Part shown: positions 1-48,768 of the stretch, one piece after another
Layout: each line of letters starts with the position of its first letter
Position numbering within the stretch: the stretch's first letter is position 1
NCBI GenBank assembly: GCA_001189165.1
Contig: LFCO01000003.1
Span: 1-48,768, forward strand
DNA from: Parcubacteria bacterium C7867-005
GTDB lineage: Bacteria; Patescibacteriota; Minisyncoccia; Phycocordibacterales; Zambryskibacteraceae
DNA length: 48,768 nucleotides
Reading direction: 5' to 3'
Made by a program: the position numbers and the translations under genes
The notes under the pieces: generated by a model
Databases searched by the model: none
Told to the model about the DNA's origin: nothing
Seen by the model: only the letters and a program-made list of their open reading frames with translations

Positions 1-2406
1 ACCGGTAGAGTCTACTTGTAAACAACCCAGTCCTGTACCTAGATAGAGGTTGCTTGTAGATGCAGTAGTAGAGAAGAGGCTCGTGGTGGTGGCGTTGGTT
101 CCTGTGGCGTTGGTGAAGGTAATACCAGAAGGCAGAACTGTAAATTGAGATGTTCCGGAACGTTTTACATCAAACAAGTTACCAGAGCCAGTTTGATTAA
201 TGGTAAGAGCTGTTTCTGAAGAAGAAACTGCTATAGTCGAGGTGGCATCTGACCTTACAAACTGTGATGAGTCATAACCGTTGAGTGTATAAGCCACCAT
301 CGCCGCAGGCACCGCACCCAGTGTTTTTCTTGGACTCATCTCCCCATCCCAAGATGGAGTTCCACCCGTACCACCGATTTCAACAGATAAATAAAGGGTG
401 TCATTAAAGTCTATTGCGGTAATCGGGGTAGTAGAACCGAGCATTACAGAAAACAGCCCAGAAGCAACTGTTACTCTGTTTGATCCGGTCAAAGTCTCGG
501 TCCAGATTGGCGAACCACCGCTTGCGACAGTGTATAGACTAAAGCGCATATTATAGTCTCCGCTTGGTACATCTACGTTGGTCGGCGTCACCAATCTTCC
601 TTGATAATTAAAATGCGGATTAAAACTAGCATTCCAAGTTGCTGCATTAACTCTTACAGTAAATGCAAACGAAATCACCACAAACATCGAGAGCAAAAGA
701 GTTGCCATCTTCCTAGATCTTAGATGAACGAAGACAAAAGCGACAATTGCAAGGAGGATAATAACCCCTGCAAGCATCATGAGAAATTTTGAATTTAAAT
801 AAGAAGGTGTTTGCATACCAAAATCTTTGACTGCCATAGACCCGTCAATTCTCTTCATCCCTTCGTTTTTGTAATCAATAATGTTTATCCTGACTCGATA
901 AAATCCACTTTGCTTTATGGCACCGACAGTAGATTCGAACCTTGTTTTGTCTTTATTTGCTCTTAGTATGAACGAGAATGATTTTGGATTTTCTTCGGTA
1001 GTTGTCAGGGTTACGGCAATAGTTTTTAGTGACTGTGGAACACGATAATATTTTAGAGCGATGGTTAAATTTTTATTTGCATCGACAGTCACCAAACCCC
1101 CGTCTTCAACTTTCAAGCTGTCACCGTTCTGTATAAATAGAAAATCTTTTATAAGCAAAGCATCGATCATCGGATCAACATTTGAAGAGTCCACAAGGCG
1201 ATCGAGCGGAGAAGATTTGTCTATGGTCTCACCGGGAACCAGAAGCTTTGAAGAAGCTATGACGCCTGAAGAAAAATTACCTGCTATATCCCTAGTGAAA
1301 ATCGTATAGTAGTAGTCCGTATCTGGTTTAACATCTGAATCTATATACAGAGAAATATCAGTAGCCTCAAAATCTTCAAATACAACATCGCCATCATCAA
1401 CTCCAAAAGGATAGAATGATTCCGAACGAACTATTCTAACACCAACAATACTTTCATCGTTTGGCAACAACCAAGACAAATTGAGAGATTCGTTCTTTGG
1501 GGTTATGTCGAACGAAGTGACATTCGCAGGCAACCTTAACATTGACGAAGAGAGTGTGTTGAACATTGTCCCTTCGTATACAGTCTCAGTATTCGTTGAA
1601 TCTATTAAAACAATTTTCAGATAATACGTGGTCCTTGGCTGTAAATCTTGAATTATAAAACTATGTGTTAAACCAGGAGAACTTTTTGATACAGAGCCCA
1701 TTGAATAAATATTATCCGTGCCCCAATATATTTTAGATGTAACAGAAAGAGATGTGTCAAAAGATATCAGAACATTTGTATAGTCTGGAACAACCGAAAA
1801 ATTATTGATCACTAGAGATTGGCCGAAACCACCCCTACGACCAGAAGATGACGGGGTATCCGTGGATGATGTAAGTGTTGTTGCTGTACTGGTAGATGAC
1901 CATAGTGATTCTGTCCCAACAGCATCAAAAGCAGAAACATTGTAAGAATACTCCGTATTTTCAGTCAAACCAGAATCAACAAACTCTCTAGGGAAAGAAG
2001 CTGTGGTGGTTATCAGAACACCGTCTCTATATATATAGTAACCCTCTACACCGAAGTTATCCCTTGATTCACCCCAAACAACCTCAATCCTGTCTGATGT
2101 GATGGGAGTGAGGCTTATAGATGACGGAGCGCTTGGGGGAGCAAAATACGCTTCAGAACTTTGATACCCCGCATCACCCAACGAGAAGTTCGTACTACTC
2201 GACCTACCGGTCGCAACTTCTCCTAAGGTGTCCTCGACACCGAAATTGGCAGACGTAGATAATCCCCCAGCAATATTTAAGCTATCTGACTGAATTTTAT
2301 AAACAGTTGAGGTCATGACCTCTTGTGCCAAAGAAATGTTTGGCAGCAACAAAACACACATAGTCAAAGCGCAGAAAACTTTCCTAAATGTATTATTTCT
2401 AATCAT
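1..2406 (-). CDS. Large secreted cell-surface protein, C-terminus beyond the window edge (signal peptide, FN3-like repeat region, internal two-helix membrane hairpin, second extracellular domain)
   Basis: Absent from the ORF track because no stop lies inside the window. Manual minus-strand translation from ATG 2406..2404 stays open to position 1 (about 800 codons). It starts MIRNNTFRKVFCALTMCVLLLPNISLAQE (signal-peptide-like) and contains FN3-like segments (SDRIEVVWGESRDNFGVEGYYIYRDG; YSYNVSAFDAVG). The ATG overlaps the stop of the upstream gene by 8 nt. Confidence 0.8.
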   Translation of the reverse strand, partial: MIRNNTFRKVFCALTMCVLLLPNISLAQEVMTSTVYKIQSDSLNIAGGLSTSANFGVEDTLGEVATGRSSSTNFSLGDAGYQSSEAYFAPPSAPSSISLTPITSDRIEVVWGESRDNFGVEGYYIYRDGVLITTTASFPREFVDSGLTENTEYSYNVSAFDAVGTESLWSSTSTATTLTSSTDTPSSSGRRGGFGQSLVINNFSVVPDYTNVLISFDTSLSVTSKIYWGTDNIYSMGSVSKSSPGLTHSFIIQDLQPRTTYYLKIVLIDSTNTETVYEGTMFNTLSSSMLRLPANVTSFDITPKNESLNLSWLLPNDESIVGVRIVRSESFYPFGVDDGDVVFEDFEATDISLYIDSDVKPDTDYYYTIFTRDIAGNFSSGVIASSKLLVPGETIDKSSPLDRLVDSSNVDPMIDALLIKDFLFIQNGDSLKVEDGGLVTVDANKNLTIALKYYRVPQSLKTIAVTLTTTEENPKSFSFILRANKDKTRFESTVGAIKQSGFYRVRINIIDYKNEGMKRIDGSMAVKDFGMQTPSYLNSKFLMMLAGVIILLAIVAFVFVHLRSRKMATLLLSMFVVISFAFTVRVNAATWNASFNPHFNYQGRLVTPTNVDVPSGDYNMRFSLYTVASGGSPIWTETLTGSNRVTVASGLFSVMLGSTTPITAIDFNDTLYLSVEIGGTGGTPSWDGEMSPRKTLGAVPAAMVAYTLNGYDSSQFVRSDATSTIAVSSSETALTINQTGSGNLFDVKRSGTSQFTVLPSGITFTNATGTNATTTSLFSTTASTSNLYLGTGLGCLQVDSTG

Positions 2407-3178
2407 TTTTTTCTTTTAACGGAACGAGAACAAAGGCGTAGTTTTCATCATTTTCAGATCTGAAAATAGGAGTGATAACACCTGAGCTTATATCTTCATC
2501 CAGATAAACATTAACCTCGTCAGAAAAAGATTTTTTGATTCTAGAGACGAGACCCGCATGATCACTCTCATCCTTCTCCACAACAAGACCAACCGTTTCT
2601 ACCTCACTCTTCTCTGTACTGTTTGCACCAATAACAGCTGCAACAAAACTCTTCTCAGAACTCTGCTCAGTACCAAATCCGATCGCCCTAGACAAACCAG
2701 AGGCAACATTTATAAAACTTTCTGACATATGTGGCAAAGTATAGTCAGCCCAGGAGACAACCATAATTGTCGAGAGTAGTGTCGCGGATACTCTGGCAGC
2801 TATTGCTCTAGTAATATTGACTCCTACTCTGGATTCTTTGCGCTTCAAAAGCTCGGGTAGCCGTGGTGCACTGTCCTTTTCATAAACGATTGTTGAATTG
2901 TTTATGGCATTAACAGTAGATTCATTGATCAAATTTTTTTCAGCATCTAACCTCGATTTACTCTTTTGATTTCTTAAGTTTTTATTTTTTCTACTTTTAG
3001 ATTTCGAGTGGAGAGTGATTGCATCTAGCTCTACATACCACGACCTACCGATCATTTTGCCCGGCAGCTGACCATTCCTAACGAGTGATCCAACGTAGTC
3101 CTGGGAATATCCAAAACTTTCAGCAGCTCGCCCAGCCGATATGTATCTCTTGTTGTCGAGAAAAAGATCTTTGTTCAT
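2399..3178 (-). CDS. HTH-domain protein with a central hydrophobic segment (possible membrane-anchored regulator)
   Basis: ORF track, 259 aa. N-terminus ISAGRAAESFGYSQDYVGSLVRNGQLPG...SWYV looks like an excisionase/MerR-type HTH. A basic linker follows, then the hydrophobic stretch ATLLSTIMVVSWA. Overlaps the surface-protein gene, consistent with one operon. Confidence 0.6.
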   Translation of the reverse strand: MNKDLFLDNKRYISAGRAAESFGYSQDYVGSLVRNGQLPGKMIGRSWYVELDAITLHSKSKSRKNKNLRNQKSKSRLDAEKNLINESTVNAINNSTIVYEKDSAPRLPELLKRKESRVGVNITRAIAARVSATLLSTIMVVSWADYTLPHMSESFINVASGLSRAIGFGTEQSSEKSFVAAVIGANSTEKSEVETVGLVVEKDESDHAGLVSRIKKSFSDEVNVYLDEDISSGVITPIFRSENDENYAFVLVPLKEKND

Positions 3179-3186
3179 TGCTATAA

Positions 3187-3192
3187 ATTATA
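3187..3192 (-). promoter_or_regulatory. -10 box TATAAT, 8 nt upstream of ATG 3178 (leaderless-type promoter)
   Basis: Minus strand reads TATAAT-ttatagca-ATG. No purine-rich SD lies in between. Confidence 0.55.
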
Positions 3193-3418
3193 GTTCTCAT
3201 TTCCTAAATAGCCTATGCATTTTTCAAATTTAAATGTGGACAACCACGGCTTAAAATATAGTTAGTTTTCAAAACTCAAAAATAATAATTTTGTTTTTTA
3301 AGTTAATAAATTCACTAGTTAGTAAGTCATGAGTCAACCAGATCTTATCAACATATAGATACTTTGATACTAATTACTAATGATGCTAATATTGTCTATA
3401 TAGGATTATTAATCTTTA

Positions 3419-3424
3419 TATAAG
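3419..3424 (+). promoter_or_regulatory. Candidate -10 box TATAAG, 8 nt upstream of ATG 3433
   Basis: Plus strand reads TATAAG-aatcactc-ATG. A weaker hexamer than the other cases. Confidence 0.35.
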
Positions 3425-3432
3425 AATCACTC

Positions 3433-3669
3433 ATGAAAGAAGTTTATTTTTCAATTAAGGAGGCAGCAGAAATACTTGGAGTAACTCCCCTTACCCTTAG
3501 GAACTGGGACAAGTCAGGTAAATTTAGAGCAAACCGTCACCCTATGAATAACTACAGGGTTTACAAATTATCTGCTTTAGAAAAAATTATTGAGGACATA
3601 GAGACAGGTACAACAAAGAGCAAGGCGGAAAAGGTTATCAAAAAGCTAATGATCAGACATCTGGAATAA
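3433..3669 (+). CDS. Small MerR/excisionase-type helix-turn-helix DNA-binding protein
   Basis: ORF track, 78 aa. FSIKEAAEILGVTPLTLRNWDKSGKF...YRVY is a typical HTH_17/MerR-like N-terminus. Confidence 0.7.
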   Translation: MKEVYFSIKEAAEILGVTPLTLRNWDKSGKFRANRHPMNNYRVYKLSALEKIIEDIETGTTKSKAEKVIKKLMIRHLE

Positions 3670-3681
3670 GCTATAAATAGC

Positions 3682-3712
3682 AAAAAAAGACACCCTTGGG
3701 TGTCTTTTTTTG
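3682..3712. terminator. Bidirectional intrinsic terminator between convergent genes
   Basis: aaaaaaAGACACCcttgGGTGTCTttttttt: a GC stem flanked by an A-run and a T-run, placed between the stop at 3669 (+) and the gatB stop at 3721 (-). Confidence 0.75.
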
Positions 3713-3720
3713 TTTATTGT

Positions 3721-5106
3721 TTATTTTAAAAGATCAATAAACATATCTCTTAATATTTGAGGGTTTCCACTACCTTTAGTGTGCTTCATCCCCTGACCAA
3801 TCAGGAACTGAAGAAGTGCGACGTTACCATCTTTATATCCGGAAACAATCTTTGGATTTTCTGCGATGATTAGTTCGACCACTTTTTTTAAATCATCGAT
3901 ATTATTTGTCTGTAAGAGATTCTCATCAGTAGCAATTTGTTTGGGATTACCGAGTTTGTTCTCTAGTCTCTTTAAAATAAATTTTGCATTAGTAGAAGAC
4001 AGAGATCCTTCAATAACCATTTGCATAACTTCAAAAATATTCTGAGCAGAAACATTTGCAGTGCCTGGATCAGTGATCAGATAGTTAGAAGCTAGTTTTA
4101 GTAGATTTTTATCAGACGTTAGTTTTTCTAGTTCGTCTATAGCTTGACTTCGGTCTATGTCTCTTGTGTAAACTTCTGATGCTTCCTCTGTCATACCCCA
4201 ATCCAAGTATCTCTTTCGCTTCCTCCACGGTAATTCAGGAAGGCCTCTACGAAGGGTGTCCTGATCAAATTCTGGTATCTCGCTTAAAAACATTTTGGGT
4301 AAATCTGGATCTGGAAAATATCTATAGTCATGAGAATCTTCTTTGACACGCTGTGAGTAAGTCACCTCTTTGCTTTCATCCCACCCCCTAGTCTCCTGAG
4401 CTACCTTGTTACCGCCCTCTAGTAATTCCGTTTGTCGTTTTATCTCAAACATAATTGCTTTCTCCACCGCCTTAAATGAGTTTAGATTTTTTACTTCAAC
4501 TTTCGTCCCAAACGTATCAGTATCGCTAACAGAGATATTGGCCTCCACCCTCATTTCACCCTTCTCCATATTTGCGTGACTTGCTCCAAGATGGGTAAGT
4601 AAAAGTTGGAGTTCTTTGGCAAATTTACTTGCGGTCTCTGCATCATGAATAACTGGCTCTGTGACTAGCTCCATCAGTGGCACGCCGGCTCGGTTGAAAT
4701 CAAGCAAGCTATAGTCACCAGTATCATGCGTAGATCGCGCTGTATCTTCCTCTAAATGAATTCTGGTTAAATCTACCCCCATCAAACTCCCCCCTCTTAC
4801 AAGTGGGTGTGCATACTGGCTAATCTGGTAACCCTTTGGTATATCCGGATAAAAATAGTTCTTACGGTCGAATTCTGTATAATCTGCAAGCTTACCGCCG
4901 ACAGAAACACCCAAAGAAAGTACCATTTTGATAGCTTCTTTGTTTAAGGTTGGCAAAGAGCCCGGATACCCGAGGCACACGGGGCATACATTTGTATTTG
5001 GGGATTGCTCTTCTGCATCATTCTTGGTTCGGCAAAACATCTTGGTAGCCGTACAAAGCTCGGCATGAATCTCAAGGCCTATAGTTGGGGTGTACTTTTT
5101 GCTCAT
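3721..5106 (-). CDS. gatB: Asp-tRNA(Asn)/Glu-tRNA(Gln) amidotransferase subunit B
   Basis: ORF track, 461 aa. Shows the GatB N-terminus TIGLEIHAEL...KMFC, then CPVCLGYPGSLP, DRKNYFYPDIPKGYQISQ and a C-terminal YqeY-like tail. Confidence 0.95.
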   Translation of the reverse strand: MSKKYTPTIGLEIHAELCTATKMFCRTKNDAEEQSPNTNVCPVCLGYPGSLPTLNKEAIKMVLSLGVSVGGKLADYTEFDRKNYFYPDIPKGYQISQYAHPLVRGGSLMGVDLTRIHLEEDTARSTHDTGDYSLLDFNRAGVPLMELVTEPVIHDAETASKFAKELQLLLTHLGASHANMEKGEMRVEANISVSDTDTFGTKVEVKNLNSFKAVEKAIMFEIKRQTELLEGGNKVAQETRGWDESKEVTYSQRVKEDSHDYRYFPDPDLPKMFLSEIPEFDQDTLRRGLPELPWRKRKRYLDWGMTEEASEVYTRDIDRSQAIDELEKLTSDKNLLKLASNYLITDPGTANVSAQNIFEVMQMVIEGSLSSTNAKFILKRLENKLGNPKQIATDENLLQTNNIDDLKKVVELIIAENPKIVSGYKDGNVALLQFLIGQGMKHTKGSGNPQILRDMFIDLLK

Positions 5107-5109
5107 GAG

Positions 5110-6075
5110 CTATTTAGAGATTCTGCTGGATAGATTGTCCTTAAAACTTTTTATAAGCTTGTCATCTATCACCGAAATCGGAAATACGTCATCGGAAACT
5201 GTTTTTAATGCCTTTATCTTTTCTTCTTGTTCTGCGGTACTGATCAAATCTACTTTGGTCAGAAGTATTATCTCTGGTTTACTGATTATATCTTTATTAT
5301 AGAGTTCTAACTCTTTCCTAACAACCCTGTATGCATCGAGAACATTTGTCTCTTCAGAAGAGATGCAATGGATGAGGCCCTTGGTGCGCTCAATGTGCCT
5401 AAGGAATTTATGCCCCAAACCCTTACCCTCTGCTGCCCCCTCGATCAATCCTGGTATATCACCAATAATGATGCCGTAGAGATCACCTAGAGACGGTTCA
5501 AGGGTGGTGAAAGGGAAGTCCCCAATCTTTGATCTAGCTCGTGTTATGGAATTAAGGAGACTTGATTTGCCAGCGTTTGGTAACCCTATGATTCCAAAAT
5601 CAACAACTAAAAGTACTTCTATATGAAAATCTGCTTCTTCACCCTCCTTACCTGGAGTATTTTCTGTCGGTCTGACATTTGTAGATGATTTAAAATGTTC
5701 ATTGCCCAAACCACCACGACCACCTGAAAGTAATTTAATACTCTGCCCATCCTCTACTAACTCAAAAACATGTCCGGTGGTCTGGTTTGTAATTCTTGAA
5801 CCGACGGGAAATTTAATATGAATATCTTCTCCGGCCCCACCCTGCCATGTGTTGTTCATACCCGCTTCACCGTCCCCCGCCTCAAAGTTTTTAACTTGCT
5901 TATAGGAAGACAGGACCCCTATATCACGTGCAGCAACAGCAAAAACATCGCCGCCCTTACCGCCGTTCCCCCCTGAAGGACCCCCATGATCCTTACCCTT
6001 TTCGTGAAGCCAGCGCTCAACCCCGTCACCGCCCTTACCAGCCTTCAAGTGTAGTGTTATGTCGTCTACGAACAT
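5110..6075 (-). CDS. obg: Obg-family GTPase (short form without a long C-terminal domain)
   Basis: ORF track, 321 aa. MFVDDITLHLKAGKGGDG... is the glycine-rich Obg fold. G1 is GLPNAGKSSLL, and DIPGLIEGA and TKVD are also present. Confidence 0.93.
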   Translation of the reverse strand: MFVDDITLHLKAGKGGDGVERWLHEKGKDHGGPSGGNGGKGGDVFAVAARDIGVLSSYKQVKNFEAGDGEAGMNNTWQGGAGEDIHIKFPVGSRITNQTTGHVFELVEDGQSIKLLSGGRGGLGNEHFKSSTNVRPTENTPGKEGEEADFHIEVLLVVDFGIIGLPNAGKSSLLNSITRARSKIGDFPFTTLEPSLGDLYGIIIGDIPGLIEGAAEGKGLGHKFLRHIERTKGLIHCISSEETNVLDAYRVVRKELELYNKDIISKPEIILLTKVDLISTAEQEEKIKALKTVSDDVFPISVIDDKLIKSFKDNLSSRISK

Positions 6076-6076
6076 T

Positions 6077-6949
6077 TTATGAGTTTAGTGCAATATGCGC
6101 CAATTTTATAGCCCCTTCTTTGCTTTTTGCTGCAATCAAGAAACGCTTGTTATGGCAAAAAACGGCATCCGCAATACCAGTGGACTCTACCAGAGATTCT
6201 CCGGTTTTCCCAGCCCAGTCTAGAGGAAGAGGTTTCCTCATATCAAAACCGTTTATGTTATCCCTCACCGCCCTTACTCCCCAATTACCCTCTTTCCTGG
6301 GGTAAACAACATACATGGGTTCTTTAATCTTAGACAGCACATTGCCCCAAGGAAGGTCTTCGTCGAGAACCACGATTCTTTTGTCATCCATACCATCAAC
6401 GATACTTTGAACTTTTTTCATGCCACCCACCACCTCTCTGGCTCTTATTATTTCTCTTTGCAACAAATCCTTGGCGACTGCCACTACAGTTAAAAATGTC
6501 TGAGATAAATACCCCTCATCAGACTTCGAATTATCTACATATGAATAGAGAAAGTCTCTGACACTAAATTCTCTAATTCCTTCAAATATAGATTCGGATA
6601 TATCAACGCCATTATCCAATGCATCTATTGGTGAAGCGAGTAACGAATCTATTATCTTCTTTTCCTCTATGCCCGATAGTTGTTCGCCATATTCTTTCCA
6701 AACCAAACCAAATGAAGCATATGGGATTCCGTTTGGACGAGAACCTGCGCCACCTGGCTGATGATGATCAAAGCGCATCTTTTTTGGATCATAAACACCG
6801 CCGACATCTACGACGATATCGCCGTTATTTATTATTTCTTCGTTTCTTGATCTGACGACCTCTGCATCAGAATAAACTAATAAGAGAGTGGCGACCGCAA
6901 AAACATCGTCAGCATGAAATGCTCCGCTATGCGTTATTATTGTCTTCAT
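6077..6949 (-). CDS. MYG1/UPF0160-family metal-dependent hydrolase
   Basis: ORF track, 290 aa. THSGAFHADDVFAV and FDHHQ motifs are typical of the MYG1 family. Confidence 0.8.
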   Translation of the reverse strand: MKTIITHSGAFHADDVFAVATLLLVYSDAEVVRSRNEEIINNGDIVVDVGGVYDPKKMRFDHHQPGGAGSRPNGIPYASFGLVWKEYGEQLSGIEEKKIIDSLLASPIDALDNGVDISESIFEGIREFSVRDFLYSYVDNSKSDEGYLSQTFLTVVAVAKDLLQREIIRAREVVGGMKKVQSIVDGMDDKRIVVLDEDLPWGNVLSKIKEPMYVVYPRKEGNWGVRAVRDNINGFDMRKPLPLDWAGKTGESLVESTGIADAVFCHNKRFLIAAKSKEGAIKLAHIALNS

Positions 6950-6950
6950 A

Positions 6951-7484
6951 TTAAATCCTTTGGTAAATTCTGTTTATCAGAGCAATGAGTAATAAGTATA
7001 CAGATATAGTCAGGGCCATTGTTGGTATTGTTATGTAGCTGAATTCATTAACAAACACCTTGGCGCACGCTGCTCCCTCGCTGGTGCAGGGCAAGATTGA
7101 GGTGGTCCCCCCCAATTGGATGTAGGTATGATAAAGAGCTGTGATAAAAACAAGGATGGATAGTGGCACTGAATACCTGAAAACAGATTCATCTTTATGG
7201 TATAGGGCCATAGCAAATAGAACAAATTGTGGGTAAATGAAGATCCTTTGCCACCAACACAGCTCGCATGGCTCGTACCCCACAAAACCAGAGTATAGTA
7301 AGCTACCGACTATGGCAGAGAGCACTGTAACCAAAGAAAATACGAGCGCATTTCTGCCGATAAAAGTGATGAGGCCCTTTCCCCAAGAGTTTCTTGAAAC
7401 CAAAGCGATCAACAACACGAAGAATACCAGATGAGAAAAGAGTGTGGCATATGAGATGACCGGGGTTATTATTTCTCTAAGCAT
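6951..7484 (-). CDS. Disulfide bond formation protein, DsbB/BdbC family
   Basis: ORF track, 177 aa, multi-TM. PCELCWWQRIFIYP closely matches the BdbC CxxC loop. A second Cys pair, PCTSEGAAC, lies in the later loop. Confidence 0.85.
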   Translation of the reverse strand: MLREIITPVISYATLFSHLVFFVLLIALVSRNSWGKGLITFIGRNALVFSLVTVLSAIVGSLLYSGFVGYEPCELCWWQRIFIYPQFVLFAMALYHKDESVFRYSVPLSILVFITALYHTYIQLGGTTSILPCTSEGAACAKVFVNEFSYITIPTMALTISVYLLLIALINRIYQRI

Positions 7485-8034
7485 CTGGCGGTAATGTACA
7501 AGCCGTAGTTTCAGCCAAGACCTCTAATGCTATCGTGCCACCAATACGCGCACCGGGTGCTATCGTCCATTTGTCGCCTTTTGCAACAGGGGCTGTGGGT
7601 GTATAAACAACCACAGGGCCTACAAGCCAAGATACTAGGTCTGGTTTATAACTATTCCTACAGGCCTGTGACCCATCATCTTTAGTACATTGATGAGGGG
7701 TCACTGAGCTCGTTAAGTCAAAGCTCTTTTGAAAATCCCAAGTAGGATAGCCGGTAATCTTCGCTGCTTCGCAAATCAAGTTCTGAGATTTACCATCTGG
7801 ATTAGAACATTCAACGTAAGGTAATAACTTCTGAGCCTTACCAAAGGCAGCTTTCTGTTCTTGGCAATGTGGACACCAAAAAGCACCGTAAAATGTGGCT
7901 CCGCTATCCTTTATACAAGTAGCAAATGAATCATACTTAGAGGCAACTTGCTTGCCTGGAGTTTTCACTAGCCACACCACACAAGCCACAAAAACAACCC
8001 CCACAATAAACCATATCAATGTATTTCTTTTCAT
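7477..8034 (-). CDS. Membrane-anchored thioredoxin-fold protein (CPHC active site), probable DsbA/BdbD-like partner
   Basis: The track ORF starts at a TTG (8049). I prefer the in-frame ATG 8034 (MKRNTLIWFIVGVVFVACVVW, an N-terminal anchor) because TATAAT lies 6 nt upstream. The FYGAFWCPHCQEQK motif is present. Confidence 0.8.
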   Translation of the reverse strand: MKRNTLIWFIVGVVFVACVVWLVKTPGKQVASKYDSFATCIKDSGATFYGAFWCPHCQEQKAAFGKAQKLLPYVECSNPDGKSQNLICEAAKITGYPTWDFQKSFDLTSSVTPHQCTKDDGSQACRNSYKPDLVSWLVGPVVVYTPTAPVAKGDKWTIAPGARIGGTIALEVLAETTACTLPPDA

Positions 8035-8040
8035 GGGCGT

Positions 8041-8046
8041 ATTATA
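8041..8046 (-). promoter_or_regulatory. -10 box TATAAT, 6 nt upstream of ATG 8034 (leaderless-type)
   Basis: Minus strand reads TATAAT-acgccc-ATG. Confidence 0.55.
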
Positions 8047-8057
8047 CAAGATTTGTT

Positions 8058-10553
8058 TTATCCTAGTCTATGGTGAGGAGCACTAATAAGACCGCACTGT
8101 TTGAATTTGTATATCTTGCCTGTTTCTGGATTAATTGCCCCACAAGGACATGGATCATTTCGACCGATATCTTTAGAAGATGTAGCGAACCTATTAGAAT
8201 CTGACACGGACATTGCCTCTAATTCTATTGTTGATGCTTCAACTTTCTTCAAAGACTCTGGCTCAAGTGCTATCAAAAATTCAGCAACATGCTTTGACAC
8301 AGAGAATTCCATTTCCTTAAAAAACCGCAAACCTTCTTTTTTGTACTCTACCAAAGGATCCCTCTGTCCATAGGCACGCAGATTTACCGAACCCCTTAAA
8401 TACTCCATCATTTCTAGATGGTCAACCCAAAACATATCTATCGTCTGTAAAATTACCCTACGAAGAGCGTCCAGAACAACCGGATCTTCCAATGAAGATA
8501 TTTTATTTAACAATTTTTTTGATAAATCCTGTTCTATCTGATCAGCAACCGAATGCAAATAGTCGTCTATGTCTCCCTTATCTCCAGATAGAATTTTCCT
8601 CCTCTGTCCATAGATGACAGACCTCTGGTGGTTCAAAACGTCATCGAAATCGAGAACGTGTTTCCTGGCATCAAAATTGAACCCTTCTATCTTTTCTTGT
8701 GCCTTTTCCAAAGATCTAGTGATGAGTTTATTCTGAATCGGTTCATCTTCAGGTATGTTAAACCTACCCATCATAGACTTGATACTATCTGTGGCAAAAA
8801 TCCTCATCAAGTTGTCTTCTAAACTCACAAAAAACTGAGTTTCTCCTGGGTCTCCTTGCCTGCCCGACCTTCCTCTTAGCTGATTATCAATTCTGCGAGC
8901 GTCATGCCTTTCAGTACCGAGAACAAAAAGTCCTCCGAGCTCCTTAACTTCATCTGAAGCGTCCTTGGATCCTGGATTACCGCCCAGTTTTATATCAACT
9001 CCTCTGCCAGCCATATTCGTAGCAATAGTGACCGCTCCCCTTTTACCAGCTTGAGCAATAATTTCTCCCTCCCTCTCATGATTCTTTGCATTCAAAATCT
9101 CATGGTTGATACCCTCTGAAGTTAGGTGAGCAGAAAGCAATTCATTGTGTTCTATAGATACTGTGCCAATGAGAACGGGCTGGCCCTTGGTATTTAGCTC
9201 TTTAACCTTATTAGAAACCGCCTTCATCTTGCCATTTTGTGTTTGAAATATTAAATCATTTTGATCTAGTCTCGACACCTTACGATTTGTTGGTATAACA
9301 AAAGTATCCAAACCATATACTTTGTAGAATTCTTCCTTGGAAGTTATGGCTGTACCGGTCATACCAGAAAGTTTTTTATACATTCTGAAATAGTTTTGAA
9401 AGGTTATAGACGCAAAGGTCTTGGACTCTTCTTTGATATTTACTCCCTCCTTGGCCTCAATGGCCTGATGCAGGCCTTCAGACCACCTTCTGCCTGGTTG
9501 CATCCTCCCAGTAAATTGATCAACAATAATAATCTCGCCATCTTTGACAACATATTCTTTATTATTGTTATACAGAGCCTGCGCGCGGACCGCCGTCTCA
9601 AGATGATGAACGTATTTCACTCCACCGGTTGTGTATATATTATCTATACCCAAAAGTGACTCTGCTTTAGTTATACCCTTATCAGTAAGACTGATAGCGT
9701 GTAACTTTTCATCCACAGTAAAATCTTCTTCGAGAGTTAGCTTCGAAGCGATGGAAGCAAATTTACTATATAAATCTCCCGCAGTCCCAGTATTTGAAGA
9801 AATGATAAGCGGGGTGCGAGCTTCGTCTATGAGAATAGAATCTATTTCGTCTACAATCGCATAACTAAAGGGTCCTTGTGCCAAATCTGATTTTCTATAA
9901 ACGAGATTGTCTCTAAGGTAGTCGAAGCCAAATTCGTTGTTGGTTCCATAGATAATATCTGCTTTATAAGCCTCTTGCTTGGAAGTTGGGCGTAAAAATT
10001 CATGCACAACATGAAATGAACCTATTTCATCTCTCTCGTTATCCCTATTTTTATGTTCAGGGTCATATATATATGATGCGGCATGATTCAACACTCCAAT
10101 AGACAAACCAAGATAAGAGTACACTTGCCCCATCCAAACCGCATCACGTCTAGAAAGATAATCATTAACAGTAACTACATGCACGCCCTGACCAGAAAGT
10201 GCATTCAGATACGCCGAGAGGGTTGCTACCAAAGTCTTACCTTCCCCAGTACGCATCTCAGCTATTCCTCCCTTATGTAAAGCAATACCGCCCAGAAGTT
10301 GGACATCGAAATGTCGCTGACCAAGGGTTCTCATGGCAGACTCACGAACTACAGCGAAGGCCTCTGGGAGAAGACTGTCGAGTGACTCACCCTTTATAAA
10401 TCTTTCTTTAAATTCTACTGTCTTCAATCTAAGATCCTCTGGTGAGAGGTTTTTTAGAGTGTTTTCTAGAGTGTTTGTCTTATCCACCAATATCTGCCAG
10501 GAAGAGAGCATTTTTTCCTCTTCTGACTTAAATAAATTGCTCAAAAATGCCAT
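8058..10553 (-). CDS. secA: Preprotein translocase ATPase SecA
   Basis: ORF track, 834 aa from GTG 10562. ATG 10553 is preferred on promoter spacing. Shows DEAD-like motor motifs (MRTGEGKTLVATL, DEIDSILIDEARTPLIIS, TNMAGRGVDIKLGG) and a C-terminal Zn finger, CPCG...CG. Confidence 0.95.
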   Translation of the reverse strand: MAFLSNLFKSEEEKMLSSWQILVDKTNTLENTLKNLSPEDLRLKTVEFKERFIKGESLDSLLPEAFAVVRESAMRTLGQRHFDVQLLGGIALHKGGIAEMRTGEGKTLVATLSAYLNALSGQGVHVVTVNDYLSRRDAVWMGQVYSYLGLSIGVLNHAASYIYDPEHKNRDNERDEIGSFHVVHEFLRPTSKQEAYKADIIYGTNNEFGFDYLRDNLVYRKSDLAQGPFSYAIVDEIDSILIDEARTPLIISSNTGTAGDLYSKFASIASKLTLEEDFTVDEKLHAISLTDKGITKAESLLGIDNIYTTGGVKYVHHLETAVRAQALYNNNKEYVVKDGEIIIVDQFTGRMQPGRRWSEGLHQAIEAKEGVNIKEESKTFASITFQNYFRMYKKLSGMTGTAITSKEEFYKVYGLDTFVIPTNRKVSRLDQNDLIFQTQNGKMKAVSNKVKELNTKGQPVLIGTVSIEHNELLSAHLTSEGINHEILNAKNHEREGEIIAQAGKRGAVTIATNMAGRGVDIKLGGNPGSKDASDEVKELGGLFVLGTERHDARRIDNQLRGRSGRQGDPGETQFFVSLEDNLMRIFATDSIKSMMGRFNIPEDEPIQNKLITRSLEKAQEKIEGFNFDARKHVLDFDDVLNHQRSVIYGQRRKILSGDKGDIDDYLHSVADQIEQDLSKKLLNKISSLEDPVVLDALRRVILQTIDMFWVDHLEMMEYLRGSVNLRAYGQRDPLVEYKKEGLRFFKEMEFSVSKHVAEFLIALEPESLKKVEASTIELEAMSVSDSNRFATSSKDIGRNDPCPCGAINPETGKIYKFKQCGLISAPHHRLG

Positions 10554-10562
10554 AAGAAGCAC

Positions 10563-10571
10563 ATTTTAGCA
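10563..10571 (-). promoter_or_regulatory. Extended -10 TGcTAAAAT, 9 nt upstream of secA ATG 10553
   Basis: Minus strand reads TGCTAAAAT-gtgcttctt-ATG. Confidence 0.5.
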
Positions 10572-10583
10572 TATTTAGACAAA

Positions 10584-10616
10584 GAAAAAACGCTCCTTGC
10601 GGGGAGCGTTTTTTCG
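10584..10616 (-). terminator. Intrinsic terminator downstream of the small basic ORF
   Basis: aaaaaaCGCTCCttgcggGGAGCGtttttt: a GC stem flanked by A and T runs. It lies between the ORF stop (10630) and the secA promoter. Confidence 0.7.
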
Positions 10617-10629
10617 AACCACATTGAGA

Positions 10630-10725
10630 CTATGCTCGCTTCTTTGAAGCTTTTCTCTTTTTAGGAGCTGCTTTTCTTTTAGCGGCCTTTCTCTTTGGAG
10701 CTGCCTTTCTCTTTTTTGCTGCCAT
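10630..10725 (-). CDS. 31-aa lysine/arginine/alanine-rich peptide (histone-H1-like composition)
   Basis: Below the ORF-track size cutoff. Manual translation gives MAAKKRKAAPKRKAAKRKAAPKKRKASKKRA-stop, with an internal KRKAAPK repeat. A strong terminator follows directly. No clear promoter or SD was seen. Confidence 0.45.
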   Translation of the reverse strand: MAAKKRKAAPKRKAAKRKAAPKKRKASKKRA

Positions 10726-10924
10726 ATTATTTTTTGCGTTCTGATCTTCAAACGCAGTTATTTATTAACGTCGCAGAGAAATATTACAAAAATATTTTTC
10801 TACGTGCGACTCGAATTAATTATCTTATGCAGAAGATGTTACTACAAGCATTTTGTAAGAAGATGTGTGGATAACTTTTAATTAAATTAATTTAATTTAT
10901 TTTTCTAATAGAAATAAATTGTGG

Positions 10925-13108
10925 TTAGTTCAATGTTCCGTTTTGAATTCCTAGAATATATTCTTCTGCTTTATCTTTATATTCTGGAATTTCTTTTATC
11001 AAGTTATTTAGAACTTCCAAAGCCTTTGCCCTTTCTCCAGACCTCAAATATGCTCCGGCCAAATCTACATATCCTTGTGATGCTTTTGGATTTAGCTTAA
11101 CTCTTTCTGACAAAAAGCTTTGCAAAAGAGCGTACCTACCCGTATCAAGCAATACCCTTGCTATACGATCGTCCCCGGCGATTGTGGGCAAATTCAATGT
11201 TTGAAGCAATGTATTTATTAATGCACTATCGTTTGTGTAGAGTGCTCCAAGGAAATAGAAAATCTGCGCTTCGTTATATTTAGGGGCCATGTCGTATGCT
11301 TTTTTGAATAGCTTCATGGCCTCTGGATAATTTTTAGTTGAAAGCAGAGTGGTACCTTGTTCTAAGTACACAACTTGTTTAGATGGGATTAGTTTTTCTG
11401 CTTTTTTCAAATAAGCCAGTGCTTCATCTGGAAAGCCTGCTCTACTGAAAAACGAACCAGCAATAATCATATGTCTCGCGTCATTCTCTGATTTCTTTGT
11501 CTGCTCTTCTAAGACTTTTTTGGTGTAATTGAAATATTCTGTCTTAGCTTCAGCTGCAATTCCACTAGAGAAAACATTGGACCCAGATGTAGCCAGCCAC
11601 TCAACAGTTTCTGGTCTCCCCAATCTTGATCCTTCGTATGCATTTTTGAAGTAACCCAAGGCGTCAGTCTTTTTTGAATCATCGGCTTGAACAGATTGAA
11701 GTCCGTGGATAAGGTTGAGGTTGGCACTGATCGGTTTTATGTTAACGAAATAAAGCGTAATGACCAAGACAATAACTACTGGCAAAACTATGAGGTACGG
11801 AGCTCGTATAGGAATATCTTTTACGTTTAACTTATTTTCTTTCACACCAACAGTTCTACTATGAACATACCCTAGGAATGAGAAGAACAATATGTAGCTA
11901 ATGAGATGATCAAACACAAACAAGTTGTGGAAGAAGTACCCAGCAAGTAAACCCGTGAGAACAGAGCTTTCAGCAAAGGATAGATTCGTACCTTTCTTCC
12001 ATACAGAATAAAGCAACACGATATAAAGTGAGAGATAGCTGATCAGACCAAGCATTCCCCCAGCGATGCCCCAGTCTAGGAATATATTGTGGGCTCGATC
12101 AAACCATGGCTCCAAACGAAACATCGCCGGACTATAATTCTTACTAAAAACATCACTGAAATTTTCCTGACCCCAGCCAAAGAGTGGTTTTTCTTGAATA
12201 CCTTTTATAGCCATGGGCCAAACAAAAGATCTACCCTCGGTTTCTATCTGAGCGAGACTGATAGAAGCAAACCTACTCAGGACTTCACTCTCTCTAACGA
12301 AGGCTGTGTTGCGGGCCATATAAAAACTACCAACCAGGATAAAGAGTCCAATCAAAATACTGAAACTAAATTTCTTCATACCTTTTGATTCTCTGTTCCT
12401 TACATTCAGTAGAGCCACCAAAAGCACTCCTCCGATTAGACCCAGTATGCTACCTCTTGTTGCTGTGTGGTAAAGAATAAAAACCTGACAAAAAACCAAA
12501 CCACCGTATATCCATCGAAGATACGATTCACTGTTTTGCCTAACGAAAAACATAATAGCCATAAATATATGGAACAACATATAGACAGCCAGATATGCAG
12601 CATTACCAAAAGTACCATCAACACGGACCCCTCCCTGATTTATCTCCGCTACCCCCAAAAGCTGAGAAGTGCAGTAAAGAACCATTATAAAAGATGCTAC
12701 TAGAGATGTGTTCCACCAATAGTGCCAGTTCTCCTGTTTAAATATAGATGTTGTTACCAAAAAGAATGCGCCTAAGTGGAGAAGGGTCACAAAACCTTCC
12801 ATTCGCTCATAATTAGACCAGAAGCTCTTCGCAGGAGATTCCCCGAGAAGATTAGCTAACCCGATAATCACAAAAAATGCCAACAGCGCATAAACTATGG
12901 CAGATCTTTTTGGTCTGTACTCTGGTGCCATGACCACCAGGATCAACCATGAGGCAAAAACAATTTCTATGATAATCCTGAAGGCAAAAGCCTTGGTCGT
13001 TATAAATGGGAAAAACAAAGAACTAGAAACAAGGAAGGGTACGAATGGTACTAAAAACAAACCGCCCAAAGCTATCCACTTGAAAGTATCTTTATTCATA
13101 GGAATCAT
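10925..13108 (-). CDS. O-antigen ligase/polymerase-like (Wzy_C-type) membrane protein fused to C-terminal TPR repeats
   Basis: ORF track, 727 aa with many TM helices. Has the RAHNIFLDWGIAGGMLGL ligase-loop signature and a TPR-like C-terminus (YPEAMKLFKKAYDMAPKYNEA). The alternative start ATG 13099 fits the promoter spacing better. Confidence 0.8.
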   Translation of the reverse strand: MIPMNKDTFKWIALGGLFLVPFVPFLVSSSLFFPFITTKAFAFRIIIEIVFASWLILVVMAPEYRPKRSAIVYALLAFFVIIGLANLLGESPAKSFWSNYERMEGFVTLLHLGAFFLVTTSIFKQENWHYWWNTSLVASFIMVLYCTSQLLGVAEINQGGVRVDGTFGNAAYLAVYMLFHIFMAIMFFVRQNSESYLRWIYGGLVFCQVFILYHTATRGSILGLIGGVLLVALLNVRNRESKGMKKFSFSILIGLFILVGSFYMARNTAFVRESEVLSRFASISLAQIETEGRSFVWPMAIKGIQEKPLFGWGQENFSDVFSKNYSPAMFRLEPWFDRAHNIFLDWGIAGGMLGLISYLSLYIVLLYSVWKKGTNLSFAESSVLTGLLAGYFFHNLFVFDHLISYILFFSFLGYVHSRTVGVKENKLNVKDIPIRAPYLIVLPVVIVLVITLYFVNIKPISANLNLIHGLQSVQADDSKKTDALGYFKNAYEGSRLGRPETVEWLATSGSNVFSSGIAAEAKTEYFNYTKKVLEEQTKKSENDARHMIIAGSFFSRAGFPDEALAYLKKAEKLIPSKQVVYLEQGTTLLSTKNYPEAMKLFKKAYDMAPKYNEAQIFYFLGALYTNDSALINTLLQTLNLPTIAGDDRIARVLLDTGRYALLQSFLSERVKLNPKASQGYVDLAGAYLRSGERAKALEVLNNLIKEIPEYKDKAEEYILGIQNGTLN

Positions 13109-13115
13109 GTTAGCA
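13107..13115 (-). promoter_or_regulatory. Extended -10 TGcTAACAT, 7 nt upstream of ATG 13099
   Basis: Minus strand reads TGCTAACAT-gattcct-ATG. The first ATG (13108) lies inside the hexamer. Confidence 0.4.
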
Positions 13116-13153
13116 CTGAATCCAAGTGGCTAGCAATAAAATCTTTTATCTAC

Positions 13154-13159
13154 TAGTAT
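13154..13159 (+). promoter_or_regulatory. -10 box TAGTAT, 7 nt upstream of ATG 13167 (leaderless-type)
   Basis: Plus strand reads TAGTAT-caaagca-ATG. Confidence 0.45.
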
Positions 13160-13166
13160 CAAAGCA

Positions 13167-14444
13167 ATGCAAGCACTAAAACAGAAGGCACATAATGCCC
13201 TCCGCCGGAGTGAGGGGTTCTTTAAAACAGACATGGTCTACCTGGCTAAAGGCGGATTTTGGCTCACTTTAACTCAATTCGTGGGGACTCTCTCGGCCCT
13301 CATACTGTCTATAGCCTTCGCCCACCTATTTTCAAAGGATGCTTATGGAACATACAAATACATACTGGCCCTCTCGGGCATTATAGGAACCTTTACTCTG
13401 ACCGGCCTCGGATCAGCTGTCACTCAATCTGTGGCCAGGGGGTTCGATAGTTCATTAAAGAAAGCGTTTAAAACAATGCTCAAGTGGAGTACTCTTATCA
13501 CAGTCGCGGCATTGTCGGGGAGTATTTATTATTATTTTAATGACAACCTATTACTTTCAGCCTCCCTTATCATCATAGGAATTGCTTCTCCGATAATCGA
13601 CGCGACATCTCTGTTTGTATCCTATCTGTCTGGTAAAAAAGAATTTAAAACTCTATCAGTTCTAAACATGATAGGAATACTGTTCCCAAATATATGCTTA
13701 GTGATAAGTTTGTTTTTTACAAAAAACGTATTGATGATAGTTCTGGTTTATTTTGCTTCATATGTATTGGTGCTATCACTTTCATATCTTTATACCATCA
13801 CTCGCTTCAGGCCACAGAGTCAGGATGATCCAGAAATAGTCAGCTATGCCAAACACCTTACCCTCCTGGGAATACTCAATGCAGTCGCTGATCAAATAGA
13901 CAAGGTGTTGGTATTCCACTATGTAGGAGCGGTCGAGCTAGCCGTTTATTCTTTTGCTGTGGCTCTACCCCTACAAATAAAAGGGACCCTTAAGGGCATC
14001 GCGGTTTTAGCATTCCCCAAGTTTGCTGAGAGACCAATAGAGGGAATCATGAAAGATATAAAACAAAAGATGCTCAGGCTACTGTTCATAACCGTATGTA
14101 TAGTGACCGTATACATATTGGTTTCGCCGTATCTATATAAGCTACTCTTTCCACAATATCTAGAATCGGTAATTTATTCTCAGGTGTTCTCACTTTCGCT
14201 TCTTGGATTTATAAGTTCTTTCCCGTCAACTGTGCTACAGGCTAAAAAATATATAAAAGGGTTGTATTGGGCCAACATGCTTGTGGCGATAACAAAAATA
14301 GTACTTCTATTTGTCTTTGTATACATGTGGGGCGTCTGGGGAGTGGTCATCGCTAGAATAACTTATGAATACATAGCCACAGCAATAGTTTGGATTATCC
14401 TTTCTGCGGTAACCAAAAACGAGAAGATGTCACCCGTGGTTTAA
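13167..14444 (+). CDS. Polysaccharide/oligosaccharide flippase (Wzx-like, MOP superfamily)
   Basis: ORF track, 425 aa, with roughly 12 hydrophobic segments. The N-terminal region is typical of polysaccharide biosynthesis exporters, and the gene sits in glycan-locus context. Confidence 0.75.
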   Translation: MQALKQKAHNALRRSEGFFKTDMVYLAKGGFWLTLTQFVGTLSALILSIAFAHLFSKDAYGTYKYILALSGIIGTFTLTGLGSAVTQSVARGFDSSLKKAFKTMLKWSTLITVAALSGSIYYYFNDNLLLSASLIIIGIASPIIDATSLFVSYLSGKKEFKTLSVLNMIGILFPNICLVISLFFTKNVLMIVLVYFASYVLVLSLSYLYTITRFRPQSQDDPEIVSYAKHLTLLGILNAVADQIDKVLVFHYVGAVELAVYSFAVALPLQIKGTLKGIAVLAFPKFAERPIEGIMKDIKQKMLRLLFITVCIVTVYILVSPYLYKLLFPQYLESVIYSQVFSLSLLGFISSFPSTVLQAKKYIKGLYWANMLVAITKIVLLFVFVYMWGVWGVVIARITYEYIATAIVWIILSAVTKNEKMSPVV

Positions 14445-14446
14445 GA

Positions 14447-15313
14447 TCAAGATCGACACACTCGGGCTACAACCTTTATACCGTATCTCTCATCCATGAC
14501 GAACTGTTTATCGCCTGTCATGGTAACCACATCGAAACCAGCCGTTCCTAAAGTCTTTCTTATTGTCTCCGCATTAAAGTGAACCACATGATCAACATGT
14601 ATTGGCCCAATACCAAAATATTTATCCAAATCTGGAATTTCAAAAATAAGCAGAGATTCGGGAGACATATGTTTCTTTATGTCATGTAAAATTTTTAATG
14701 GATCCCTCACATGTTCAAGTACGTGCCACATTGTGATCACATCAAACTTATCGTTTGGATCCACCTCAGACAAACTGTTGTATATTTTTCTGAATTTTTT
14801 CTCTGTAAGATGCCTAAAGTTTTGACCAGGTTCTACAGCATATGTGGCCACATTAGGATAATTCTCTAACATCCCCAAAAGAAAAGAACCTTCTGAAGAA
14901 CCTATATCCAAAACAGATCGAACATCTTTGGAAATAGTTCTCTGACCCATGAGATGCTTAATGAAGTCCAGATGTTTATTGGCTCTTTCTGGTGCGCTGA
15001 ACTCTTTACGAACCCTGTCAGTAATAAAGATAATTCCCCAATCTAATCCTCTGAACATTTTTGATGAATAAAACTTGTTTAAAAAACTTTCTGTAGGCAT
15101 GGGCTGACTAAAAACGAAAGAGCATTGGGGGCACTTCACTGTGGTCACATTTAATCCGTACCGGTCTTTTCTATATAAAATCTCAAAATTTGTATTATTT
15201 TGACAAATCGGGCACGGCACCGTCTCCGTATCCATACTTAAAGCTACTAACCGCTTATAAAAACTCCTCACCAATCTTCTCTTAAATGATTTCAGATATT
15301 CAAATATCATCAT
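14447..15313 (-). CDS. Class I SAM-dependent methyltransferase with N-terminal zinc-ribbon
   Basis: ORF track, 288 aa. Has CPICQ...CPQC, then the SAM motif I VLDIGSSEGSF and an acidic post-I region. Confidence 0.75.
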   Translation of the reverse strand: MMIFEYLKSFKRRLVRSFYKRLVALSMDTETVPCPICQNNTNFEILYRKDRYGLNVTTVKCPQCSFVFSQPMPTESFLNKFYSSKMFRGLDWGIIFITDRVRKEFSAPERANKHLDFIKHLMGQRTISKDVRSVLDIGSSEGSFLLGMLENYPNVATYAVEPGQNFRHLTEKKFRKIYNSLSEVDPNDKFDVITMWHVLEHVRDPLKILHDIKKHMSPESLLIFEIPDLDKYFGIGPIHVDHVVHFNAETIRKTLGTAGFDVVTMTGDKQFVMDERYGIKVVARVCRS

Positions 15314-16788
15314 TGCTTAAATTTATCACAAATTACCTTAACCAAACTCTCTGTCATAATAAGTTCTGATTCAGAATCAATAAATTTAATCCGTCTTTTT
15401 CTTAACTCGGCATCTGATGTTTGACTGATCTTCAGCAAATCATCATGAAGGTTACCGTCTATAAAAATCATATCTGCCAAGCCATTAGCAACCATCCCCT
15501 CTCCATAATCAATAGAGGTTTCAATTATGGCAACCGGGCGGCCCTGCTCGACCATGTCATACAAAAAGGTTGAATATGTGCCAATCGCCAAGTCAATGTC
15601 ATCAAGCATGTCATCGGTAGTACGAGCTAACTTGATCTTGTCTATATATGGCAATAACCCGTATTCTGAAATTTGCTCCATTTTTTCTTGATCCTGCCTC
15701 AGCTTAAACACGACTTCAATATCATCATATGCAAAAATCTTTTTTATATATTGAAAAATTTCTTTTTTTGGAGCATTTTTTTCATAAGGGATTAACACAG
15801 AAATACGATTGCTACTTTTTTTTCTTGGTATAAATGATCTATTTTTTGTTCCTCCTCCAACAATTATCTGATCTGGGAAAAAATACGTCCCCAAGCGGAG
15901 TAGTTCTCCCTTCCAGTACTTACTCCAGACAAAAGTCTTATCGGGACAAATATTTCGACCTGGTAAGTCTGTCATTTTGAGCCAGCCGACATGATACTTT
16001 GTAAAATGTCCGTGCTGTATAGAATAAAAATCGACACCAGAAAGTTTAGAGGCGATTATAATCTCATTTATGGTGCGCACATCATCTATGGCTAATATCT
16101 GTTTTACTGAAGAAAAATACAACAACCCTCTTAAAAAAAGTATCCTGTAACGAGATATCGACACCGAACTCCCATATTTAATAAGAATAGTAAAAATCAG
16201 ATCCCTTTCCTCTTTTGTAAAAGCCGTCATGTCTAAACTCCTCAGATATCTACTTAGTTTAAATTTATTAAAAACGACATTAAAAGATGATAGGAAGTCT
16301 GGGCTTTCTAAATAAACCACTGGGCGTGCTCGATATAGGAGATTTTTCAACATTCCTCGACCGATAACGGTGTGAACTATTTCAAAATAACTTGAAGATG
16401 TTTTCTGCAGAGCCTCATATAATGGATCGAGTCTAAAATCATTCTTAAATTTACCTGTGGTTTTATCCAAAGTAAAAACCAATATTTCTGTTCTAGCCAA
16501 TACTAAATATATCCCTGAAATAATAGAGAGGAGGAAAGTGAAGATTGCCAAAATAGACATTTTTATCAAAACAATAAAACTTGCCTTGGGAATTATGGCG
16601 TCAATATCTTTTTTGTTAGACCAGCCCAAGATATCTCCAAATATAGGCTGTTGATATGCTTGCCATAAATTATAGCCCTTGCACAAAAACAACAAAGATA
16701 GCTTCGGATCAGATTCAACGAATTTATTTAATTTTTGAAGAATGGCTAAGGAATACTTGTAATCAAGATACCCGTCATTGTCTTTCAT
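15310..16788 (-). CDS. Membrane-anchored protein of unknown function (possible surface-carbohydrate biosynthesis protein)
   Basis: ORF track, 492 aa with one N-proximal TM (ILAIFTFLLSIISGIYLVL). No motif I can name. ATGA-overlapped with the downstream methyltransferase. Confidence 0.6.
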   Translation of the reverse strand: MKDNDGYLDYKYSLAILQKLNKFVESDPKLSLLFLCKGYNLWQAYQQPIFGDILGWSNKKDIDAIIPKASFIVLIKMSILAIFTFLLSIISGIYLVLARTEILVFTLDKTTGKFKNDFRLDPLYEALQKTSSSYFEIVHTVIGRGMLKNLLYRARPVVYLESPDFLSSFNVVFNKFKLSRYLRSLDMTAFTKEERDLIFTILIKYGSSVSISRYRILFLRGLLYFSSVKQILAIDDVRTINEIIIASKLSGVDFYSIQHGHFTKYHVGWLKMTDLPGRNICPDKTFVWSKYWKGELLRLGTYFFPDQIIVGGGTKNRSFIPRKKSSNRISVLIPYEKNAPKKEIFQYIKKIFAYDDIEVVFKLRQDQEKMEQISEYGLLPYIDKIKLARTTDDMLDDIDLAIGTYSTFLYDMVEQGRPVAIIETSIDYGEGMVANGLADMIFIDGNLHDDLLKISQTSDAELRKRRIKFIDSESELIMTESLVKVICDKFKQ

Positions 16789-16795
16789 TCACGAC

Positions 16796-16801
16796 ATTAT
16801 A
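16796..16801 (-). promoter_or_regulatory. -10 box TATAAT, 7 nt upstream of ATG 16788 (leaderless-type)
   Basis: Minus strand reads TATAAT-gtcgtga-ATG. Confidence 0.55.
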
Positions 16802-16847
16802 CCCCCATAGATAGCCATAACAAGCTTGTCTGTGTCTTGAGATTTTA

Positions 16848-16875
16848 TTGATAGTAATATTTTAAAGTGTATTAT
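16848..16875 (+). promoter_or_regulatory. Sigma70-like promoter TTGATA-N16-TATTAT reading into GC-rich cassette 1
   Basis: TTGATA at 16848-16853 and TATTAT at 16870-16875. The -10 coincides with the left copy of the 8-bp direct repeat. Confidence 0.45.
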
Positions 16876-16877
16876 CT
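16870..16877. repeat. Left copy of the 8-bp direct repeat TATTATCT flanking cassette 1
   Basis: An exact 8-mer also occurs at 17916-17923, immediately outside both composition boundaries. Confidence 0.5.
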
Positions 16878-16925
16878 ACTCGGAGTGCCCTTTGTAGCAA
16901 ACCAACGACCAACTGGAGAACCGAG

Positions 16926-17888
16926 ATGACCACGATCATGCAGCGAATCGACCGCACCGCGACGATTCCGATCTCTCACAGGGTGCCAACGCCCCCACCC
17001 CCGCAGTCCGTGAAGATCGAGGTTACTGGAGTGTGTAACCTCAGATGTGGTTTCTGCGCTCTTACCAAGCGCGATACCCAGCCCACGAAACCCATGTCCT
17101 GGGAGTTCCTGGAGAGGATGATCAGGGAGTGTAGGGAGTTCGGAATCAAGGAGATCGGATTCTTCTACATCGGCGAATCCTTCACTGCCATGGACATTCT
17201 TGTCCCCGGAATCAGGCTCGCCACCGAGCTAGGTTTTGAGGGCAGGTTCCTCACCTCGAATGCCACGGTAGCTACCCCAGACAGGGTCCGGCAAGTCATC
17301 GAAGCTGGGTTGACCTCATTGAAGTGGAGCGTCAACAACGATTCTCCGCATCAGTTCGCGGAAGTGACCGCGAGACCCGAGAGACTGTTCCATCTGGCCA
17401 TGGCCAACATCCGGCGGGCCAAGGAGGTCAGGGATGACGTCTTCGGTCGGACCGGCCATCGATGCGAGCTTTCGGCATCAAGGATCCGATACAACGATGA
17501 CCAGCATCTGAGGATGATCGAGTTCTTCAGAACTGAGGTCGAGCCATTCGTCGACCATGCCTACGAACTACCCCCGTACACGATGGGTGGATCCCCTATC
17601 GAGAGGGAGAGGGAGCTCGGAATCAATCCGACCGCAGGGAACCAGGGTCGGATCGGCGGTCTGGTGGCACCAATACCATGCTGGGCGGTTTTCACTGAGG
17701 CGCACATCACCTCATGTGGGATGCTCAGCGCATGTTGTTTCGATGCCAACGGTTCATGGACCATGGCAGACCTGAACGAGGTGTCGCTCGCAGATGGATG
17801 GCATAGCATCGCCTTCCAGAACCTGCGCAACGCACACCTCGAAGGTAACATCCGGGGTACCGCATGCGAGACGTGTGCTCTGTACTGA
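16926..17888 (+). CDS. Radical SAM enzyme with Cys-rich SPASM/twitch-like C-terminal domain
   Basis: ORF track, 320 aa. Has the CxxxCxxC cluster VTGVCNLRCGFCAL and the C-terminal cysteines CWAV...SCGMLSACCF...GTACETC. GGAG lies 7 nt upstream of the ATG. Codons are GC3-rich, unlike the neighbouring genes. Confidence 0.85.
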   Translation: MTTIMQRIDRTATIPISHRVPTPPPPQSVKIEVTGVCNLRCGFCALTKRDTQPTKPMSWEFLERMIRECREFGIKEIGFFYIGESFTAMDILVPGIRLATELGFEGRFLTSNATVATPDRVRQVIEAGLTSLKWSVNNDSPHQFAEVTARPERLFHLAMANIRRAKEVRDDVFGRTGHRCELSASRIRYNDDQHLRMIEFFRTEVEPFVDHAYELPPYTMGGSPIERERELGINPTAGNQGRIGGLVAPIPCWAVFTEAHITSCGMLSACCFDANGSWTMADLNEVSLADGWHSIAFQNLRNAHLEGNIRGTACETCALY

Positions 17889-17892
17889 TTCT

Positions 17893-17913
17893 AAACCGCC
17901 GACATGGCGGTTT
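17893..17913 (+). terminator. Hairpin terminator of cassette 1
   Basis: AAACCGCC-gacat-GGCGGTTT followed by cttatt, starting 5 nt after the TGA. Confidence 0.7.
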
Positions 17914-17915
17914 CT

Positions 17916-17923
17916 TATTATCT
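17916..17923. repeat. Right copy of the 8-bp direct repeat TATTATCT
   Basis: An exact match to 16870-16877. Confidence 0.5.
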
Positions 17924-17927
17924 TTAA

Positions 17928-17942
17928 TATCAAAATTTGATA
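17928..17942. promoter_or_regulatory. 15-nt palindrome TATCAAAaTTTGATA overlapping the promoter of the 17953 gene (possible operator)
   Basis: A perfect 7+7 inverted repeat that abuts or overlaps the TAATAT -10 box. Confidence 0.3.
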
Positions 17943-17946
17943 ATAT
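17941..17946 (+). promoter_or_regulatory. -10 box TAATAT, 6 nt upstream of ATG 17953 (leaderless-type)
   Basis: Plus strand reads TAATAT-aagtct-ATG. Confidence 0.5.
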
Positions 17947-17952
17947 AAGTCT

Positions 17953-18804
17953 ATGAAAAAAGTATTTATACATACGAATAATAAGCAGTTTGCAGGAGCG
18001 ATACTCGCCAAATACGCTATAGAAAGCAAGCTTCCCAAAGATTCTGATATAACTGTCGAGTTTATCAACGTCGATGAGATAGAGGCTTTCAAAAAATTTG
18101 CTGGCAAAGAATACATGTTCGCAGGCAAAACTCGTGTCTATAACCCAAAGGATCTCCAGTCCTTCACTCTCTCCAGGTTCATGCCACCACAACTCATGGG
18201 TTACGAAGGGACTGCTGTAGTGATCGACCCGGATATATTCGCGCTCAAAGACATCTCTCCATTGTTCAACATGGACATGACCAACAAAACACTGGCTGCA
18301 TGTAGCAAAAAAGACACGTGGGATACAAGCACCATGCTCATGGACTGTGAAAAGCTCAAGCATTGGAAAATAGAGGATATCTTAGATGGACTTGCGAACA
18401 AAAAACTTGATTATGTGTTCGACATCATGAGTCTAAAGCATGAACCCAGAGAATCTATCTTAGAACTACCGAGAATATGGAATAACTTGGACAAAATCAC
18501 CCCCGATACTTATATGGTCCACATGACCAATAGGATGACACAGCCATGGAAAACCGGCTTACCCATAGACTTCACCATAAACCCGATGCCAAAAATTTTT
18601 GGCATCATTCCTCGAGAGCCAATACACAAACTCCTCGGCAAGTATCCAACACATTACCAAAAACATCCTGACAAGAATATCGAAGGCTTTTTCTTAAACC
18701 TAGTCAAAGATGCCATCAAAAATGGTGCGATAACCAAAGAGACGATCAGCTCAGAAATAGCCAAGGGTCATGTGAGAAAGGACCTACTGTCTATTATTTC
18801 TTGA
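17953..18804 (+). CDS. Hypothetical protein (possible nucleotide-sugar transferase with a DxD-like VIDPDIF segment)
   Basis: ORF track, 283 aa. AT-rich native codon usage and glycan-locus context. The family assignment is uncertain. Confidence 0.55.
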   Translation: MKKVFIHTNNKQFAGAILAKYAIESKLPKDSDITVEFINVDEIEAFKKFAGKEYMFAGKTRVYNPKDLQSFTLSRFMPPQLMGYEGTAVVIDPDIFALKDISPLFNMDMTNKTLAACSKKDTWDTSTMLMDCEKLKHWKIEDILDGLANKKLDYVFDIMSLKHEPRESILELPRIWNNLDKITPDTYMVHMTNRMTQPWKTGLPIDFTINPMPKIFGIIPREPIHKLLGKYPTHYQKHPDKNIEGFFLNLVKDAIKNGAITKETISSEIAKGHVRKDLLSIIS

Positions 18805-19537
18805 TCTCCACAAAGAAACCGGCGGCAAACATGTTCGGCCAGATAGATTTTAGTATTGGTATCCCAACATAATAGTTTATTGTGTAGTTTTCATAGCCCT
18901 GTGCCTTGATCCACCACAACAAATCTTTCTTTGTCCAGAACCTTATATGTTCTGCTGGATGCTTAGCCCACTGCATAGGAAACTTACCAAAGAAAAATAA
19001 TCTGAATCTGTGTATGAAAAAACCAGTATTAGGGAAAGAGAACAAAACACCTTTTTTGGATTTATCATAAGCAAACCTCAACAACTCCTCAGAACCGGGA
19101 ACGTGTTCAAGTATCTCAAAGAGAATGGTGAAATCCGCTTCATGGATCTTTGAATACTCTTCTGGTTTGTTTATATCAAAAAGTTGTGTTTGTAAGCCCA
19201 TCTTCTTGGCTACTTCCAAAGCATAAACGGAACTGTCATAGGCTGTTGCTCTCTCGAGCTGGGCTTTGTTTTTGATATAAAGAAGTACTTCACCGGCACC
19301 AGATCCAATGTCGTTAACAGATCTACCTCCTGCCCCTACAATGATGTTTGAAGCTATTTCTGCCCGCTTTTCCTGCCACACACCGAGGCCACCCATGTAT
19401 TTCTCTCCTCGTTTTTCCTTCCAATACGCGTCATAGTCAAAATGTGCACCAGGAACAATCCTCTTTTGTGGGTAGACATACATACGCCTGAGCCAATCCC
19501 TGCTCATCCATAAAAAATCTTTGATCTTATTCAACAT
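18794..19537 (-). CDS. Class I SAM-dependent methyltransferase
   Basis: The track ORF starts at TTG 19573. The in-frame ATG 19537 (MLNKIKDF...) is preferred on promoter spacing. SAM motif I is VNDIGSGAGEVLLY. Confidence 0.75.
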   Translation of the reverse strand: MLNKIKDFLWMSRDWLRRMYVYPQKRIVPGAHFDYDAYWKEKRGEKYMGGLGVWQEKRAEIASNIIVGAGGRSVNDIGSGAGEVLLYIKNKAQLERATAYDSSVYALEVAKKMGLQTQLFDINKPEEYSKIHEADFTILFEILEHVPGSEELLRFAYDKSKKGVLFSFPNTGFFIHRFRLFFFGKFPMQWAKHPAEHIRFWTKKDLLWWIKAQGYENYTINYYVGIPILKSIWPNMFAAGFFVEIKK

Positions 19538-19544
19538 ATAGAAG

Positions 19545-19550
19545 AGTGTA
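19545..19550 (-). promoter_or_regulatory. -10 box TACACT, 7 nt upstream of ATG 19537 (leaderless-type)
   Basis: Minus strand reads TACACT-cttctat-ATG. Confidence 0.4.
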
Positions 19551-19587
19551 AGGCATAAGAGACCCCCTTGCAATTTTGGGCAAAAAA

Positions 19588-19593
19588 TATACT
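19588..19593 (+). promoter_or_regulatory. -10 box TATACT, 8 nt upstream of ATG 19602 (leaderless-type)
   Basis: Plus strand reads TATACT-atcgttct-ATG. Confidence 0.45.
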
Positions 19594-19601
19594 ATCGTTC
19601 T

Positions 19602-20894
19602 ATGTCAAAACAGAAAAAGGTGGTTAAAAAAGTAGCCATCGCTGAAAGAACCACCTGCCGAATATCTGGAGAAAAATTCTCCCCTCTCTTTACCTTAGGC
19701 AAGCTATACCTCTCTGATTTTATCGAAAAGCACGAGACTCCACACTACGACCCCATCGAACTAAAGATGTGCCTGGCTCCAAAATCTGGCCTAGTACAAC
19801 TCGCACACACCACCCCTGGGGATGTGATGTATAGAAAGTATTGGTACAAATCTGGTACCAACGCGACCATGACAAACGAGTTGTCGGGTATCGCTCAGAA
19901 AACACAAAGTCTGGTACATTTCAAACCAGGAGACATCTTCGTAGACATCGGATGTAATGACGGAACACTTTTTAGATTCGTAGAGAAGAAATTTATCCGT
20001 ATTGGATTCGATCCGAATAATTTCAAAGAGGAATCGATCAAACATGCAGACATCATAGTCAACAACTATTTTACCTTCAAAGAATACAGCAAAACCAAGC
20101 ATGGTAAAAAGAAAGCCAAGATTATCACTTCTATCGCGATGTTCTACGACCTAGAGAACCCGCACGCTTTCGTCAAAGACGTGAAAAACACCCTAGACAA
20201 AGATGGTCTATGGGTTATCCAGATGAGCTACCTCCCACTCATGCTCAAACAACTCGCTTTCGACAACATCTGCCACGAACACCTCAAGTACTACAGTCTA
20301 AAAACATTGAAGTATCTGCTCGAGAAAAATGGTATGAAAATTGTCGACTGCGAACTCAATGATGTAAACGGCGGAAGTTTCAGAATATACATCAGGCACA
20401 AGGATGCTAATGCTTCGACATTCGCCACTGCTCCTTATAGAGACGTAGCAGATATGCGCGTCGAATCAATCTTGAAATACGAAGAAAGCCTGAGACTCAA
20501 TGATAAAAAGATATACATAGATTTCTGGAAAAAAATACAGGCTCTCAAAAAAGAAACTGTCGACTTCATCAAAAAAGAAAAAAAGAAAGGTAAGGTTATC
20601 TGGGGATACGGGGCTTCGACGAAAGGCAACACCCTGCTCCAATGGTACGGTCTTGATAATACCCTCATAGACGGGATCGCGGAGCGATCCCCAGCTAAAT
20701 TTGGCCTCAAAACAGCTGGTACCAACATCCCTATATACTCTGAAGAAGAGATGCGCAAAGCTAAGCCAGACTACCTTTTGGTCCTACCTTGGCACTTTAT
20801 AAATGAATTCAAGGAAAGAGAAGAGAAATTCCTTGCTGGTGGTGGCAAGCTCATCGTCCCCTGCCCAAAGTTCGAGATCATCGGCAAAAACTAA
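19602..20894 (+). CDS. NDP-hexose C-methyltransferase-type SAM methyltransferase (TylCIII-like three-domain architecture)
   Basis: ORF track, 430 aa. Has an N-terminal Cys region, SAM motif VDIGCNDGTLF, and a C-terminal IWGYGASTKGNTLLQ Rossmann-like domain typical of sugar C-methyltransferases. Confidence 0.7.
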   Translation: MSKQKKVVKKVAIAERTTCRISGEKFSPLFTLGKLYLSDFIEKHETPHYDPIELKMCLAPKSGLVQLAHTTPGDVMYRKYWYKSGTNATMTNELSGIAQKTQSLVHFKPGDIFVDIGCNDGTLFRFVEKKFIRIGFDPNNFKEESIKHADIIVNNYFTFKEYSKTKHGKKKAKIITSIAMFYDLENPHAFVKDVKNTLDKDGLWVIQMSYLPLMLKQLAFDNICHEHLKYYSLKTLKYLLEKNGMKIVDCELNDVNGGSFRIYIRHKDANASTFATAPYRDVADMRVESILKYEESLRLNDKKIYIDFWKKIQALKKETVDFIKKEKKKGKVIWGYGASTKGNTLLQWYGLDNTLIDGIAERSPAKFGLKTAGTNIPIYSEEEMRKAKPDYLLVLPWHFINEFKEREEKFLAGGGKLIVPCPKFEIIGKN

Positions 20895-21910
20895 TTCTCC
20901 ACACTTAGTTCCTCGAGGTTATTTTTGATCATCATCGACACCAGAGATTCAAATGATACTGACGGTTCCCAGCCAAGATCTTGTTTTATCTTACTGATAT
21001 CCCCAACCATTTTAAATGTTTCTTTGGGTGCATAAAAATCTTTATTCACCTTCACTATCACTTTGCCACTGTCATCTACTCCGTATTCATCTATGCCCTC
21101 GCTTTTCCATGAGATGTTCAGACCAAGACACCTTGCACCCTCTTCTACGAACTCCCTCACTGTATGGAGCTTGCCTGTGGCCACTACATAGTCCTTGGGT
21201 TCTTTAGCTTGGAGCATCAGGTGTGCAGCTCGCACAAAATCCCCAGCGAAGCCCCAGTCCCTCTCCATATCCATGTTCCCTAATTCTAGTGGAGTGTCTA
21301 TCAATCCAAGCTTAATCTTGGTCATAGTCTTAGCAATCTTGCCGGTCACAAACCGATCCTCTCTACGTGGTGACTCGTGGTTAAATAAAAATCCAGAGCA
21401 CACAAAGACTCCACGCTTACGTAGTCCAACGACAAAATCGTTGTGTGCATCTATTTTTGTTTCTGCGTACACATTCCTTGGAACAAACTGTGTATCTTCG
21501 TTCTGTGGTGATACGGATGTATCAAACATCTGGGAACTCGATGCTTGGAAAAGCCTGACTTTGGGATTTACTTCGATTGCTTTATTAAAAATAAATCCAA
21601 CTGCATCGTGGTTTATCTTCTTGGTTTCCTCTGGATTTTTGTTCGCCGTACCCAAATCTGATATAGCTGCGAAGTTGTAAATTTCATCAAACACAGTTTG
21701 TTCCAAAACCCTATCGACAAACATCTGGTCCTTTATATCTCCATAATGGATCGTAGTAAGGGACTCGATAGATTCTGCCAATTTACCCTGATGTTTCTCT
21801 CTGCTAATGCCATGAACCTCATACCCAAGACCGAGTAGGTATTCAGCCATATAAGAACCATCTTGGCCAAATATCCCTGTCACCAAGGCTATTTTCTTAG
21901 TGTCCTTCAT
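20891..21910 (-). CDS. GDP-mannose 4,6-dehydratase-family SDR (divergent paralog)
   Basis: ORF track, 339 aa. Has IALVTGIFGQDGSYMAEYLL, the YAETK catalytic pair and NHESPRR. Confidence 0.75.
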   Translation of the reverse strand: MKDTKKIALVTGIFGQDGSYMAEYLLGLGYEVHGISREKHQGKLAESIESLTTIHYGDIKDQMFVDRVLEQTVFDEIYNFAAISDLGTANKNPEETKKINHDAVGFIFNKAIEVNPKVRLFQASSSQMFDTSVSPQNEDTQFVPRNVYAETKIDAHNDFVVGLRKRGVFVCSGFLFNHESPRREDRFVTGKIAKTMTKIKLGLIDTPLELGNMDMERDWGFAGDFVRAAHLMLQAKEPKDYVVATGKLHTVREFVEEGARCLGLNISWKSEGIDEYGVDDSGKVIVKVNKDFYAPKETFKMVGDISKIKQDLGWEPSVSFESLVSMMIKNNLEELSVEN

Positions 21911-22298
21911 AGGATTTCTCCTCTATTATCTCTGACTTGGCGAGGGCGTTTATCTGTTTCTTGATAGCGAACCGCTCATCGTTTTTGGTGTGTATCACTC
22001 TATAATGAACAAAATCATCTTCTGTACAAGTGCTTTTCCTCTCACACTCATGAATCTTATCTGACAAATCCCAAATCTCTTGGTTCACTGCCTTTAGCTT
22101 ATTTAATGTTTCGAGGAGTTCATCAGTCTGAGGTATTGCTTGTGCAAATACTTTCATCAATAGATCCTTTTCTGTATCAACATTTTTCTTTTTTTGCATA
22201 TCTTGAATATGCTCAGATTTTATCTGCAGAACAGTTATCTTGTCGGCTAGTTCGCCGGCTGATACCGGAGCGAGTAAAGTATTCTCCATGATAATCAT
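21897..22298 (-). CDS. Small conserved hypothetical protein (helical; resembles a DUF found in LPS/glycan loci)
   Basis: ORF track, 133 aa. APVSAGELADKITVLQIKSEHI... Sandwiched between the two dehydratase paralogs, and its start abuts the gmd stop. Confidence 0.5.
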   Translation of the reverse strand: MIIMENTLLAPVSAGELADKITVLQIKSEHIQDMQKKKNVDTEKDLLMKVFAQAIPQTDELLETLNKLKAVNQEIWDLSDKIHECERKSTCTEDDFVHYRVIHTKNDERFAIKKQINALAKSEIIEEKSYEGH

Positions 22299-23336
22299 CT
22301 AGTCGTCCTTATGTTCATTTGATCCAACGATAAGTTTAACATCTGCTTCAACCATCATCTTCACTAGGTCTTTGAAGGTGATTTGTGGTTTCCAGCCAAG
22401 TTTGGTTCGAGCTTTCTTTGAATCCCCAAGTAGATTATTCACTTCATTCAAACGATAATATTTCTTATCTAGTTTAACCACCACCCTACCCTTTTCGTCT
22501 TTGGCTACTTCCGAGAGGCCCTTGCCGCTCCATTTGACTGGCATGCCGAGGTATTTTGCGGTCTCGGTCACAAACTCGCGGACGGTATGACTCTCTCCAG
22601 TAGCTATGACGAAGTCTTCTGGTGTCTTTCGTTGGAGCATCATCCACATCGCTCGGACATAGTCACCGGCAAAACCCCAATCTCTCTTAGCATCGAGGTT
22701 ACCCATGGTTACCATATCTTGCAACCCGAATTTTACTTTGACCAATGAGTGGCTAACTTTCCTGGTCACAAAGTGCTTACCGCGTCGAGGAGACTCGTGG
22801 TTAAACAAAACTCCAGAGCAGATGAAGAACCCTTTTTTTCTAAACGGCACCACAACCTTCTCATGGGCGAGGAGTTTGGATTCACCATATGGACTGACTG
22901 GAGCGAACTTGCTCTTCTCACTTTGTGGCGGTTTGGTGTTACCGTACATCTCACTTGTAGAAGCTTGATAGATTTTTACTTTTGGATTCTGCTTGAAGGC
23001 TTCTGTGGCTAGGCGCTCGAGTCCGCGATAATTGATATCCATAGTCTCATCTGGACAAGTGAAAGAGATGCCGACATGGGACTGGGCCGCGAGGTTATAT
23101 ATCTCATCTGGTTTAGATATCTTTAGGGCATTCTTGATCGTCTCCTCGTCCCTCATATTGCCGTAGATGAGCTTTATTTGACCATTGCCATAGAGATCCT
23201 CAATACGAGTAAATGGGTCGGTAGAAACACGACGAAGCAGGCCATATACCCTGTAGCCCTTTTGAACCAGAAATTCTGCTAAATAAGACCCATCCTGACC
23301 AGTAATACCGGTAATTAGAGCTGTTTTTGTCGCCAT
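22299..23336 (-). CDS. gmd: GDP-mannose 4,6-dehydratase
   Basis: The track ORF starts at TTG 23360. ATG 23336 (MATKTALITGITGQDGSYLAEFL) gives the canonical N-terminus. Also has STSEMYG, YGESK and NHESPRRG. Confidence 0.9.
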   Translation of the reverse strand: MATKTALITGITGQDGSYLAEFLVQKGYRVYGLLRRVSTDPFTRIEDLYGNGQIKLIYGNMRDEETIKNALKISKPDEIYNLAAQSHVGISFTCPDETMDINYRGLERLATEAFKQNPKVKIYQASTSEMYGNTKPPQSEKSKFAPVSPYGESKLLAHEKVVVPFRKKGFFICSGVLFNHESPRRGKHFVTRKVSHSLVKVKFGLQDMVTMGNLDAKRDWGFAGDYVRAMWMMLQRKTPEDFVIATGESHTVREFVTETAKYLGMPVKWSGKGLSEVAKDEKGRVVVKLDKKYYRLNEVNNLLGDSKKARTKLGWKPQITFKDLVKMMVEADVKLIVGSNEHKDD

Positions 23337-23340
23337 ATTT

Positions 23341-24489
23341 TTATAAGTTTTTTGCCCCAATAGTATAGATTAAATCATCGATTTCTTCTAGGACTGATTT
23401 AGACGTCACTTCCTCTATCTGTCTACGAGCGTTTTTCTCATCAAAATCTTCAGGGTGGCCGGACATCTCTGCCTTACCGCGGTTTGGTGCGGAGACTATT
23501 CTATTCTTCTCTCCTTTCGGTGGATGCTCGTTTTCATCGGTTGGACCGACAACTACTAGCGTAGGGACACCGAATGCCTCAGCCATATACACAGGACCAC
23601 TGTCGTTGGCCAAGAGTAAGAATCCGTAAGATATAAAAGCTTTCATCTCATCCAGACTTGAATCTACATAGACTAGGGATTTTGTAGATTTAACAGATTC
23701 TATAAACAAATCTGTCTCTGCCCTGTCCCCGGGTCCACCAATCACAGCGATCTTTACGCCGTATTTATTGACCAGATGATCTGCTACTTCTGCGAATCTC
23801 TCTGCGGGCCATTGTTTTATCTTTGTCCCCGCACCAGGAGAAAAGATGGCAATTCTATCCTGACCAATATTCACCCCATTTTTATCAAAGAAATCTAAGA
23901 CACACTTCTTGCCCACTTCGGTAAAATAAAGATACTTCTGTGTGTCCGTAGAATAAATACCGATTGGTTCAAGTAAACGTAAATATTCTTGAGCCACATA
24001 CTTCCCTATAAAATATGGAATTTGAATACAAAGAGGTAAGAGAGCTTTGTATCCGGACGCATGCGCATCAGCATTTTCTACACTGAACATAGAAATAGAT
24101 TTAACCCCACCCAAATACATCGAAGCCAAATCGACACTACTCGAAGCAAAAGAGACACCATAATCCGCTCTCACATTTCGTATTAATGATACCAGCGACC
24201 TAACCCTGTCCGGGCATATGATGTACTCATCTATGTCAGGATTCGCCTCCAAGATAATTTTATTCTTGCCCACACCAATGACTGTGAGGTGACAGTTTGG
24301 ATACTCTTTCTTCAGCGCACGAAAAACAGGAGTAGCAAAAATCATATCCCCAATATTTTTAGTGAGGTAAAGCGCCACAACCCTCTTGGGTGGTGTTTTG
24401 AGTTTCTTATTCGCTCCGCCTCTTACCAATAAATAGAGGTAACACAGCACAGTGAGGACAATATTCTTACCTCGAGTATAGGTGATCAT
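23341..24489 (-). CDS. Glycosyltransferase family 9 (heptosyltransferase-like)
   Basis: ORF track, 382 aa. KNIGDMIFATPVFRALKKEYPNCHLTVI is a typical GT9 N-terminus, and there is a C-terminal GPVYMAEAFGVPTLVV. Confidence 0.75.
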   Translation of the reverse strand: MITYTRGKNIVLTVLCYLYLLVRGGANKKLKTPPKRVVALYLTKNIGDMIFATPVFRALKKEYPNCHLTVIGVGKNKIILEANPDIDEYIICPDRVRSLVSLIRNVRADYGVSFASSSVDLASMYLGGVKSISMFSVENADAHASGYKALLPLCIQIPYFIGKYVAQEYLRLLEPIGIYSTDTQKYLYFTEVGKKCVLDFFDKNGVNIGQDRIAIFSPGAGTKIKQWPAERFAEVADHLVNKYGVKIAVIGGPGDRAETDLFIESVKSTKSLVYVDSSLDEMKAFISYGFLLLANDSGPVYMAEAFGVPTLVVVGPTDENEHPPKGEKNRIVSAPNRGKAEMSGHPEDFDEKNARRQIEEVTSKSVLEEIDDLIYTIGAKNL

Positions 24490-25556
24490 AGGGACTCAAT
24501 TGTATCAATAAACTCATCTGCCATCTTGGTCCAGGAAAATCTCTTGGTGTTTTCATAACCTTTTTTTATCAAACCCTCTCTTACACTTAGATCTGTCATT
24601 TTACTAATCGCTTGGCCAATTTCTTCATATGAATATGGATTGACGAGCAGAGCCCCGTCCCCCGCCACCTCTACAAGAGAACTAATATTCGAAGTGATCA
24701 CCGGCAAACCACAATCCATAGCCTCGGCGACGGGCAAACCGAATCCTTCAAGAATAGATGGATAAATCAAGGCCACTGCATTCTGATAAAGAAATTTAAG
24801 TTCCCCATCACTAATATGTCCAAGGAAAATAACTTTGCTTTTTAACTCTTCGTTCACTTTCATATAATCGACCAAAGTATTGTAGTAAGGATTAGCTTTG
24901 GAGTATTTTCCTGCAATGATCAGGTTATATTTACCATCACTTTGTCCCTTCAAAAAATGTTCGAAGCCCTTGATGATATTCAAAACATTCTTTCTTTCCT
25001 TCAACGTCCCAACAAACAAAAAGAAAGGGTTCGGCAATATGTCTGTTTTTTCTTCTTTTACCTTAGACAGTGAGTTAAAACCAGGATAGATCACCTTGAT
25101 CTTTTTTTCTGATGATGGGAAAAACTTGATCAAATCCCTCTTGGTTTCCTCAGAAATACAGATTACTTTTGTGGACGAAGCGATTGCTTTATGTGTATGA
25201 ATGTCGAGTAACCAGTTACCACCACTATATTTATAGGCAAAGTCATAAATTATAGTGACACTTTTCTTTGGCCAAAACAGCAGAGACCCAATGGGTCCAG
25301 TGAATATGTATACATCCGATTTTGGAGCAAAGAGTAGTCCTACATCTTTCCATAATTTACCCCAGCCCACTTTTATGATTTTCGCATTACCCAGCCCGTG
25401 GACCACTGATTCGAGTGACCCAGCGTTTGATTTGACATAAATGAGGTATTCGTTTTTCTTATCCGAAGAGATGAGGTTTGAAACGAGCTCGAAGAGATAC
25501 CTCTCTAAACCTGCAGGTGTCTTGGATATCTCTGTGGCGACAATCCCGATTTTCAT
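24486..25556 (-). CDS. GT4-family glycosyltransferase
   Basis: ORF track, 356 aa. PSILEGFGLPVAEAM is the EX7E-type GT4 signature. Confidence 0.8.
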   Translation of the reverse strand: MKIGIVATEISKTPAGLERYLFELVSNLISSDKKNEYLIYVKSNAGSLESVVHGLGNAKIIKVGWGKLWKDVGLLFAPKSDVYIFTGPIGSLLFWPKKSVTIIYDFAYKYSGGNWLLDIHTHKAIASSTKVICISEETKRDLIKFFPSSEKKIKVIYPGFNSLSKVKEEKTDILPNPFFLFVGTLKERKNVLNIIKGFEHFLKGQSDGKYNLIIAGKYSKANPYYNTLVDYMKVNEELKSKVIFLGHISDGELKFLYQNAVALIYPSILEGFGLPVAEAMDCGLPVITSNISSLVEVAGDGALLVNPYSYEEIGQAISKMTDLSVREGLIKKGYENTKRFSWTKMADEFIDTIESL

Positions 25557-25582
25557 ATTATTTGCTTACTTTAGCACACCCA

Positions 25583-27280
25583 TTACCTCGTTACTGAGTA
25601 GACAACCATGTCGCCGATAATCTCCTGTTTCTTTATAGACTTTGACCTATCGAGCATGCCTTTAGCATATGCATAGTGTGGGTATTCTTTGCTTAAGATT
25701 ACATAATCCAAATTGTAGGTTTGTATGGCCGTTATGGGTGGCTGACTCTTGTATTCTTTGAATCTCTTGAACAGATCATTTATTAAATCTGGGCTAATCT
25801 GGGTTTCGGGCACATACTCATCACCAGTTAAGCTGGCTGATATTTTGCGCCGATTCTCTTTGGAATAATACGAATCTATATACCTATTCATCCAAAAATC
25901 CCTTTGGTGTTGGGTAATATATGTCGCATCAATTTGAGGATTAAAAAGATTTTGCAGCAACCATCTATTTTCTGTTTCTGAATCAGGCATGACGGATAAG
26001 GTGGCGTAGAGGTTATAGTACACATTGTTATGTGTATAGACGGGCAGAAGAAAATCAAAATCTCCACCGAGCGTAAGGACCACTGAGTCTTTGGGTGTAT
26101 TTTGATTCAGCCAGTCAAATACTTCTTTTTTTTCTTGAAGATCGGATGATATCTTTTGATGGAAAGTGCTGTTGCACAAACCCTCAAACTCACCGAGTTG
26201 TACAAAAAATAATACGATCAACAATACTACCCCGGCGCTGAATATGCGCCTATCAAACATTTTGTCGATCAATGTTTTGTGAATGATAGCCAAAACAAAC
26301 AATATGAAAAGTATTGTAACCAACAGATAGTGACTGGAGAATTGTATAACCTGGCCGGTAATAATATTTTGCCAATTCAGGATAAAAATACTGGCTACAA
26401 AACACAAGGATAGCCACCAATCTTTTTGGCTCAGAATCTTCCGAGCAAACAGGAGGATTATTAAGGTCAATAAACCCAAAACAATGCTTGTATAGCTCCC
26501 CGGGAAATGAGAATTGAATAATCCAAATCGAGCCATCGCATCTGTGTAGCCAGAAAAGTCAGATGATCTGAGCGTGAACACTCCGTATAAAAACCCGAGT
26601 GGGAGAAATGTGGGTAAAAACCACAATGCCTTTTTTGATAAAGATGTAAGTCCATACAGCACCAAAAGAGTCGTCCAATAATACGGAGAGATAAATAAGG
26701 AGAGTCCCACGACTAATCCAAAAAATAGATGTAGGTTTCGTTTCCTGCTACCAACCCCATCCTGTCCAAAATAAATATCATAGATAAGCAATAGGCCGGC
26801 AAACAAAAAGAATATCGTTACTTGTGGACTCACCGGTCGGCCAAAAGTACTCACGAACAATAAAAAGAAAATACTAGTATAAACAAGGGATAGAGTTTTC
26901 TTCTTAGTTATCCTCTTAAAAATGATGAACAAAAACAGAAAACCAAAAAATACAAAGAACACGTCACCGATGATTGTTACTACTGGGACAGACAGGCCTG
27001 TTATCCAGACTAAGATAGCGACAATCCATTCGGCCACTGGTGGCTGTAGGAAAGGATCTGCTTGGTGCTCTTTAATATACGGATTCCCGATGGACCAGTT
27101 ACCTCTTAATACTTCTGCTATCCTGGCTTGATAATAAACCTCATCGTCGCTAAAAGATTGATAAACACCCTGAAAGGCAGGTCCGGTTTTTTGTAAAAAT
27201 ATTAGGTGTGGAGAAACCACCAAAAGAGAAACAAGTAAGGCAATAATCAGTACAAGTTTATTATTTTTTATCTTTTGCAT
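25583..27280 (-). CDS. Polytopic membrane protein, candidate GT-C-fold glycosyltransferase (ArnT/PMT-like)
   Basis: ORF track, 565 aa. About ten TM helices and a soluble C-terminal domain. The acidic SDDEVYYQARIAEVL motif lies in the first extracytoplasmic loop, as in GT39/GT83 enzymes. Sits downstream of the GtrA/GtrB-like genes. Confidence 0.55.
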   Translation of the reverse strand: MQKIKNNKLVLIIALLVSLLVVSPHLIFLQKTGPAFQGVYQSFSDDEVYYQARIAEVLRGNWSIGNPYIKEHQADPFLQPPVAEWIVAILVWITGLSVPVVTIIGDVFFVFFGFLFLFIIFKRITKKKTLSLVYTSIFFLLFVSTFGRPVSPQVTIFFLFAGLLLIYDIYFGQDGVGSRKRNLHLFFGLVVGLSLFISPYYWTTLLVLYGLTSLSKKALWFLPTFLPLGFLYGVFTLRSSDFSGYTDAMARFGLFNSHFPGSYTSIVLGLLTLIILLFARKILSQKDWWLSLCFVASIFILNWQNIITGQVIQFSSHYLLVTILFILFVLAIIHKTLIDKMFDRRIFSAGVVLLIVLFFVQLGEFEGLCNSTFHQKISSDLQEKKEVFDWLNQNTPKDSVVLTLGGDFDFLLPVYTHNNVYYNLYATLSVMPDSETENRWLLQNLFNPQIDATYITQHQRDFWMNRYIDSYYSKENRRKISASLTGDEYVPETQISPDLINDLFKRFKEYKSQPPITAIQTYNLDYVILSKEYPHYAYAKGMLDRSKSIKKQEIIGDMVVYSVTR

Positions 27281-27996
27281 ATGGACATCAAGGATGAGCC
27301 TCGAATTCTTTTGGAAAAAATAATTGAATCCAAAACCATGAAATAAGCCAAAATCTTGTGTACAAATACAGATATACCTCTTGGAGCTGTGATCGTGGTG
27401 TTCCTTTCACCGGATGTATTCAACAAAACTCTGGCCGGCCAATACAGAAGGTGGAACAGATATTCTGTATCTACCACACTCCATCCTCCAGACCTCAAGG
27501 TGGTCTCTAAACCAGATAAGTCGTATCTGCGGAAATGTCCATTGAAAACATCGTAGTTCGACCATAGCTCTTGCCGTGCTGGTACAGTGACTATCAGGTG
27601 CTGGGCATTAGGAAAATGCTCCCTGATCAAAGCGAGAAAGGACACGGGGTCGCTTATATGCTCTATGACATCAAACAACATGACTACTTCTATAGAAGCC
27701 TTGAAATCTCCCGTGAGTGACACAAAATCAAACCCACATTGAACATAAGGCGCGACATTGTTTACCGGACTAATTTTGGCCAAATCGACACCGTAACAAT
27801 CAAATCCTCTCTGCCTCAAATAATCCACCACGATTCCCCGTCCACAACCAACTTCCAAAATTTTCTTATCTCTCAGATTATTTTCCTCTAGTTCTCTTTT
27901 TATGATCTGGTTTCTTCCATTGGTCCAATAGTGATTCTCTATCCCCTCAGGATATATAGACATGAACTGTTCTTCACTAAATTCAGTTTTAGACAT
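27268..27996 (-). CDS. Class I SAM-dependent methyltransferase
   Basis: ORF track, 242 aa. SAM motif I is ILEVGCGRGIVVDYL, followed by MLFDVIEHI. Confidence 0.8.
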   Translation of the reverse strand: MSKTEFSEEQFMSIYPEGIENHYWTNGRNQIIKRELEENNLRDKKILEVGCGRGIVVDYLRQRGFDCYGVDLAKISPVNNVAPYVQCGFDFVSLTGDFKASIEVVMLFDVIEHISDPVSFLALIREHFPNAQHLIVTVPARQELWSNYDVFNGHFRRYDLSGLETTLRSGGWSVVDTEYLFHLLYWPARVLLNTSGERNTTITAPRGISVFVHKILAYFMVLDSIIFSKRIRGSSLMSICKR

Positions 27997-28005
27997 GAAT
28001 CGTGG

Positions 28006-28959
28006 CTACAGCTGTTTTTCAATAAGATATCGTGGTCTACGTTTTACTTCTTGATAGATTTTGCCCAAATACTCACCAATGATCCCTAAGGCGAGTAACT
28101 GTATTCCACCCAAGGCATATATAGGGAGAACGGTAGATGCCCAACCATGCACTACTTGTAGAAAATAGGCAGAGAAGACAACGTAGGCACCCAACACCAC
28201 GCTCGCACCAAAAACCACAAAACCCATGACTGTGACTAGGCGGAGTGGCTTTATGGAAAACGAAGTCACCCCCTCCCAAGCGAAGCCTAGCATCTTTATA
28301 AATGGATACTTTGAATGCCCCGCCTTACGCGCATCACGATTATAATAGACCTCTGCGCTCCTGAAGCCCATCCCAGGAAAAATACCCCGCAAGAAAAGAT
28401 TCTCCTCTTTGTATTCTCTGAGCGCTTCGAGCACTCTCTTGCTGGTCAACCTAAAATCAGCGTGGTTATAAACTATATTAACCCCCAAGAGACTCATCAT
28501 TTTATAGAAAACAAGGGCGGAATTTTTCTTAAACCAAGAATCATGATCCCTTTTATTCCTGACTCCGTAGACGATCTCATTCCCTTCTCTGTATTTCTCT
28601 ATCATCTCCCCTATAGCTTTTACATCATCTTGTAAATCTGCATCAATGGAGATCAGCACGTCTGCATGCTCACCAAAGGTGGTGATGCCAGATAGGAGAG
28701 CGTTTTGATGGCCGTAATTCCTGGCCAATTTTATGGCTCTAATATTTTTAGATTTTTTCTGTAAACCTTCAATTGCACTCCAGGTTTTATCAGAACTACC
28801 ATCATCTACAAAACCCATAAAACTTTTAAAAGAAATCTTGCCTTGCTTCGAAAGCGTTTCAAGAATATCAGATAGTGTTGTGCTGGTATCGAGGATTACC
28901 TCCTCTTCGTTGTAACAAGGGACGACTATACCAAGTATGGGGATGGTGGATTTTTCCAT
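28006..28959 (-). CDS. GT2 polyprenyl-phosphate glycosyltransferase (GtrB/ArnC/DPM1-like)
   Basis: ORF track, 317 aa. Has VVPCYNEEE, VDDGSSDKT and IDADLQDD, plus two C-terminal TM helices. Confidence 0.85.
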   Translation of the reverse strand: MEKSTIPILGIVVPCYNEEEVILDTSTTLSDILETLSKQGKISFKSFMGFVDDGSSDKTWSAIEGLQKKSKNIRAIKLARNYGHQNALLSGITTFGEHADVLISIDADLQDDVKAIGEMIEKYREGNEIVYGVRNKRDHDSWFKKNSALVFYKMMSLLGVNIVYNHADFRLTSKRVLEALREYKEENLFLRGIFPGMGFRSAEVYYNRDARKAGHSKYPFIKMLGFAWEGVTSFSIKPLRLVTVMGFVVFGASVVLGAYVVFSAYFLQVVHGWASTVLPIYALGGIQLLALGIIGEYLGKIYQEVKRRPRYLIEKQL

Positions 28960-28963
28960 AAGA

Positions 28964-29368
28964 CTAAGTGTTATTGGCTCGAAAAATGAATTTTTGGTTT
29001 ATTAGATAATTGACAGTAGACAATACGAAAGTGATACAGGCCTGAGACAATATGTGGCCGACGTAGAGATAACCAACTAAAATGTACATAAACAGTGTGT
29101 TCAAAGACAGGTATCCAAGGGAGACTATAGCATAGGAAAAGAACTGTTTTCTGGTACTGCCCAGGGACGGGTTCTGGAACACCCAAAGCTTCTGTAGGGT
29201 GAAATTCAAAAGCACAGATAATACATAAGCCACCACAGAGGAAGCCAGATACCAAAAACCAAATATGTCAGTCAGAAGATAGAGTAGAGACAGGTTGAAA
29301 ACCACAACCAAAACTCCCACTAGGATAAACCTGGCCACCTCTAATACTCTTGGATTTTTGATAAACAT
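28964..29368 (-). CDS. GtrA-family small membrane protein
   Basis: ORF track, 134 aa with four TM helices. FILVGVLVVVFNLSLLYLL is a GtrA-like N-terminus. Located directly upstream of the GtrB-like GT2. Confidence 0.75.
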   Translation of the reverse strand: MFIKNPRVLEVARFILVGVLVVVFNLSLLYLLTDIFGFWYLASSVVAYVLSVLLNFTLQKLWVFQNPSLGSTRKQFFSYAIVSLGYLSLNTLFMYILVGYLYVGHILSQACITFVLSTVNYLINQKFIFRANNT

Positions 29369-29377
29369 ATTTAAATG

Positions 29378-29980
29378 CTATTTATCTACTTCAAGCTCCC
29401 AAATGAGTATCCTCATGGGGAAAAGCAGAGACAGATACTGGTCATAAAATCTCCGATGATTCTGTATAAATTTTTTAAACATGAAGACAAGTGGGTTTTT
29501 TGATTCATGTGGCCAACCATACCAAAAACCAATCTTCCTAAATGTTTTTTCGGTGTAGGTGTATTCGGATAATTGACCGGAGTTTTTTATAAAATAATCG
29601 AAAGATTTGGAAGTAAAAAAATGTTTGTGAGTTATGTCAGTAAAACTGTCTACTGATCTAAAATAGGGCACGGTGATGATCACTCGACCACCCGGCTTCA
29701 AAACTCTCCAAACTTCATCAGTGAAAGAGACGATATCAGACAAATGCTCTACAACACTGTGGGCAAAGACAAGGTCAACACTACTATCCTCTACTGGCCA
29801 TGGGGTCTCATCCAAATTATGAACCAAATCAACGCCTGGTAGCTTGAGGATATCCATCCCTAATGCTCCTCGGAGCTTGCTACTTCCACAGCCAATGTGC
29901 AGGACCTTTTTATTTGAGAAAATGTTCTCTTTGGTTATACCTGATCTGGTATAAATCTTGGGGGCAAATGGATTAATCAT
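29378..29980 (-). CDS. Class I SAM-dependent methyltransferase
   Basis: ORF track, 200 aa. Has VLHIGCGSSKL and AHSVVEHL. Confidence 0.75.
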   Translation of the reverse strand: MINPFAPKIYTRSGITKENIFSNKKVLHIGCGSSKLRGALGMDILKLPGVDLVHNLDETPWPVEDSSVDLVFAHSVVEHLSDIVSFTDEVWRVLKPGGRVIITVPYFRSVDSFTDITHKHFFTSKSFDYFIKNSGQLSEYTYTEKTFRKIGFWYGWPHESKNPLVFMFKKFIQNHRRFYDQYLSLLFPMRILIWELEVDK

Positions 29981-31115
29981 GTTTTAAAGAATTTTTCATA
30001 AAATCTATAATCCTCTGCCCCCTTTTCACCCATGTATGGTCCTGCACATCTAAAAAAGCTTTATTCGCAATCTGCTGTGCCATCTTGTCATCACTAAAAA
30101 CTTTTTGTATTTTTTCTGCTAAATCTTTAGCATCATCTGGTTTAAAAAACACAGCATTTTCTTCATTCAATATTTCTCTTAAAGAAGGTAGGTCCGAGGC
30201 AACGATTGGTAGTTTTCCAGCCATATAACTAAAAAGTTTTATTGGGGATGTATAAAAAACAGAATTATCTTCTTTGGCACTATTTGGTATAACTAAAATA
30301 TCTGAAGCTTTCTGGTAAAAAGGTGTTTCTTGTCTAGGCCTATTACCAAGTATCAAGACATTTTCTTCTTTTCCAAACCTCTCTTTGAAAGAGACCACGT
30401 CCTCCTCTGTCCCTCCGATAAAAACACAAATAATATTGTCTTTTCTGAGTAACGGGGCTGCTTGTGCCAGGGTGTGCGCACCTTTTCTATCATATAAATG
30501 GCCTTTATATAAGACGATCTTTTTATCTGTAGGGAGGCCCAACTTCTGCTGTGCCTCTATCTTAGTGATGCTTATATCAAACTTCTCCACATCAGCGGCG
30601 TCTGACTCCACAATTAATTTCTCTCTAGGTAAACCAAAATCTTTGATTAGCTCTTCGCCATAGTATTTAGTGACGGTAACAACACCCGAAGCTCTGTCTA
30701 TAACTTTTTTGTATCTTTCCATATTGTCTGCCTTAGAATGTGTCTCCCAGAAAAAAATCTTCTTAGGGAATAGATATACGAGAGCTAAGGCAACCTCTCC
30801 TCGGGTGTAAAGAACTGTGTCTTTTCCTTTTTTAAAAAGTAAAAAGAAAAACAATGAGATGAAAAAAGTTAGAGTTGTCAAAAGGAAAGCTAGGTAGGAA
30901 GAACCAAAATCAATAACCGGTAACCTTACTATATGAAAACGTGTTTTTATTTGATAGAAACCAAAAGGATCCTCTTTTATCGAGTTTTTTCTATTAGGTA
31001 TGACTAGGGTTAAATCTGCACCTGACTGAACAAAGGCCGAACACATCTCCATTATTTGTATCCCGTGTGCCTTCTCCGTCGGAAGGCGAATGTTGGCTAT
31101 ATATATGAGCTTCAT
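29973..31115 (-). CDS. GT4-family glycosyltransferase
   Basis: The track ORF is extended to 31190. ATG 31115 (MKLIYIANIRLPTEKAHGIQ) forms an ATGA overlap with the upstream stop at 31112. Confidence 0.8.
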   Translation of the reverse strand: MKLIYIANIRLPTEKAHGIQIMEMCSAFVQSGADLTLVIPNRKNSIKEDPFGFYQIKTRFHIVRLPVIDFGSSYLAFLLTTLTFFISLFFFLLFKKGKDTVLYTRGEVALALVYLFPKKIFFWETHSKADNMERYKKVIDRASGVVTVTKYYGEELIKDFGLPREKLIVESDAADVEKFDISITKIEAQQKLGLPTDKKIVLYKGHLYDRKGAHTLAQAAPLLRKDNIICVFIGGTEEDVVSFKERFGKEENVLILGNRPRQETPFYQKASDILVIPNSAKEDNSVFYTSPIKLFSYMAGKLPIVASDLPSLREILNEENAVFFKPDDAKDLAEKIQKVFSDDKMAQQIANKAFLDVQDHTWVKRGQRIIDFMKNSLKHD

Positions 31116-32320
31116 TTGTTTAGAGAAAACTCGCCTAAGATGCCTTGCATGATACCATCGATGCGTTCCCTGGAGAAGAGACTGGCGCATAGATTCGAAG
31201 ACTCTTTGGACAAACTCTCTCGAACTACTTTTGACCTCACATAAAGAAGCATATTCACGTACTCGTCTTTGTTCTCTGCAAGCAGAACAGATTGTTTGTG
31301 TTTGAATGGATATCCGACTACATTATCCGGCGATGTGATGAGTGGTATGTTTCTCGCCAGTGGTTCGAATACCTTGCCCTGCATGCCTACCCGCTTCGCA
31401 GATGGACTGATCATACAGTCTATCGAATCAAAATATTCATTCATTTTTTCTTTGGGCACATAACCATCGTAGATTATATTTTTGCCATCTATAAACACCT
31501 CATACTCTGAGGGGAATTTAGAGCCGGTGACATGGAAGGCAAACTCATCTGGAGCAGATTTAAAAACAGCCGGAGCGATCTCTTTAACTATAAAATCAAG
31601 AGCGACTTTATTATGCCCAACAGAATAAGATGAGCCCATGAACAAAATATGGAGCGGGCTTAGATCTCTTGTGGTGTGTGGACGAATCAGGTCAGGAAGG
31701 GCCTGCAGGGGCAGGGTGACAGCTTTTTTGGCCCCTAACTTCTTATACTTTCTCTCTTCGTTTGGATTCAGAGCGATCATTAGATCAGACGACCTGGCAG
31801 CGAAACACTCGGTCATGAATTTGGGTACATATAAAAGAATGTTAAGAGCAGAAACCCCTTCTTCTTCTATAAAATGTCTTGGTTCATAATTGAGAGATCT
31901 GGTGACTACTGGTATCCCCATCTTTTTGACCAATGAATGGAGTGGCCAAAGATAGGTAAAATCAAACCAAACCAAATCTGGTTTCCAAACGTCCAGCTCT
32001 CTTTGCAAAATATCTTGTGTCTCTTTGTCAAAATATTCGAAGGCAGCCCCATCCCAATACAGTGGATTGAACAACCTCTTGAAAAGGGATAGTGGTGAAC
32101 GTGTTTTAGTATATTTATAAGAAACTGGGATTATGGGGATACCGAGCTCCTTCTCTGCTATCTCTATGTGGGGTAAGTCACTGTTCACGGTCTTGGTTAT
32201 TACTCGAACATCAAAACCATATTTGATAAACCAACGTATACCAGATAATCTCTCGAGCTCGTCTGCTCCCCTAGCCTGGAAGGGTGATCTGGGAGTGACT
32301 ATGAGTACTTTCTTTTTCAT
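31112..32320 (-). CDS. Glycosyltransferase (GT-B fold, GT4-like)
   Basis: ORF track, 402 aa. Two-Rossmann layout with C-terminal GMQGKVFEPLARNIPLITS. Confidence 0.6.
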   Translation of the reverse strand: MKKKVLIVTPRSPFQARGADELERLSGIRWFIKYGFDVRVITKTVNSDLPHIEIAEKELGIPIIPVSYKYTKTRSPLSLFKRLFNPLYWDGAAFEYFDKETQDILQRELDVWKPDLVWFDFTYLWPLHSLVKKMGIPVVTRSLNYEPRHFIEEEGVSALNILLYVPKFMTECFAARSSDLMIALNPNEERKYKKLGAKKAVTLPLQALPDLIRPHTTRDLSPLHILFMGSSYSVGHNKVALDFIVKEIAPAVFKSAPDEFAFHVTGSKFPSEYEVFIDGKNIIYDGYVPKEKMNEYFDSIDCMISPSAKRVGMQGKVFEPLARNIPLITSPDNVVGYPFKHKQSVLLAENKDEYVNMLLYVRSKVVRESLSKESSNLCASLFSRERIDGIMQGILGEFSLNK

Positions 32321-34137
32321 AATTTTATTTTATAAGCCCTGGCCCATATCTGGAAGGTTAGGATTGCCCAAAGGATAGTGAGGTTATACTGCTTCTTTTC
32401 TACATGGTCACCGAGCATCTTTTCTACTGCTCCCCAATCAAACAGATCGTTAGTCCCCTCATGATAATCCTTACGCAAAACGTTTTTCACAAGATCGAGT
32501 ATTTCTTTCCTTCTCAACCACTTAGCCCCAGGAGAAAACCATCCTCTCTTTGGCTCTCTAAAAAGAATTTCTGGCAGATCTTTTCTGAAAGCATCTTTTA
32601 GAACTTTTTTCATATTGAAAGCATCAACTTTGTAGTCCCTAGGTAAACTAAGAGCCAGATCTACTACTTCTCTGTCGAGTAATGGTACGCGCTCCTCGAG
32701 CGAATTCCTCATACTCATCTTATCCCCCAAAGTTAATGCTTGGTCTGGGAGCCAAGAAGATATATCAGCAAGCATCAGATCATCGGTACCATCGAGCGCC
32801 GCGCCTGTATATTTTCTAAAATGATTCTTGACCTCATCTACCCCACTAAAATACTTTGTATTAATTATTTTCTTTAAATTTTTATCTTTCTCGAATTCAA
32901 AGAGGACCAGGCGGTCAAGGCCTTGGTGTGTCTGGAGTTTTTTTATCTTATCCGAGAATTTGCTTACTAAACCAATACCCGGCAACTTTTGGGAAAGGTC
33001 AGAGATCACAGACAGTCTGTATCTGTCGTAGCCACCAAACAACTCGTCTCCTCCGTTACCAGACAAAACAACAGAAACCTTTCTCTTCGCAAAATGAGAG
33101 AGGTGGATCATCGGTATGGCGGTTGGATTGGAAATCGGGTCATCAATGGAAGAGATCGTCTCCTCTAGGGTGTGGGCGACGTCACTTGCTGTGATAAGTA
33201 GAGGGTGGTGTTCTGCTCCAAAATATTTTGCTGTCTCCCCCGCCAAATCGAAATCCCTATTGAACTTATCTTTTTCTTCATCCTCATCCAAATCAAAACC
33301 GATAGAAAAAGTCTTTACATTCTTCTTGGCCTTGGATACAGCTGATAACACAGCACTAGAATCTATCCCCCCGGATAGGTATATACCGACTGGAACGTCT
33401 GCCACCAACTGCCTAACCACAGCAGAGGATACGGTGTCGTGCACTGCTTGTTTTGCTTCATCATACAACCAAGCCTTGCCCACATTCTTAGGCGACCAGT
33501 ACTTCTTTATCTCTAGATTTTTATCTTTTAGATACAAATAGCTACCGGGGGGTAATTTATTTATTCCTTCTATCATGGTGTCAGGCTCTGGTACATACAA
33601 AATCCTAAGATATTCGTTAAATGCTTTGAGGTTTAATTTTCGTTTTATGTCGTGCTCAAGTATGGCTTTCAATTCTGAAGCAAAAATAAACTTTGAATTG
33701 TCCCAAGAATAGTAGAATGGCTTCACTCCCATATGGTCTCTGGCGCAAAAAAGGCTTTGGTTCCTCCTGTCCCAAATAGCTAGAGCGAAAATTCCGTTAA
33801 GGCGCGAGACGACGTCCTTGCCCCATTTCTTATATCCAGCCAGGATAACTTCTGTATCTGATTTCGTTTTGAACTCATAATCTGATTTAAGTTCATTTTT
33901 GATTTCTGCGAAATTATAAATCTCTCCGTTATAGACGATGATCAGGTCCCTGTCGACATCCTGCATGGGCTGGTTCGCTGAAGTGGATAGGTCTATGACA
34001 GATAAGCGTCTATGGGAGAGAGAGATCCCTATGTCAGTAAAAACGCCCGAGGCATCAGGGCCCCGGTGGAATATAGAAGAACTCATTTTTATGGCCAGAT
34101 CTTTATCTTGCCAATTAAATCCAGAGATACCGCACAT
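32317..34137 (-). CDS. asnB: Asparagine synthase (glutamine-hydrolysing) family amidotransferase
   Basis: ORF track, 606 aa. MCGISGF provides the N-terminal Cys nucleophile, and the PP-loop is YLSGGIDSS. Confidence 0.9.
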   Translation of the reverse strand: MCGISGFNWQDKDLAIKMSSSIFHRGPDASGVFTDIGISLSHRRLSVIDLSTSANQPMQDVDRDLIIVYNGEIYNFAEIKNELKSDYEFKTKSDTEVILAGYKKWGKDVVSRLNGIFALAIWDRRNQSLFCARDHMGVKPFYYSWDNSKFIFASELKAILEHDIKRKLNLKAFNEYLRILYVPEPDTMIEGINKLPPGSYLYLKDKNLEIKKYWSPKNVGKAWLYDEAKQAVHDTVSSAVVRQLVADVPVGIYLSGGIDSSAVLSAVSKAKKNVKTFSIGFDLDEDEEKDKFNRDFDLAGETAKYFGAEHHPLLITASDVAHTLEETISSIDDPISNPTAIPMIHLSHFAKRKVSVVLSGNGGDELFGGYDRYRLSVISDLSQKLPGIGLVSKFSDKIKKLQTHQGLDRLVLFEFEKDKNLKKIINTKYFSGVDEVKNHFRKYTGAALDGTDDLMLADISSWLPDQALTLGDKMSMRNSLEERVPLLDREVVDLALSLPRDYKVDAFNMKKVLKDAFRKDLPEILFREPKRGWFSPGAKWLRRKEILDLVKNVLRKDYHEGTNDLFDWGAVEKMLGDHVEKKQYNLTILWAILTFQIWARAYKIKL

Positions 34138-34139
34138 GG

Positions 34140-35216
34140 CTACATAGTAGCCTTTCGAGAGGCTTTTTCAAGTAAGGAGATAACTGTATGAGCAACATTT
34201 TTGACATTGTGCTTTTGGCTCACTAGGTTAACCGAATTGGTTACATACTTTTCCTTATGTTCATCAGTCCAGCCCAAAACCCTCTCCACGCAAGATGACA
34301 GCATCAGAGCATCGTCCTCTTTAAAATACAGATCTGAAACAAAATCCTTTAGGTCATCTTTGTATACAGTTGTTGGCAAAATAGCTGGTACTCCGACTGC
34401 CATTGCCTCGAGTTCTGTTTTGCCAAAACCACCACCACCCTGGAGTCGAACAAATATCTGATGGTTCGCATATATCTTTGGAGCGTCCTTATTGGCAATG
34501 CCTCCCTTCCAAAAAACATTCTGTTCGACCTTTTTTTCTACAACTAATTTTTTTAAACTCATAAGATACTCATCATCCTCCAACCTTGCTGGTTTACCAT
34601 AAATATCCACAATTAAATTTTTTATATTTTTCTCATGAACAAGTATGCGAGTAGCTTCGATTAAAATCTCTATTCTTTTTACTTTCGAAATTCTAGAAAA
34701 AGACAAGAGACTTAGGGGTTTTGTGACCACATCAACCTGCGGTGAAAATAAATCTGTATTAATACCGTGTCCAGTAGAAATAACCTTATCCGAATCATAT
34801 TCAAAACTTTCTTTGGATGGTGTCAGAATAAAATCCACATGATCGATCGCCCATTTGGCCGCATTGCTCACTTTGATGTGTGCGTACCACATCACCACTG
34901 GTTTTTTTAGAAAGAAATTCACGGGATGAATAGCTCGAACATACTCTGGTGCCATGTGGACAAAAACTCCATCTGCCTTTATTAGAGAACCGAGAGAGTA
35001 AATAAAAAACTTTATGGCACGAATAAATTTGGAATTACTTTTCTCTTTGCCCAGAGACCTGACGCGAACATTTGCTGGCAGATCAAATTTACCCTTCGCA
35101 AGACAAATGACATCCACAAAATCTGCTTCAGCTGAAAGCGCCTTAACCCATCCTGAAAAGAATCCAAGGATGTCGTCTTCTTCATCTATCTTTTGAGTGA
35201 TGACGAGTATCCTCAT
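34140..35216 (-). CDS. GT4-family glycosyltransferase
   Basis: ORF track, 358 aa. GGGGFGKTELEAMAVGVPAI. Confidence 0.75.
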   Translation of the reverse strand: MRILVITQKIDEEDDILGFFSGWVKALSAEADFVDVICLAKGKFDLPANVRVRSLGKEKSNSKFIRAIKFFIYSLGSLIKADGVFVHMAPEYVRAIHPVNFFLKKPVVMWYAHIKVSNAAKWAIDHVDFILTPSKESFEYDSDKVISTGHGINTDLFSPQVDVVTKPLSLLSFSRISKVKRIEILIEATRILVHEKNIKNLIVDIYGKPARLEDDEYLMSLKKLVVEKKVEQNVFWKGGIANKDAPKIYANHQIFVRLQGGGGFGKTELEAMAVGVPAILPTTVYKDDLKDFVSDLYFKEDDALMLSSCVERVLGWTDEHKEKYVTNSVNLVSQKHNVKNVAHTVISLLEKASRKATM

Positions 35217-36367
35217 GATGGTATTTTCAGAGAAGTGCTGACCCAGGTAGATATAAGGCGCCTTAAGTACTCCTCTTTTGAAAAAACATTTGCCTCTATA
35301 AACTGGTTCGTATTAGAAGCAAAAGCCTTCCTTTTTTCTATATCAGCTACCAGGTCATAAACAGCCTTAAACATGTATTCTGGGTCATTTTGAGGGCAAA
35401 TATAAGCATTCAGGCCGTTAGACAGCTCTGTGGCTATACCCACTGGAGTAGTGACTATGGGTAGGCCAGATATGGCCGCTTCCACGAGGGATAGTCCGTA
35501 GCCCTCGAATTCTGAAGTCTGGATAAAGATATCTGCCGTTTTATAATATGAAGTCAGATCCTCTTGCCAGCCAACAAATATAACCGACGAAACAAGTCCT
35601 AGTTTTTTGACCAAAGATTTGAGCTTTGCCTCTTCTGGACCAGAACCCACAATAACCAAACCAGTATCTCCAGCAAATTCTTTGACCCGCCTTAGGACCT
35701 CTATGGATGCGGTGATGTTTTTTTCTGGTGATAATCTGGACACAGAAAGTAGTACAGTCTTGAAACCATACTCCCCGTGTAAATCCAATTTAACTTTGCC
35801 GGCAAGAATTCGGTCCTTGTCTACATAAATAGGCAAAACATTCACAACACCACTACTTTGATATTCCCTGACTACCTCATCTCCGATTTGTCTGCTGACT
35901 ACCCTGATTGATTCAGCGCTTTTTATTACCTTACGAGCAACTCTCTTCCTTATAGAGTTCAGAAAGCCACTGAAATACGGAGAAAAAAGATTAGTATGAA
36001 TCTGCACTTCTAAAGGAATGCGCCATTTGTTTTTTATTTTCAATCCTGCGATCCCACATTCAAACGGATCCTGTGTAGTGATCAACGACTTGCCGCGTAC
36101 AAACTTTTTGTCAAAAATTATTTTTTTTCCTATCCTCTCAGCATCATGCGATCTGAACCATTTGATAAACGAGTTTGTTGGATAAACCCAAATATTTTTT
36201 GAAAGCTCGGTATTCTTTAGATTATGAGAAGAATCAGACAGCAAGACTATGTGGAGTTCGGATACGAGTTCGCCGTATTCCTTCATCCGCTCTGAAACTG
36301 CACTACCGGGGGCAAGAATATTCCTGTCCGTGGAAATCATTAAAACCTTGATTTCTGATCGATCCAT
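35213..36367 (-). CDS. GT4-family glycosyltransferase
   Basis: ORF track, 384 aa. TSEFEGYGLSLVEAAISGLPIV. Confidence 0.8.
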   Translation of the reverse strand: MDRSEIKVLMISTDRNILAPGSAVSERMKEYGELVSELHIVLLSDSSHNLKNTELSKNIWVYPTNSFIKWFRSHDAERIGKKIIFDKKFVRGKSLITTQDPFECGIAGLKIKNKWRIPLEVQIHTNLFSPYFSGFLNSIRKRVARKVIKSAESIRVVSRQIGDEVVREYQSSGVVNVLPIYVDKDRILAGKVKLDLHGEYGFKTVLLSVSRLSPEKNITASIEVLRRVKEFAGDTGLVIVGSGPEEAKLKSLVKKLGLVSSVIFVGWQEDLTSYYKTADIFIQTSEFEGYGLSLVEAAISGLPIVTTPVGIATELSNGLNAYICPQNDPEYMFKAVYDLVADIEKRKAFASNTNQFIEANVFSKEEYLRRLISTWVSTSLKIPS

Positions 36368-36373
36368 TGAGTC

Positions 36374-36379
36374 ATTATA
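36374..36379 (-). promoter_or_regulatory. -10 box TATAAT, 6 nt upstream of ATG 36367 (start of the long minus-strand glycan operon)
   Basis: Minus strand reads TATAAT-gactca-ATG. Confidence 0.55.
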
Positions 36380-36402
36380 GCTTTATAACGAAGCTTAATA
36401 AA

Positions 36403-36411
36403 TGCTATAAT
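36403..36411 (+). promoter_or_regulatory. Extended -10 TGcTATAAT, 7 nt upstream of ATG 36419 (leaderless-type)
   Basis: Plus strand reads TGCTATAAT-cgccacc-ATG. Confidence 0.6.
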
Positions 36412-36418
36412 CGCCACC

Positions 36419-37570
36419 ATGAAGATAGTCATAGCTACTCCGATCTACCCACCAGAGATAGGTGGGCCAGCCACTTATACCAAGGAACTCTGCGAAAGAT
36501 TACACAGTGAACACAGTATTACTGTAGTCGCCTACACAGATGTACAAGAAGCTTTTAGTGGGACAAAGCTGGTCGCAGTAAGTAAGAATAGGCCACTACC
36601 AATTAGATTAATAAAATATTTTATCGCTGTTTGGAAGGTGAGCGAGGGTGCAGATTTGATATATGTACAAAATGCCATGGCAGCTGGGTTGCCCGTGGCG
36701 TTGGTTTCTATCTTTAGAAAGATACCTTTTGTATTAAAATTTGTCGGAGACGAGGCGTGGGAGAGAGCTACCCAACATAAATTAACTGAAAAACGATTAG
36801 AGGAATTCTTATCATCACCTGAAGGTGGGCTAAAAATCAAACTAATGATGATGGTTCAGGGTTTTGTCCTAAGACGAGCAAAGAAAGTAACTACCCCATC
36901 TGTTTATCTCCTAGAGGAGTTGAAAAAAACTTATGGTGTATCCGAAATTCAGGCTGTAGTTAATTACAATGCGGCAGAAGATACAGAGGTTCTGCCCTTC
37001 GACGCACACAAAATCCCTCACCAGATAGCCACAACTGCAAGGCTAGTAGCTTGGAAAGGGATAGACGGTATGATGAGAGCCTTAAAAATAGTTCTAAGAA
37101 ATTTCCCTGACGCCACACTTGTAGTAGCTGGTGATGGTCCAGAAATGAAAAATCTAGAGGCTCTTCGTACAGAGCTTGGTTTAGAAAATTCAGTAACCTT
37201 GCTTGGTAAGATATCCAGAGCAGAAACATGGCAACTAAGAAAGAGATCTGAGGTATACGTATTAAATTCTACGTACGAAGGACTGCCACATACAGTACTC
37301 ACAAGCTTTGCTGCAGAAATACCCACTGTGGCTACAAATATCCCTGGTACAAACGAAGCTGTCTACCATGAAAAAACAGGTCTATTAGTAGAACCGGGGG
37401 ATGCAGAAGCTCTGGCTACAGCTATTGAAAGATATTTTAATAACCCTGAGTTCGGACAGAAAATGGCCAAGCAGGGGTTAACACTACTAAAGGAGAAATT
37501 TTCTTGGGAAGCACATATAAAAAACCTAAACGATATTTTTAAGTCTATTGTCTCTAAGCCAAGTAATTAG
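36419..37570 (+). CDS. GT4-family glycosyltransferase
   Basis: ORF track, 383 aa. NSTYEGLPHTVLTSFAAEIPTV. Confidence 0.8.
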   Translation: MKIVIATPIYPPEIGGPATYTKELCERLHSEHSITVVAYTDVQEAFSGTKLVAVSKNRPLPIRLIKYFIAVWKVSEGADLIYVQNAMAAGLPVALVSIFRKIPFVLKFVGDEAWERATQHKLTEKRLEEFLSSPEGGLKIKLMMMVQGFVLRRAKKVTTPSVYLLEELKKTYGVSEIQAVVNYNAAEDTEVLPFDAHKIPHQIATTARLVAWKGIDGMMRALKIVLRNFPDATLVVAGDGPEMKNLEALRTELGLENSVTLLGKISRAETWQLRKRSEVYVLNSTYEGLPHTVLTSFAAEIPTVATNIPGTNEAVYHEKTGLLVEPGDAEALATAIERYFNNPEFGQKMAKQGLTLLKEKFSWEAHIKNLNDIFKSIVSKPSN

Positions 37571-38494
37571 TTTCTCAATACCCTCTTCTATTGGAGTTGT
37601 GGGCTCCCAGTCCAAAAGTTTTTTGGCTTTAGTTATGTCGGCATAAGTAGTCTCAACACTTGCTTTATTGCTCGGACGACTCTTAACCTTGGCCTGTAGG
37701 CCAGTTACCACCTCAAACACAGTCACTAATTCTTTCAAAGACACAGGTCTGTGGTTACCTAAATTTATGACTTCAAAGCCAAGGGGCTTTTCCATGGCTT
37801 TAATCGTGCCATCGGCAATATCACCTACATACGTATAATCCCTACTACGAGAACCGTCACCAGAAACCTCTATCTCCCCACCATCCAAAATTAGATTACC
37901 CCAAATATATGGCACTAGGTCCGGACGATTGTTTTCTCCATAAGCATTGAAATATCTTAGACACGTTATGTTCATTTTAAAATTATGATGGTATGTGAAA
38001 GCCAATATCTCATCTGCGCGCTTTGACATACCATAAGGAGAAAGGGCACGATCAGCTGGGTCGTTTTCGTTCAGTGGCATATTCGTACTATTTCCGTAAA
38101 CCGAAGATGACGAAGCGATGACTATATTCGCTACACCGTGTTCTTTGGATAACTCCAAGATATTTAGAGTGCCACCAATATTTACATCAATGTAGCTACG
38201 GGGCTCTTCAACTGCTTTTCTTGTATTTGCCCGAGCTGCAAGATGTACAACAAACTGTGGATTCTCTTTTTTAAAAACATCCCCTAATTCTCCGAAGTTA
38301 CAAATATCTGTTCGATATAGAATGAAGTTTGTGTTGCCACTGAGTCTTTTTACATTATCTTCTTTAAGTGCTGGATCATAAAGATCGTCAGTAAAATTAT
38401 CTACACAAACAACTCTATAGTCCTTAGAGAGAAGTTCACGAGAAACCACAGAACCGATAAACCCTGCTCCACCTGTGACTAAGACTGTTTTCAT
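37526..38494 (-). CDS. NAD-dependent nucleotide-sugar epimerase/dehydratase (UDP-glucuronate/UDP-glucose 4-epimerase-like SDR)
   Basis: ORF track, 322 aa. VLVTGGAGFIGS and YGMSKRADE (YxxxK). Confidence 0.85.
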   Translation of the reverse strand: MKTVLVTGGAGFIGSVVSRELLSKDYRVVCVDNFTDDLYDPALKEDNVKRLSGNTNFILYRTDICNFGELGDVFKKENPQFVVHLAARANTRKAVEEPRSYIDVNIGGTLNILELSKEHGVANIVIASSSSVYGNSTNMPLNENDPADRALSPYGMSKRADEILAFTYHHNFKMNITCLRYFNAYGENNRPDLVPYIWGNLILDGGEIEVSGDGSRSRDYTYVGDIADGTIKAMEKPLGFEVINLGNHRPVSLKELVTVFEVVTGLQAKVKSRPSNKASVETTYADITKAKKLLDWEPTTPIEEGIEKLITWLRDNRLKNIV

Positions 38495-38536
38495 ATAATT
38501 GCAGAAAAGATAAGGCTACTATAGGATGAAACGGCA

Positions 38537-39595
38537 ATGAAATCAAACATGAATCTAGAGAAAATAGCCTCAATCATTGCTCCACTGGGCTTTGAATTAG
38601 ACGAAGAACAACCTCACATGAAGGGCGAGCGATTCCTCATGATGAAAAACAAATATGTGCTCTCGGCCACTACAGATAAAGGTAATAAGGTGATCTTAAA
38701 AATTGCTCACCACGAAGATGGTAAGAAAGAAATAATGGATGAAAAACTCAATAGAGATGTGCTGACATCTGTAGTTTTTTCAAATGACCGCTTGATGGTG
38801 CCAGAAGAAATTTATTTCGGTATTAAGGATGGGCATCTTGTCTGGGCCACAGCCTTCATCCCTCAAGAAAAAGTGTTTGTCGCCCATTCAATTGAAGATC
38901 AATTTTTCAAGATATTGAGGGTTTTTGAAGAACAAGAAGCATTCCATGCCACAACCTTTGAACACCTCAAGTCTATCAGCAAAGTCTTTCCTGTATTTCA
39001 TGCCAAAGAATACTTCGAGGAGTTTAAGAAATTTGCAAACTCTGTATCTAAAAACATTAAGGATAGAAACTTGGATGACTTGATGTCCGATGCCTATGAA
39101 CTGTTGGTTTCAAATAAAAAAAATATAGATGAGTTCTCAAACTATTTGACCCATACTGATTTTGTCCCTCATAATTTTCGCATTAGAGGTAATGCGATAT
39201 TCATGCTCGACTTATCCTCTGTCCATTTTGGGAACAAATACGAAGGATGGGCCAGATTTATGAATTATATGGTCATACATAACCCACACTTAAACAAACT
39301 CTTGTCTGAATATGTGTTGAAAAATAGAGGGGTGAAAGAGCAACTTTCTCTGCGTTTAATGCGTATATATAAAATAGGTTTTCTGCTTCAATTTTATGGA
39401 GCCTCTCTGTCCAAAACCGAAGGCGATCTGCAAAAACTTACTATGGAGAGGATTAGCTTCTGGCAAACAATACTTGAACACCTGGTAAATAATGAGGAGG
39501 TGCCTGAATCTTTTGTAGAATCATACAAAGATATCAGGGATAATCTACGCTCCAAGGATGAGAAGGATCGCCAAAAAGAATTTGCTATCGCTTAA
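38537..39595 (+). CDS. Aminoglycoside/choline-kinase-like phosphotransferase family protein
   Basis: ORF track, 352 aa. LTHTDFVPHNFRI (HxDxxxxN catalytic loop), followed by FMLDLSS. Confidence 0.65.
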   Translation: MKSNMNLEKIASIIAPLGFELDEEQPHMKGERFLMMKNKYVLSATTDKGNKVILKIAHHEDGKKEIMDEKLNRDVLTSVVFSNDRLMVPEEIYFGIKDGHLVWATAFIPQEKVFVAHSIEDQFFKILRVFEEQEAFHATTFEHLKSISKVFPVFHAKEYFEEFKKFANSVSKNIKDRNLDDLMSDAYELLVSNKKNIDEFSNYLTHTDFVPHNFRIRGNAIFMLDLSSVHFGNKYEGWARFMNYMVIHNPHLNKLLSEYVLKNRGVKEQLSLRLMRIYKIGFLLQFYGASLSKTEGDLQKLTMERISFWQTILEHLVNNEEVPESFVESYKDIRDNLRSKDEKDRQKEFAIA

Positions 39596-40188
39596 GTTAA
39601 AATCTCAGAGACAACGGAGCTTATTTCAGGACTCTCATCGATTGAACTTTCTGCATTATTATGATCAACATATGCAGTAGCAGCAATTTCGCCTACATAA
39701 TCACGATCGACAATGTCACCATCCTGAGCGCTTTGATATTCAGCAATCTCTAAATATTTATTAAAAATTGCTTCAGCATGCTCTGCTAAAATTGGCTGAC
39801 CATCCACAATACCCCTAAATGCAAACACAACATCACTCATGTGGTCATCATTAATATTGTGCTTAATTATTCGTATTTCGTGACCGTCAATTGAACCCTG
39901 AATTAAATCGCCAAAGATAGTGTCCCCACCATTACCTTGTCCGAATCTTAATTTACAGTTTTTTGGATTTAATTCATTTCTTCTATTTTCAGGATCATAA
40001 TATTTTTCTCTAAGATATGACATTAACATCATCCCTCGTTCTTTGTCAGTTGGGATTTGATCATGATCATTTTTTTGCAAGCCCATCATCTCTTTTGCTT
40101 TACCTGTCTCCATCTTTTCGTGGAACCATGATTCGAATGACATAATTTCAGAATTAATCAGTTTAATAAATCTGTCTAAATAATACAC
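39592..40188 (-). CDS. Hypothetical protein
   Basis: ORF track, 198 aa from a GTG. An internal ATG at 40143 (MSFESWFHEK...) is an alternative start. No motif recognised. Confidence 0.5.
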   Translation of the reverse strand: MYYLDRFIKLINSEIMSFESWFHEKMETGKAKEMMGLQKNDHDQIPTDKERGMMLMSYLREKYYDPENRRNELNPKNCKLRFGQGNGGDTIFGDLIQGSIDGHEIRIIKHNINDDHMSDVVFAFRGIVDGQPILAEHAEAIFNKYLEIAEYQSAQDGDIVDRDYVGEIAATAYVDHNNAESSIDESPEISSVVSEILT

Positions 40189-40213
40189 GATAATCTACCC
40201 CTCCCGCAATAAT

Positions 40214-40996
40214 CTATATCAAGATGGGTTTAAGGGCATTTAGGATTTCCTCTGAGTTGACTGCAATTATCTGCTGCTTTTCCTTAGACAGACCACTTAT
40301 TGGTACACCCCCCTTGCCCAAGATCAGCCCTCCAGCCTCGTACAAGAGCCCCACAGCCGCGGCGATGTCTATGGTGGTAAGGGTGCCGTAAATATTGGCC
40401 TCTACCCTGCCTGAAGCCACATAACACATATCAAGCCCCGAGCTCCCCAGATTGGCGCACTTAACCCCATTTTGGAGGAGGAATTTGTATGAGTCTGCTC
40501 CCCAATTCCAAAGATCTTTATTTCTACCCGCACGGAGTAGCATGTAGGACTCACCAAGACTTTTAATGTTTGATATCTTTATTGGTCGACCGTTCAGAAA
40601 AGATCCCTTGCCCTTTTGAAAACTGTAGAGTTCATCAGTGGCTGGATTATAAAGTGCACCAACTACAGGAACTCCTTTCTCAACATAAGCAACTACAACA
40701 GCGTAGTGTGGAATGTGTCGAGAGAAATTGCTCGTACCATCTATCGGGTCAAGAGACCAAAATGATCCTGAAGAAATATCTTCATCAGTAGCCTCTTCTG
40801 AATATATCGCTTCGCCCGCGAATCCCTCTCGTATTCTAGTACTCAAAAATTCACTAATCTCCAAGTCAGCTTTGGTGACGATGTCTAATGGATTACCATC
40901 CTTAAAAGATTTCTCAATATCTGTATGAACATACTCTTGGAGTTTCCATCCAGCTTCCTTGACTAATCCTAATATGAAGTCGTATCTATTTTTCAT
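40214..40996 (-). CDS. Inositol monophosphatase/SuhB/CysQ-family phosphatase
   Basis: The track ORF starts at TTG 41014. ATG 40996 (MKNRYDFILG) is preferred on promoter spacing. Has WSLDPIDGTSNF and GSSGLDMCYVASG motifs. Confidence 0.85.
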   Translation of the reverse strand: MKNRYDFILGLVKEAGWKLQEYVHTDIEKSFKDGNPLDIVTKADLEISEFLSTRIREGFAGEAIYSEEATDEDISSGSFWSLDPIDGTSNFSRHIPHYAVVVAYVEKGVPVVGALYNPATDELYSFQKGKGSFLNGRPIKISNIKSLGESYMLLRAGRNKDLWNWGADSYKFLLQNGVKCANLGSSGLDMCYVASGRVEANIYGTLTTIDIAAAVGLLYEAGGLILGKGGVPISGLSKEKQQIIAVNSEEILNALKPILI

Positions 40997-41002
40997 AAAA
41001 TC

Positions 41003-41011
41003 AATATAGCA
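41003..41011 (-). promoter_or_regulatory. Extended -10 TGcTATATT, 6 nt upstream of ATG 40996 (leaderless-type)
   Basis: Minus strand reads TGCTATATT-gatttt-ATG. Overlaps the left copy of the 9-bp direct repeat. Confidence 0.55.
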
Positions 41012-41013
41012 CA
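41005..41013. repeat. Left copy of the 9-bp direct repeat TATAGCACA flanking cassette 2
   Basis: An exact 9-mer also occurs at 41777-41785. Confidence 0.55.
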
Positions 41014-41021
41014 AACAAATT

Positions 41022-41047
41022 GGGCCCAGTACCGAAGTACTGGGCCC
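41022..41047 (-). terminator. Perfect 11-bp GC-rich hairpin downstream of the cassette-2 gene
   Basis: GGGCCCAGTAC-cgaa-GTACTGGGCCC, starting 27 nt after the stop and followed on the minus strand by aatttgtttg. Confidence 0.65.
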
Positions 41048-41074
41048 TTACTACAATCTCACAGCTTCACTTGA

Positions 41075-41707
41075 TCACCAGAAGATGTTGTCGGCGATCT
41101 CTGTCCCGCCGCTCGTGATACCCTTCTTCGAGCCACCTTCCGTCGTAGCAACCTCCTCCTCCGTCAAGAGGTGCAAGGTCGCATGAAGGCTCATCTTGAA
41201 GAGAACGAGTTGTGGTGCCTCGATGTCGAAGAAGTGGAAGAGACGCCTGGTGGACATGCCTTCCTTCTCGCGGGCCGAGGTACCTCCGCCCGCCTTCTGC
41301 TCGAGTGTCTTCACGAAGCGGAACGTGATCCCGCTCGCTTCCTCGGCGGTGAGGATGGGGCCGAAGCTGAGGATCTTCTCCCGCACGAACTCCTCCATGA
41401 TCTCCCGCGCCGGATCGATCTCGAAGAAGTCTGGATCACGCCGAGAGAAGATCTCGAAGATCGTCTCGAGGTGCGAGTCGTCGACGACGAACCGAGCATC
41501 CATCCCTTCGAAGTCATGCGCCTCGAAATTGTTCTCGAGGTACTCCTTGCCCAACTGCGTGAGCTCGGCTGCGCCACCGAGAGCTCCGATCCTCTTGTGT
41601 CCCTTACGGAATGAAGCCGAGTTGAGGACACCGAAGAACCGAACTGCGCCAGTCTCCTTGACGATGAGACGAGGGGCAAGGTTGCCGATCGAGATGCGAA
41701 TGAGCAC
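41075..41707 (-). CDS. Orphan 210-aa protein of unknown function, high-GC codon usage
   Basis: ORF track, GTG start with GGAGGG 3 nt upstream. GC3-rich codons (ctc, atc, ttc, gag). It is the only frame with a sensible composition; the overlapping ORFs on both strands look like GC-content artefacts. Confidence 0.7.
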   Translation of the reverse strand: MLIRISIGNLAPRLIVKETGAVRFFGVLNSASFRKGHKRIGALGGAAELTQLGKEYLENNFEAHDFEGMDARFVVDDSHLETIFEIFSRRDPDFFEIDPAREIMEEFVREKILSFGPILTAEEASGITFRFVKTLEQKAGGGTSAREKEGMSTRRLFHFFDIEAPQLVLFKMSLHATLHLLTEEEVATTEGGSKKGITSGGTEIADNIFW

Positions 41708-41774
41708 GTACCCTCCGAGAGGTGGTCTGGAAGACCTTGTAAGTGGTTACTGTGATGTTCAACTGCCTAATCCC

Positions 41775-41783
41775 ATTATAGCA
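41775..41783 (-). promoter_or_regulatory. Extended -10 TGcTATAAT at the upstream junction of cassette 2
   Basis: Minus strand reads cattgTGTGCTATAATggg. It overlaps the right copy of the 9-bp repeat and would give a leader of roughly 60 nt to GTG 41707. Confidence 0.55.
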
Positions 41784-41785
41784 CA
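41777..41785. repeat. Right copy of the 9-bp direct repeat TATAGCACA
   Basis: An exact match to 41005-41013. Confidence 0.55.
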
Positions 41786-41807
41786 CAATGTATATGAAAG
41801 TCAATGG

Positions 41808-42962
41808 CTACAAAAGACCATCAAATACAAGGGTTTTGAGGTAGCGGGCGACGAGGTCCCATTCGTACTTTTCTCTTACTAACCTCCGACCATTTTCTAT
41901 AAGGGAATCCCTGAGCTCTTTATTCTTTATTAATCTTTTTACCTGAATAACAATACTTTCTGGATTCTCTGTTTTAACGAAAAGCCCGGTTGGTTTTTTA
42001 TCTTTATTTTTATCAGGATCGAAAACAAAATCGACGATACCACCAACTGGGGTAGCTATAACCGGCAAGCCCGCTGCCATAGCTTCGATGAACGAATTAC
42101 CAAACCCCTCAGAAAGAGACGGGCGGATAAATATGTCTGATGCATGCAAATATAGAGGCACATCTTCATAAGACATGTGGCCCAAAAACATCACACGAGC
42201 TTCAAGATTTAAATTTTTAGTTAACAGTTTTAGACTATTCTCTAGTGGACCAGTACCGATGATTAACAATTTTATATTCCCGGGCAGATCAACCAAAGAT
42301 TGGATGATGTCCTTCACCCCATTCTTCTTGACCAACCTCGAGGTGGTGATCAGATATATATCTCCCTCTTTTTTATCCATACGTTCTAGCAAGCTCTGGA
42401 GCCTCGATGGATCAGATATCCGAGAGAAAACAGCAGTCTCTACCCCATTAGGAATCACCTCTACCCTGCCCTTATAACCCATTGATACAGCAAAGTTTGC
42501 GAGGAATAAAGAAATAGTCTGTATAACATCAGCCTTCAAAAATATCCTCCTGAAAAGTGGGTACACGAACCTCGCCTTTGATTTAATTTCTTCTAAAGGA
42601 ATCCCCTCCTGAAGAGTAAGCACGTAAGGAACTTTAGGGAAAGAGTATTTGAAGAACAAGCTGGCAAATCCCGCATGCGCTGCCATGATGGACCAAATCA
42701 TGTTGTAAGATTTTTCCAGGTGCAGCTTTTTACCAAAGAGATACGCTTTGATAGGAAACAGTATCTTGGGGGTATCAATCCTGTAGACGGTTACATTGTT
42801 TATCTTTTCTACATCTTTGTGCTCCTTAGAGAACTTTTTTGTCACCATATCAAACTCTATATCAGTCATGCGACTGGTCAGTTCCCTGACTGCAACCTCT
42901 GCTCCGCCAACAATAGGTTCGTATGCGAGTGAAAATATGAGTACTCGTTTCATTTTATTCAT
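41808..42962 (-). CDS. GT4-family glycosyltransferase
   Basis: ORF track, 384 aa. PSLSEGFGNSFIEAMAAGLPVI. Confidence 0.8.
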   Translation of the reverse strand: MNKMKRVLIFSLAYEPIVGGAEVAVRELTSRMTDIEFDMVTKKFSKEHKDVEKINNVTVYRIDTPKILFPIKAYLFGKKLHLEKSYNMIWSIMAAHAGFASLFFKYSFPKVPYVLTLQEGIPLEEIKSKARFVYPLFRRIFLKADVIQTISLFLANFAVSMGYKGRVEVIPNGVETAVFSRISDPSRLQSLLERMDKKEGDIYLITTSRLVKKNGVKDIIQSLVDLPGNIKLLIIGTGPLENSLKLLTKNLNLEARVMFLGHMSYEDVPLYLHASDIFIRPSLSEGFGNSFIEAMAAGLPVIATPVGGIVDFVFDPDKNKDKKPTGLFVKTENPESIVIQVKRLIKNKELRDSLIENGRRLVREKYEWDLVARYLKTLVFDGLL

Positions 42963-44640
42963 CTACCCCTAAGAGTGCTTTGAGTTCGGTCTCAGGGATT
43001 TCGTTAGTTTGTTTTTTGGGTTCACTTTTTAATTCAACAGATTTTTCCAGGTTGGGCCTTGGGGCAACGTGCGGTTTATTGGAGACAGGTTCTGACTTGA
43101 TCATGCTCGAGAGGATATTTTTCAAATCTGAAACATGCTTAGGACTAGGGTTTCTCTGATTATTACTTTTTTGTTTCAAACTATCCAAGGAAATAGCTTT
43201 CAGTGGTTTAAAATCATCTGTCGGCTCTTCTCTCTTGATCACCTCTTTCTGAACCTGCCTCTCTTCTTTCTTCTCCACTCTTTCTTCTCTGTACTCAGGT
43301 TTTTTACCACGAAAATCTATAGCTTTTAGAGCTTTTGGATTTGCTCTACCATCTTCTTGCCAGTCTGAAATTTCTTTTTCGATCATCGCCCTTGGACGAG
43401 CAAAAGTTTTCCTTGAATACTCGATGATTTCATCCATTAGAGACGTTTCCTGTTTCTTGATCGGAGGCAAAGTAGTGGCTGAAAAAGGTTGAGAACTAAC
43501 CCCATCTATCATGAGCTTCAAATATACTTGTGCGAATCCGAGATTTACCAAATCCTCTGCAGTAAAGGTTGGGGAAAATTCTTTCTCTAGTATCTCGGCG
43601 TCATAGGCACCGACACGAAAGACAATCATGGTACCGACGTTTCCAAACACCGCGGCCCTAACTTCTTCTGACATCTGCTCTATGTACTGATGAGCGATAG
43701 TGAGGTTTAGTTTATATTTACGGGCTTCAGAGAGAATATCTGCAAAAGATTCGTTGGCAAAAGATTGAAATTCGTCTACGTATAGATAGAAGTTTGGAAG
43801 CTTTTGTAGATTAGCCTCTGATTTGTCTGCACGACTCATGGCTGCCAAATAAATCTTGGTGATGAGCATCGAACCGAGCAGGTTTGCATTCGCTTCACCC
43901 ACACGACCCTTGGACAGGTTTATGATGAGGATCTTGCCTTCATCCATGATCTCTCGGATATCAAAGCTCGACTTCGACTGTCCTATGATATTTCGAATCA
44001 AAGGATTAGAAGTGAACTGACCAATCTTGTTTTGTATGGCTGGGATAGCTTCTGCAGCAAATCTTTCTGTATATCCGGCGAACTCTTGCGTCCAGTAAGT
44101 TTTCACAGATGAATCAGTGACGTTGGCCACGACCTTATCTCTATACACCTTATCTACAAGCATTTTGTTGATGCCGAGCATCGTAGCACCTGGATATTCA
44201 AGTAAAGCGAGGATCGTGTTCTGCAAGATGTACTGCATACGGTCAGAAAAGCTCTCTTCTCCAAAAAGTTTCTTGAAGGCGCTCATTAGCCCGTTAGCCA
44301 CGAGGTGGCGTTTATCAGGGCCAACATCTTCCATCACATTAAAGGATATCGGATGTTCTATATCAAATGGCGCAAAATAAACCACATCTTGCTTCCTATG
44401 CTCTGGTACATATTCAAGCAGCAAATCAGCCGTTTTGCCGTGTGGGTCAACAAAAGCTATGCCCTCACCACTCTGGATGTCTTGCACTGCCATATTCTCA
44501 AGCAGGGTCGACTTACCCATGCCTGTTTTCCCTATAACATAAACATGTTTTAACCTGTCTTTGGATTTGATACCAAAAGCCACGCGCTTGTTGCGAGAAT
44601 CAGTTTCAGCAAAGTACGTGATCTTGTCCGGATCGATCAT
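42955..44640 (-). CDS. Type IV secretion coupling-protein-like (TraD/VirD4/DUF87-type) P-loop ATPase without an N-terminal TM anchor, with a K/E-rich C-terminal tail
   Basis: ORF track, 561 aa. Walker A is IGKTGMGKST, then FVDPHGKTAD, Walker B FYLYVDEFQSF and LTIAHQYIEQM. The last ~130 aa are low-complexity and charged. Confidence 0.7.
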   Translation of the reverse strand: MIDPDKITYFAETDSRNKRVAFGIKSKDRLKHVYVIGKTGMGKSTLLENMAVQDIQSGEGIAFVDPHGKTADLLLEYVPEHRKQDVVYFAPFDIEHPISFNVMEDVGPDKRHLVANGLMSAFKKLFGEESFSDRMQYILQNTILALLEYPGATMLGINKMLVDKVYRDKVVANVTDSSVKTYWTQEFAGYTERFAAEAIPAIQNKIGQFTSNPLIRNIIGQSKSSFDIREIMDEGKILIINLSKGRVGEANANLLGSMLITKIYLAAMSRADKSEANLQKLPNFYLYVDEFQSFANESFADILSEARKYKLNLTIAHQYIEQMSEEVRAAVFGNVGTMIVFRVGAYDAEILEKEFSPTFTAEDLVNLGFAQVYLKLMIDGVSSQPFSATTLPPIKKQETSLMDEIIEYSRKTFARPRAMIEKEISDWQEDGRANPKALKAIDFRGKKPEYREERVEKKEERQVQKEVIKREEPTDDFKPLKAISLDSLKQKSNNQRNPSPKHVSDLKNILSSMIKSEPVSNKPHVAPRPNLEKSVELKSEPKKQTNEIPETELKALLGVDE

Positions 44641-44647
44641 TTTCTAC

Positions 44648-44653
44648 AGTATA
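44648..44653 (-). promoter_or_regulatory. -10 box TATACT, 7 nt upstream of ATG 44640 (leaderless-type)
   Basis: Minus strand reads TATACT-gtagaaa-ATG. Confidence 0.5.
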
Positions 44654-44671
44654 CAACAAATATTATTTAGT

Positions 44672-44701
44672 TTGACAGAATGAACCCCTCACAAGTAACA
44701 T
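44672..44701 (+). promoter_or_regulatory. Sigma70-type promoter TTGACA-N18-TAACAT for the cassette-3 gene
   Basis: A perfect -35 hexamer at 44672-44677 and TAACAT at 44696-44701. The GAGAGGA SD-like tract ends 6 nt before ATG 44735. Confidence 0.5.
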
Positions 44702-44734
44702 GCAATAAGACCACCTGAACCAGAGAGGATCACG

Positions 44735-45034
44735 ATGCTACACACAGAAAGAAGGCCCGGCCACAACGAGTGGCTTGGCCTGAAGGGGGCACTCCAGAGC
44801 TGTGGTGCCACTGTCGAACTCGAGATGTTAAAGATCATCGAACTCGACGGGCATATCTCCACCTGTCGTCATCCGCACATCCGGCGGGAGCATGTCCTGA
44901 ATGCCAACCGGTTGTTCGAGGAACTCCATCACGGTTGGCGTATCCTGGATGAGCGTGGCCAACCGTGGCCGACTGAGGAAGATGAGCTCTACATCTTTCC
45001 CACGAATCACCCGCGGACATCCACGACCGCCTGA
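44735..45034 (+). CDS. Orphan 99-aa protein of unknown function, high-GC codon usage
   Basis: ORF track. Preceded by an SD-like GAGAGGA and followed at once by a hairpin terminator. The antisense ORFs in the same segment look like GC artefacts. Confidence 0.55.
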   Translation: MLHTERRPGHNEWLGLKGALQSCGATVELEMLKIIELDGHISTCRHPHIRREHVLNANRLFEELHHGWRILDERGQPWPTEEDELYIFPTNHPRTSTTA

Positions 45035-45052
45035 CCCCCCTCATCGGGGGTC
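45033..45052 (+). terminator. Hairpin terminator of cassette 3
   Basis: GACCCCC-ctcatc-GGGGGTC followed by ttcttaatt. It overlaps the TGA stop codon. Confidence 0.65.
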
Positions 45053-45055
45053 TTC

Positions 45056-46237
45056 TTAATTATCTGCTTCAGATAATTCTGGTGTCTCTGGGAATAGGGC
45101 GGACACCGTGTATTTATTACCAGCATTCCACAAGATCCATGAGGTTAGCCCCAGATCATAAGTAGCTTGTATTTGTGCACGAACTTCATCTGGCCCATAG
45201 TTCGCCCCCATATTAAAATCCTGAAGCCAGGGGCGTAGTTTGGACGGCGTAGAGCTCGCAGCTACTGCCTTATCTATTCCTCCCTGCATGGATAGCTTGA
45301 TGATGTCATATGGATGTGATGCCGGATTTTTATAACCATTCCAATTCGACGGATAATGAGATGGGTAAACCATCGGCGAAACATAGTCAAAATATGGCAA
45401 AGTTTTCTCGAGCACCTGTCCAATACCTAGATCATCCTTATTCGTAGTCGTCATGCCGAACAAATCAGCAGAAGTGACAATACCCGTCCCATAAAGCTCT
45501 TCATGGAGATAAGAAAAGAAGCTTTCAAGCATCTCCGGTTTTGTAGAAGTTCCCACGTTCCAGCTATAAACGGTATCCTTCATGTTTCCATCCGAAGGGT
45601 ATCGGATATAATCGTAATTAAGTTCATCAAACCCCAGTTCGTACGACACCTTTGAAAGATTTACCACGTATTCCCAATAAGGTTTCGCGCCAACATCTAT
45701 AAACGAGAGCCCCTTATAGTCTCTCCACACACCGCCCGTCGACTTGGATCTGACCGCGAGCTCAGGATGGAGCTTTGTATAATATGGATCTTGGAAAACT
45801 GTGATCCTCCCTATCACATAAATATTATTCTTATGTAACTCTTCTATATATTCTTTTAAATCAGATACTCGACAACCAGGAGCACCAGGTGCTTGGATAT
45901 CTGGATCAATAAAAGAAATCGTCCCCGAATAATCTTTGATATCTATAACAATAGAGTTAAGTTCTGTTTTGTTAACAAGCTCCATGAGCGACTTCCTCCA
46001 AGAGGGGGTGCCCGCGACACATGCGGTCATATAAATAGCCTTAACAGCTTCTGGTGTTTTGACGTGAATCGTTTCTGGCTTTTTTAATAAATCTGAATCT
46101 GTTTTATAAACAGTACTTAAGGAATCGTAGTTTGATTTTGTAACCAAAGGTAGAACTATGGCCACAAAGCATAAAAGAAAAAGGAAACCAAGAAATATTT
46201 TGCCGAAAGATTTTGGTTTTTTATCAACCGGCATCAA
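45056..46237 (-). CDS. Membrane-anchored putative glycoside hydrolase (TIM-barrel, DUF4015-like)
   Basis: ORF track, 393 aa with an N-terminal TM. AIYMTACVAGTPSWRKSLMELVNKTELNSIVIDIKDYSG and GRITVFQDPYY resemble the putative glycosyl-hydrolase family I know as DUF4015. Confidence 0.55.
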   Translation of the reverse strand: MMPVDKKPKSFGKIFLGFLFLLCFVAIVLPLVTKSNYDSLSTVYKTDSDLLKKPETIHVKTPEAVKAIYMTACVAGTPSWRKSLMELVNKTELNSIVIDIKDYSGTISFIDPDIQAPGAPGCRVSDLKEYIEELHKNNIYVIGRITVFQDPYYTKLHPELAVRSKSTGGVWRDYKGLSFIDVGAKPYWEYVVNLSKVSYELGFDELNYDYIRYPSDGNMKDTVYSWNVGTSTKPEMLESFFSYLHEELYGTGIVTSADLFGMTTTNKDDLGIGQVLEKTLPYFDYVSPMVYPSHYPSNWNGYKNPASHPYDIIKLSMQGGIDKAVAASSTPSKLRPWLQDFNMGANYGPDEVRAQIQATYDLGLTSWILWNAGNKYTVSALFPETPELSEADN

Positions 46238-46482
46238 AGGCTTGGATTAGAGTTCGACTGATTTTTAATCTCTTGCTCTATTGAAGCCCGCTTTCTGGCT
46301 TGCCTCTTTTGCACACGCGCCTTCAAAGACAACCTTCTGTCTATGGATATCATGACCGACAAGAGAACGATGGAGAGACCAAAGACAACCTCAAAAAAAG
46401 ATTCCCAAGAATTAGGAAAGCCGAGGACTGGTAGAAGTGCTATGAGGAATCCAAGAGTAAGAATTATTTTACTTTTAGGCAT
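46234..46482 (-). CDS. Small membrane protein (two TM helices, basic C-terminus)
   Basis: ORF track, 82 aa. Has a leaderless-type promoter and forms an ATGA-type overlap with the downstream gene. Confidence 0.55.
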   Translation of the reverse strand: MPKSKIILTLGFLIALLPVLGFPNSWESFFEVVFGLSIVLLSVMISIDRRLSLKARVQKRQARKRASIEQEIKNQSNSNPSL

Positions 46483-46489
46483 GCCTCGT

Positions 46490-46495
46490 ATTATA
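46490..46495 (-). promoter_or_regulatory. -10 box TATAAT, 7 nt upstream of ATG 46482 (leaderless-type)
   Basis: Minus strand reads TATAAT-acgaggc-ATG. Confidence 0.55.
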
Positions 46496-46530
46496 TACTC
46501 TTTGAATATCTTCTAAAAGTTTTTCTATTT

Positions 46531-46618
46531 CCACATCCCTCTCCTCCGCGTCTCCCCCTGTGTCAACCTGGCAGGTTGACACAGGGAGATCAAACGGGGC
46601 GGGAGGGGGTTCAGGGTG
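46531..46618 (-). other. Short GC-rich structured element with a perfect 13-bp hairpin (core 46556-46586), immediately 3' of tRNA-Ile
   Basis: CCCTGTGTCAACC-tggca-GGTTGACACAGGG, flanked by C-rich and G-rich arms that can extend the pairing imperfectly. No U-tract follows on either strand. Confidence 0.5.
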
Positions 46619-46691
46619 TGCGCGTGCCAGGGGTCGAACCTGGGACCTACCGAGTATCAGTCGATTGCTCTACCAGCTGAGCTACACGCGC
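46619..46691 (-). tRNA. tRNA-Ile (anticodon GAU), CCA not encoded
   Basis: Manual cloverleaf, 73 nt: acceptor GCGCGUG/CACGCGC, D arm GCUC-AGCUGGUA-GAGC, anticodon arm AUCGA-CUGAUAC-UCGGU, variable AGGUC, T arm CCAGG-UUCGACC-CCUGG, discriminator A. Confidence 0.9.
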
Positions 46692-46853
46692 GAATTTTCT
46701 TTCTGCTCTGCGTGGTAGAAAACAGAGTATCCCCGAAGGGCATAGATACTTTCACCATTCAAAGCCAAATAAACATATCAAAAATCGACCCTTTAAACAA
46801 GAAAGGGATGAATCGGGCATCTTGAGCGACTTTTAAATTCATTCATCAAACAC

Positions 46854-46875
46854 AAAACCGCCCGATGGCGGTTTT
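46854..46875 (-). terminator. Bidirectional terminator-like hairpin directly after the 16S processing stem
   Basis: AAAACCGCC-cgat-GGCGGTTTT. On the minus strand it is followed by GUGUUUGAUG. Confidence 0.6.
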
Positions 46876-46877
46876 GT

Positions 46878-46903
46878 TTATCGTTCTCTATTCTGCTCCG
46901 TTC
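46878..46903 (-). repeat. 3' (trailer) half of the 16S precursor processing stem
   Basis: The RNA GAACGGAGCAGAAUAGAGAACGAUAA pairs with the leader half at 48596-48621. Of 26 positions, 23 are Watson-Crick, 2 are G-U and 1 is a mismatch. Confidence 0.7.
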
Positions 46904-47052
46904 TTAACCCGATTCTACCGAAGTAAAACTTTGGGCCTGTCTTTCCAGGTGCCATAGAAGTTCTCGGAATCTTCTAAAATCCATTACGTGCTCAATTGAG
47001 GCACATAATATCGACTCGATCAGTCCTCCACTTTCGTTTTGGACGTGTTTCA

Positions 47053-48570
<1,518 letters not shown>

Positions 48571-48595
48571 AATCGGAGATAAATCTCCAATCTTC

Positions 48596-48621
48596 GAACG
48601 GAACAGAAGAGAAAACGATAA
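48596..48621 (-). repeat. 5' (leader) half of the 16S precursor processing stem
   Basis: The RNA UUAUCGUUUUCUCUUCUGUUCCGUUC lies about 25 nt upstream of the mature 5' end and is complementary to 46878-46903. Confidence 0.7.
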
Positions 48622-48768
48622 ATCATTCTTCTTCAGTCCGACAGAGTTTCATCCTAGCGTGTGTCCCTACCTGCTGTTGCTACTGCAGATAGAGACGGTT
48701 TCATTTTTTGGAATATTTTAGAGAACTTGCGGTTCTCAAAATAACAAGTTTTCAAAGTACATGCCCTA

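What the first reader, a model, noticed from the sequence alone, without database searches (positions are those of the whole stretch)
3176..46495. Leaderless-type promoters: a -10 box 6-9 nt upstream of the start codon at essentially every operon-first native gene
Read on the coding strand:
- TATAAT-N8-ATG (3178)
- TATAAT-N6-ATG (8034)
- TGcTAAAAT-N9-ATG (10553)
- TGcTAACAT-N7-ATG (13099)
- TAGTAT-N7-ATG (13167)
- TATAAT-N7-ATG (16788)
- TAATAT-N6-ATG (17953)
- TACACT-N7-ATG (19537)
- TATACT-N8-ATG (19602)
- TATAAT-N6-ATG (36367)
- TGcTATAAT-N7-ATG (36419)
- TGcTATATT-N6-ATG (40996)
- TATACT-N7-ATG (44640)
- TATAAT-N7-ATG (46482)

This spacing puts the transcription start on or next to the A of the ATG. 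In several cases it also argues for an internal ATG over the longer TTG/GTG ORF in the track (8034, 10553, 19537, 40996). Together with the missing anti-SD, this points to predominantly leaderless initiation.
Basis: partly seen in the sequence, partly recalled or inferred. Interest (0 to 1): 0.7.

Follow-up and report, generated by a model that had tools for sequence, protein, structure and literature searches.

The report
Leaderless promoters in anti-SD-less Parcubacteria
In this uncultivated ultrasmall bacterium, whose ribosomal RNA has lost the usual mRNA-docking sequence, most transcription units have a promoter -10 box directly against the start codon, so their mRNAs probably begin at the AUG; this mode of gene expression is known from other phyla.

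Summary
All 14 listed -10-like boxes sit exactly where stated, 6-9 nt upstream of an ATG.

- **Enrichment:** 10 of 22 operon-first genes carry a near-consensus box at that spacing, against 1.1 ± 1.0 in shuffles. By a looser rule the count is 15 of 22 against 2.6 ± 1.5. Among native operon-first genes it is 15 of 17.
- **Promoter features:** the boxes carry an extended -10 TGn in 45% of cases and a T/TTG at the -35 position 17 bp upstream. They are absent before operon-internal genes. They precede only ATG, never GTG or TTG.
- **Conservation:** box and spacing are conserved at orthologous genes in four relatives with 74-78% SecA identity, while the flanking sequence diverges.
- **Organism and rRNA:** the contig is from a Parcubacteria (CPR/Patescibacteria) bacterium. 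Its 16S 3' end lacks CCUCC, as do 117 of 120 related metagenomic 16S ends.
- **Shine-Dalgarno (SD) motifs:** they are at chance level (8 of 43 genes against 5 expected). Three GC-rich, evidently foreign genes are among the few that carry one.

The best reading is sigma-70 promoters that produce leaderless or nearly leaderless mRNAs. This matches GeneMarkS-2 "group C", but without SD use for the remaining genes. Transcription starts are unmapped, so the mechanism is inferred. I found no paper reporting this for CPR; the anti-SD loss itself is published.

The parts
3176..3195 (-). TATAAT (3187-3192), N8, ATG (3176-3178). Gene upstream of the giant ORF.
   Evidence: Orthologues keep TATAAT/TACAAT-N7/8-ATGAATAA(A/G)GA.
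3416..3435 (+). TATAAG (3419-3424), N8, ATG. MerR-type HTH gene.
   Evidence: GTTTATATAAG block is conserved in relatives with variable spacing.
8032..8049 (-). TATAAT (8041-8046), N6, ATG. Thioredoxin-like gene, 23 nt after the secA stop.
   Evidence: TATAAT/TAATAT-N6-ATG in all 5 genomes.
10551..10571 (-). TGcTAAAAT (10563-10571), N9, ATG of secA.
   Evidence: TGnTAA(A/G)AT-N9-ATG is invariant in 5 genomes while flanks diverge. SecA M1 invariant.
10584..10615 (-). Terminator-like hairpin plus T-run, directly abutting the secA -10 box.
13097..13115 (-). TGcTAACAT, N7, ATG. Wzy_C/TPR gene; start revised from 13108.
   Evidence: Orthologues start MNK with TGnTA(A/C)CAT-N8/9.
13151..13169 (+). 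TAGTAT, N7, ATG. Polysaccharide-synthesis (flippase-family) gene, divergent partner of 13099.
   Evidence: TGgTAGCAT-N6 in L084 and L085.
16786..16804 (-). TATAAT, N7, ATG; TTGTTA -35 at 16 bp.
17938..17955 (+). TGaTAATAT, N6, ATG. Glycosyltransferase family 8 gene; the box follows terminator hairpin 17893-17913.
19535..19553 (-). TACACT, N7, ATG. Methyltransferase; start revised from TTG 19573. TTGCAA -35 at 17 bp.
   Evidence: The start was not independently verified.
19585..19604 (+). TATACT, N8, ATG. C-methyltransferase gene.
36365..36382 (-). TATAAT, N6, ATG. First gene of the 16-gene glycosylation operon 20891-36367.
36403..36421 (+). TGcTATAAT, N7, ATG. Divergent partner; two back-to-back promoters in a 51-bp spacer.
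38519..38539 (+). TAGGAT, N9, ATG; TTGCAG -35 at 17 bp.
40994..41011 (-). TGcTATATT, N6, ATG. Inositol monophosphatase; start revised from TTG 41014. The box directly follows a GC-rich hairpin.
44638..44656 (-). TATACT, N7, ATG.
46480..46498 (-). TATAAT, N7, ATG.
47044..47090 (-). 16S rRNA helix 45 and 3' tail. GGAGTAATTCAATTTG stands where GGATCACCTCCTTA would be; there is no anti-SD.
   Evidence: 117 of 120 related 16S ends also lack CCTCC.

Best explanation
These are sigma-70-type promoters placed so that transcription starts on, or 1-3 nt before, the A of the start codon.

The promoter consists of a -10 hexamer TAnnnT, often extended by TGn, with a weak -35 (T/TTG) 17 bp upstream. The hexamer ends 6-9 nt before the ATG, most often 6-7 nt.

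The resulting leaderless mRNA is presumably recognised through its 5'-terminal AUG, by a 70S ribosome or by 30S with IF2 and initiator tRNA. No SD:anti-SD pairing is needed, which fits a 16S rRNA that has lost CCUCC.

Downstream genes in operons overlap the preceding gene by 4-20 nt or follow it within 9 nt or less. They are probably translated by termination-reinitiation coupling.

Shown here: the motif, its spacing, its enrichment, its restriction to operon-first genes and to ATG, its conservation in relatives, the loss of the anti-SD, and the absence of SD motifs. Inferred: the position of the transcription start, and the mode of ribosome recruitment for both first and internal genes.
For: - **Sites and enrichment:**
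- **First versus internal genes:** strict box in 10 of 22 first genes, against 3 of 47 internal genes (1.8 expected).
- **Promoter architecture:** 42 promoters aligned on the hexamer show T at -3 in 25, G at -2 in 24, TGn in 19, and T at -23 in 30, followed by T and G enrichment. This is an extended -10 plus a -35 at a 17-bp spacer.
- **Phylogenetic footprints:** secA has TGnTAA(A/G)AT-N9-ATG and the thioredoxin-like gene has TATAAT-N6-ATG in five genomes, with divergent flanks.
- **Gene-call-free test:** in 661 kb from 119 anti-SD-less relatives, TATAAT is followed by an ORF-opening ATG 25, 13, 10 and 6 times at offsets 6, 7, 8 and 9, against about 2.6 per offset elsewhere. Low-GC non-CPR controls show no such peak but a clear SD peak.
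- **ATG only:** in a larger set (window plus relatives, 821 kb) with boxes of at least 5/6 matches, the count at offsets 6-9 is 218 against 85 expected for ATG. There is no excess for GTG (42 against 46) or TTG (68 against 73).
- **Anti-SD and SD:** anti-SD absent. SD core present upstream of 8 of 43 genes, against 5.0 expected.
- **Published framework:** a Pribnow box 6-8 nt from the start marks bacterial leaderless genes (PMC6028130).
Against: - No transcription start site data exist for this organism or for any Parcubacteria.
- The N8-N9 cases, including the conserved secA promoter, would give a 1-3 nt leader if the usual 6-7 nt distance between the -10 box and the start holds.
- One native operon-first gene (38494) has its best box at N23, so it probably has a short SD-less leader.
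- Orthologous promoters in relatives are not independent observations.
- Public gene calls used for the relatives may themselves favour starts near such motifs.
- The generic two-hexamer promoter scan is not enriched overall (46 against 48.8 in shuffles), so the signal lies in the -10-to-ATG spacing and not in promoter density.
Confidence: 0.8

Rival explanations
1. The boxes are real promoters, but initiation is not strictly leaderless. Transcripts would start a few nucleotides upstream, giving 1-5 nt leaders. Alternatively, additional upstream promoters would give leadered, SD-less mRNAs that dominate expression.
For: N8-N9 spacing occurs at 3178, 19602, 10553 and 38537. The secA N9 spacing and its CTT-ATG are invariant across relatives. 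Gene 38494 has only a distal box at N23.
Against: The excess in the clade-wide data is concentrated at offsets 6 and 7, which puts the canonical start on the A. mRNAs with leaders of 5 nt or less are treated as leaderless in mycobacterial studies (my own knowledge, not checked here). The terminator hairpins that abut the boxes at 10553 and 40996 leave no room for an upstream promoter.
Confidence: 0.12
2. The TA-rich hexamer is a non-SD translation signal on leadered mRNAs, as in the Bacteroidetes-type 'group B' genomes, and not a promoter.
For: The organism lacks an anti-SD, so some other ribosome-binding signal might be expected. A mild excess of loose matches occurs before internal genes (10 of 47 against 4.6 ± 2.0).
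Against: A group-B signal should precede first and internal genes alike (PMC6028130). Here strict matches are 10 of 22 for first genes against 3 of 47 for internal genes. The motif equals the sigma-70 -10 consensus, with TGn and a -35-position T at 17 bp.
Confidence: 0.05
3. The pattern is a chance product of AT-rich intergenic DNA and of choosing convenient ATGs.
For: The genome is 41% GC with AT-rich spacers.
Against: Dinucleotide shuffles that allow the same freedom of ATG choice give 1.07 ± 0.99 against 10 observed. A gene-call-free offset test shows the peak in 661 kb of relatives and none in controls. Box and spacing are conserved at orthologues.
Confidence: 0.02

Closest known systems
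Bacterial genomes with frequent leaderless transcription (GeneMarkS-2 'group C': Actinobacteria such as M. tuberculosis, and Deinococcus-Thermus; PMC6028130)
   Same: A Pribnow-type -10 box lies 6-8 nt upstream of the start codon of first genes in operons and is absent at internal genes. The start codon sits at or next to the transcript's 5' end.
   Different: In group C, the remaining genes use SD sites and the anti-SD is intact. Here the 16S has no CCUCC and SD cores are at chance level. Here only ATG follows the box, whereas mycobacteria also use GTG (my own knowledge, not checked here). The lineage is CPR/Parcubacteria, with a low-GC, very small genome.
Anti-SD-lacking Parcubacteria (Tsurumaki et al. 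2022, RNA 28:1041; PMC9297842)
   Same: Same clade and same loss of the CCUCCU motif at the 16S 3' end. That paper detects the motif in only 48% of Parcubacteria.
   Different: That paper reports the loss and its overlap with uL1-lacking lineages. The passages I read give no account of how translation starts. The promoter-at-start-codon architecture is what this finding adds.
Archaeal leaderless genomes (GeneMarkS-2 'group D', for example Haloferax and Halobacterium)
   Same: A majority of transcription units are leaderless.
   Different: The archaeal promoter box lies about 22-26 nt upstream and is read by TBP/TFB, not by a sigma-70 factor at a -10 hexamer.
Bacteroidetes-type non-SD initiation (GeneMarkS-2 'group B')
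   Same: Little or no use of SD pairing.
   Different: Group B mRNAs are leadered, the motif precedes all genes, and the anti-SD sequence is retained. None of these holds here.

Membership tests
Bacterial leaderless-transcription genome type (GeneMarkS-2 group C) | Pribnow-type -10 motif localised about 6-8 nt upstream of start codons of first genes in operons | tested here: met
   10 of 22 strict and 15 of 22 loose, against 1.07 and 2.6 in shuffles. Spacings over 42 promoters are N6 ×17, N7 ×8, N8 ×8, N9 ×9. The clade-wide offset peak is at 6-7.
Bacterial leaderless-transcription genome type (GeneMarkS-2 group C) | The motif is not found before operon-internal genes, which makes it a promoter rather than a ribosome-binding site | tested here: met
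   Strict box at 3 of 47 internal genes, against 1.8 expected.
Bacterial leaderless-transcription genome type (GeneMarkS-2 group C) | Internal and leadered genes use SD-type ribosome-binding sites | tested here: not met
   SD 4-mer core lies upstream of 8 of 43 genes, against 5.0 expected. Three of the eight precede the three foreign high-GC genes. The 16S lacks CCUCC.
Bacterial leaderless-transcription genome type (GeneMarkS-2 group C) | Experimentally mapped transcription starts coincide with start codons | not testable with these tools
   No transcription start data. The only CPR transcription-start set I came across in the papers read is for Nanosynbacter lyticus, a Saccharibacterium.
Sigma-70 (housekeeping) promoter | -10 hexamer TAnnnT with T1, A2 and T6, optionally extended by TGn | tested here: met
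   All 14 listed boxes are TAnnnT. TGn occurs in 19 of 42 promoters, against about 6% expected.
Sigma-70 (housekeeping) promoter | -35 element TTGACA about 17 bp upstream of the -10 | tested here: inconclusive
   T at the first -35 position in 30 of 42 promoters (10 of 15 in the window alone), with T and G enriched at the next two positions and little beyond. The generic two-hexamer scan is not enriched.
Anti-SD-lacking Parcubacteria (Tsurumaki 2022) | 16S 3' end without CCUCC(U) | tested here: met
   L005 has the same kind of tail. 117 of 120 relatives lack the motif.
Anti-SD-lacking Parcubacteria (Tsurumaki 2022) | Belongs to Parcubacteria, in lineages that overlap the uL1-lacking group | tested here: inconclusive
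   The best named SecA hits are Parcubacteria, Minisyncoccia and Zambryskibacteria at 73-75% identity. The uL1 gene could not be assessed from a 49-kb window.
Non-SD ribosome-binding-site genomes (GeneMarkS-2 group B, Bacteroidetes-like) | The same upstream motif precedes both first and internal genes on leadered mRNAs | tested here: not met
   The motif is confined to first genes and has promoter architecture.

The most novel reading that the evidence does not exclude
A large Parcubacteria lineage may have given up SD:anti-SD pairing altogether. It would then initiate translation only on leaderless 5'-AUG mRNAs, plus SD-independent reinitiation within tightly packed operons.

Leaderless promoters appear across CPR, including loci labelled Saccharimonadia that show a modest SD-like signal in the same test. 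Heavy leaderless use may therefore have preceded and permitted the loss of the anti-SD. After that loss, the freed 16S 3' tail would have evolved into a conserved small hairpin.

This would be the first bacterial lineage with genome-wide SD-free initiation built on leaderless mRNAs. It would answer the question left open when the anti-SD loss was reported.
Probability: 0.45. Interest if true: 0.7.

Novelty: new member of a known kind. Interest (0 to 1): 0.55.

Why it matters
Loss of the anti-SD in about half of Parcubacteria is published, but the passages I read give no account of how those cells start translation. This window, with about 0.8 Mb of related sequence, gives a concrete and testable answer. 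Promoters abut start codons, so first genes need no ribosome-binding site.

There are practical consequences:
- **Gene-start annotation:** starts in CPR genomes should use a leaderless model. Several public calls in relatives start inside the spacer between the -10 box and the true ATG.
- **Foreign genes:** SD-bearing foreign genes, three of them in this window, may be poorly expressed in such hosts.
- **Expression design:** constructs for the few cultivable CPR should place a -10 box 6-7 nt from the ATG.

The mechanism itself is already well known from Actinobacteria, Deinococcus and archaea. The advance is one of lineage and context, not of principle.

Tried and rejected
- **Two-hexamer promoter scan.** A generic sigma-70 scan of 1-20000 found 46 sites against 48.8 ± 8.1 in shuffles. 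It is uninformative; the signal lies in the -10-to-ATG spacing.
- **Genome scan for SecA relatives.** I used those loci as controls and obtained close relatives through the look-up of encoding contigs.
- **Apparent SD excess.** A crude SD-to-ATG offset count suggested a twofold excess in the window. Inspection showed double-counted overlapping 5-mers before internal Met codons. Only 21910 and the foreign gene 44735 are real gene starts.
- **ATG position within the ORF.** ATGs 6-9 nt after a box are the first in-frame ATG in 73% of cases, against 50% at other offsets. This is supportive but weak, because -10-like hexamers cluster upstream of genes anyway.
- **Tail hairpin in a fixed register.** Counting pairs at fixed alignment columns gave only 63% paired cells, because loop length varies. 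A register-free count was clearer.
- **Literature.** Searches combining 'leaderless' with CPR, Patescibacteria, Parcubacteria, Saccharibacteria or anti-SD found no paper describing this. The GeneMarkS-2 supplementary genome lists are not held, so I cannot exclude that some CPR genomes were already classed as group C.
- **Hidden anti-SD.** I considered that the anti-SD might lie further downstream after an insertion. There is no CCTCC in the 360-nt spacer before tRNA-Ile.


Full report
**What the window is.** The 48.8-kb window is about 41% GC and densely coding. It carries a complete 16S rRNA gene at 47053-48570 on the minus strand and a tRNA-Ile. Its SecA protein is 70-78% identical to the best 120 SecA hits. 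The named ones among them are from Parcubacteria, Minisyncoccia and Zambryskibacteria metagenome-assembled genomes. Identical contigs exist in a JGI metagenome and a Logan assembly. The organism is therefore an uncultivated CPR/Patescibacteria bacterium of the Parcubacteria group.

**Checking the observation.**
- I read back all 14 sites. Each has the stated hexamer, spacing and ATG. TGn precedes the box at 10553, 13099, 36419 and 40996 as stated, and also at 17953.
- Perfect TATAAT followed by 6-9 nt and an ATG occurs 7 times on both strands. Six of those open long ORFs that are first in their transcription unit.
- I defined 22 operon-first genes: those with a divergent upstream neighbour, or a gap of at least 20 nt after a same-strand gene.
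- Ten genes have a TAnnnT box with at least 5/6 matches to TATAAT at N6-9. Dinucleotide shuffles give 1.07 ± 0.99, with a maximum of 4 in 1000.
- Fifteen genes have a box with at least 4/6 matches, against 2.6 ± 1.5 and a maximum of 9.

**Promoter or ribosome-binding signal?** Four results point to a promoter.
- The strict box occurs at 10 of 22 first genes. It occurs at only 3 of 47 operon-internal genes in the window and four relatives, where 1.8 are expected.
- I aligned 42 such sites from five genomes on the hexamer. Position -3 is T in 25 and position -2 is G in 24, and 19 of 42 carry TGn, the extended -10. Position -23 is T in 30, followed by T and G enrichment. That is where a -35 TTG would sit with a 17-bp spacer. 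In the window alone, 10 of 15 sites have that T.
- Several boxes directly abut terminator-like hairpins of the preceding unit, at 10584-10615 before secA and before 40996. That leaves no room for an upstream promoter.
- In 821 kb from the window and related sequence (boxes with at least 5/6 matches), the excess of starts 6-9 nt after a box is specific to ATG: 218 against 85 expected. There is none for GTG (42 against 46), TTG (68 against 73) or control triplets. This fits recognition of a 5'-terminal AUG.

**Comparative evidence.** Four contigs carrying SecA at 74-78% identity keep the local gene order.
- **secA:** all five genomes have TGnTAA(A/G)AT, nine nucleotides, then ATG. The sequence further upstream is unalignable apart from a terminator T-run.
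- **Thioredoxin-like gene just after secA:** TATAAT or TAATAT, six nucleotides, then ATG in all five.
- **Gene upstream of the giant ORF:** TATAAT or TACAAT, 7-8 nt, then ATGAATAA(A/G)GA. In two relatives the public gene call starts at an ATG inside that spacer; the orthologous N-terminus MNKD argues against that call.

**A test without gene calls.** I asked how often an ORF-opening ATG (ORF of at least 60 codons) lies at each offset after TATAAT.
- A metagenome scan with the helix-45 sequence of this 16S returned 120 loci. In the 119 of these that lack the canonical anti-SD tail (661 kb), the counts at offsets 6, 7, 8 and 9 are 25, 13, 10 and 6, against about 2.6 per offset elsewhere.
- In 371 kb of low-GC non-CPR controls there is no such peak, but there is a strong SD peak.
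- Other CPR loci also show the -10 peak, including some labelled Saccharimonadia.

**The anti-SD and SD motifs.**
- The 16S ends ...GGCACGGGTAGCGGAAGCTGCTCGTGGAGTAATTCAATTTG. Helix 45 is intact, but GGAUCACCUCCUUA is replaced by an AT-rich tail. No CCTCC lies in the 360 nt before tRNA-Ile.
- A more distant relative, L005 (61% SecA identity, 55% GC), has the same kind of tail.
- Of the 120 related metagenomic 16S ends, 117 lack CCTCC and only one (L185) has the canonical GGATCACCTCCTT tail.
- An SD 4-mer core lies at -20 to -4 of 8 of 43 genes, against 5.0 expected.
- Three of those eight precede the only three compositional outliers in the window: 16926-17888 (radical SAM/SPASM), 41075-41707 and 44735-45034. 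These have GC 0.58-0.59 and GC3 0.68-0.79, against 0.35-0.45 GC for all other genes.
- These three are also operon-first genes without a proximal -10 box.

**Exceptions and start revisions.** Removing the three foreign genes and two probable operon-internal genes (25556, 40188) leaves 17 native operon-first genes.
- **Exceptions:** 15 of the 17 have the box. Gene 38494 has its best box at N23 and a secure Rossmann-type N-terminus, so it probably has a short SD-less leader. Gene 3433 has TATAAG at N8.
- **Supported revisions:**
  - 10553: SecA M1 is invariant and public calls give 831 aa.
  - 13099: orthologues begin MNK.
  - 8034: the orthologous promoter is conserved.
  - 40996: the Pfam match begins at residue 5.
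- **Unverified:** 19537 is plausible but was not checked independently.

**Mechanism.**
- **Transcription:** a housekeeping sigma factor most likely reads a -10 or extended -10 element whose last base lies 6-7 nt, and sometimes 8-9 nt, before the ATG. Transcription would then begin on the A or 1-3 nt upstream of it.
- **First genes:** translation would begin on the 5'-terminal AUG without SD pairing.
- **Internal genes:** these overlap the preceding gene by 4-20 nt or follow it within 9 nt. They are presumably translated by termination-reinitiation.
- **What is shown and what is inferred:** the sequence facts are shown. The transcription start and the ribosome-recruitment steps are inferred from established knowledge of sigma-70 promoters and leaderless translation.

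**Comparison with what is known.**
- The architecture matches GeneMarkS-2 'group C' genomes, in which a Pribnow box lies 6-8 nt from the first gene's start. These are mainly Actinobacteria and Deinococcus-Thermus (PMC6028130).
- It fails one group-C feature, the use of SD sites for the remaining genes.
- Loss of the anti-SD in about half of Parcubacteria is published. That paper notes that SD helices probably do not form, and in the passages I read it gives no initiation mechanism (PMC9297842).
- Eight full-text searches found no paper linking CPR, Patescibacteria, Parcubacteria or Saccharibacteria with leaderless mRNAs. The library is incomplete, and the GeneMarkS-2 genome tables are not held.

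**Verdict.** I class it as a new member of a known kind. The kind is bacterial leaderless gene organisation; the new lineage is one that has lost the anti-SD. Interest is moderate to good, because it gives a specific, testable answer to how these organisms initiate translation. Mapping transcript 5' ends is the decisive missing experiment.

Noticed in passing
window 16926-17888 (+), 41075-41707 (-), 44735-45034 (+): Three genes are strong compositional outliers, with GC 0.58-0.59 and GC3 0.68-0.79 against 0.35-0.45 GC elsewhere. Each lacks a start-proximal -10 box and carries an SD-like GGAG/GAGG core within about 15 nt upstream of its start. They are likely recent horizontal acquisitions keeping donor-type ribosome-binding sites in a host without an anti-SD.
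   Followed up: partly
window 47044-47070 (-); loci L005, L087-L206: The 16S 3' tail that replaces the anti-SD is an AT-rich near-palindrome (TTCAATTTGAA here). Among 106 distinct relatives, 83 can form a hairpin of at least 4 bp within the 20-nt tail, against 44.9 ± 4.8 in shuffles. Compensatory variants occur: TTCA/TGAA, TCCA/TGGA, CTC/GAG, GTC/GAC. In a fixed register only 63% of cells pair. Whether the mature rRNA keeps this tail is unknown.
   Followed up: partly
window 46618-47053 (-): The 16S gene is followed by a 360-nt spacer containing a terminator-like hairpin (aaaaccgccatcgggcggtttt), then tRNA-Ile(GAT), then protein-coding genes. No 23S gene follows, so the rRNA genes appear unlinked.
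   Followed up: no
loci L003, L005-L008, L012, L029, L036, L046: Other CPR lineages (Paceibacterota, Adlerbacteria, and loci labelled Saccharibacteria or Saccharimonadia) also show the TATAAT-to-ATG peak at offsets 6-7. The Saccharimonadia-labelled loci also show a modest excess of SD-like 5-mers before ATGs. Leaderless promoters may be CPR-wide and may predate the anti-SD loss.
   Followed up: partly
L083 18109 and L086 19313: Public gene calls in two relatives start at an ATG that lies inside the spacer between the -10 box and the start (TATAAT-tt-ATGTTG-ATGAATA...). The orthologous N-terminus MNKD points to the second ATG. Start calling in these genomes is affected by ignoring the leaderless pattern.
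   Followed up: partly
window 10630-10725 (-): A small, very basic ORF of 31 aa (MAAKKRKAAPKRKAAKRKAAPKKRKASKKRA) lies in the 371-nt gap upstream of secA. A similar 35-aa ORF occupies the same place in L083. It has no -10 box at N6-9.
   Followed up: no
window 1-2415 (-): An open reading frame of at least 805 codons runs off the left end of the window. Syntenic genes in relatives encode giant proteins of 2157 to 4644 residues with almost no Pfam hits.
   Followed up: no
window 13097-13169, 19535-19604, 36365-36421: Divergent gene pairs share spacers of only 51-67 bp, each holding two back-to-back start-proximal -10 boxes. Each promoter's -35 region therefore overlaps its partner's -10 region or start codon.
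   Followed up: no

Follow-up and report, generated by a model that had tools for sequence, protein, structure and literature searches.

A GC-rich radical SAM transcription unit in a cell-surface glycan module of Patescibacteria

The radical SAM unit and its neighbours

The window, that is, the whole stretch of DNA analysed here (48,768 nt of contig LFCO01000003.1 of Parcubacteria bacterium C7867-005), carries a radical SAM gene, rSAM, between the divergently transcribed gene U492 and a gene for a GT8-like glycosyltransferase (Table 1).

Table 1 Features of rSAM and its flanks in the window
Feature	Coordinates	Strand	Remarks
U492, 492 aa	15310..16788	-	divergent from rSAM; weakly TagF/Glyphos_transf-like
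U492 promoter-like TTGTTA-N16-TATAAT	16796..16823	-	10/12 consensus matches
rSAM promoter TTGATA-N16-(TG)TATTAT	16848..16875	+	counterpart in L001: TTGAGA-N17-(TG)TATTAT
TATTATCT, left copy	16870..16877	+	-10 box plus 2 nt; extended -10 TGTATTATC
rSAM 5' leader	16879..16925	+	GC-rich, unstructured, fold z = +0.96; left composition boundary at 16879
rSAM gene	16926..17888	+	intact, 320 aa, GC 0.575
Intrinsic terminator hairpin AAACCGCC-GACAT-GGCGGTTT	17893..17913	+	-12.9 kcal/mol, z = -4.0; T-rich tail
TATTATCT, right copy	17916..17923	+	inside the terminator's T-rich tail; aligned L001 sequence TTATGTTT
GT8 promoter region	17925..17952	+	extended -10 TG-aTAATAT; homologous in L001
GT8-like glycosyltransferase, 283 aa	17953..18804	+	PF01501, 1.9e-8

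The rSAM product matches the Pfam families Radical_SAM (PF04055; 4.4e-11, 43.7 bits against a cut-off of 29.5) and SPASM (PF13186; 3.6e-8, 34 bits against a cut-off of 21.5). Its CxxxCxxC motif (VCNLRCGFC; C37, C41, and C44) is invariant across 50 homologues. The AF2 model (pLDDT 88.5) consists of alternating β and α elements and resembles radical SAM structures, the nearest by Foldseek being SuiB, BlsE, MoaA, DesII, and BtrN, with TM scores of 0.5–0.6. Motif, Pfam score, and fold place the protein in the radical SAM superfamily, as an earlier note on this DNA had proposed. The SPASM subfamily has a seven-Cys motif, CX9-15GX4C ... CX2CX5CX3C ... C, and two auxiliary [4Fe-4S] clusters; the twitch domain is a truncated SPASM with about four Cys and a single auxiliary cluster. 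In the C-terminus of rSAM, five Cys are conserved among the 50 homologues (C252, C270, C271, C314, and C317), and the CX2CX5CX3C block was not found. Specifically, residues 250–317 align with BtrN in a Cys pattern that fits a twitch domain, and the NCBIfam model N_Twi_rSAM matches residues 252–317 at 4e-8, under its whole-protein cut-off; every NCBIfam match of rSAM falls far under its cut-off, so that no family-specific HMM was found. Since these five Cys are conserved, the C-terminus is twitch-like, with one auxiliary cluster predicted from the sequence, rather than a full seven-Cys SPASM domain. Of the SPASM/twitch-like C-terminus described in the earlier note, the twitch character and the Pfam SPASM match stand and the full SPASM domain falls away.

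The window copy of U492 matches no Pfam or NCBIfam family, and a profile search against the PDB returned only noise. None of its 140 homologues has a matching Pfam family, and those named by source are all Patescibacteria; one family member matches PF04464 at 6e-5. U492 adjoins rSAM, SIS/CBS, and GT8 genes in the related lineages L001, L006, L009, and L017. The GT8 gene, near-native in composition (GC3 0.49), is the most constant neighbour of rSAM, adjacent to it in L001, L006, L017, L146, and L147 and one gene off in L009. Altogether, rSAM occupies the same slot, with GT8, U492 (~490 aa), and SIS/CBS isomerase partners, in eight Patescibacteria lineages, and the module is kept in L001/L016/L066, L017/L067/L068, L006–8, L009, L146, and L147; the SIS/CBS gene is absent from the window locus. 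These findings show that rSAM regularly belongs to a cell-surface glycan module of Patescibacteria and is not the intruder in a glycan locus that it had previously been taken to be. Judged by sequence, its partners are a putative TagF-like protein (U492), a KdsD/KpsF-like SIS/CBS sugar-phosphate isomerase, and a GT8-like transferase.

Orthologues of rSAM in Proteobacteria (42–50% identity) lie in unrelated contexts linked to anaerobiosis. The recurrent neighbours of orthologues outside Patescibacteria are FNR/Crp, Usp, NMO, cbb3 oxidase, and MoCF_biosynth genes (the last mostly in one genus), and no conserved operon was found around these 42–50% orthologues. Such anaerobiosis-linked contexts do not obviously fit a glycan-specific role.

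The promoter reading into rSAM, already recognized in the earlier note, is the joint-best promoter-like match within 20 kb and is conserved in L001. GGAG lies at 16915–16918, 7 nt upstream of the ATG, and a purine-rich motif resembling a Shine-Dalgarno (SD) sequence precedes rSAM in all eight CPR orthologues, with the core GGAG in five of them. A hairpin terminator follows at the matching position in every CPR orthologue. Positions 16848–17913 are a complete autonomous transcription unit, comprised of promoter, ~45-nt GGAG leader, CDS, and hairpin terminator. The -10 box of U492 ends 7 nt upstream of its ATG (GGGGTATAATGTCGTGA-ATG), which suggests a leaderless transcript, and the GT8 -10, ending ~6 nt upstream of the GT8 ATG, suggests the same; a 10-1-10 palindrome (TAATATCAAA/TTTGATAATA) overlaps the GT8 promoter region. 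In L001, the homologue of the window U492 promoter is the promoter of SIS/CBS (GGGGTATAATGTCGCTA-ATG).

The GGAG and the hairpin are both where the earlier note had placed them; its further statement that native genes almost never have either signal is borne out for SD motifs, which window genes mostly lack, but not for hairpins. Another GC hairpin terminator lies at 10584–10615, and a hairpin with the AACCGCC/GGCGGTT stem of the rSAM terminator lies in the 16S-tRNA spacer at 46851–46873. The CCUCC anti-SD is missing from the 16S encoded in the window, and rSAM keeps its 40–50-nt GGAG-type leader beside neighbours that look leaderless. Literature searches gave no usable report on leaderless genes, or on loss of the anti-SD, in CPR.

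Composition of the block and of its orthologues

A three-segment change-point fit places a GC island at 16879–17910, with GC of 0.333 to its left, 0.575 inside, and 0.402 to its right; the right boundary (~17910) falls within the terminator. These change points agree with the abrupt switch described at about 16878 and 17915 in the earlier note, whose hand counts of G+C (35 in 16926–16985 and 21 in 16801–16860) are exact on recount. By sliding-window profiles, the 963-nt stretch at GC 0.575 lies 4.7 SD over the window mean of 0.412 ± 0.035, and the island is among the two most tetranucleotide-deviant spots of the window. The rSAM frame is atypical in GC (0.575 vs 0.41) and in GC3 (0.71, where the other window genes have a median of 0.41). 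Additionally, R/(R+K) is 0.82 in the window protein, 0.57–0.77 in the other copies, and ~0.2–0.45 in the neighbouring genes, and the window R/K ratio is the most extreme among all homologues. These data support the view of the block as a self-contained transcription unit that is foreign-looking in composition.

The GC3 of rSAM is above that of its host in every copy from the eight lineages, by +0.14 to +0.30, and follows 1.09 × host GC3 + 0.15 (r = 0.88, eight copies); the window copy lies +0.11 GC3, about 2.6 SD, above this trend. The anomaly has two layers, one of about +0.15 to +0.24 GC3 that is family-wide and tracks the host, and one of about +0.11 GC3 that is specific to the window genome, and roughly two-thirds of the window offset is common to all orthologues. 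Since the host-tracking offset is constant in all copies, a large part of the anomaly appears intrinsic to the gene, which argues against using that part as evidence of transfer. The recent insertion that had been deduced from composition also loses its basis: GC enrichment, a purine-rich leader, and a terminator are found in every one of the eight copies, so most of the signal dates no recent event in the window genome. L001 also has a GC-rich Radical_SAM gene that is unrelated to rSAM. The family-wide offset stays constant over the eight lineages despite saturated synonymous sites.

Edges of the block and history of the slot

An abrupt composition switch in what is evidently a metagenome assembly might reflect a foreign GC-rich fragment joined into an AT-rich contig during assembly or binning. 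This artefact is extremely unlikely. A 46.6-kb contig from an independent assembly (Logan, SRR2043728) agrees with the window at 100% identity along 6,963 nt that include both junctions, which argues against a chimera, and the gene is present on four contigs; rSAM is also followed by GT8 in at least five further lineages, and promoter and terminator are seamless with flanks that are homologous in L001. Hardly more credible is the proposal of the earlier note that a mobile single-gene cassette was recently inserted into an AT-rich promoter region, duplicating the 8-bp target TATTATCT. The exact direct repeat is present, with a copy no more than a few nt from each composition boundary, and an empty site exists in L149. 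The repeat is nevertheless expected by chance (P = 0.14 in shuffles): words of at least 8 nt are common to 18 of 55 pairs of window intergenic regions, and TATTATCT has nine occurrences in the window. Its left copy, as the earlier note itself recognized, is the promoter -10, and this conserved box is ruled out as a duplication scar. Beyond the proposed cassette, the flanks share homology with those of L001 (z = 4.8 and 6.4, 0/1000 shuffles), which carries the gene with TATTATCC to its left and TTATGTTT to its right in place of the repeat. The sibling empty site, called for in the earlier note, was found in L149, but TATTATCT does not occur in its ~52 nt, which also show no detectable homology to the rSAM flanks on either side in the window. 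No terminal inverted repeats bracket the rSAM block, no attC-like site or adjacent recombinase was found, and Pfam annotation of the 8–46 kb genes gave no transposase, integrase, or recombinase. Searches of a phage collection gave no match to rSAM, and in a plasmid collection the best matches reach just 20–26% identity. Two observations that the earlier note had named as refuting its proposal were made: the closest homologues belong to the same lineage, and relatives carry the gene with no repeat. The nearest homologue is 83% identical as protein and 74.5% as nucleotide, so that "recent" is not quantifiable, and no donor was found among the sampled copies. The insertion with target-site duplication is largely refuted.

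Like IS elements, transposons, and integron cassettes, the rSAM block is a single-gene unit edged by short direct repeats; here, however, the repeat is at chance level, inverted repeats, transposase or integrase, and attC-like site are missing, and, unlike an integron cassette, the unit has its own promoter.

For incongruence, four-point tests were chosen over raw pairwise identity because L001 is a long branch for GT8 and U492. In distance-based bootstraps, with six taxa only, the quartet of window, L001, L006, and L009 pairs the window with L001 for rSAM (499/500) and with L006 for GT8 (500/500) and U492 (476/500). With L017 replacing L006, the same conflict between rSAM and U492 appears, the GT8 support being weaker (358/500). 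The discordance extends evenly over rSAM, with none along GT8 or U492, and the rSAM tree conflicts with those of both neighbours; sliding identity gave no recombination breakpoint within GT8 or U492. In L149, the closest syntenic relative, U492 and GT8 are about 52 nt apart, and neither rSAM nor SIS/CBS was found in 21 kb. Relative to L006, L149 is sister to the window (SecA 71 vs 65%, C-MT 86 vs 79%, GT9 77 vs 67%). Presence/absence and tree conflict coincide at exactly this slot, which sustains the lateral exchange implied in the earlier note.

We favour, with a probability of roughly 0.55, the reading that the rSAM unit is a member of the glycan module whose window copy is a xenologue from a GC-richer, L001-related Patescibacterium. 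The window gene was probably swapped in from another Patescibacterium, and we infer this direction of transfer. The ancestral slot between U492 and GT8 would have held SIS/CBS and rSAM; SIS/CBS would have been lost in the window lineage, the present rSAM being a replaced or re-acquired copy from that source, while the sister lineage L149 would have ended with neither gene. Such an event would have proceeded without target-site duplication or mobility gene, as a recombinational gene replacement in a rearrangement-prone slot. The window U492 promoter is of the SIS/CBS-promoter type, which we count in favour of this reading.

Vertical descent in place, with an intrinsic GC bias, has a clearly lower probability. 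Here rSAM would keep a gene-specific GC equilibrium, through codon or mRNA selection or biased repair, L001 would be the recipient of a window-like copy, L149 would have deleted SIS/CBS and rSAM, and the window SIS/CBS alone. Slot, promoter, leader, and terminator are all conserved, as this account expects, all eight copies share the positive host-tracking offset (slope about 1.1, intercept +0.15), and the GC-rich unrelated gene of L001 is in keeping with it. With third positions saturated between copies, the gene is unlikely to be an un-ameliorated relic. The 66% rSAM identity of window and L006 falls inside the 41–79% range of the flanking genes, but is low for such a conserved protein when C-MT reaches 79%. 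Against vertical descent also stand the window copy's excess of +0.11 GC3 over the family trend and its most extreme R/K ratio, and no mechanism is known that keeps one protein-coding gene 10–17 GC points above its genome. When substitutions are polarised by outgroups at the saturated third positions (identity 0.33–0.47), the window branch has 20 AT>GC against 11 GC>AT and the L001 branch 4 against 15, with 147 sites unpolarisable; at the amino-acid level, 42 of 56 differences between window and L001 are ambiguous. A broader view, in which GC richness and SD-bearing leader are a maintained gene-specific property across Patescibacteria and no relic of transfer, we regard as improbable.

The favoured xenologous replacement resembles that of O-antigen or capsule loci in its single atypical gene within a polysaccharide locus, incongruent tree, and presence/absence pattern. 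It differs in that every orthologue in the phylum is GC-shifted, in that a gene with an SD-like leader sits in a host whose 16S has no anti-SD, and in that no mobility element or repeat flanks the gene.

Predicted chemistry and meaning of the module

By analogy with characterised enzymes, rSAM may act on a sugar-type substrate by hydrogen abstraction. The [4Fe-4S]-SAM cluster held by C37, C41, and C44 would generate a 5'-deoxyadenosyl radical, which would abstract a hydrogen from a sugar or a sugar-phosphate or sugar-nucleotide precursor. The single C-terminal auxiliary cluster would then accept an electron in a BtrN/DesII-like oxidation, or the reaction may be an epimerisation or rearrangement, and the product would be used by the neighbouring transferases. 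Glycan-module context and distant fold similarity of the model make a sugar-acting dehydrogenase of the BtrN/DesII type a candidate function.

BtrN (2-deoxy-scyllo-inosamine dehydrogenase, PDB 4M7T) shares with rSAM a CxxxCxxC core and a C-terminal twitch domain, which in BtrN holds one auxiliary [4Fe-4S] cluster. Among PDB sequences, BtrN matches rSAM best, with C252, C271, and the CxxC at 314/317 in the alignment, and by structure too it ranks among the top matches; its substrate is a carbohydrate-like small molecule and no peptide. The similarity is marginal, however (E = 3e-5, 13% identity in the structural alignment, TM about 0.5–0.66), and BtrN has 250 aa against the 320 of rSAM and belongs to an aminoglycoside pathway. 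BlsE (7VOB) and DesII (8HZV), top Foldseek matches with TM about 0.6, work on sugars that are linked to nucleotides and bound for glycosyl transfer, in line with the place of rSAM beside glycosyltransferases, but their sequence identity to rSAM is just 14–18%. No usable report of a characterised twitch radical SAM enzyme from a sugar locus was found in the literature.

The locus illustrates that a sharp GC island with repeats at its edges is insufficient for calling an insertion, since the "repeat" here is a -10 box and a terminator tail. Of the earlier picture, the GC island, the rSAM unit, its signals, and lateral exchange remain; target-site duplication, intruder status, and dating by composition do not. 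The event is of an ordinary kind, with a compositional signature that is odd and family-wide: rSAM lies 10–17 GC points over the genome in every sampled lineage, and it retains an SD-type leader though the host 16S lacks an anti-SD. If these traits were a maintained property, they would point to one of three things: an unrecognised selective or mutational mechanism, such as codon-throttled expression of an Fe-S enzyme or anti-SD-independent use of the purine-rich leader; a continuous one-way supply of rSAM from GC-richer organisms such as the hosts of the episymbionts; or a pattern reaching other radical SAM genes, given that the unrelated L001 gene has the same signature.

Together, our analysis defines a conserved four-gene glycan module of Patescibacteria, comprised of a TagF-like U492, an SIS/CBS isomerase, a twitch radical SAM protein, and a GT8-like transferase as assigned above, with a slot that is prone to rearrangement by gene gain, loss, and replacement. 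Current understanding is not overturned, and the chemistry of rSAM, if solved, would be one more sugar-modifying radical SAM reaction.

The radical SAM gene and its setting

The window, about 41% GC, is AT-rich DNA of the Patescibacteria (CPR), and cell-surface glycan genes make up most of it. These encode an O-antigen-ligase/TPR protein, a Wzx-like flippase, several methyltransferases and a sugar C-methyltransferase, two GDP-mannose-dehydratase-like proteins, GT1, GT2, GT8 and GT9 transferases and an asparagine-synthase-like protein; SecA, GatB, 16S rRNA and tRNA-Ile are also present. The tRNA-Ile(GAT) gene follows 16S and is followed directly by protein-coding genes. Since neither tRNA-Ala nor 23S lies downstream of this pair within 46234-48570, the rRNA genes of the window appear unlinked.

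The earlier note described an abrupt GC switch around a radical SAM gene (rSAM), and most of what it saw is real. A three-segment change-point fit gives GC values of 0.333, 0.575 and 0.402 with the block in the middle, the hand counts of G+C are exact on recount, and GC3 is 0.71 in rSAM, whereas the remaining genes of the window have a median of 0.41. Radical_SAM and SPASM matches exceed the Pfam thresholds, GGAG lies 7 nt 5' of the ATG, and a hairpin terminator (-12.9 kcal/mol) lies 3' of the stop codon. The promoter reading into the gene is the joint-best promoter-like site within 20 kb. The 8-bp repeat TATTATCT is indeed found on both sides, but not the significance given to it as a mark of insertion. 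An independent assembly is 100% identical across both junctions over 6,963 nt, which argues against a chimera.

Further features of the window were observed. The stem of the rSAM terminator, AACCGCC/GGCGGTT, recurs in a hairpin of the 16S-tRNA-Ile spacer (0.00 chance matches expected for the pattern), and a similar stem occurs in the rSAM terminator of locus L146. The palindrome overlapping the -10 region of the GT8 transferase gene is a possible operator. Among two other GC islands, the 210-aa protein belongs to a very rare family (12 homologues among 5.8 billion proteins) and shows a weak, below-threshold match to SMODS-associated NUDIX (PF18167); the 99-aa ORF has no Pfam match and adjoins a coupling-protein homologue.

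Features of the window and of two related loci
Feature	Position	Strand	Remarks
U492 gene	15310-16788	-	492 aa
TATAAT-like box	16796-16801		before U492
Promoter	16848-16875		TTGATA-N16-TATTAT
TATTATCT, left copy	16870		
GC-rich block	16879-17910		
rSAM gene	16926-17888	+	320 aa
TATTATCT, right copy	17916		
Palindrome (10-1-10)	17925-17945		TAATATCAAA-T-TTTGATAATA
TATAAT-like box	17941-17946		before GT8
GT8 gene	17953-18804	+	283 aa
Gene with TATAAT-like box	35213-36367		
Gene with TATAAT-like box	36419-37570		
Second GC island, single gene	41075-41707	-	210 aa; GC 0.588; GC3 0.79; GTG start preceded by GGAGG
TraG/VirD4-like coupling-protein homologue	42955-44640	-	
Third GC island, ORF	44735-45034	+	99 aa; GC3 0.68; R/(R+K) 0.82; SD-like GAGG/AGGA
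tRNA-Ile(GAT)	46618-46691		
16S-tRNA-Ile spacer hairpin	46851-46873		-18 kcal/mol
16S rRNA	47053-48570	-	3' tail at 47053-47075
L149 fusion gene	11501-13630	+	709 aa; GFO_IDH_MocA + 2-hydroxyacid dehydrogenase
L001 Radical_SAM gene, unrelated to rSAM	13795-15012	+	405 aa; glycan locus; GC3 0.57 vs ~0.38; R/(R+K) 0.66; GGAGG upstream

A regular module member and probable lateral exchange at its slot

The earlier note took rSAM for an intruder inserted with a target-site duplication; both the framing and the mechanism are wrong. The nearest homologues are all from Patescibacteria (83, 71, 70, 68 and 66% identity, then a group at 53-56%), and non-CPR bacterial homologues rank next at 50% or less. 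In the Patescibacteria loci L001/L016/L066, L017/L067/L068, L006-8, L009, L146 and L147, rSAM is a normal member of this type of glycan locus and keeps the same partners, namely a GT8-like transferase of 283 aa, the ~490-aa U492 and a KdsD/KpsF-like SIS/CBS isomerase. U492 has no Pfam model, and its 140 homologues were seen only in Patescibacteria; they share a conserved IQHGH...W motif, and one member gives a weak TagF/Glyphos_transf signal. The gene order in L001, the closest relative carrying rSAM, and in L017 is U492(-) SIS/CBS(-) / rSAM(+) GT8(+), that of the window is the same minus SIS/CBS, and the promoter 5' of the window U492 start is the one driving SIS/CBS in L001.

As for the repeat, 14% of shuffles yield an 8-mer common to both intergenic regions. 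Of the 55 pairs of intergenic regions that the window offers, 18 have a word of at least 8 nt in common, and the whole window contains TATTATCT nine times. On the left, the repeat coincides with the extended -10 box (TG-TATTAT-C) of a promoter with a homologue in L001, where TTGAGA-N17-TGTATTATC is followed by a similar leader, CAACCAAC...GGAG. The upstream spacer, in its part outside the proposed cassette, aligns to the upstream flank of L001 (z = 4.8), and the downstream spacer aligns to the downstream flank (z = 6.4; 0/1000 shuffles as high in either case). L001 lacks the repeat and reads TATTATCC at the left position and TTATGTTT at the right one. We therefore rejected insertion with target-site duplication. 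Additionally, no inverted repeats bracketing the block were found, nor any recombinase gene among the annotated genes near it.

Lateral exchange at the slot, by contrast, is supported by tree conflict and an empty site, so the earlier interpretation was partly right. In the quartet of the window (WIN), L001, L006 and L009, rSAM groups WIN with L001 in 499/500 bootstraps, whereas WIN pairs with L006 in 500/500 for GT8 and 476/500 for U492. With L017 replacing L006, rSAM again gives WIN+L001 (500/500), versus WIN+L017 for GT8 (358/500) and U492 (470/500). The discordance is even along the whole of rSAM and absent along both neighbours, so the exchanged unit is about one gene.

The empty site belongs to L149, the closest of the syntenic relatives found, which with respect to L006 is the sister of the window (identity to the window in L149 vs L006: SecA 71 vs 65%, sugar C-methyltransferase 86 vs 79%, GT9 77 vs 67%, U492 58 vs 52%). 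Here a spacer of ~52 nt separates U492 from GT8; it lacks TATTATCT and shows no detectable homology to the window flanks, and neither rSAM nor SIS/CBS lies within 21 kb. Because the slot is filled in the more distant L006, L017, L001 and L009, its occupancy is ancestral. The state of the window has two explanations: SIS/CBS was lost and rSAM replaced, or both genes were lost as in L149 and rSAM came back later by re-acquisition. That the window was the recipient is favoured by its extra GC, its extreme R/K ratio and its affinity to L001. Event and enzyme are both of an already known kind.

Predicted function of the enzyme

The conserved cysteines (C37, C41 and C44, plus C252, C270, C271, C314 and C317) point to a SAM cluster plus a single auxiliary cluster; of the SPASM/twitch-like C-terminus proposed earlier, they fit a twitch domain but not a full SPASM domain. 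The confident AF2 model (pLDDT 88.5, pTM 0.89) has generic matches only, at TM 0.5-0.6 (SuiB, BlsE, MoaA, DesII, BtrN and viperin); no NCBIfam model matches at its cut-off. In L147 the rSAM-GT8 pair adjoins genes for PfkB, transaldolase/FSA, a cytidylyltransferase-like protein, a HAD phosphatase and GT9, which looks like a heptose-type pathway, and the Elusimicrobia copy, which lies in a glycan locus, adjoins a gene for an FAD oxidoreductase. In L149 the fusion protein encoded next to U492 may replace the radical SAM step with an NAD-dependent one. The orthologues in Beta- and Alphaproteobacteria (L010, L011, L014, L038-L064; 42-50% identity) are stand-alone genes, and their recurring neighbours (FNR/Crp regulators, Usp, NMO, cbb3 oxidase and MoCF_biosynth genes) suggest an anaerobiosis-linked role. 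Our best guess, by inference only, is that the enzyme acts on a sugar precursor, through an oxygen-independent radical oxidation or a related transformation.

Composition and translation signals across the family

Most of the compositional anomaly is common to the whole family. In 8/8 sampled CPR loci rSAM has the highest or joint-highest GC3 of its neighbourhood (offset +0.14 to +0.30), and R/(R+K), the arginine share of R+K, is 0.57-0.82 in CPR copies versus mostly 0.2-0.45 in neighbours; non-CPR orthologues match their hosts in composition. Across CPR loci rSAM GC3 is roughly 1.09 x host GC3 + 0.15 (r = 0.88), with the window as the largest outlier (residual +0.11, ~2.6 SD). The shift involves C- and G-ending codons in every degeneracy class. 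Synonymous sites are saturated between copies (third-position identity 0.33-0.47), which makes a shared un-ameliorated relic unlikely.

All eight CPR copies also carry a purine-rich motif resembling a Shine-Dalgarno (SD) sequence, with a GGAG core in five, and a hairpin terminator; most neighbour genes have neither. SD motifs are missing from most native genes of the window, a pattern likewise seen in L001, L004, L006 and L009. The 3' tail of the window 16S reads GGAGUAAUUCAAUU versus the bacterial consensus GGAUCACCUCCUUU; the anti-SD core is absent, with no CACCTCCT near the 3' end. In many native genes just 6-10 nt separate a TATAAT-like box from the ATG, a spacing that suggests widespread leaderless mRNAs. 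An unrelated Radical_SAM gene of L001 is GC-rich as well (see table). The family-wide GC and SD signature of rSAM is curious and merits a systematic survey.

Follow-up and report, generated by a model that had tools for sequence, protein, structure and literature searches.

GC-Rich, Free-Standing Genes with SD-Like Leaders in a Parcubacterial Genome Whose 16S rRNA Lacks CCUCC

Genes, Leaders, and Terminators in the Window

The window analyzed here is a stretch of 48,768 nucleotides from Parcubacteria bacterium C7867-005 (contig LFCO01000003.1). The host is a tiny-genome, Parcubacteria-type bacterium, and the GC background of the window is 41.6%. Three single genes depart from this background, as an earlier note on this DNA had reported. 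Gene A (positions 16926–17888, plus strand) encodes a protein of 320 amino acids and has a GC content of 0.575 with a third-position GC content (GC3) of 0.710. Gene B (41075–41707, minus strand; 210 amino acids) and gene C (44735–45034, plus strand; 99 amino acids) have GC contents of 0.588 and 0.577 and GC3 values of 0.787 and 0.680, respectively. The corresponding values for the 38 resident genes are 0.406 ± 0.023 and 0.405 ± 0.051, with a maximum GC3 of 0.515, and elsewhere in the window the 16S rRNA gene alone exceeds a GC content of 0.5. The codon usage of the three genes is mutually alike (RSCU correlations of 0.45–0.53) and anticorrelated with that of the host (−0.14 to −0.36), also in agreement with the note. 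The codons ATC, TTC, AAC, TAC, and AAG are preferred, GGT is retained, and the codons for Gly, Cys, His, and Asp remain host-like. The same region is present in two independent assemblies, JGI 3300001199 and Logan SRR5324951; an assembly chimera is therefore excluded.

Promoters, transcript ends, and terminators were predicted from consensus, and each of the three genes was found to have the SD-like motif and hairpin terminator that had been ascribed to it, together with a promoter-like site. For gene A, a sigma-70-like site (TTGATA-16-TATTAT; 16848–16875, plus strand) matches the consensus at 10 of 12 positions within a region of GC 0.31. The predicted 5′ leader (16883–16925, plus strand) has a GC content of 0.53 and carries GGAG at 16915–16918, and a terminator-like hairpin with a 9 bp stem and a T-rich tail lies at 17893–17913 on the same strand. 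The site for gene B (TTGACT-18-TATAAT with TG; 41775–41804, minus strand) matches at 11 of 12 positions, and its orthologues have the same promoter layout. Its predicted leader (41708–41767, minus strand) carries GGAGGG at 41711–41716 and, upstream of this, ACCACCTC, which is able to pair with GGAGGG; the hairpin (41022–41047, minus strand) has an 11 bp stem and a TTCG loop. Gene C has a site with 10 of 12 matches (TTGACA-18-TAACAT; 44672–44701, plus strand), a predicted leader (44709–44734, plus strand) with GAGAGGA at 44723–44729, and a hairpin (45033–45052, plus strand) whose G+C-rich stem of 7 bp is followed by TCTTCTT. The SD-like motifs sit 5–8 nt upstream of the three start codons. In each case the GC-rich stretch coincides with the extent of the predicted transcript: the GC content is 0.52–0.58 in the 5′ untranslated regions, 0.30–0.33 in the promoters, and about 0.15 in the DNA beyond the terminator.

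No direct or inverted repeats were found to bracket A, B, or C, and no recombinase or integrase was found among the neighboring genes scanned; for recombinases and inverted repeats, the note had stated the same. The tRNA genes of the window amount to a tRNA-Ile beside the rRNA, which leaves no tRNA target for insertion. A 12-nt "repeat" near B (41002–41013 and 41774–41785) corresponds to the extended −10 consensus of the residents, TGTGCTATAaT, which occurs at two promoters, and it was rejected as a trace of insertion. It is also the only flanking repeat. The insertion route aimed at −10 or transcription start regions that had been suggested is not supported for A and B.

Gene Families and Conserved Neighborhoods

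Gene A matches the radical SAM and SPASM (twitch) families PF04055 (E = 4e-11) and PF13186 (E = 4e-8), and the cysteines of its CX3CX2C motif (C37, C41, and C44) and of its C-terminal part are invariant. The nearest solved relatives in a PDB profile search were BtrN, viperin, and MoaA, with weak matches (E about 1e-8) to the N-terminal half only. Judged by these matches, A resembles small-molecule radical SAM enzymes rather than peptide maturases. The closest database relative, the best non-self match among 5.8 billion proteins, is 83% identical and itself belongs to AT-rich Patescibacteria. In the comparisons that follow, which rest on a single window and about 10 short loci, W denotes the window locus, and the L-numbers and the P0124 contig denote loci of Patescibacterial relatives. 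In Patescibacteria, A is part of a conserved sugar-modification (glycan) module with genes for a ∼490-aa protein, a GT8-like transferase, methyltransferases, and a SIS/CBS isomerase (W, L001/L008, L006/L010, L011, and L007), and these partner genes have resident composition. More widely, the family has its home in GC-rich bacteria such as the Betaproteobacteria, where the GC content of the gene equals that of its flanks and the gene is accompanied by those for cbb3 oxidase, Fnr/Crp, and Usp.

Gene B is best described as a divergent, Sa_NUDIX-like protein of predicted Nudix fold. Its own match to PF18167 is weak, and members of its family (332 cluster representatives at E ≤ 1e-3) exceed the Pfam threshold. 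The AlphaFold2 model (pLDDT of 91) has Nudix hydrolases as all of its best, though weak, Foldseek matches, and the RE-x2-EE core is retained. The position of B is constant, with a GT4 glycosyltransferase gene on one side and a gene of the inositol-monophosphatase family on the other, and the order GT4, B, inositol phosphatase, unknown, epimerase is found in W, L004, the P0124 contig, L091, L092, L093, and L096. The best non-self match in the same database is 68% identical and also lies in AT-rich Patescibacteria. Gene C, in contrast, is a lineage-specific orphan. No homologue beyond the self-match was found among the 5.8 billion proteins, phage records and viral contigs contained no relative either, and a single-sequence AlphaFold2 model (pLDDT of 71) gave no structural match. 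In relatives, its slot is filled by unrelated small open reading frames. Between B and C lies a TrwB/VirD4-like ATPase gene, which also matches HerA and defence models.

As one of two readings, the earlier note had proposed a single donor-encoded system whose parts were scattered after transfer, for example a maturase of the radical SAM/SPASM type with a 99-aa substrate or partner and an accessory protein of 210 aa. Peptide maturation is common among radical SAM/SPASM enzymes, and within this genome the three genes do have their architecture and codon usage in common. However, no homologue of B or C accompanies A in any of 86 loci drawn from many phyla, including 76 non-Patescibacterial loci with flanks of up to 6 kb, where the expected neighbors were sought in vain. 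The small-molecule relatives and respiratory neighbors of A fit poorly with a maturase, B is partnered by GT4, inositol phosphatase, and epimerase genes and never by a radical SAM gene, C has no homologue, and 23 kb separate A from B in the window. The homologues are never adjacent and the functions of A and B are unrelated; therefore, A, B, and C are not pieces of one system, and we regard this proposal as exceedingly improbable.

Persistence and Context Dependence of the GC Excess

The neighborhoods of A and B are conserved in 6–7 diverged Patescibacterial lineages, and the GC excess is conserved with them. The GC content of A exceeds that of its flanks by 0.075 to 0.17 in every Patescibacterial locus, whereas the difference is about 0 in 27 non-Patescibacterial loci; for B the excess is 0.09 to 0.18 in seven of seven syntenic loci. 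Synonymous sites between these lineages are at or near saturation (pS of 0.67–0.87). Excess identity at 4-fold sites (r = −0.09 to 0.20) equals that of the resident neighbors, and the mean r at 2-fold sites was determined to be 0.09 and 0.16 for A and B, respectively. On the W branch, third positions of A experienced 37 W>S and 18 S>W changes, a net gain of GC.

The GC excess depends on sequence context. At WWN, mixed, and SSN codons, GC3 is 0.89, 0.71, and 0.53 in A and 0.96, 0.79, and 0.59 in B, respectively, while it is flat in the residents (0.37, 0.40, and 0.37) and in the betaproteobacterial homologues of A (0.83, 0.83, and 0.87). Overall, GC3 rises from 0.43 in G/C-rich surroundings to 0.90 in A/T-rich surroundings, tracking the A/T content of both the codon itself and the next one. 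Squared A/T-run length relative to synonymous shuffles gave z values of −1.2 to −4.25 in ten genes from AT-rich lineages, compared with 0.05 ± 1.1 in resident genes and about 0 in the betaproteobacterial homologues and in the residents of GC-richer Patescibacteria. These effects are weak or absent in the GC-richer lineages (A of L005 and B of L092) and weak for C alone (z of −1.2). The GC-rich genes contain 178 TA dinucleotides compared with 275 in shuffles (z of −10). One component of the context signal is also seen elsewhere: at codon junctions, the betaproteobacterial homologues avoid TpA (observed/expected ratio of 0.46) about as strongly as the GC-rich genes do (0.44). The mRNAs of the Patescibacterial A orthologues are predicted to fold 2.4–3.9 standard deviations more stably than synonymous shuffles, and the residents average −0.33 ± 0.89.

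These results bear on the second proposal of the note, independent capture of the genes from a high-GC organism, taken here as recent insertion behind resident promoters, with GC content, SD motif, and terminator as donor relics. The foreign-like composition, the coincidence of each GC-rich stretch with one transcript that includes SD and terminator, the betaproteobacterial home of the A family, and, in L097 (host GC of 0.54), a B-like gene with neither GC offset nor SD are all in its favor, as are the missing relatives and variable slot of C. It is nevertheless distinctly unlikely for the set. A and B are syntenic and GC-elevated throughout the diverged lineages despite saturation, their best matches lie in AT-rich Patescibacteria, insertion traces are absent, and the codon usage is not donor-like, with four amino acids kept host-like and a context dependence that the betaproteobacterial homologues do not share. 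Leftover donor composition is thus rejected as the source of the GC-richness of A and B, and it is shown statistically that this GC-richness is actively maintained. At least these two genes are old residents in which GC-richness and SD-like leaders have been upheld, and they are therefore not recent foreign insertions. Among the three, only C could be a recent capture.

For A, the window locus is closest to L001 (83%), whereas for the GT8-like and ∼490-aa neighbors it is closer to L006 or L011. The tree of A and those of its neighbors are therefore not fully congruent, and gene-level exchange among Patescibacteria must have occurred. Replacement by GC-rich alleles from unsampled sources may have taken place. 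Such exchange would also suit GC-biased gene conversion, in which A and B would be hot spots of recombination and biased repair would sustain their GC content; recombining bacterial genes reportedly tend toward higher GC3. We consider this very unlikely, since an even rise in GC would be expected rather than the observed dependence on context, and neither the boundaries at transcript ends nor the association with SD-like leaders is predicted. The GC3 offsets of +0.15 to +0.37 also far exceed reported effects.

SD-Like Leaders and a Proposed Expression Class

The 3′ tail of the 16S rRNA (47045–47066, minus strand) reads GGAGTAATTCAATTTGAAACAC after helix 45 and lacks CCUCC (CCTCC), and the tail of the relative L004 is identical. 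The conflict between SD-like sites and ribosomes without an anti-SD that the note had pointed out is thus real and extends to relatives. The resident genes either have no leader or overlap one another, and SD motifs are few among them. The predicted pairing of the A, B, and C leaders with the canonical anti-SD, which is absent from the resident 16S, is −6.4, −10.0, and −10.0 kcal/mol, respectively. Among 105 genes from six loci, the mean pairing energy is −9.85 kcal/mol for the 12 genes with a GC3 excess and −2.94 kcal/mol for the 93 others (Mann–Whitney p = 6e-7), and values of −6 kcal/mol or below are found for 11 of the 12 and 12 of the 93. Canonical motifs (AGGAGGT and GGAGGTGG) are retained in lineages whose 16S lacks CCUCC.

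This retention could mean that the genes are adapted to a translation or silencing environment other than that of the resident, such as a second set of ribosomes bearing an anti-SD or, as with T-DNA, a GC-rich host bacterium reached by transfer. Codon use and scarcity of A/T tracts that are maintained, unlike in the residents, and the TrwB/VirD4-like ATPase gene would suit such a role. It is highly improbable, however, given that the promoters fit the resident extended −10 consensus, that the module partners of A have resident composition, that there is no sign of transfer, and that the ATPase matches HerA and defence models as well.

The explanation that we favor, with a confidence slightly above even, is that A, B, and C are accessory genes, old and unrelated to one another, and that they make up an expression class maintained by selection. 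Gene A would have entered the lineage long ago, and B probably likewise, and both would since have been inherited along with their neighborhoods. GC-richness would be an actively maintained property, with third positions G/C chiefly in A/T surroundings, few A/T runs, and avoidance of TpA. Members of the class would have their own promoter, a leader of 26–60 nt with a canonical SD-like motif, an overstructured GC-rich mRNA, and a hairpin terminator, and further such genes in relatives would belong to it, within genomes that use leaderless or coupled translation and a 16S without an anti-SD. The probable target of selection in these leadered, free-standing genes is their transcript or their DNA; candidate purposes are resistance to A/U-preferring RNases and the exclusion of spurious promoters or start sites. 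It holds that the three genes are unrelated, foreign-looking in composition, and (by prediction) independently transcribed; the two explanations in the earlier note are not supported, with C exempt from the dismissal of the second.

The class may simply be that of highly expressed genes, in which translational and mRNA-level selection would favor C-ending WWY codons, fewer UpA dinucleotides, and strong initiation signals. Optimal codons are described by a rule of "intermediate pairing strength", which the preferred codons listed above, with GGT kept, recall; the promoters are near consensus, and UpA avoidance and stable folding suit long-lived mRNAs. We rate this as unlikely. Codon–anticodon selection does not predict that GC3 also tracks the next codon, and the highest expression would be unexpected for a radical SAM enzyme, a Nudix protein, or orphans. 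An SD cannot boost initiation on ribosomes without an anti-SD, and the IF3, L35, and L20 genes of L005 have no GC3 excess, though that lineage is GC-richer.

Parts of this picture can be compared with known systems. Like the horizontally acquired islets that undergo amelioration (Lawrence & Ochman 1997, in the account given by PMC12455944), these genes are compositional outliers with sharp GC steps, and A belongs to a broader family native to GC-rich bacteria. They differ from that account in having no mobility machinery and a context-dependent, non-donor-like GC excess, and for A and B in their synteny across diverged lineages. A GC excess that outlasts the near-saturation of synonymous sites sets A and B apart from ordinary ameliorating transfers. 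With the twitch/SPASM enzymes BtrN, viperin, and MoaA, A has in common the CX3CX2C motif, a cysteine-rich C-terminal domain of the auxiliary-cluster type, the profile matches, and a location among sugar-nucleotide genes; the similarity is weak, and the betaproteobacterial family adjoins genes for low-oxygen respiration. Gene B shares the family match, the modeled Nudix-like fold, and the RE-x2-EE core with Sa_NUDIX (PF18167), a Nudix domain that is associated with SMODS in nucleotide-signaling conflict systems, but it is free-standing in a glycan locus with no SMODS cyclase or CBASS-type partner nearby.

Loss of the anti-SD is described for about half of the Parcubacteria (Tsurumaki et al. 2022, PMC9297842), and the 16S of W and L004, without CCUCC and with SD-poor resident genes, conforms to that description. 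The portion of that work drawn on here concerns the loss from the rRNA and presents no gene class that keeps a canonical SD, whereas the GC-rich genes of this study are strongly SD-led. In the SD-independent translation of Bacteroidetes, SD motifs are likewise found on a small minority of genes (Jha et al. 2021, PMC7797042; Baez et al. 2019, PMC6847099). There, the anti-SD is sequestered but present, while in W it is absent, and the minority of genes that bear an SD in the present case is in addition rich in GC, monocistronic, and poor in A/T tracts.

Three GC-rich genes and their families

The GC content of the window was determined to be 41.6%, and the closest protein matches are found in MAGs labelled Patescibacteria, Paceibacterota or Parcubacteria. 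The 38 resident genes, those of host-like composition, have a GC content of 0.406 ± 0.023 and a GC3 of 0.405 ± 0.051. Three single genes stand apart from this background: gene A (16926-17888, + strand; GC 0.575, GC3 0.71), gene B (41075-41707, - strand; GC 0.588, GC3 0.787), and gene C (44735-45034, + strand; GC 0.577, GC3 0.68). The RSCU values of A, B, and C are similar to one another (r = 0.45-0.53) and anticorrelated with those of the host. By consensus prediction, each gene is preceded by a sigma-70-like promoter match and a leader that contains an SD-like purine motif, and has a terminator-like hairpin at its 3' end. The predicted transcript coincides with the GC-rich stretch, with GC contents of 0.30-0.33 for the promoters, 0.52-0.58 for the leaders, and about 0.15 past the terminators. 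The same region was found again in independent assemblies, which stop at about the ends of the window. The description in the earlier note of three GC-rich single-gene cassettes is thus borne out by composition, codon usage, the predicted signals and transcript limits, the absence of mobility signs, and the independent assemblies.

Gene A encodes a radical SAM enzyme with a SPASM/twitch C-terminal domain, scoring 43.7 bits against PF04055 (cut-off 29.5) and 34 bits against PF13186 (cut-off 21.5). The three cysteines of the [4Fe-4S]-binding CX3CX2C motif (C37, C41, and C44) are invariant, as are C252, C270, C271, C314, and C317 in the C-terminal region, and the nearest solved relatives (viperin-like enzymes, BtrN, MoaA, and PqqE) act on small molecules. 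Of the 412 relatives returned by a GTDB scan, most share about 50% identity with A and come from Betaproteobacteria, Burkholderiales among them. The constant neighbours of A in Patescibacteria are an unknown protein of ~490 aa, a GT8-like transferase, and a methyltransferase, usually accompanied by an SIS/CBS isomerase and a C-methyltransferase; every gene of this glycan module has the resident composition. The recurrent neighbours in the non-Patescibacterial loci are cbb3 oxidase subunits, FixG, Crp/Fnr regulators, and Usp, which suggests a low-oxygen role, unrelated to glycans, for the family in Betaproteobacteria. FixO, FixP, a nitronate-monooxygenase-like gene, and a carbonic anhydrase gene also adjoin the betaproteobacterial homologues (loci L012-L087). 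Gene A would have come long ago from GC-rich bacteria and then have been recruited into a glycan module.

The family of gene B comprises 332 cluster representatives. The window protein scores 21.6 bits against Sa_NUDIX (PF18167), under the cut-off of 25, and its relatives score 31-40 bits, several of them past the Pfam threshold. The AlphaFold2 model of B has a pLDDT of 91, and its top Foldseek matches are all Nudix hydrolases, although these matches are weak (E of at least 0.03, TM ~0.3). The family has an RE-x2-EE core in which R101, E102, and E106 do not vary; the window protein reads REIMEE at residues 101-106, and the spacing upstream of this motif deviates from the Nudix box GX5EX7REUXEEXGU. 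The conserved partners of B are a GT4 transferase, an inositol-monophosphatase-family gene, an unknown gene of ~350 aa, and an epimerase. A metagenome scan with the B alignment returned three loci, two of them identical in sequence. On a contig of 0.54 GC, locus L097 carries a B-like gene (1485-2126; 43% identity) in another context, with neither a GC offset nor an SD-like motif; such a GC background may therefore be where the B family is compositionally at home.

Homologues of gene C were found neither among 5.8 billion proteins (self-match only) nor in phage records or viral contigs, and searches of Pfam, NCBIfam, and PADLOC returned no match to a function. A single-sequence AlphaFold2 model gave a moderate fold (pLDDT 71) with no Foldseek match. 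C lies in the gap between a DUF4015 gene and a TrwB-like ATPase gene (window 44641-45055), which is also present in two relatives with B homologues (L004 3789-4340 and L091 1125-1463). This gap holds unrelated small ORFs of 99, 183, and 112 aa in the window, L004, and L091, respectively, each of which lies on the opposite strand, has an elevated GC content, and is SD-led; C shows no homology to the other two. The gap has the appearance of a hot spot where new or orphan genes settle, and C would be a young or fast-evolving occupant of this variable slot. The 561-aa ATPase (42955-44640, - strand), which adjoins B and C, matches TrwB/VirD4-type coupling proteins in Pfam as well as HerA/mad8 defence-system models in PADLOC, and its position after DUF4015 and before GT4 is kept in relatives.

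The GC excess of A and B persists across lineages and depends on context

The three genes are mutually unrelated. The earlier note had proposed that they might be scattered parts of one donor-encoded system and had asked whether their homologues are neighbours in high-GC genomes. No homologue of B or C was found next to A homologues in 76 loci of high-GC Betaproteobacteria and other non-Patescibacterial genomes, in fetched flanks of up to 6 kb, and across all 86 loci homologues of B and C are never near A, which speaks against a single split system.

The second proposal, of recent and separate captures from a high-GC donor, is not supported for A and B. Both genes are old and syntenic, with the GC excess present in diverged lineages. 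The A orthologue exceeds the GC of its flanks by 0.075-0.17 in every Patescibacterial locus, at host GC contents of 0.35-0.50, whereas the A homologues of 27 non-Patescibacterial loci match their flanks (difference of -0.08 to +0.03). The B orthologue lies 0.09-0.18 above its flanks in all seven of the seven syntenic loci, at host GC contents of 0.33-0.52. Protein identity among the lineages is 53-83% for A and 46-68% for B, with similar values for the neighbouring genes. The synonymous divergence (pS) among lineages is 0.67-0.87. Identity at four-fold sites beyond random expectation was determined to be r = -0.09 to 0.20, equal to that of resident neighbours, and at two-fold sites the mean r is 0.09 for A and 0.16 for B. 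The synonymous sites are thus saturated or nearly so, and they can retain little trace of an ancestral composition, yet each lineage shows the excess. On the window branch a parsimony count, with its usual caveats, gave 37 W>S and 18 S>W changes at third positions of A, that is, a gain of GC. The gene tree of A is partly at odds with those of its neighbours.

The excess also depends on the bases around each third position. When codons are classed by their own first two bases, GC3 falls from the WWN through the mixed to the SSN class in A (0.89, 0.71, and 0.53) and in B (0.96, 0.79, and 0.59). The corresponding values are 0.37, 0.40, and 0.37 for the resident genes and 0.83, 0.83, and 0.87 for the betaproteobacterial A homologues. 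The same gradient is seen in orthologues from AT-rich lineages (those of A in L001 and L011 and of B in L004 and L091); it is weaker for A of L006 and absent for B of L093, and resident genes of GC-richer Patescibacteria show a reversed or flat gradient. In eight GC-rich genes pooled, GC3 rises from 0.43, where a codon and its successor are both G/C-rich, to 0.90, where both are A/T-rich. In mixed codons the next codon alone moves GC3 from 0.46 to 0.80 (n = 258 and 246; z of about 8 by two-proportion arithmetic).

Runs of six or more A/T bases number zero in A, B, and C and 18 per kb in the resident genes. Compared with shuffles preserving protein and codon usage, the summed squares of A/T-run lengths are low in ten genes of AT-rich lineages (z = -1.2 to -4.25); 16 resident genes give 0.05 ± 1.1, and the betaproteobacterial homologues lie near 0. 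The depleted trimers are those containing TA, with 178 TA dinucleotides against 275 in the shuffles (z = -10). Part of this depletion is a general avoidance of T|A at codon junctions, for which the observed/expected ratio is 0.44 in the GC-rich genes, 0.46 in the betaproteobacterial homologues, and 0.80 in the residents. Because the betaproteobacterial homologues show a junction effect of about equal strength, plain avoidance of A/T runs was tempered as an account of the whole pattern. The own-codon effect (WWN versus SSN) and the A/T-run deficit are still specific to the GC-rich genes. Relative to synonymous shuffles, predicted mRNA stability is higher by 2.4-3.9 sd in the Patescibacterial A orthologues and by 0.1-3.1 sd in the B orthologues; the folding values are -0.33 ± 0.89 for resident genes and -0.3 and -1.2 for betaproteobacterial homologues. 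The context signals are weak in the GC-richer lineages and weak for C alone.

The GC excess of A and B thus outlasts the near-saturation of their synonymous sites and varies with the surrounding bases. Such a pattern is expected from nucleotide-level selection against A/T-rich tracts containing TpA, but not from donor relics, from uniform biased gene conversion, or from plain codon-anticodon selection. We infer that selection acting on the transcript or the DNA keeps the excess in place; candidate selective agents would include A/U-preferring RNases, spurious promoters or start sites, and silencing proteins.

Leaders, SD-like motifs, and the 16S tail

The bacterial 16S rRNA gene of the window (47053-48570, - strand) has a 3' tail without CCUCC, the anti-SD, and the same holds for L004; PMC9297842 reports that a large subgroup of Parcubacteria has lost the anti-SD. 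In the region at 47010-47066 (- strand) of the window and at 919-975 of L004, the 22-nt tail GGAGTAATTCAATTTGAAACAC is identical and is followed by a hairpin that differs in sequence between the two but keeps its shape, and then by the common TGATCGAGTCGATATTAT. Most operon-first resident genes lack a leader: in nine or more of them, a TATAAT-like box (at least 5/6 matches) ends 6-8 nt before the start codon, a spacing that implies leaderless mRNAs. Such boxes lie upstream of the window genes starting at 3178, 16788, 19602, 36367, 36419, 40996, 44640, and 46482. Many internal resident genes overlap the upstream gene by 4-20 nt, and this combination of leaderless and overlapping genes fits a 16S rRNA that lacks the anti-SD. 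For the inositol-monophosphatase-family gene, the mechanically assigned TTG start (41014) is probably wrong. An ATG at 40996 (40996-41021, - strand) comes 6 nt after an extended -10 box, TGTGCTATATT, with an equal layout in L004 (8620-8654), and its position directly past this box implies a leaderless message.

The GC-rich genes are SD-led and free-standing. All A and B orthologues have their own predicted promoter, leader, SD-like motif, and terminator, and the SD-like motif is often extended (AGGAGGT, CAGGAGGTGG, or AAGGAGGTG). The same predicted architecture is shared by other GC-elevated genes, namely, the small ORFs of L004 and L091 and a second radical SAM gene in L001, which is itself a locus with an A homologue. 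The second radical SAM gene (L001 13795-15012; 405 aa, GC 0.516) is SD-led (TTGGAGGTGGT), lies in the glycan locus of this relative together with an SDR gene (13027-13707), and has an A/T-run deficit of z = -2.7. The association was quantified over 105 genes from six loci, 12 of which have a GC3 excess (GC3 at least 0.12 over the locus median). The mean pairing energy with the canonical anti-SD is -9.85 kcal/mol for these 12 genes and -2.94 for the 93 others (p = 6e-7), and pairing at -6 or lower is found in 11/12 and 12/93, respectively. Farther upstream of these genes, a control region gave -2.1. The leaders of B (41720-41728, - strand) and C (44708-44716, + strand) have AGACCACCT in common, and that of A (16907-16914, + strand) has GACCAACT; in B, a hairpin can arise through pairing of AGACCACCT with the SD-like GGAGGG. 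A leader motif common to A, B, and C (GACCACCT) was rejected, as the window contains eight exact copies of the 8-mer and orthologous leaders lack it.

From these features, the GC-rich, SD-led genes appear to form a distinct expression class. It is possible, though we consider it rather unlikely, that Parcubacteria without an anti-SD, whose genes are mostly leaderless or coupled, keep a small and selectively maintained second class of genes with an alternative mode of expression or mRNA survival. Members of such a class would be monocistronic and leadered, with a canonical SD, and would be GC-rich and purged of A/T tracts, especially those with TpA. Membership might vary by lineage and include radical SAM enzymes, a Nudix protein, and orphans. 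The class could mean a separate initiation pathway or RNase-resistant messages for stress or dormancy; in the extreme version, it would be expressed by foreign ribosomes inside a host cell. The co-occurrence of GC-richness, SD-like leaders, and free-standing units in the absence of an anti-SD raises the question of how leadered messages are recognised or protected in anti-SD-less CPR (Candidate Phyla Radiation) bacteria. The GC3 offset, the SD pairing energy, and the A/T-run z-score together provide a screen for class members in any MAG.

Comparison with known systems

No relevant Rfam match was found in the whole window (gathering threshold) or in island C (E-value mode), and tblastn against phage records returned nothing for B and C, as did a scan of viral contigs for C. 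A structured non-coding RNA is disfavoured by the missing Rfam match and by purifying selection on A (pN 0.11, pS 0.73) and B (pN 0.21, pS 0.67), and conserved RNA structure in A is unsupported (RNAalifold covariation term of +1.43 for six orthologues). An integron gene cassette is likewise not supported: each gene has its own promoter-like site, the sole downstream inverted repeat is the terminator hairpin, and no integrase was seen. A RiPP cluster, with A as the radical SAM/SPASM maturase of a precursor, is disfavoured by the lack of a B or C homologue beside A in 86 loci; the conserved partners of A are sugar-pathway genes. The usual setting of Sa_NUDIX proteins is a CBASS-type system with an adjacent SMODS/CD-NTase cyclase, whereas the neighbours of B are the GT4 and inositol-phosphatase genes and, in L004, a LigT-like gene. 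No CBASS-type signalling partner was found beside B, and PADLOC gave just marginal effector matches. The LigT/2H-phosphoesterase-like gene (L004 7239-7880, GC 0.335) is inserted between the GT4 gene and B; this pairing of a Nudix protein with a 2H phosphoesterase may point to the processing of nucleotides or cyclic nucleotides.

Of the features of a genomic island, atypical composition and codon usage are present (GC3 of 0.68-0.79 against 0.405 ± 0.05 for the residents). The mobility features are lacking: the repeat search found no bracketing repeats around the three islands, the 12-nt repeat around B being the resident -10 consensus; the sole tRNA gene of the window, tRNA-Ile, lies beside the rRNA and offers no insertion target; and the neighbours scanned, which are glycan-pathway genes, include no recombinase. 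Nor are A and B patchy or variable in insertion site, their neighbourhoods being conserved in 6-7 lineages; only C is lineage-specific. No near-identical donor sequence was found, the best non-self matches being 83% for A, 68% for B, and none for C, and those of A and B themselves sit in AT-rich Patescibacteria. Atypical GC is routinely taken as a sign of recent horizontal transfer. A and B are old, syntenic residents with a GC excess patterned by context, so composition-based calls of transfer would in these genomes be wrong on both age and cause. The finding exceeds ordinary foreign-DNA islets in interest; the compositionally atypical genes would be maintained, rather than ameliorating, and are tied to SD-like leaders in Parcubacteria that lack the anti-SD.

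Follow-up and report, generated by a model that had tools for sequence, protein, structure and literature searches.

A gene slot of variable content between two conserved putative promoters in a glycan locus of Parcubacteria bacterium C7867-005

The window analysed here, the whole stretch of 48,768 nucleotides, carries a locus with a conserved gene order: a TraG-like ATPase, a GT4 glycosyltransferase (GT), a variable slot, a gene of the inositol-monophosphatase family (IMPase), a convergent 350-aa gene and an epimerase. The slot is occupied in the window by a single gene, called X here, and this Nudix-like gene is the only ORF accepted in the segment 41014–41776. The original prediction, made from the letters of the DNA, had described a GC-rich 210-aa ORF on the minus strand with a GTG start, a GGAGGG in front of it and a perfect 11-bp hairpin past its stop codon, all of which are present (Table 1). 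The homologs of X use ATG at the same start codon. The GC content of X is 0.59, compared with 0.35–0.44 in its neighbours, and the difference is wider at third codon positions (GC3 of 0.79 versus 0.27–0.44). Two antisense ORFs over X (147 and 228 aa) were rejected as genes; they are fragmentary, show no conservation in the orthologs and are a by-product of the GC-rich sequence. The start codon of the IMPase gene is the ATG at 40996 and not the TTG at 41014, as its orthologs begin with MQNRF or MKNRY at that ATG.

Table 1. Coordinates of the genes and predicted expression signals of the slot region.
Feature	Coordinates	Strand	Details
GT4 glycosyltransferase, conserved left flank of the slot	41808..42962	(-)	Pfam, synteny
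-35 box TTGACT of the putative slot promoter	41799..41804	(-)	3 nt past the glycosyltransferase stop codon
Extended -10 of the putative slot promoter, tgTGcTATAAT	41775..41785	(-)	includes the upstream 9-mer (41777-41785)
Predicted 5' leader of X, ~60 nt	41708..41768	(-)	start site placed ~7 nt past the -10
Shine-Dalgarno GGAGGG of X	41711-41716	(-)
Gene X, 210-aa putative divergent Nudix-fold (Sa_NUDIX-like) protein	41075..41707	(-)	GTG start, GC3 0.79
Terminator-like hairpin	41022..41047	(-)	11-bp perfect stem, UUCG loop, then AAUUUGUUUG
Extended -10 of the putative leaderless IMPase promoter, tgTGcTATATT	41003..41013	(-)	includes the downstream 9-mer (41005-41013)
Inositol-monophosphatase-family (IMPase) gene	40214..40996	(-)	Pfam PF00459, E = 2e-49

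The signals around X suggest a gene with its own leader and terminator. The GGAGGG lies 3 nt from the GTG, and a purine-rich Shine–Dalgarno-like run precedes the start codon in the leader of each X ortholog. The leaders are otherwise poorly conserved, with a mean column identity of 35% in an alignment of 10 loci, and a search for a conserved RNA element in these 10 leaders found none. A scan of the window at the Rfam gathering thresholds returned only 16S rRNA and tRNA-Ile, with zero matches in the X region. The hairpin past the stop codon has 8 GC pairs out of 11, a folding z-score of -3.5 and the tail AATTTGTTTG, a GC-rich stem followed by a U-tract as in intrinsic terminators. Its efficiency is uncertain because the U-tract is interrupted. 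A hairpin stands at the same place in every ortholog.

Upstream of X, the original prediction had pointed to a TGcTATAAT aimed into the gene. This element forms part of a credible, conserved promoter candidate. A TTGACT stands 18 nt upstream, and the combination TTGACT-18-TATAAT scores 11 of 12 consensus matches, with a TG ahead of the -10. The TTGAC(T/A) is kept at the same place in most of the loci carrying X or an unrelated gene, Y, and the orthologous -10 elements read TGaTATAAT (L001, L019), TGcTATAAT (L018, L085) or TGtTATAGT (L009). X follows the promoter sequence in L001 (ctattgacttttgggtataaggtgtgatataat) and Y follows it in L019 (ctattgacttttgtgtataaagtgtgatataat); the promoter region, including the -35, is near-identical in L019 although an unrelated gene occupies the slot. 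The homology between these two loci ends 3 nt past the slot -10 and restarts in a T-tract ahead of the IMPase -10.

The second element described in the original prediction, a TGcTATATT located 6 nt ahead of the phosphatase ATG, is also found, as TGcTATATT-gatttt-ATG at 41011–40994. Leaderless promoters were recognized by a -10 hexamer ending 6–8 nt before the start codon, the absence of a Shine–Dalgarno sequence and a TG at -15/-14. The IMPase gene has this arrangement, in the form of an extended -10 without a -35, which suggests that it is transcribed as a leaderless gene; most of the 25 orthologous loci examined retain this promoter. The sequence TGnTATATT-N6-ATG is kept in L001, L002, L012, L013, L014, L017, L018 and L019, while in L007 the spacing is unchanged and the sequence is TGcTATAGT. 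The motif is retained whether X, Y or other genes are present, and several of the loci that keep the promoter do not have X.

Leaderless promoters of this kind characterize the bacterial group C architecture, in which the first genes of operons carry the Pribnow box 6–8 nt ahead of their start codon (Lomsadze et al. 2018, PMC6028130). The window resembles this architecture, with a sharp peak at 6 nt, to which the IMPase gene fits exactly: TANNNT ends 6, 7, 8 and 9 nt ahead of the start codon in 10, 4, 3 and 3 window genes, respectively, and in about one gene at each other spacing. In contrast to group C, many of the promoters predicted from the window sequence carry a TGn element, some of them as TRTGn, and have no -35. 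The leaderless arrangement thus appears to be the norm in this genome, often with an extended -10. Literature searches gave no usable information about leaderless transcription for Saccharibacteria, and no dRNA-seq data were found for this group.

The content of the slot varies strongly among relatives. X adjoins the IMPase gene, or is separated from it by a few genes, in about 12 Saccharibacteria-type loci. It stands immediately ahead of the IMPase gene in the window, L001, a JGI contig, L005, L009, L017, L020 and L028, with extra genes in between in L002, L007, L018 and L085, and it lies directly 3' of the glycosyltransferase in the loci where this flank is available. A scan of the genome collection with the IMPase protein found only one true relative. 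Other occupants of the slot are divergent X alleles, the unrelated GC-rich Y, EamA, LigT-like genes or an extra epimerase, and in some loci there is nothing at all. A distant homology between X and Y was rejected, since the sets of ORFs matched by their profiles do not overlap and Y can be aligned to a GT-A-like motif (NTxAxWD...GGFD...EEI).

The divergence of the slot is discordant with that of its flanks. Across the loci L001, L017, L018 and L019, the IMPase and h352 proteins are 82–92% identical, but X is only 46–61% identical or is replaced by Y. At four-fold sites, X is at the random level between L001 and L017 (0.29 observed versus 0.29 expected), whereas the IMPase gene is not (0.47 versus 0.27), and identity across the slot loci forms a mosaic, gene by gene. 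Therefore, the segment between the two -10 boxes, which had been proposed as a unit, does behave as replaceable among related genomes. It represents a small variable slot with sharp boundaries inside a conserved glycan locus. Its occupants (Nudix-like, GT-A-like) are unannotated and fast-evolving, and could plausibly determine surface or host interactions of an epibiont.

The original prediction had centred on an exact 9-mer present at both junctions of the segment. TATAGCACA does occur exactly twice in the window, at positions 1 nt off those first given, and when the repeat around X is extended, 11 of 12 bases match. Its occurrence is nevertheless within the range of chance. Shuffling the entire window 100 times gave at least two copies in 4 cases, 6 of the 39 window genes have an exact match of at least 9 nt between their own two 100-nt flanks, and exact 9-mer pairs 50–2500 nt apart number 967 in the window versus about 600 in shuffles. 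Moreover, the consensus TRTGnTATAAT, an extended -10 with the -16 TRTG element, accounts for eight of the nine bases. The one free position varies in the orthologs (TGTGaTATA versus TGTGtTATA in L001), the flanks of X match no further than TATA in L002 and L007, and the exact repeat is seen in the window only, with orthologs matching at 8 of 9 positions at most.

Related elements are found at other promoters. TGTGnTA is present at two further window promoters (15320 and 25568), each of the six copies of TGTGCTATA in the related loci (~207 kb) is the -10 box of a slot or IMPase/EamA promoter, and 13 of the 14 occurrences of TGTGnTATA in 414 kb (both strands counted) are at slot- or IMPase-type promoters. 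As TGTGnTATA is otherwise rare, the slot and IMPase promoters are more alike than random promoters of the genome.

These data are probably best explained by two conserved promoters enclosing a swappable unit, with the 9-mer as the overlap of their consensus cores (TRTG-n-TATA) and not as an insertion scar. The segment 41014–41776 would be the present occupant of the slot and a self-contained transcription unit. The predicted sigma-70 promoter just past the GT stop codon, TTGACT-18-TGcTATAAT, would drive X through a ~60-nt leader, the GGAGGG and the GTG up to the hairpin terminator, while the IMPase gene would be expressed from its own leaderless extended -10 with no -35. Homologous recombination within the conserved flanks would most likely replace the content of the slot between the two promoters.

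O-antigen and capsule loci are known for a variable gene content, exchanged through homologous recombination at their conserved flanks. The slot shares with these surface-polysaccharide loci the conserved flanks and a variable centre with unrelated alternatives and deep allelic lineages. However, the unit exchanged here can consist of a single transcription unit, with a -10 box at each end, and the occupants are consistently GC-richer than the host. Integron cassettes, which are expressed from a fixed upstream promoter, also show similarities, namely a conserved promoter at a fixed site and single-gene units that can replace one another and have a hairpin at their end. In contrast to integrons, the genes flanking the slot in orthologous loci have no Pfam match to an integrase, there is one unit per locus, and the hairpins are plain 9–11 bp terminators and not attC sites (an 11-bp stem with a 4-nt loop in the window). 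Those flanking genes encode a GT, an IMPase-family protein, a TraG-like protein and an epimerase, or match nothing in Pfam.

X had been labelled an orphan, a label that does not hold, with 8 close homologs and 330 relatives among cluster representatives at E<=1e-3. Structure prediction, which the original prediction had proposed, gave an AlphaFold model with a pLDDT of 91.9. The top 50 PDB structure matches are all Nudix proteins, although weak (E = 0.007–0.3, TM 0.3–0.4), and Nudix proteins also make up most of the top 50 viral structure matches, which are weak as well. For the window, Pfam was run on the IMPase and GT genes and on two genes that gave no match. Against PF18167 (Sa_NUDIX), X scores 21.6 bits, under the Pfam gathering cut-off of 25, while its relatives P0023, P0044, P0116 and P0012 reach 25–39.8 bits, over the threshold, so that the family as a whole is linked to PF18167 but the window protein alone is not. 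A PDB sequence search with the X profile gave no meaningful match, none of X, Y, orf99 and h198 has a family in NCBIfam, and a cluster look-up of 10 distant relatives returned only 'hypothetical protein' and no taxonomy.

The Nudix box, with the reference pattern GX5EX7REUXEEXGU on a loop-helix-loop, may be present in X in a modified form. The motif REIxEE (R101-E102-I-x-E105-E106) lies on the helix 100–108, and R101, E102 and E106 are invariant in 9 sequences; E96 is placed only four residues ahead of the arginine (E-x4-R, not E-x7-R), and the leading glycine is not clear. X may resemble Sa_NUDIX and the Nudix superfamily in its Nudix-only PDB structure matches, its R-E-I-x-E-E helix and its relatives above the PF18167 threshold, but differs in its score below the cut-off, the E-x4-R spacing, the low TM values and the lack of a SMODS/CBASS partner. 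The model tentatively suggests a divergent Nudix-fold protein, which may hydrolyse a nucleotide-linked substrate, either a nucleotide-sugar or a signalling nucleotide. In E. coli, Gmm/WcaH are Nudix GDP-mannose hydrolases encoded in the colanic-acid cluster. X likewise lies within a glycan gene cluster, which could make it a functional analogue, and E. coli GDP-mannose hydrolase (yffH structures) is among its PDB structure matches.

The link to Sa_NUDIX raises the alternative that X is a defence or counter-defence module, a stand-alone sensor or hydrolase of signalling nucleotides whose allelic diversity would result from an arms race. The only family matches of X are Sa_NUDIX (PF18167), CBASS 2TM effector models and the RT-associated NUDIX in PADLOC, where the relative P0007 reaches E = 5e-8, but the scores of the window protein are insignificant (0.006). 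X also evolves faster than its neighbours at a similar synonymous distance (62% identity versus 90% for IMPase between L017 and L018), and the flanking GT also matches a 'GT4-conflict' model. Nevertheless, no cyclase, SMODS or reverse-transcriptase partner is found near X in any locus, and glycosyltransferases, epimerases and a sugar-phosphatase-type gene consistently surround it, which makes this role unlikely. The literature provided nothing usable on 'SMODS-associated NUDIX'.

A more elaborate version of the two-promoter arrangement is a dedicated expression slot in Saccharibacteria, in which GC-rich, Shine–Dalgarno-led single-gene cassettes are swapped in between a fixed left promoter and a leaderless right promoter. 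New genes could be wired in by copying the leaderless promoter and the ATG of the neighbour, as in the 22-nt duplication of L007 described below, the likeness of the two -10 boxes would be a trace of such copying, and biased gene conversion or codon selection would actively maintain the composition of the cassettes. Taken jointly, these propositions are rather doubtful.

The composition of X deserves separate consideration. Its GC3 is high in every host (0.57–0.79), and A is avoided at its four-fold sites despite near-saturated synonymous divergence. Since this anomaly persists across hosts, it is no simple fading relic of one transfer, and simple vertical residence does not account for it. 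Had X recently been acquired by horizontal transfer from a donor rich in GC, such as the actinobacterial host of an epibiont, the segment would be a fresh island and X foreign to the lineage, in line with the GC3 of 0.79 against ~0.42 in the flanks. A leader with a Shine–Dalgarno sequence in a mostly leaderless genome, a feature shared by the window's other two GC-rich genes, would agree with this, as would a 708-aa fused relative of X on a contig of GC 0.56, where it lies beside a GT87 gene and two-component genes. However, the nearest relative of X is only 68% identical and occupies the same site in another Saccharibacteria-type genome, with a synonymous divergence equal to that of the flanks (0.40 observed versus 0.28 expected for X, and 0.37 versus 0.27 for TraG). 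In addition, X is present in the locus in hosts with a GC of 0.34–0.54, its GC equals that of the host in L085, and tblastn against plasmid and phage collections gave zero matches. A recent arrival is therefore improbable, although the import of X alleles from higher-GC Saccharibacteria is possible and fits the two-promoter explanation too.

The least probable explanation is the one advanced in the original prediction, in which a foreign gene entered where transcription of the leaderless IMPase gene begins. Duplication of a 9-bp target would have turned one promoter into two working -10 boxes, both selected since. If true, this model would represent a new way for incoming genes to gain promoters, but the evidence points to a more ordinary case. 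In its favour, the -10 cores at the two ends of the cassette are an exact match, TGTGnTATA is common to these two promoter types in several lineages, and the downstream copy has no -35 and relies on TGn, as expected had an insertion removed the upstream half. Furthermore, a real promoter duplication exists in the ortholog L007, a perfect 22-nt repeat (TTTGTGCTATAGTGGCCGCATG) comprising promoter and ATG, which surrounds an EamA gene and not X.

Against this stand the chance level of such repeats at gene flanks here, the consensus nature of eight of the nine bases, the different free position in L001, the lack of a repeat at X in L002 and L007, and the upstream promoter, which precedes the unrelated Y unchanged, with its -35. 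These data do not support the 9-mer as a target-site duplication. The single-copy arrangement predicted for an uninterrupted site, GT-TTGACT-18-TGTGCTATATT-gatttt-ATG(IMPase), is absent from both empty sites found: the GT stop overlaps the IMPase start in L027, and L029 has a 25-nt spacer with TATAGA-N6-ATG, neither with the fused promoter. The X proteins are only 38–68% identical across the ~12 loci, so any insertion would be ancient and X a seemingly long-standing resident of the locus; an unselected 9-mer would not survive from before a divergence to 38% protein identity.

Insertion of a transposable element can give a target-site duplication and a hybrid promoter, and the X segment resembles such an event in the short direct repeat at both ends, the distinct composition and the -10 completed at the junction. 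In contrast, it has no transposase, no terminal inverted repeats were found at the ends of 41014–41776, the repeat is not conserved, and the 'junction' promoter also precedes other genes; the genes flanking the slot in orthologous loci have no Pfam match to a transposase or integrase. An ancient common origin of the two promoters by an old duplication is still conceivable.

Elsewhere in the window, the 10-mer GATAATCTAC flanks h198, but one copy lies ~50 nt inside the next gene, so that the match is due to chance; the pair illustrates the false-positive rate of flank repeats.

The GC-rich 210-aa gene (X) lies in a variable interval, the slot, between a GT4 glycosyltransferase gene and an inositol-monophosphatase-family (IMPase) gene. 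Its GC content is 0.59 and its GC3 0.79, against 0.35-0.44 and 0.27-0.44 in the neighbouring genes. The original prediction described the GC-rich ORF, GGAGGG with the GTG start, the 11-bp hairpin and the twin 9-mer correctly to within one base. The 9-mer, TATAGCACA, has two copies only in the window (41005-41013 and 41777-41785), and the match grows to 11 of 12 bases when extended.

Predicted features of the X region, contents of the slot in related loci, and RNA genes of the window
Sequence	Feature	Position	Strand	Remark
Window	GT4 glycosyltransferase stop	41808	-
Window	slot promoter, -35 TTGACT	41804-41799	-	then 18-nt spacer
Window	slot promoter, extended -10 TGcTATAAT	41783-41775	-
Window	X leader, ~60 nt	between slot promoter and GGAGGG	-
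Window	Shine-Dalgarno GGAGGG	41716-41711	-	then tac, then GTG
Window	X ORF, 210 codons	GTG 41707 to TGA 41075	-
Window	hairpin	41047-41022	-	perfect 11-bp stem, TTCG loop
Window	IMPase promoter aatttgtt-TGTGcTATATT	box 41013-41003	-	then gatttt, then IMPase ATG
Window	IMPase start, ATG	40996	-
Window	tRNA-Ile(GAT)	46618-46691	-
Window	16S rRNA gene, complete	47053-48570	-
L001	X, 68% identity			LigT-like gene ahead of promoter
JGI contig	X, 55% identity
L002	X, 46-49% identity			two reverse-strand genes after X
L005, L009	X			sequence covers only IMPase side of X
L007	X			EamA (transporter) gene after X
L017	X			EamA gene before X
L018, L020	X
L028	X, distant, partial
L085	X			two further genes between X and IMPase gene
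L012, L014, L015 (also L016, L032), L019, L021, L024, L025	Y (240-330 aa)	e.g. L012:2413-3276, L019:2439-3425
L013	extra epimerase + 167-aa gene
L027	nothing			GT stop overlaps IMPase start
L029	nothing			25-nt spacer

It had been proposed that X was inserted with duplication of a 9-bp target, each junction copy making a -10 box. The two predicted -10 boxes, the leaderless downstream gene and the swappable unit hold; origin by target duplication is not supported, because the repeat is within chance, eight of its nine bases are consensus bases and both predicted promoters belong to the flanks. Further reasons against such an origin are that the X segment has no terminal inverted repeats and that, in orthologous loci, none of the genes beside the slot matches a transposase or integrase.

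The 100 nt on either side of each of the 39 window genes were scanned for exact common words. Words of at least 9 nt shared between flanks were found for six genes, two of them being 10-mers. One 10-mer brackets the gene at 39592-40188 and is plainly fortuitous, since one copy sits ~50 nt inside the next gene. Across the window, 967 exact 9-mer pairs are spaced 50-2500 nt apart, versus ~600 after shuffling. The repeat at X is not more than is expected by chance.

In 10 window genes exactly 6 nt separate the end of a TANNNT box from the start codon, and in 4, 3 and 3 genes the gap is 7, 8 and 9 nt, over a background of ~1 per spacing; about 20 of the 39 genes thus carry a -10-like box at 6-9 nt, and the distribution peaks sharply at 6 nt. 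Lomsadze et al. (2018, PMC6028130) published such a spacing of the -10 box as the signature of leaderless genes, and leaderless transcription appears to predominate in the genome. A Shine-Dalgarno-like motif precedes only ~8 of the 39 genes, among them all three GC-rich ones: X, a radical-SAM gene at 16926 and a 99-aa ORF (orf99) at 44735. The -10 is preceded by TGn at eight promoter-like window sites, four of which read TGTGn (15320, 25568 and both promoters flanking X) and one TATGn. A TRTG -16 element is known in Gram-positive promoters. Given these window sites, the 9-mer TGTG-c-TATA is made up of one free base and eight positions that belong to a -16/-10 consensus.

Comparison of related loci indicates that the slot and IMPase promoters are parts of the flanks, not of the insert. 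In most loci the slot promoter, made up of TTGAC(T/A), ~18 nt and TATAAT, stands ahead of X or of Y, an unrelated alternative gene. L001, which carries X, and L019, which carries Y, are closely related (~80% flank DNA identity); their homology spans ctattgactttt...gtgtgatataatatg, ends 3 nt past the slot -10 and restarts in a T-tract ~30 nt before the IMPase ATG, so that the replaced piece corresponds precisely to one predicted transcription unit. Irrespective of the upstream content, the IMPase promoter reads TGnTATATT-N6-ATG in the window and in L001, L002, L012, L013, L014, L017, L018 and L019; in L007 the box is TGcTATAGT, equally far from the ATG. Within other genomes the 'n' base, and at times the TG pair, differs between the two promoters: L001 has TGTGaTATA and TGTGtTATA, L017 has TGTGaTATA and TaTGtTATA, and the promoters at X in L002 and L007 match in TATA only. 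The word TGTGCTATA has six copies in ~207 kb of related loci (two each in the window and L007, one each in L024 and L085), all of them -10 boxes of slot or IMPase/EamA promoters. Just upstream of the slot promoter, L024:1525-1662 holds a 74-nt exact direct repeat at a 64-nt offset, with the copies overlapping in tandem.

The two promoters are more alike than is typical for promoters of the genome, and they may have arisen from one. An EamA gene of L007 (ATG 2277, stop 3140), inserted after the X terminator and ahead of the IMPase gene, is bracketed by a perfect 22-nt repeat, TTTGTGCTATAGTGGCCGCATG, at 2258-2279 and 3155-3176. The EamA Pfam match starts at residue 2 of the ORF opening with the repeated ATG. 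Since each copy comprises an extended -10, 6 nt and ATG, an entire leaderless promoter has been duplicated here, so promoter duplication does occur in these loci. The sister contig L008 ends within the first copy.

Scanning metagenomes with an alignment of IMPase sequences yielded 21 orthologous loci, in which the slot holds X, Y, an epimerase plus a 167-aa gene, or nothing. X shares its locus with the IMPase gene, and lies downstream of GT4 wherever the sequence covers that flank. Y has no Pfam or NCBIfam match, carries a GT-A-like motif (NTxAxWD...GGFD...EEI) and is higher in GC than its locus. Among L001, L017, L018 and L019, the proteins of IMPase and of the convergent ~350-aa gene past it (h352) are 82-92% identical; X is only 46-61% identical or is swapped for Y. 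Between L001 and L017, identity at four-fold sites of X is no higher than random (0.29 observed and 0.29 expected), and that of IMPase is 0.47 versus 0.27 expected, so these X alleles diverged earlier than their flanks. The promoter, the first few dozen coding bases and the terminator of X are still homologous between the two.

The window IMPase shares 91-98% identity with its L002 counterpart and 46% with the one in L001; the window epimerase shows 80% identity with L001 and 55% with L002. The DNA identity between the window IMPase (40214-40996) and that of L002, a Saccharibacteria MAG (6071-6810, where a frameshift or assembly error divides the gene into two ORFs), is only 79%, and the adjoining genes are 44-78% identical. 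High IMPase and low neighbour identity suggests deep allelic lineages or single-gene exchange. Recombining surface-glycan loci offer a comparison for this mosaic, and we infer that the slot divergence and gene-by-gene mosaic follow their pattern. The slot differences favour replacement over a single old insertion.

The GC content of X exceeds that of its surroundings in every host but L085, and its GC3 is 0.57-0.79 in every host versus 0.31-0.59 for the adjoining IMPase gene. A makes up 0.04-0.12 of its four-fold sites versus 0.25-0.38 in neighbour genes. As this persists despite near saturation of synonymous sites between X alleles (0.29-0.47 observed versus 0.28-0.32 expected), the composition seems either to be maintained or to have been imported again and again from Saccharibacteria of GC ~0.54, such as L007, L011 and L085. 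Y and the other GC-rich window genes match the X profile (GC-rich, leader, Shine-Dalgarno).

X had been considered an orphan, a view that does not stand: a word-indexed search found eight homologs at 42-68% identity, and a full HMMER scan with the homolog alignment found 330 representatives at E<=1e-3, 99 of them at E<=1e-30. In an AlphaFold2 model from a 9-sequence alignment (pLDDT 91.9, pTM 0.87), the best 50 PDB matches by Foldseek are all Nudix, as are most viral-model matches, all weak (E = 0.007-0.3, TM 0.3-0.4). Pfam Sa_NUDIX (PF18167) scores 21.6 bits on X, under the 25-bit cut-off, and 25-40 bits on relatives. Helix 100-108 bears R101-E102-I-M-E105-E106, with R101, E102 and E106 invariant; this is a putative REUxEE catalytic core as in Nudix enzymes, but with shortened spacing ahead of it. 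Active pyrophosphohydrolase function of the Nudix type is probable for X. The main alternative for its role is nucleotide signalling or conflict. PADLOC gives marginal matches to an RT-associated NUDIX and to CBASS 2TM effectors, in their Nudix part; no partner genes of these systems were found near X. A nucleotide-sugar is the likeliest substrate, because the place of X among glycosyltransferases, epimerases and a sugar-phosphatase-type gene is fixed. Such a function would resemble that of the E. coli Nudix GDP-mannose hydrolases, and the structure matches include one of these enzymes. The X domain is also fused to N-terminal regions of 200-330 aa without Pfam match in proteins of 406-708 aa (P0023, P0024, P0044, L086:5001-7127), one of them on a contig of GC 0.56 beside a GT87 gene and two-component genes.

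The second GC-rich gene, 16926-17888 (+; GC 0.58, GC3 0.71), encodes a radical-SAM/SPASM protein and is laid out like X, with its own promoter, leader, Shine-Dalgarno (GGAGAA) and hairpin terminator; the leaderless promoter of the next gene, a GT8, follows (TGaTAATAT-N6-ATG), and the 8-mer TATTATCT lies in both flanks. The third, orf99 (44735-45034, +; GC 0.58), has a Shine-Dalgarno, a GC hairpin past the stop and no match in Pfam, NCBIfam or PADLOC. Its neighbours, a TraG-like and a DUF4015 gene, are encoded on the other strand, and orthologous loci have different small genes at this position. The AT-rich 198-aa gene h198 (39592-40188, -; GC3 0.27), with Shine-Dalgarno GGGAGGGG and a GTG start, has no family match and no tblastn match in the 23 orthologous loci searched; it separates the IMPase gene from the convergent 352-aa gene, two genes that abut in orthologous loci with gene calls. 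The right end of the window is GC-rich because of the tRNA-Ile and 16S rRNA genes.
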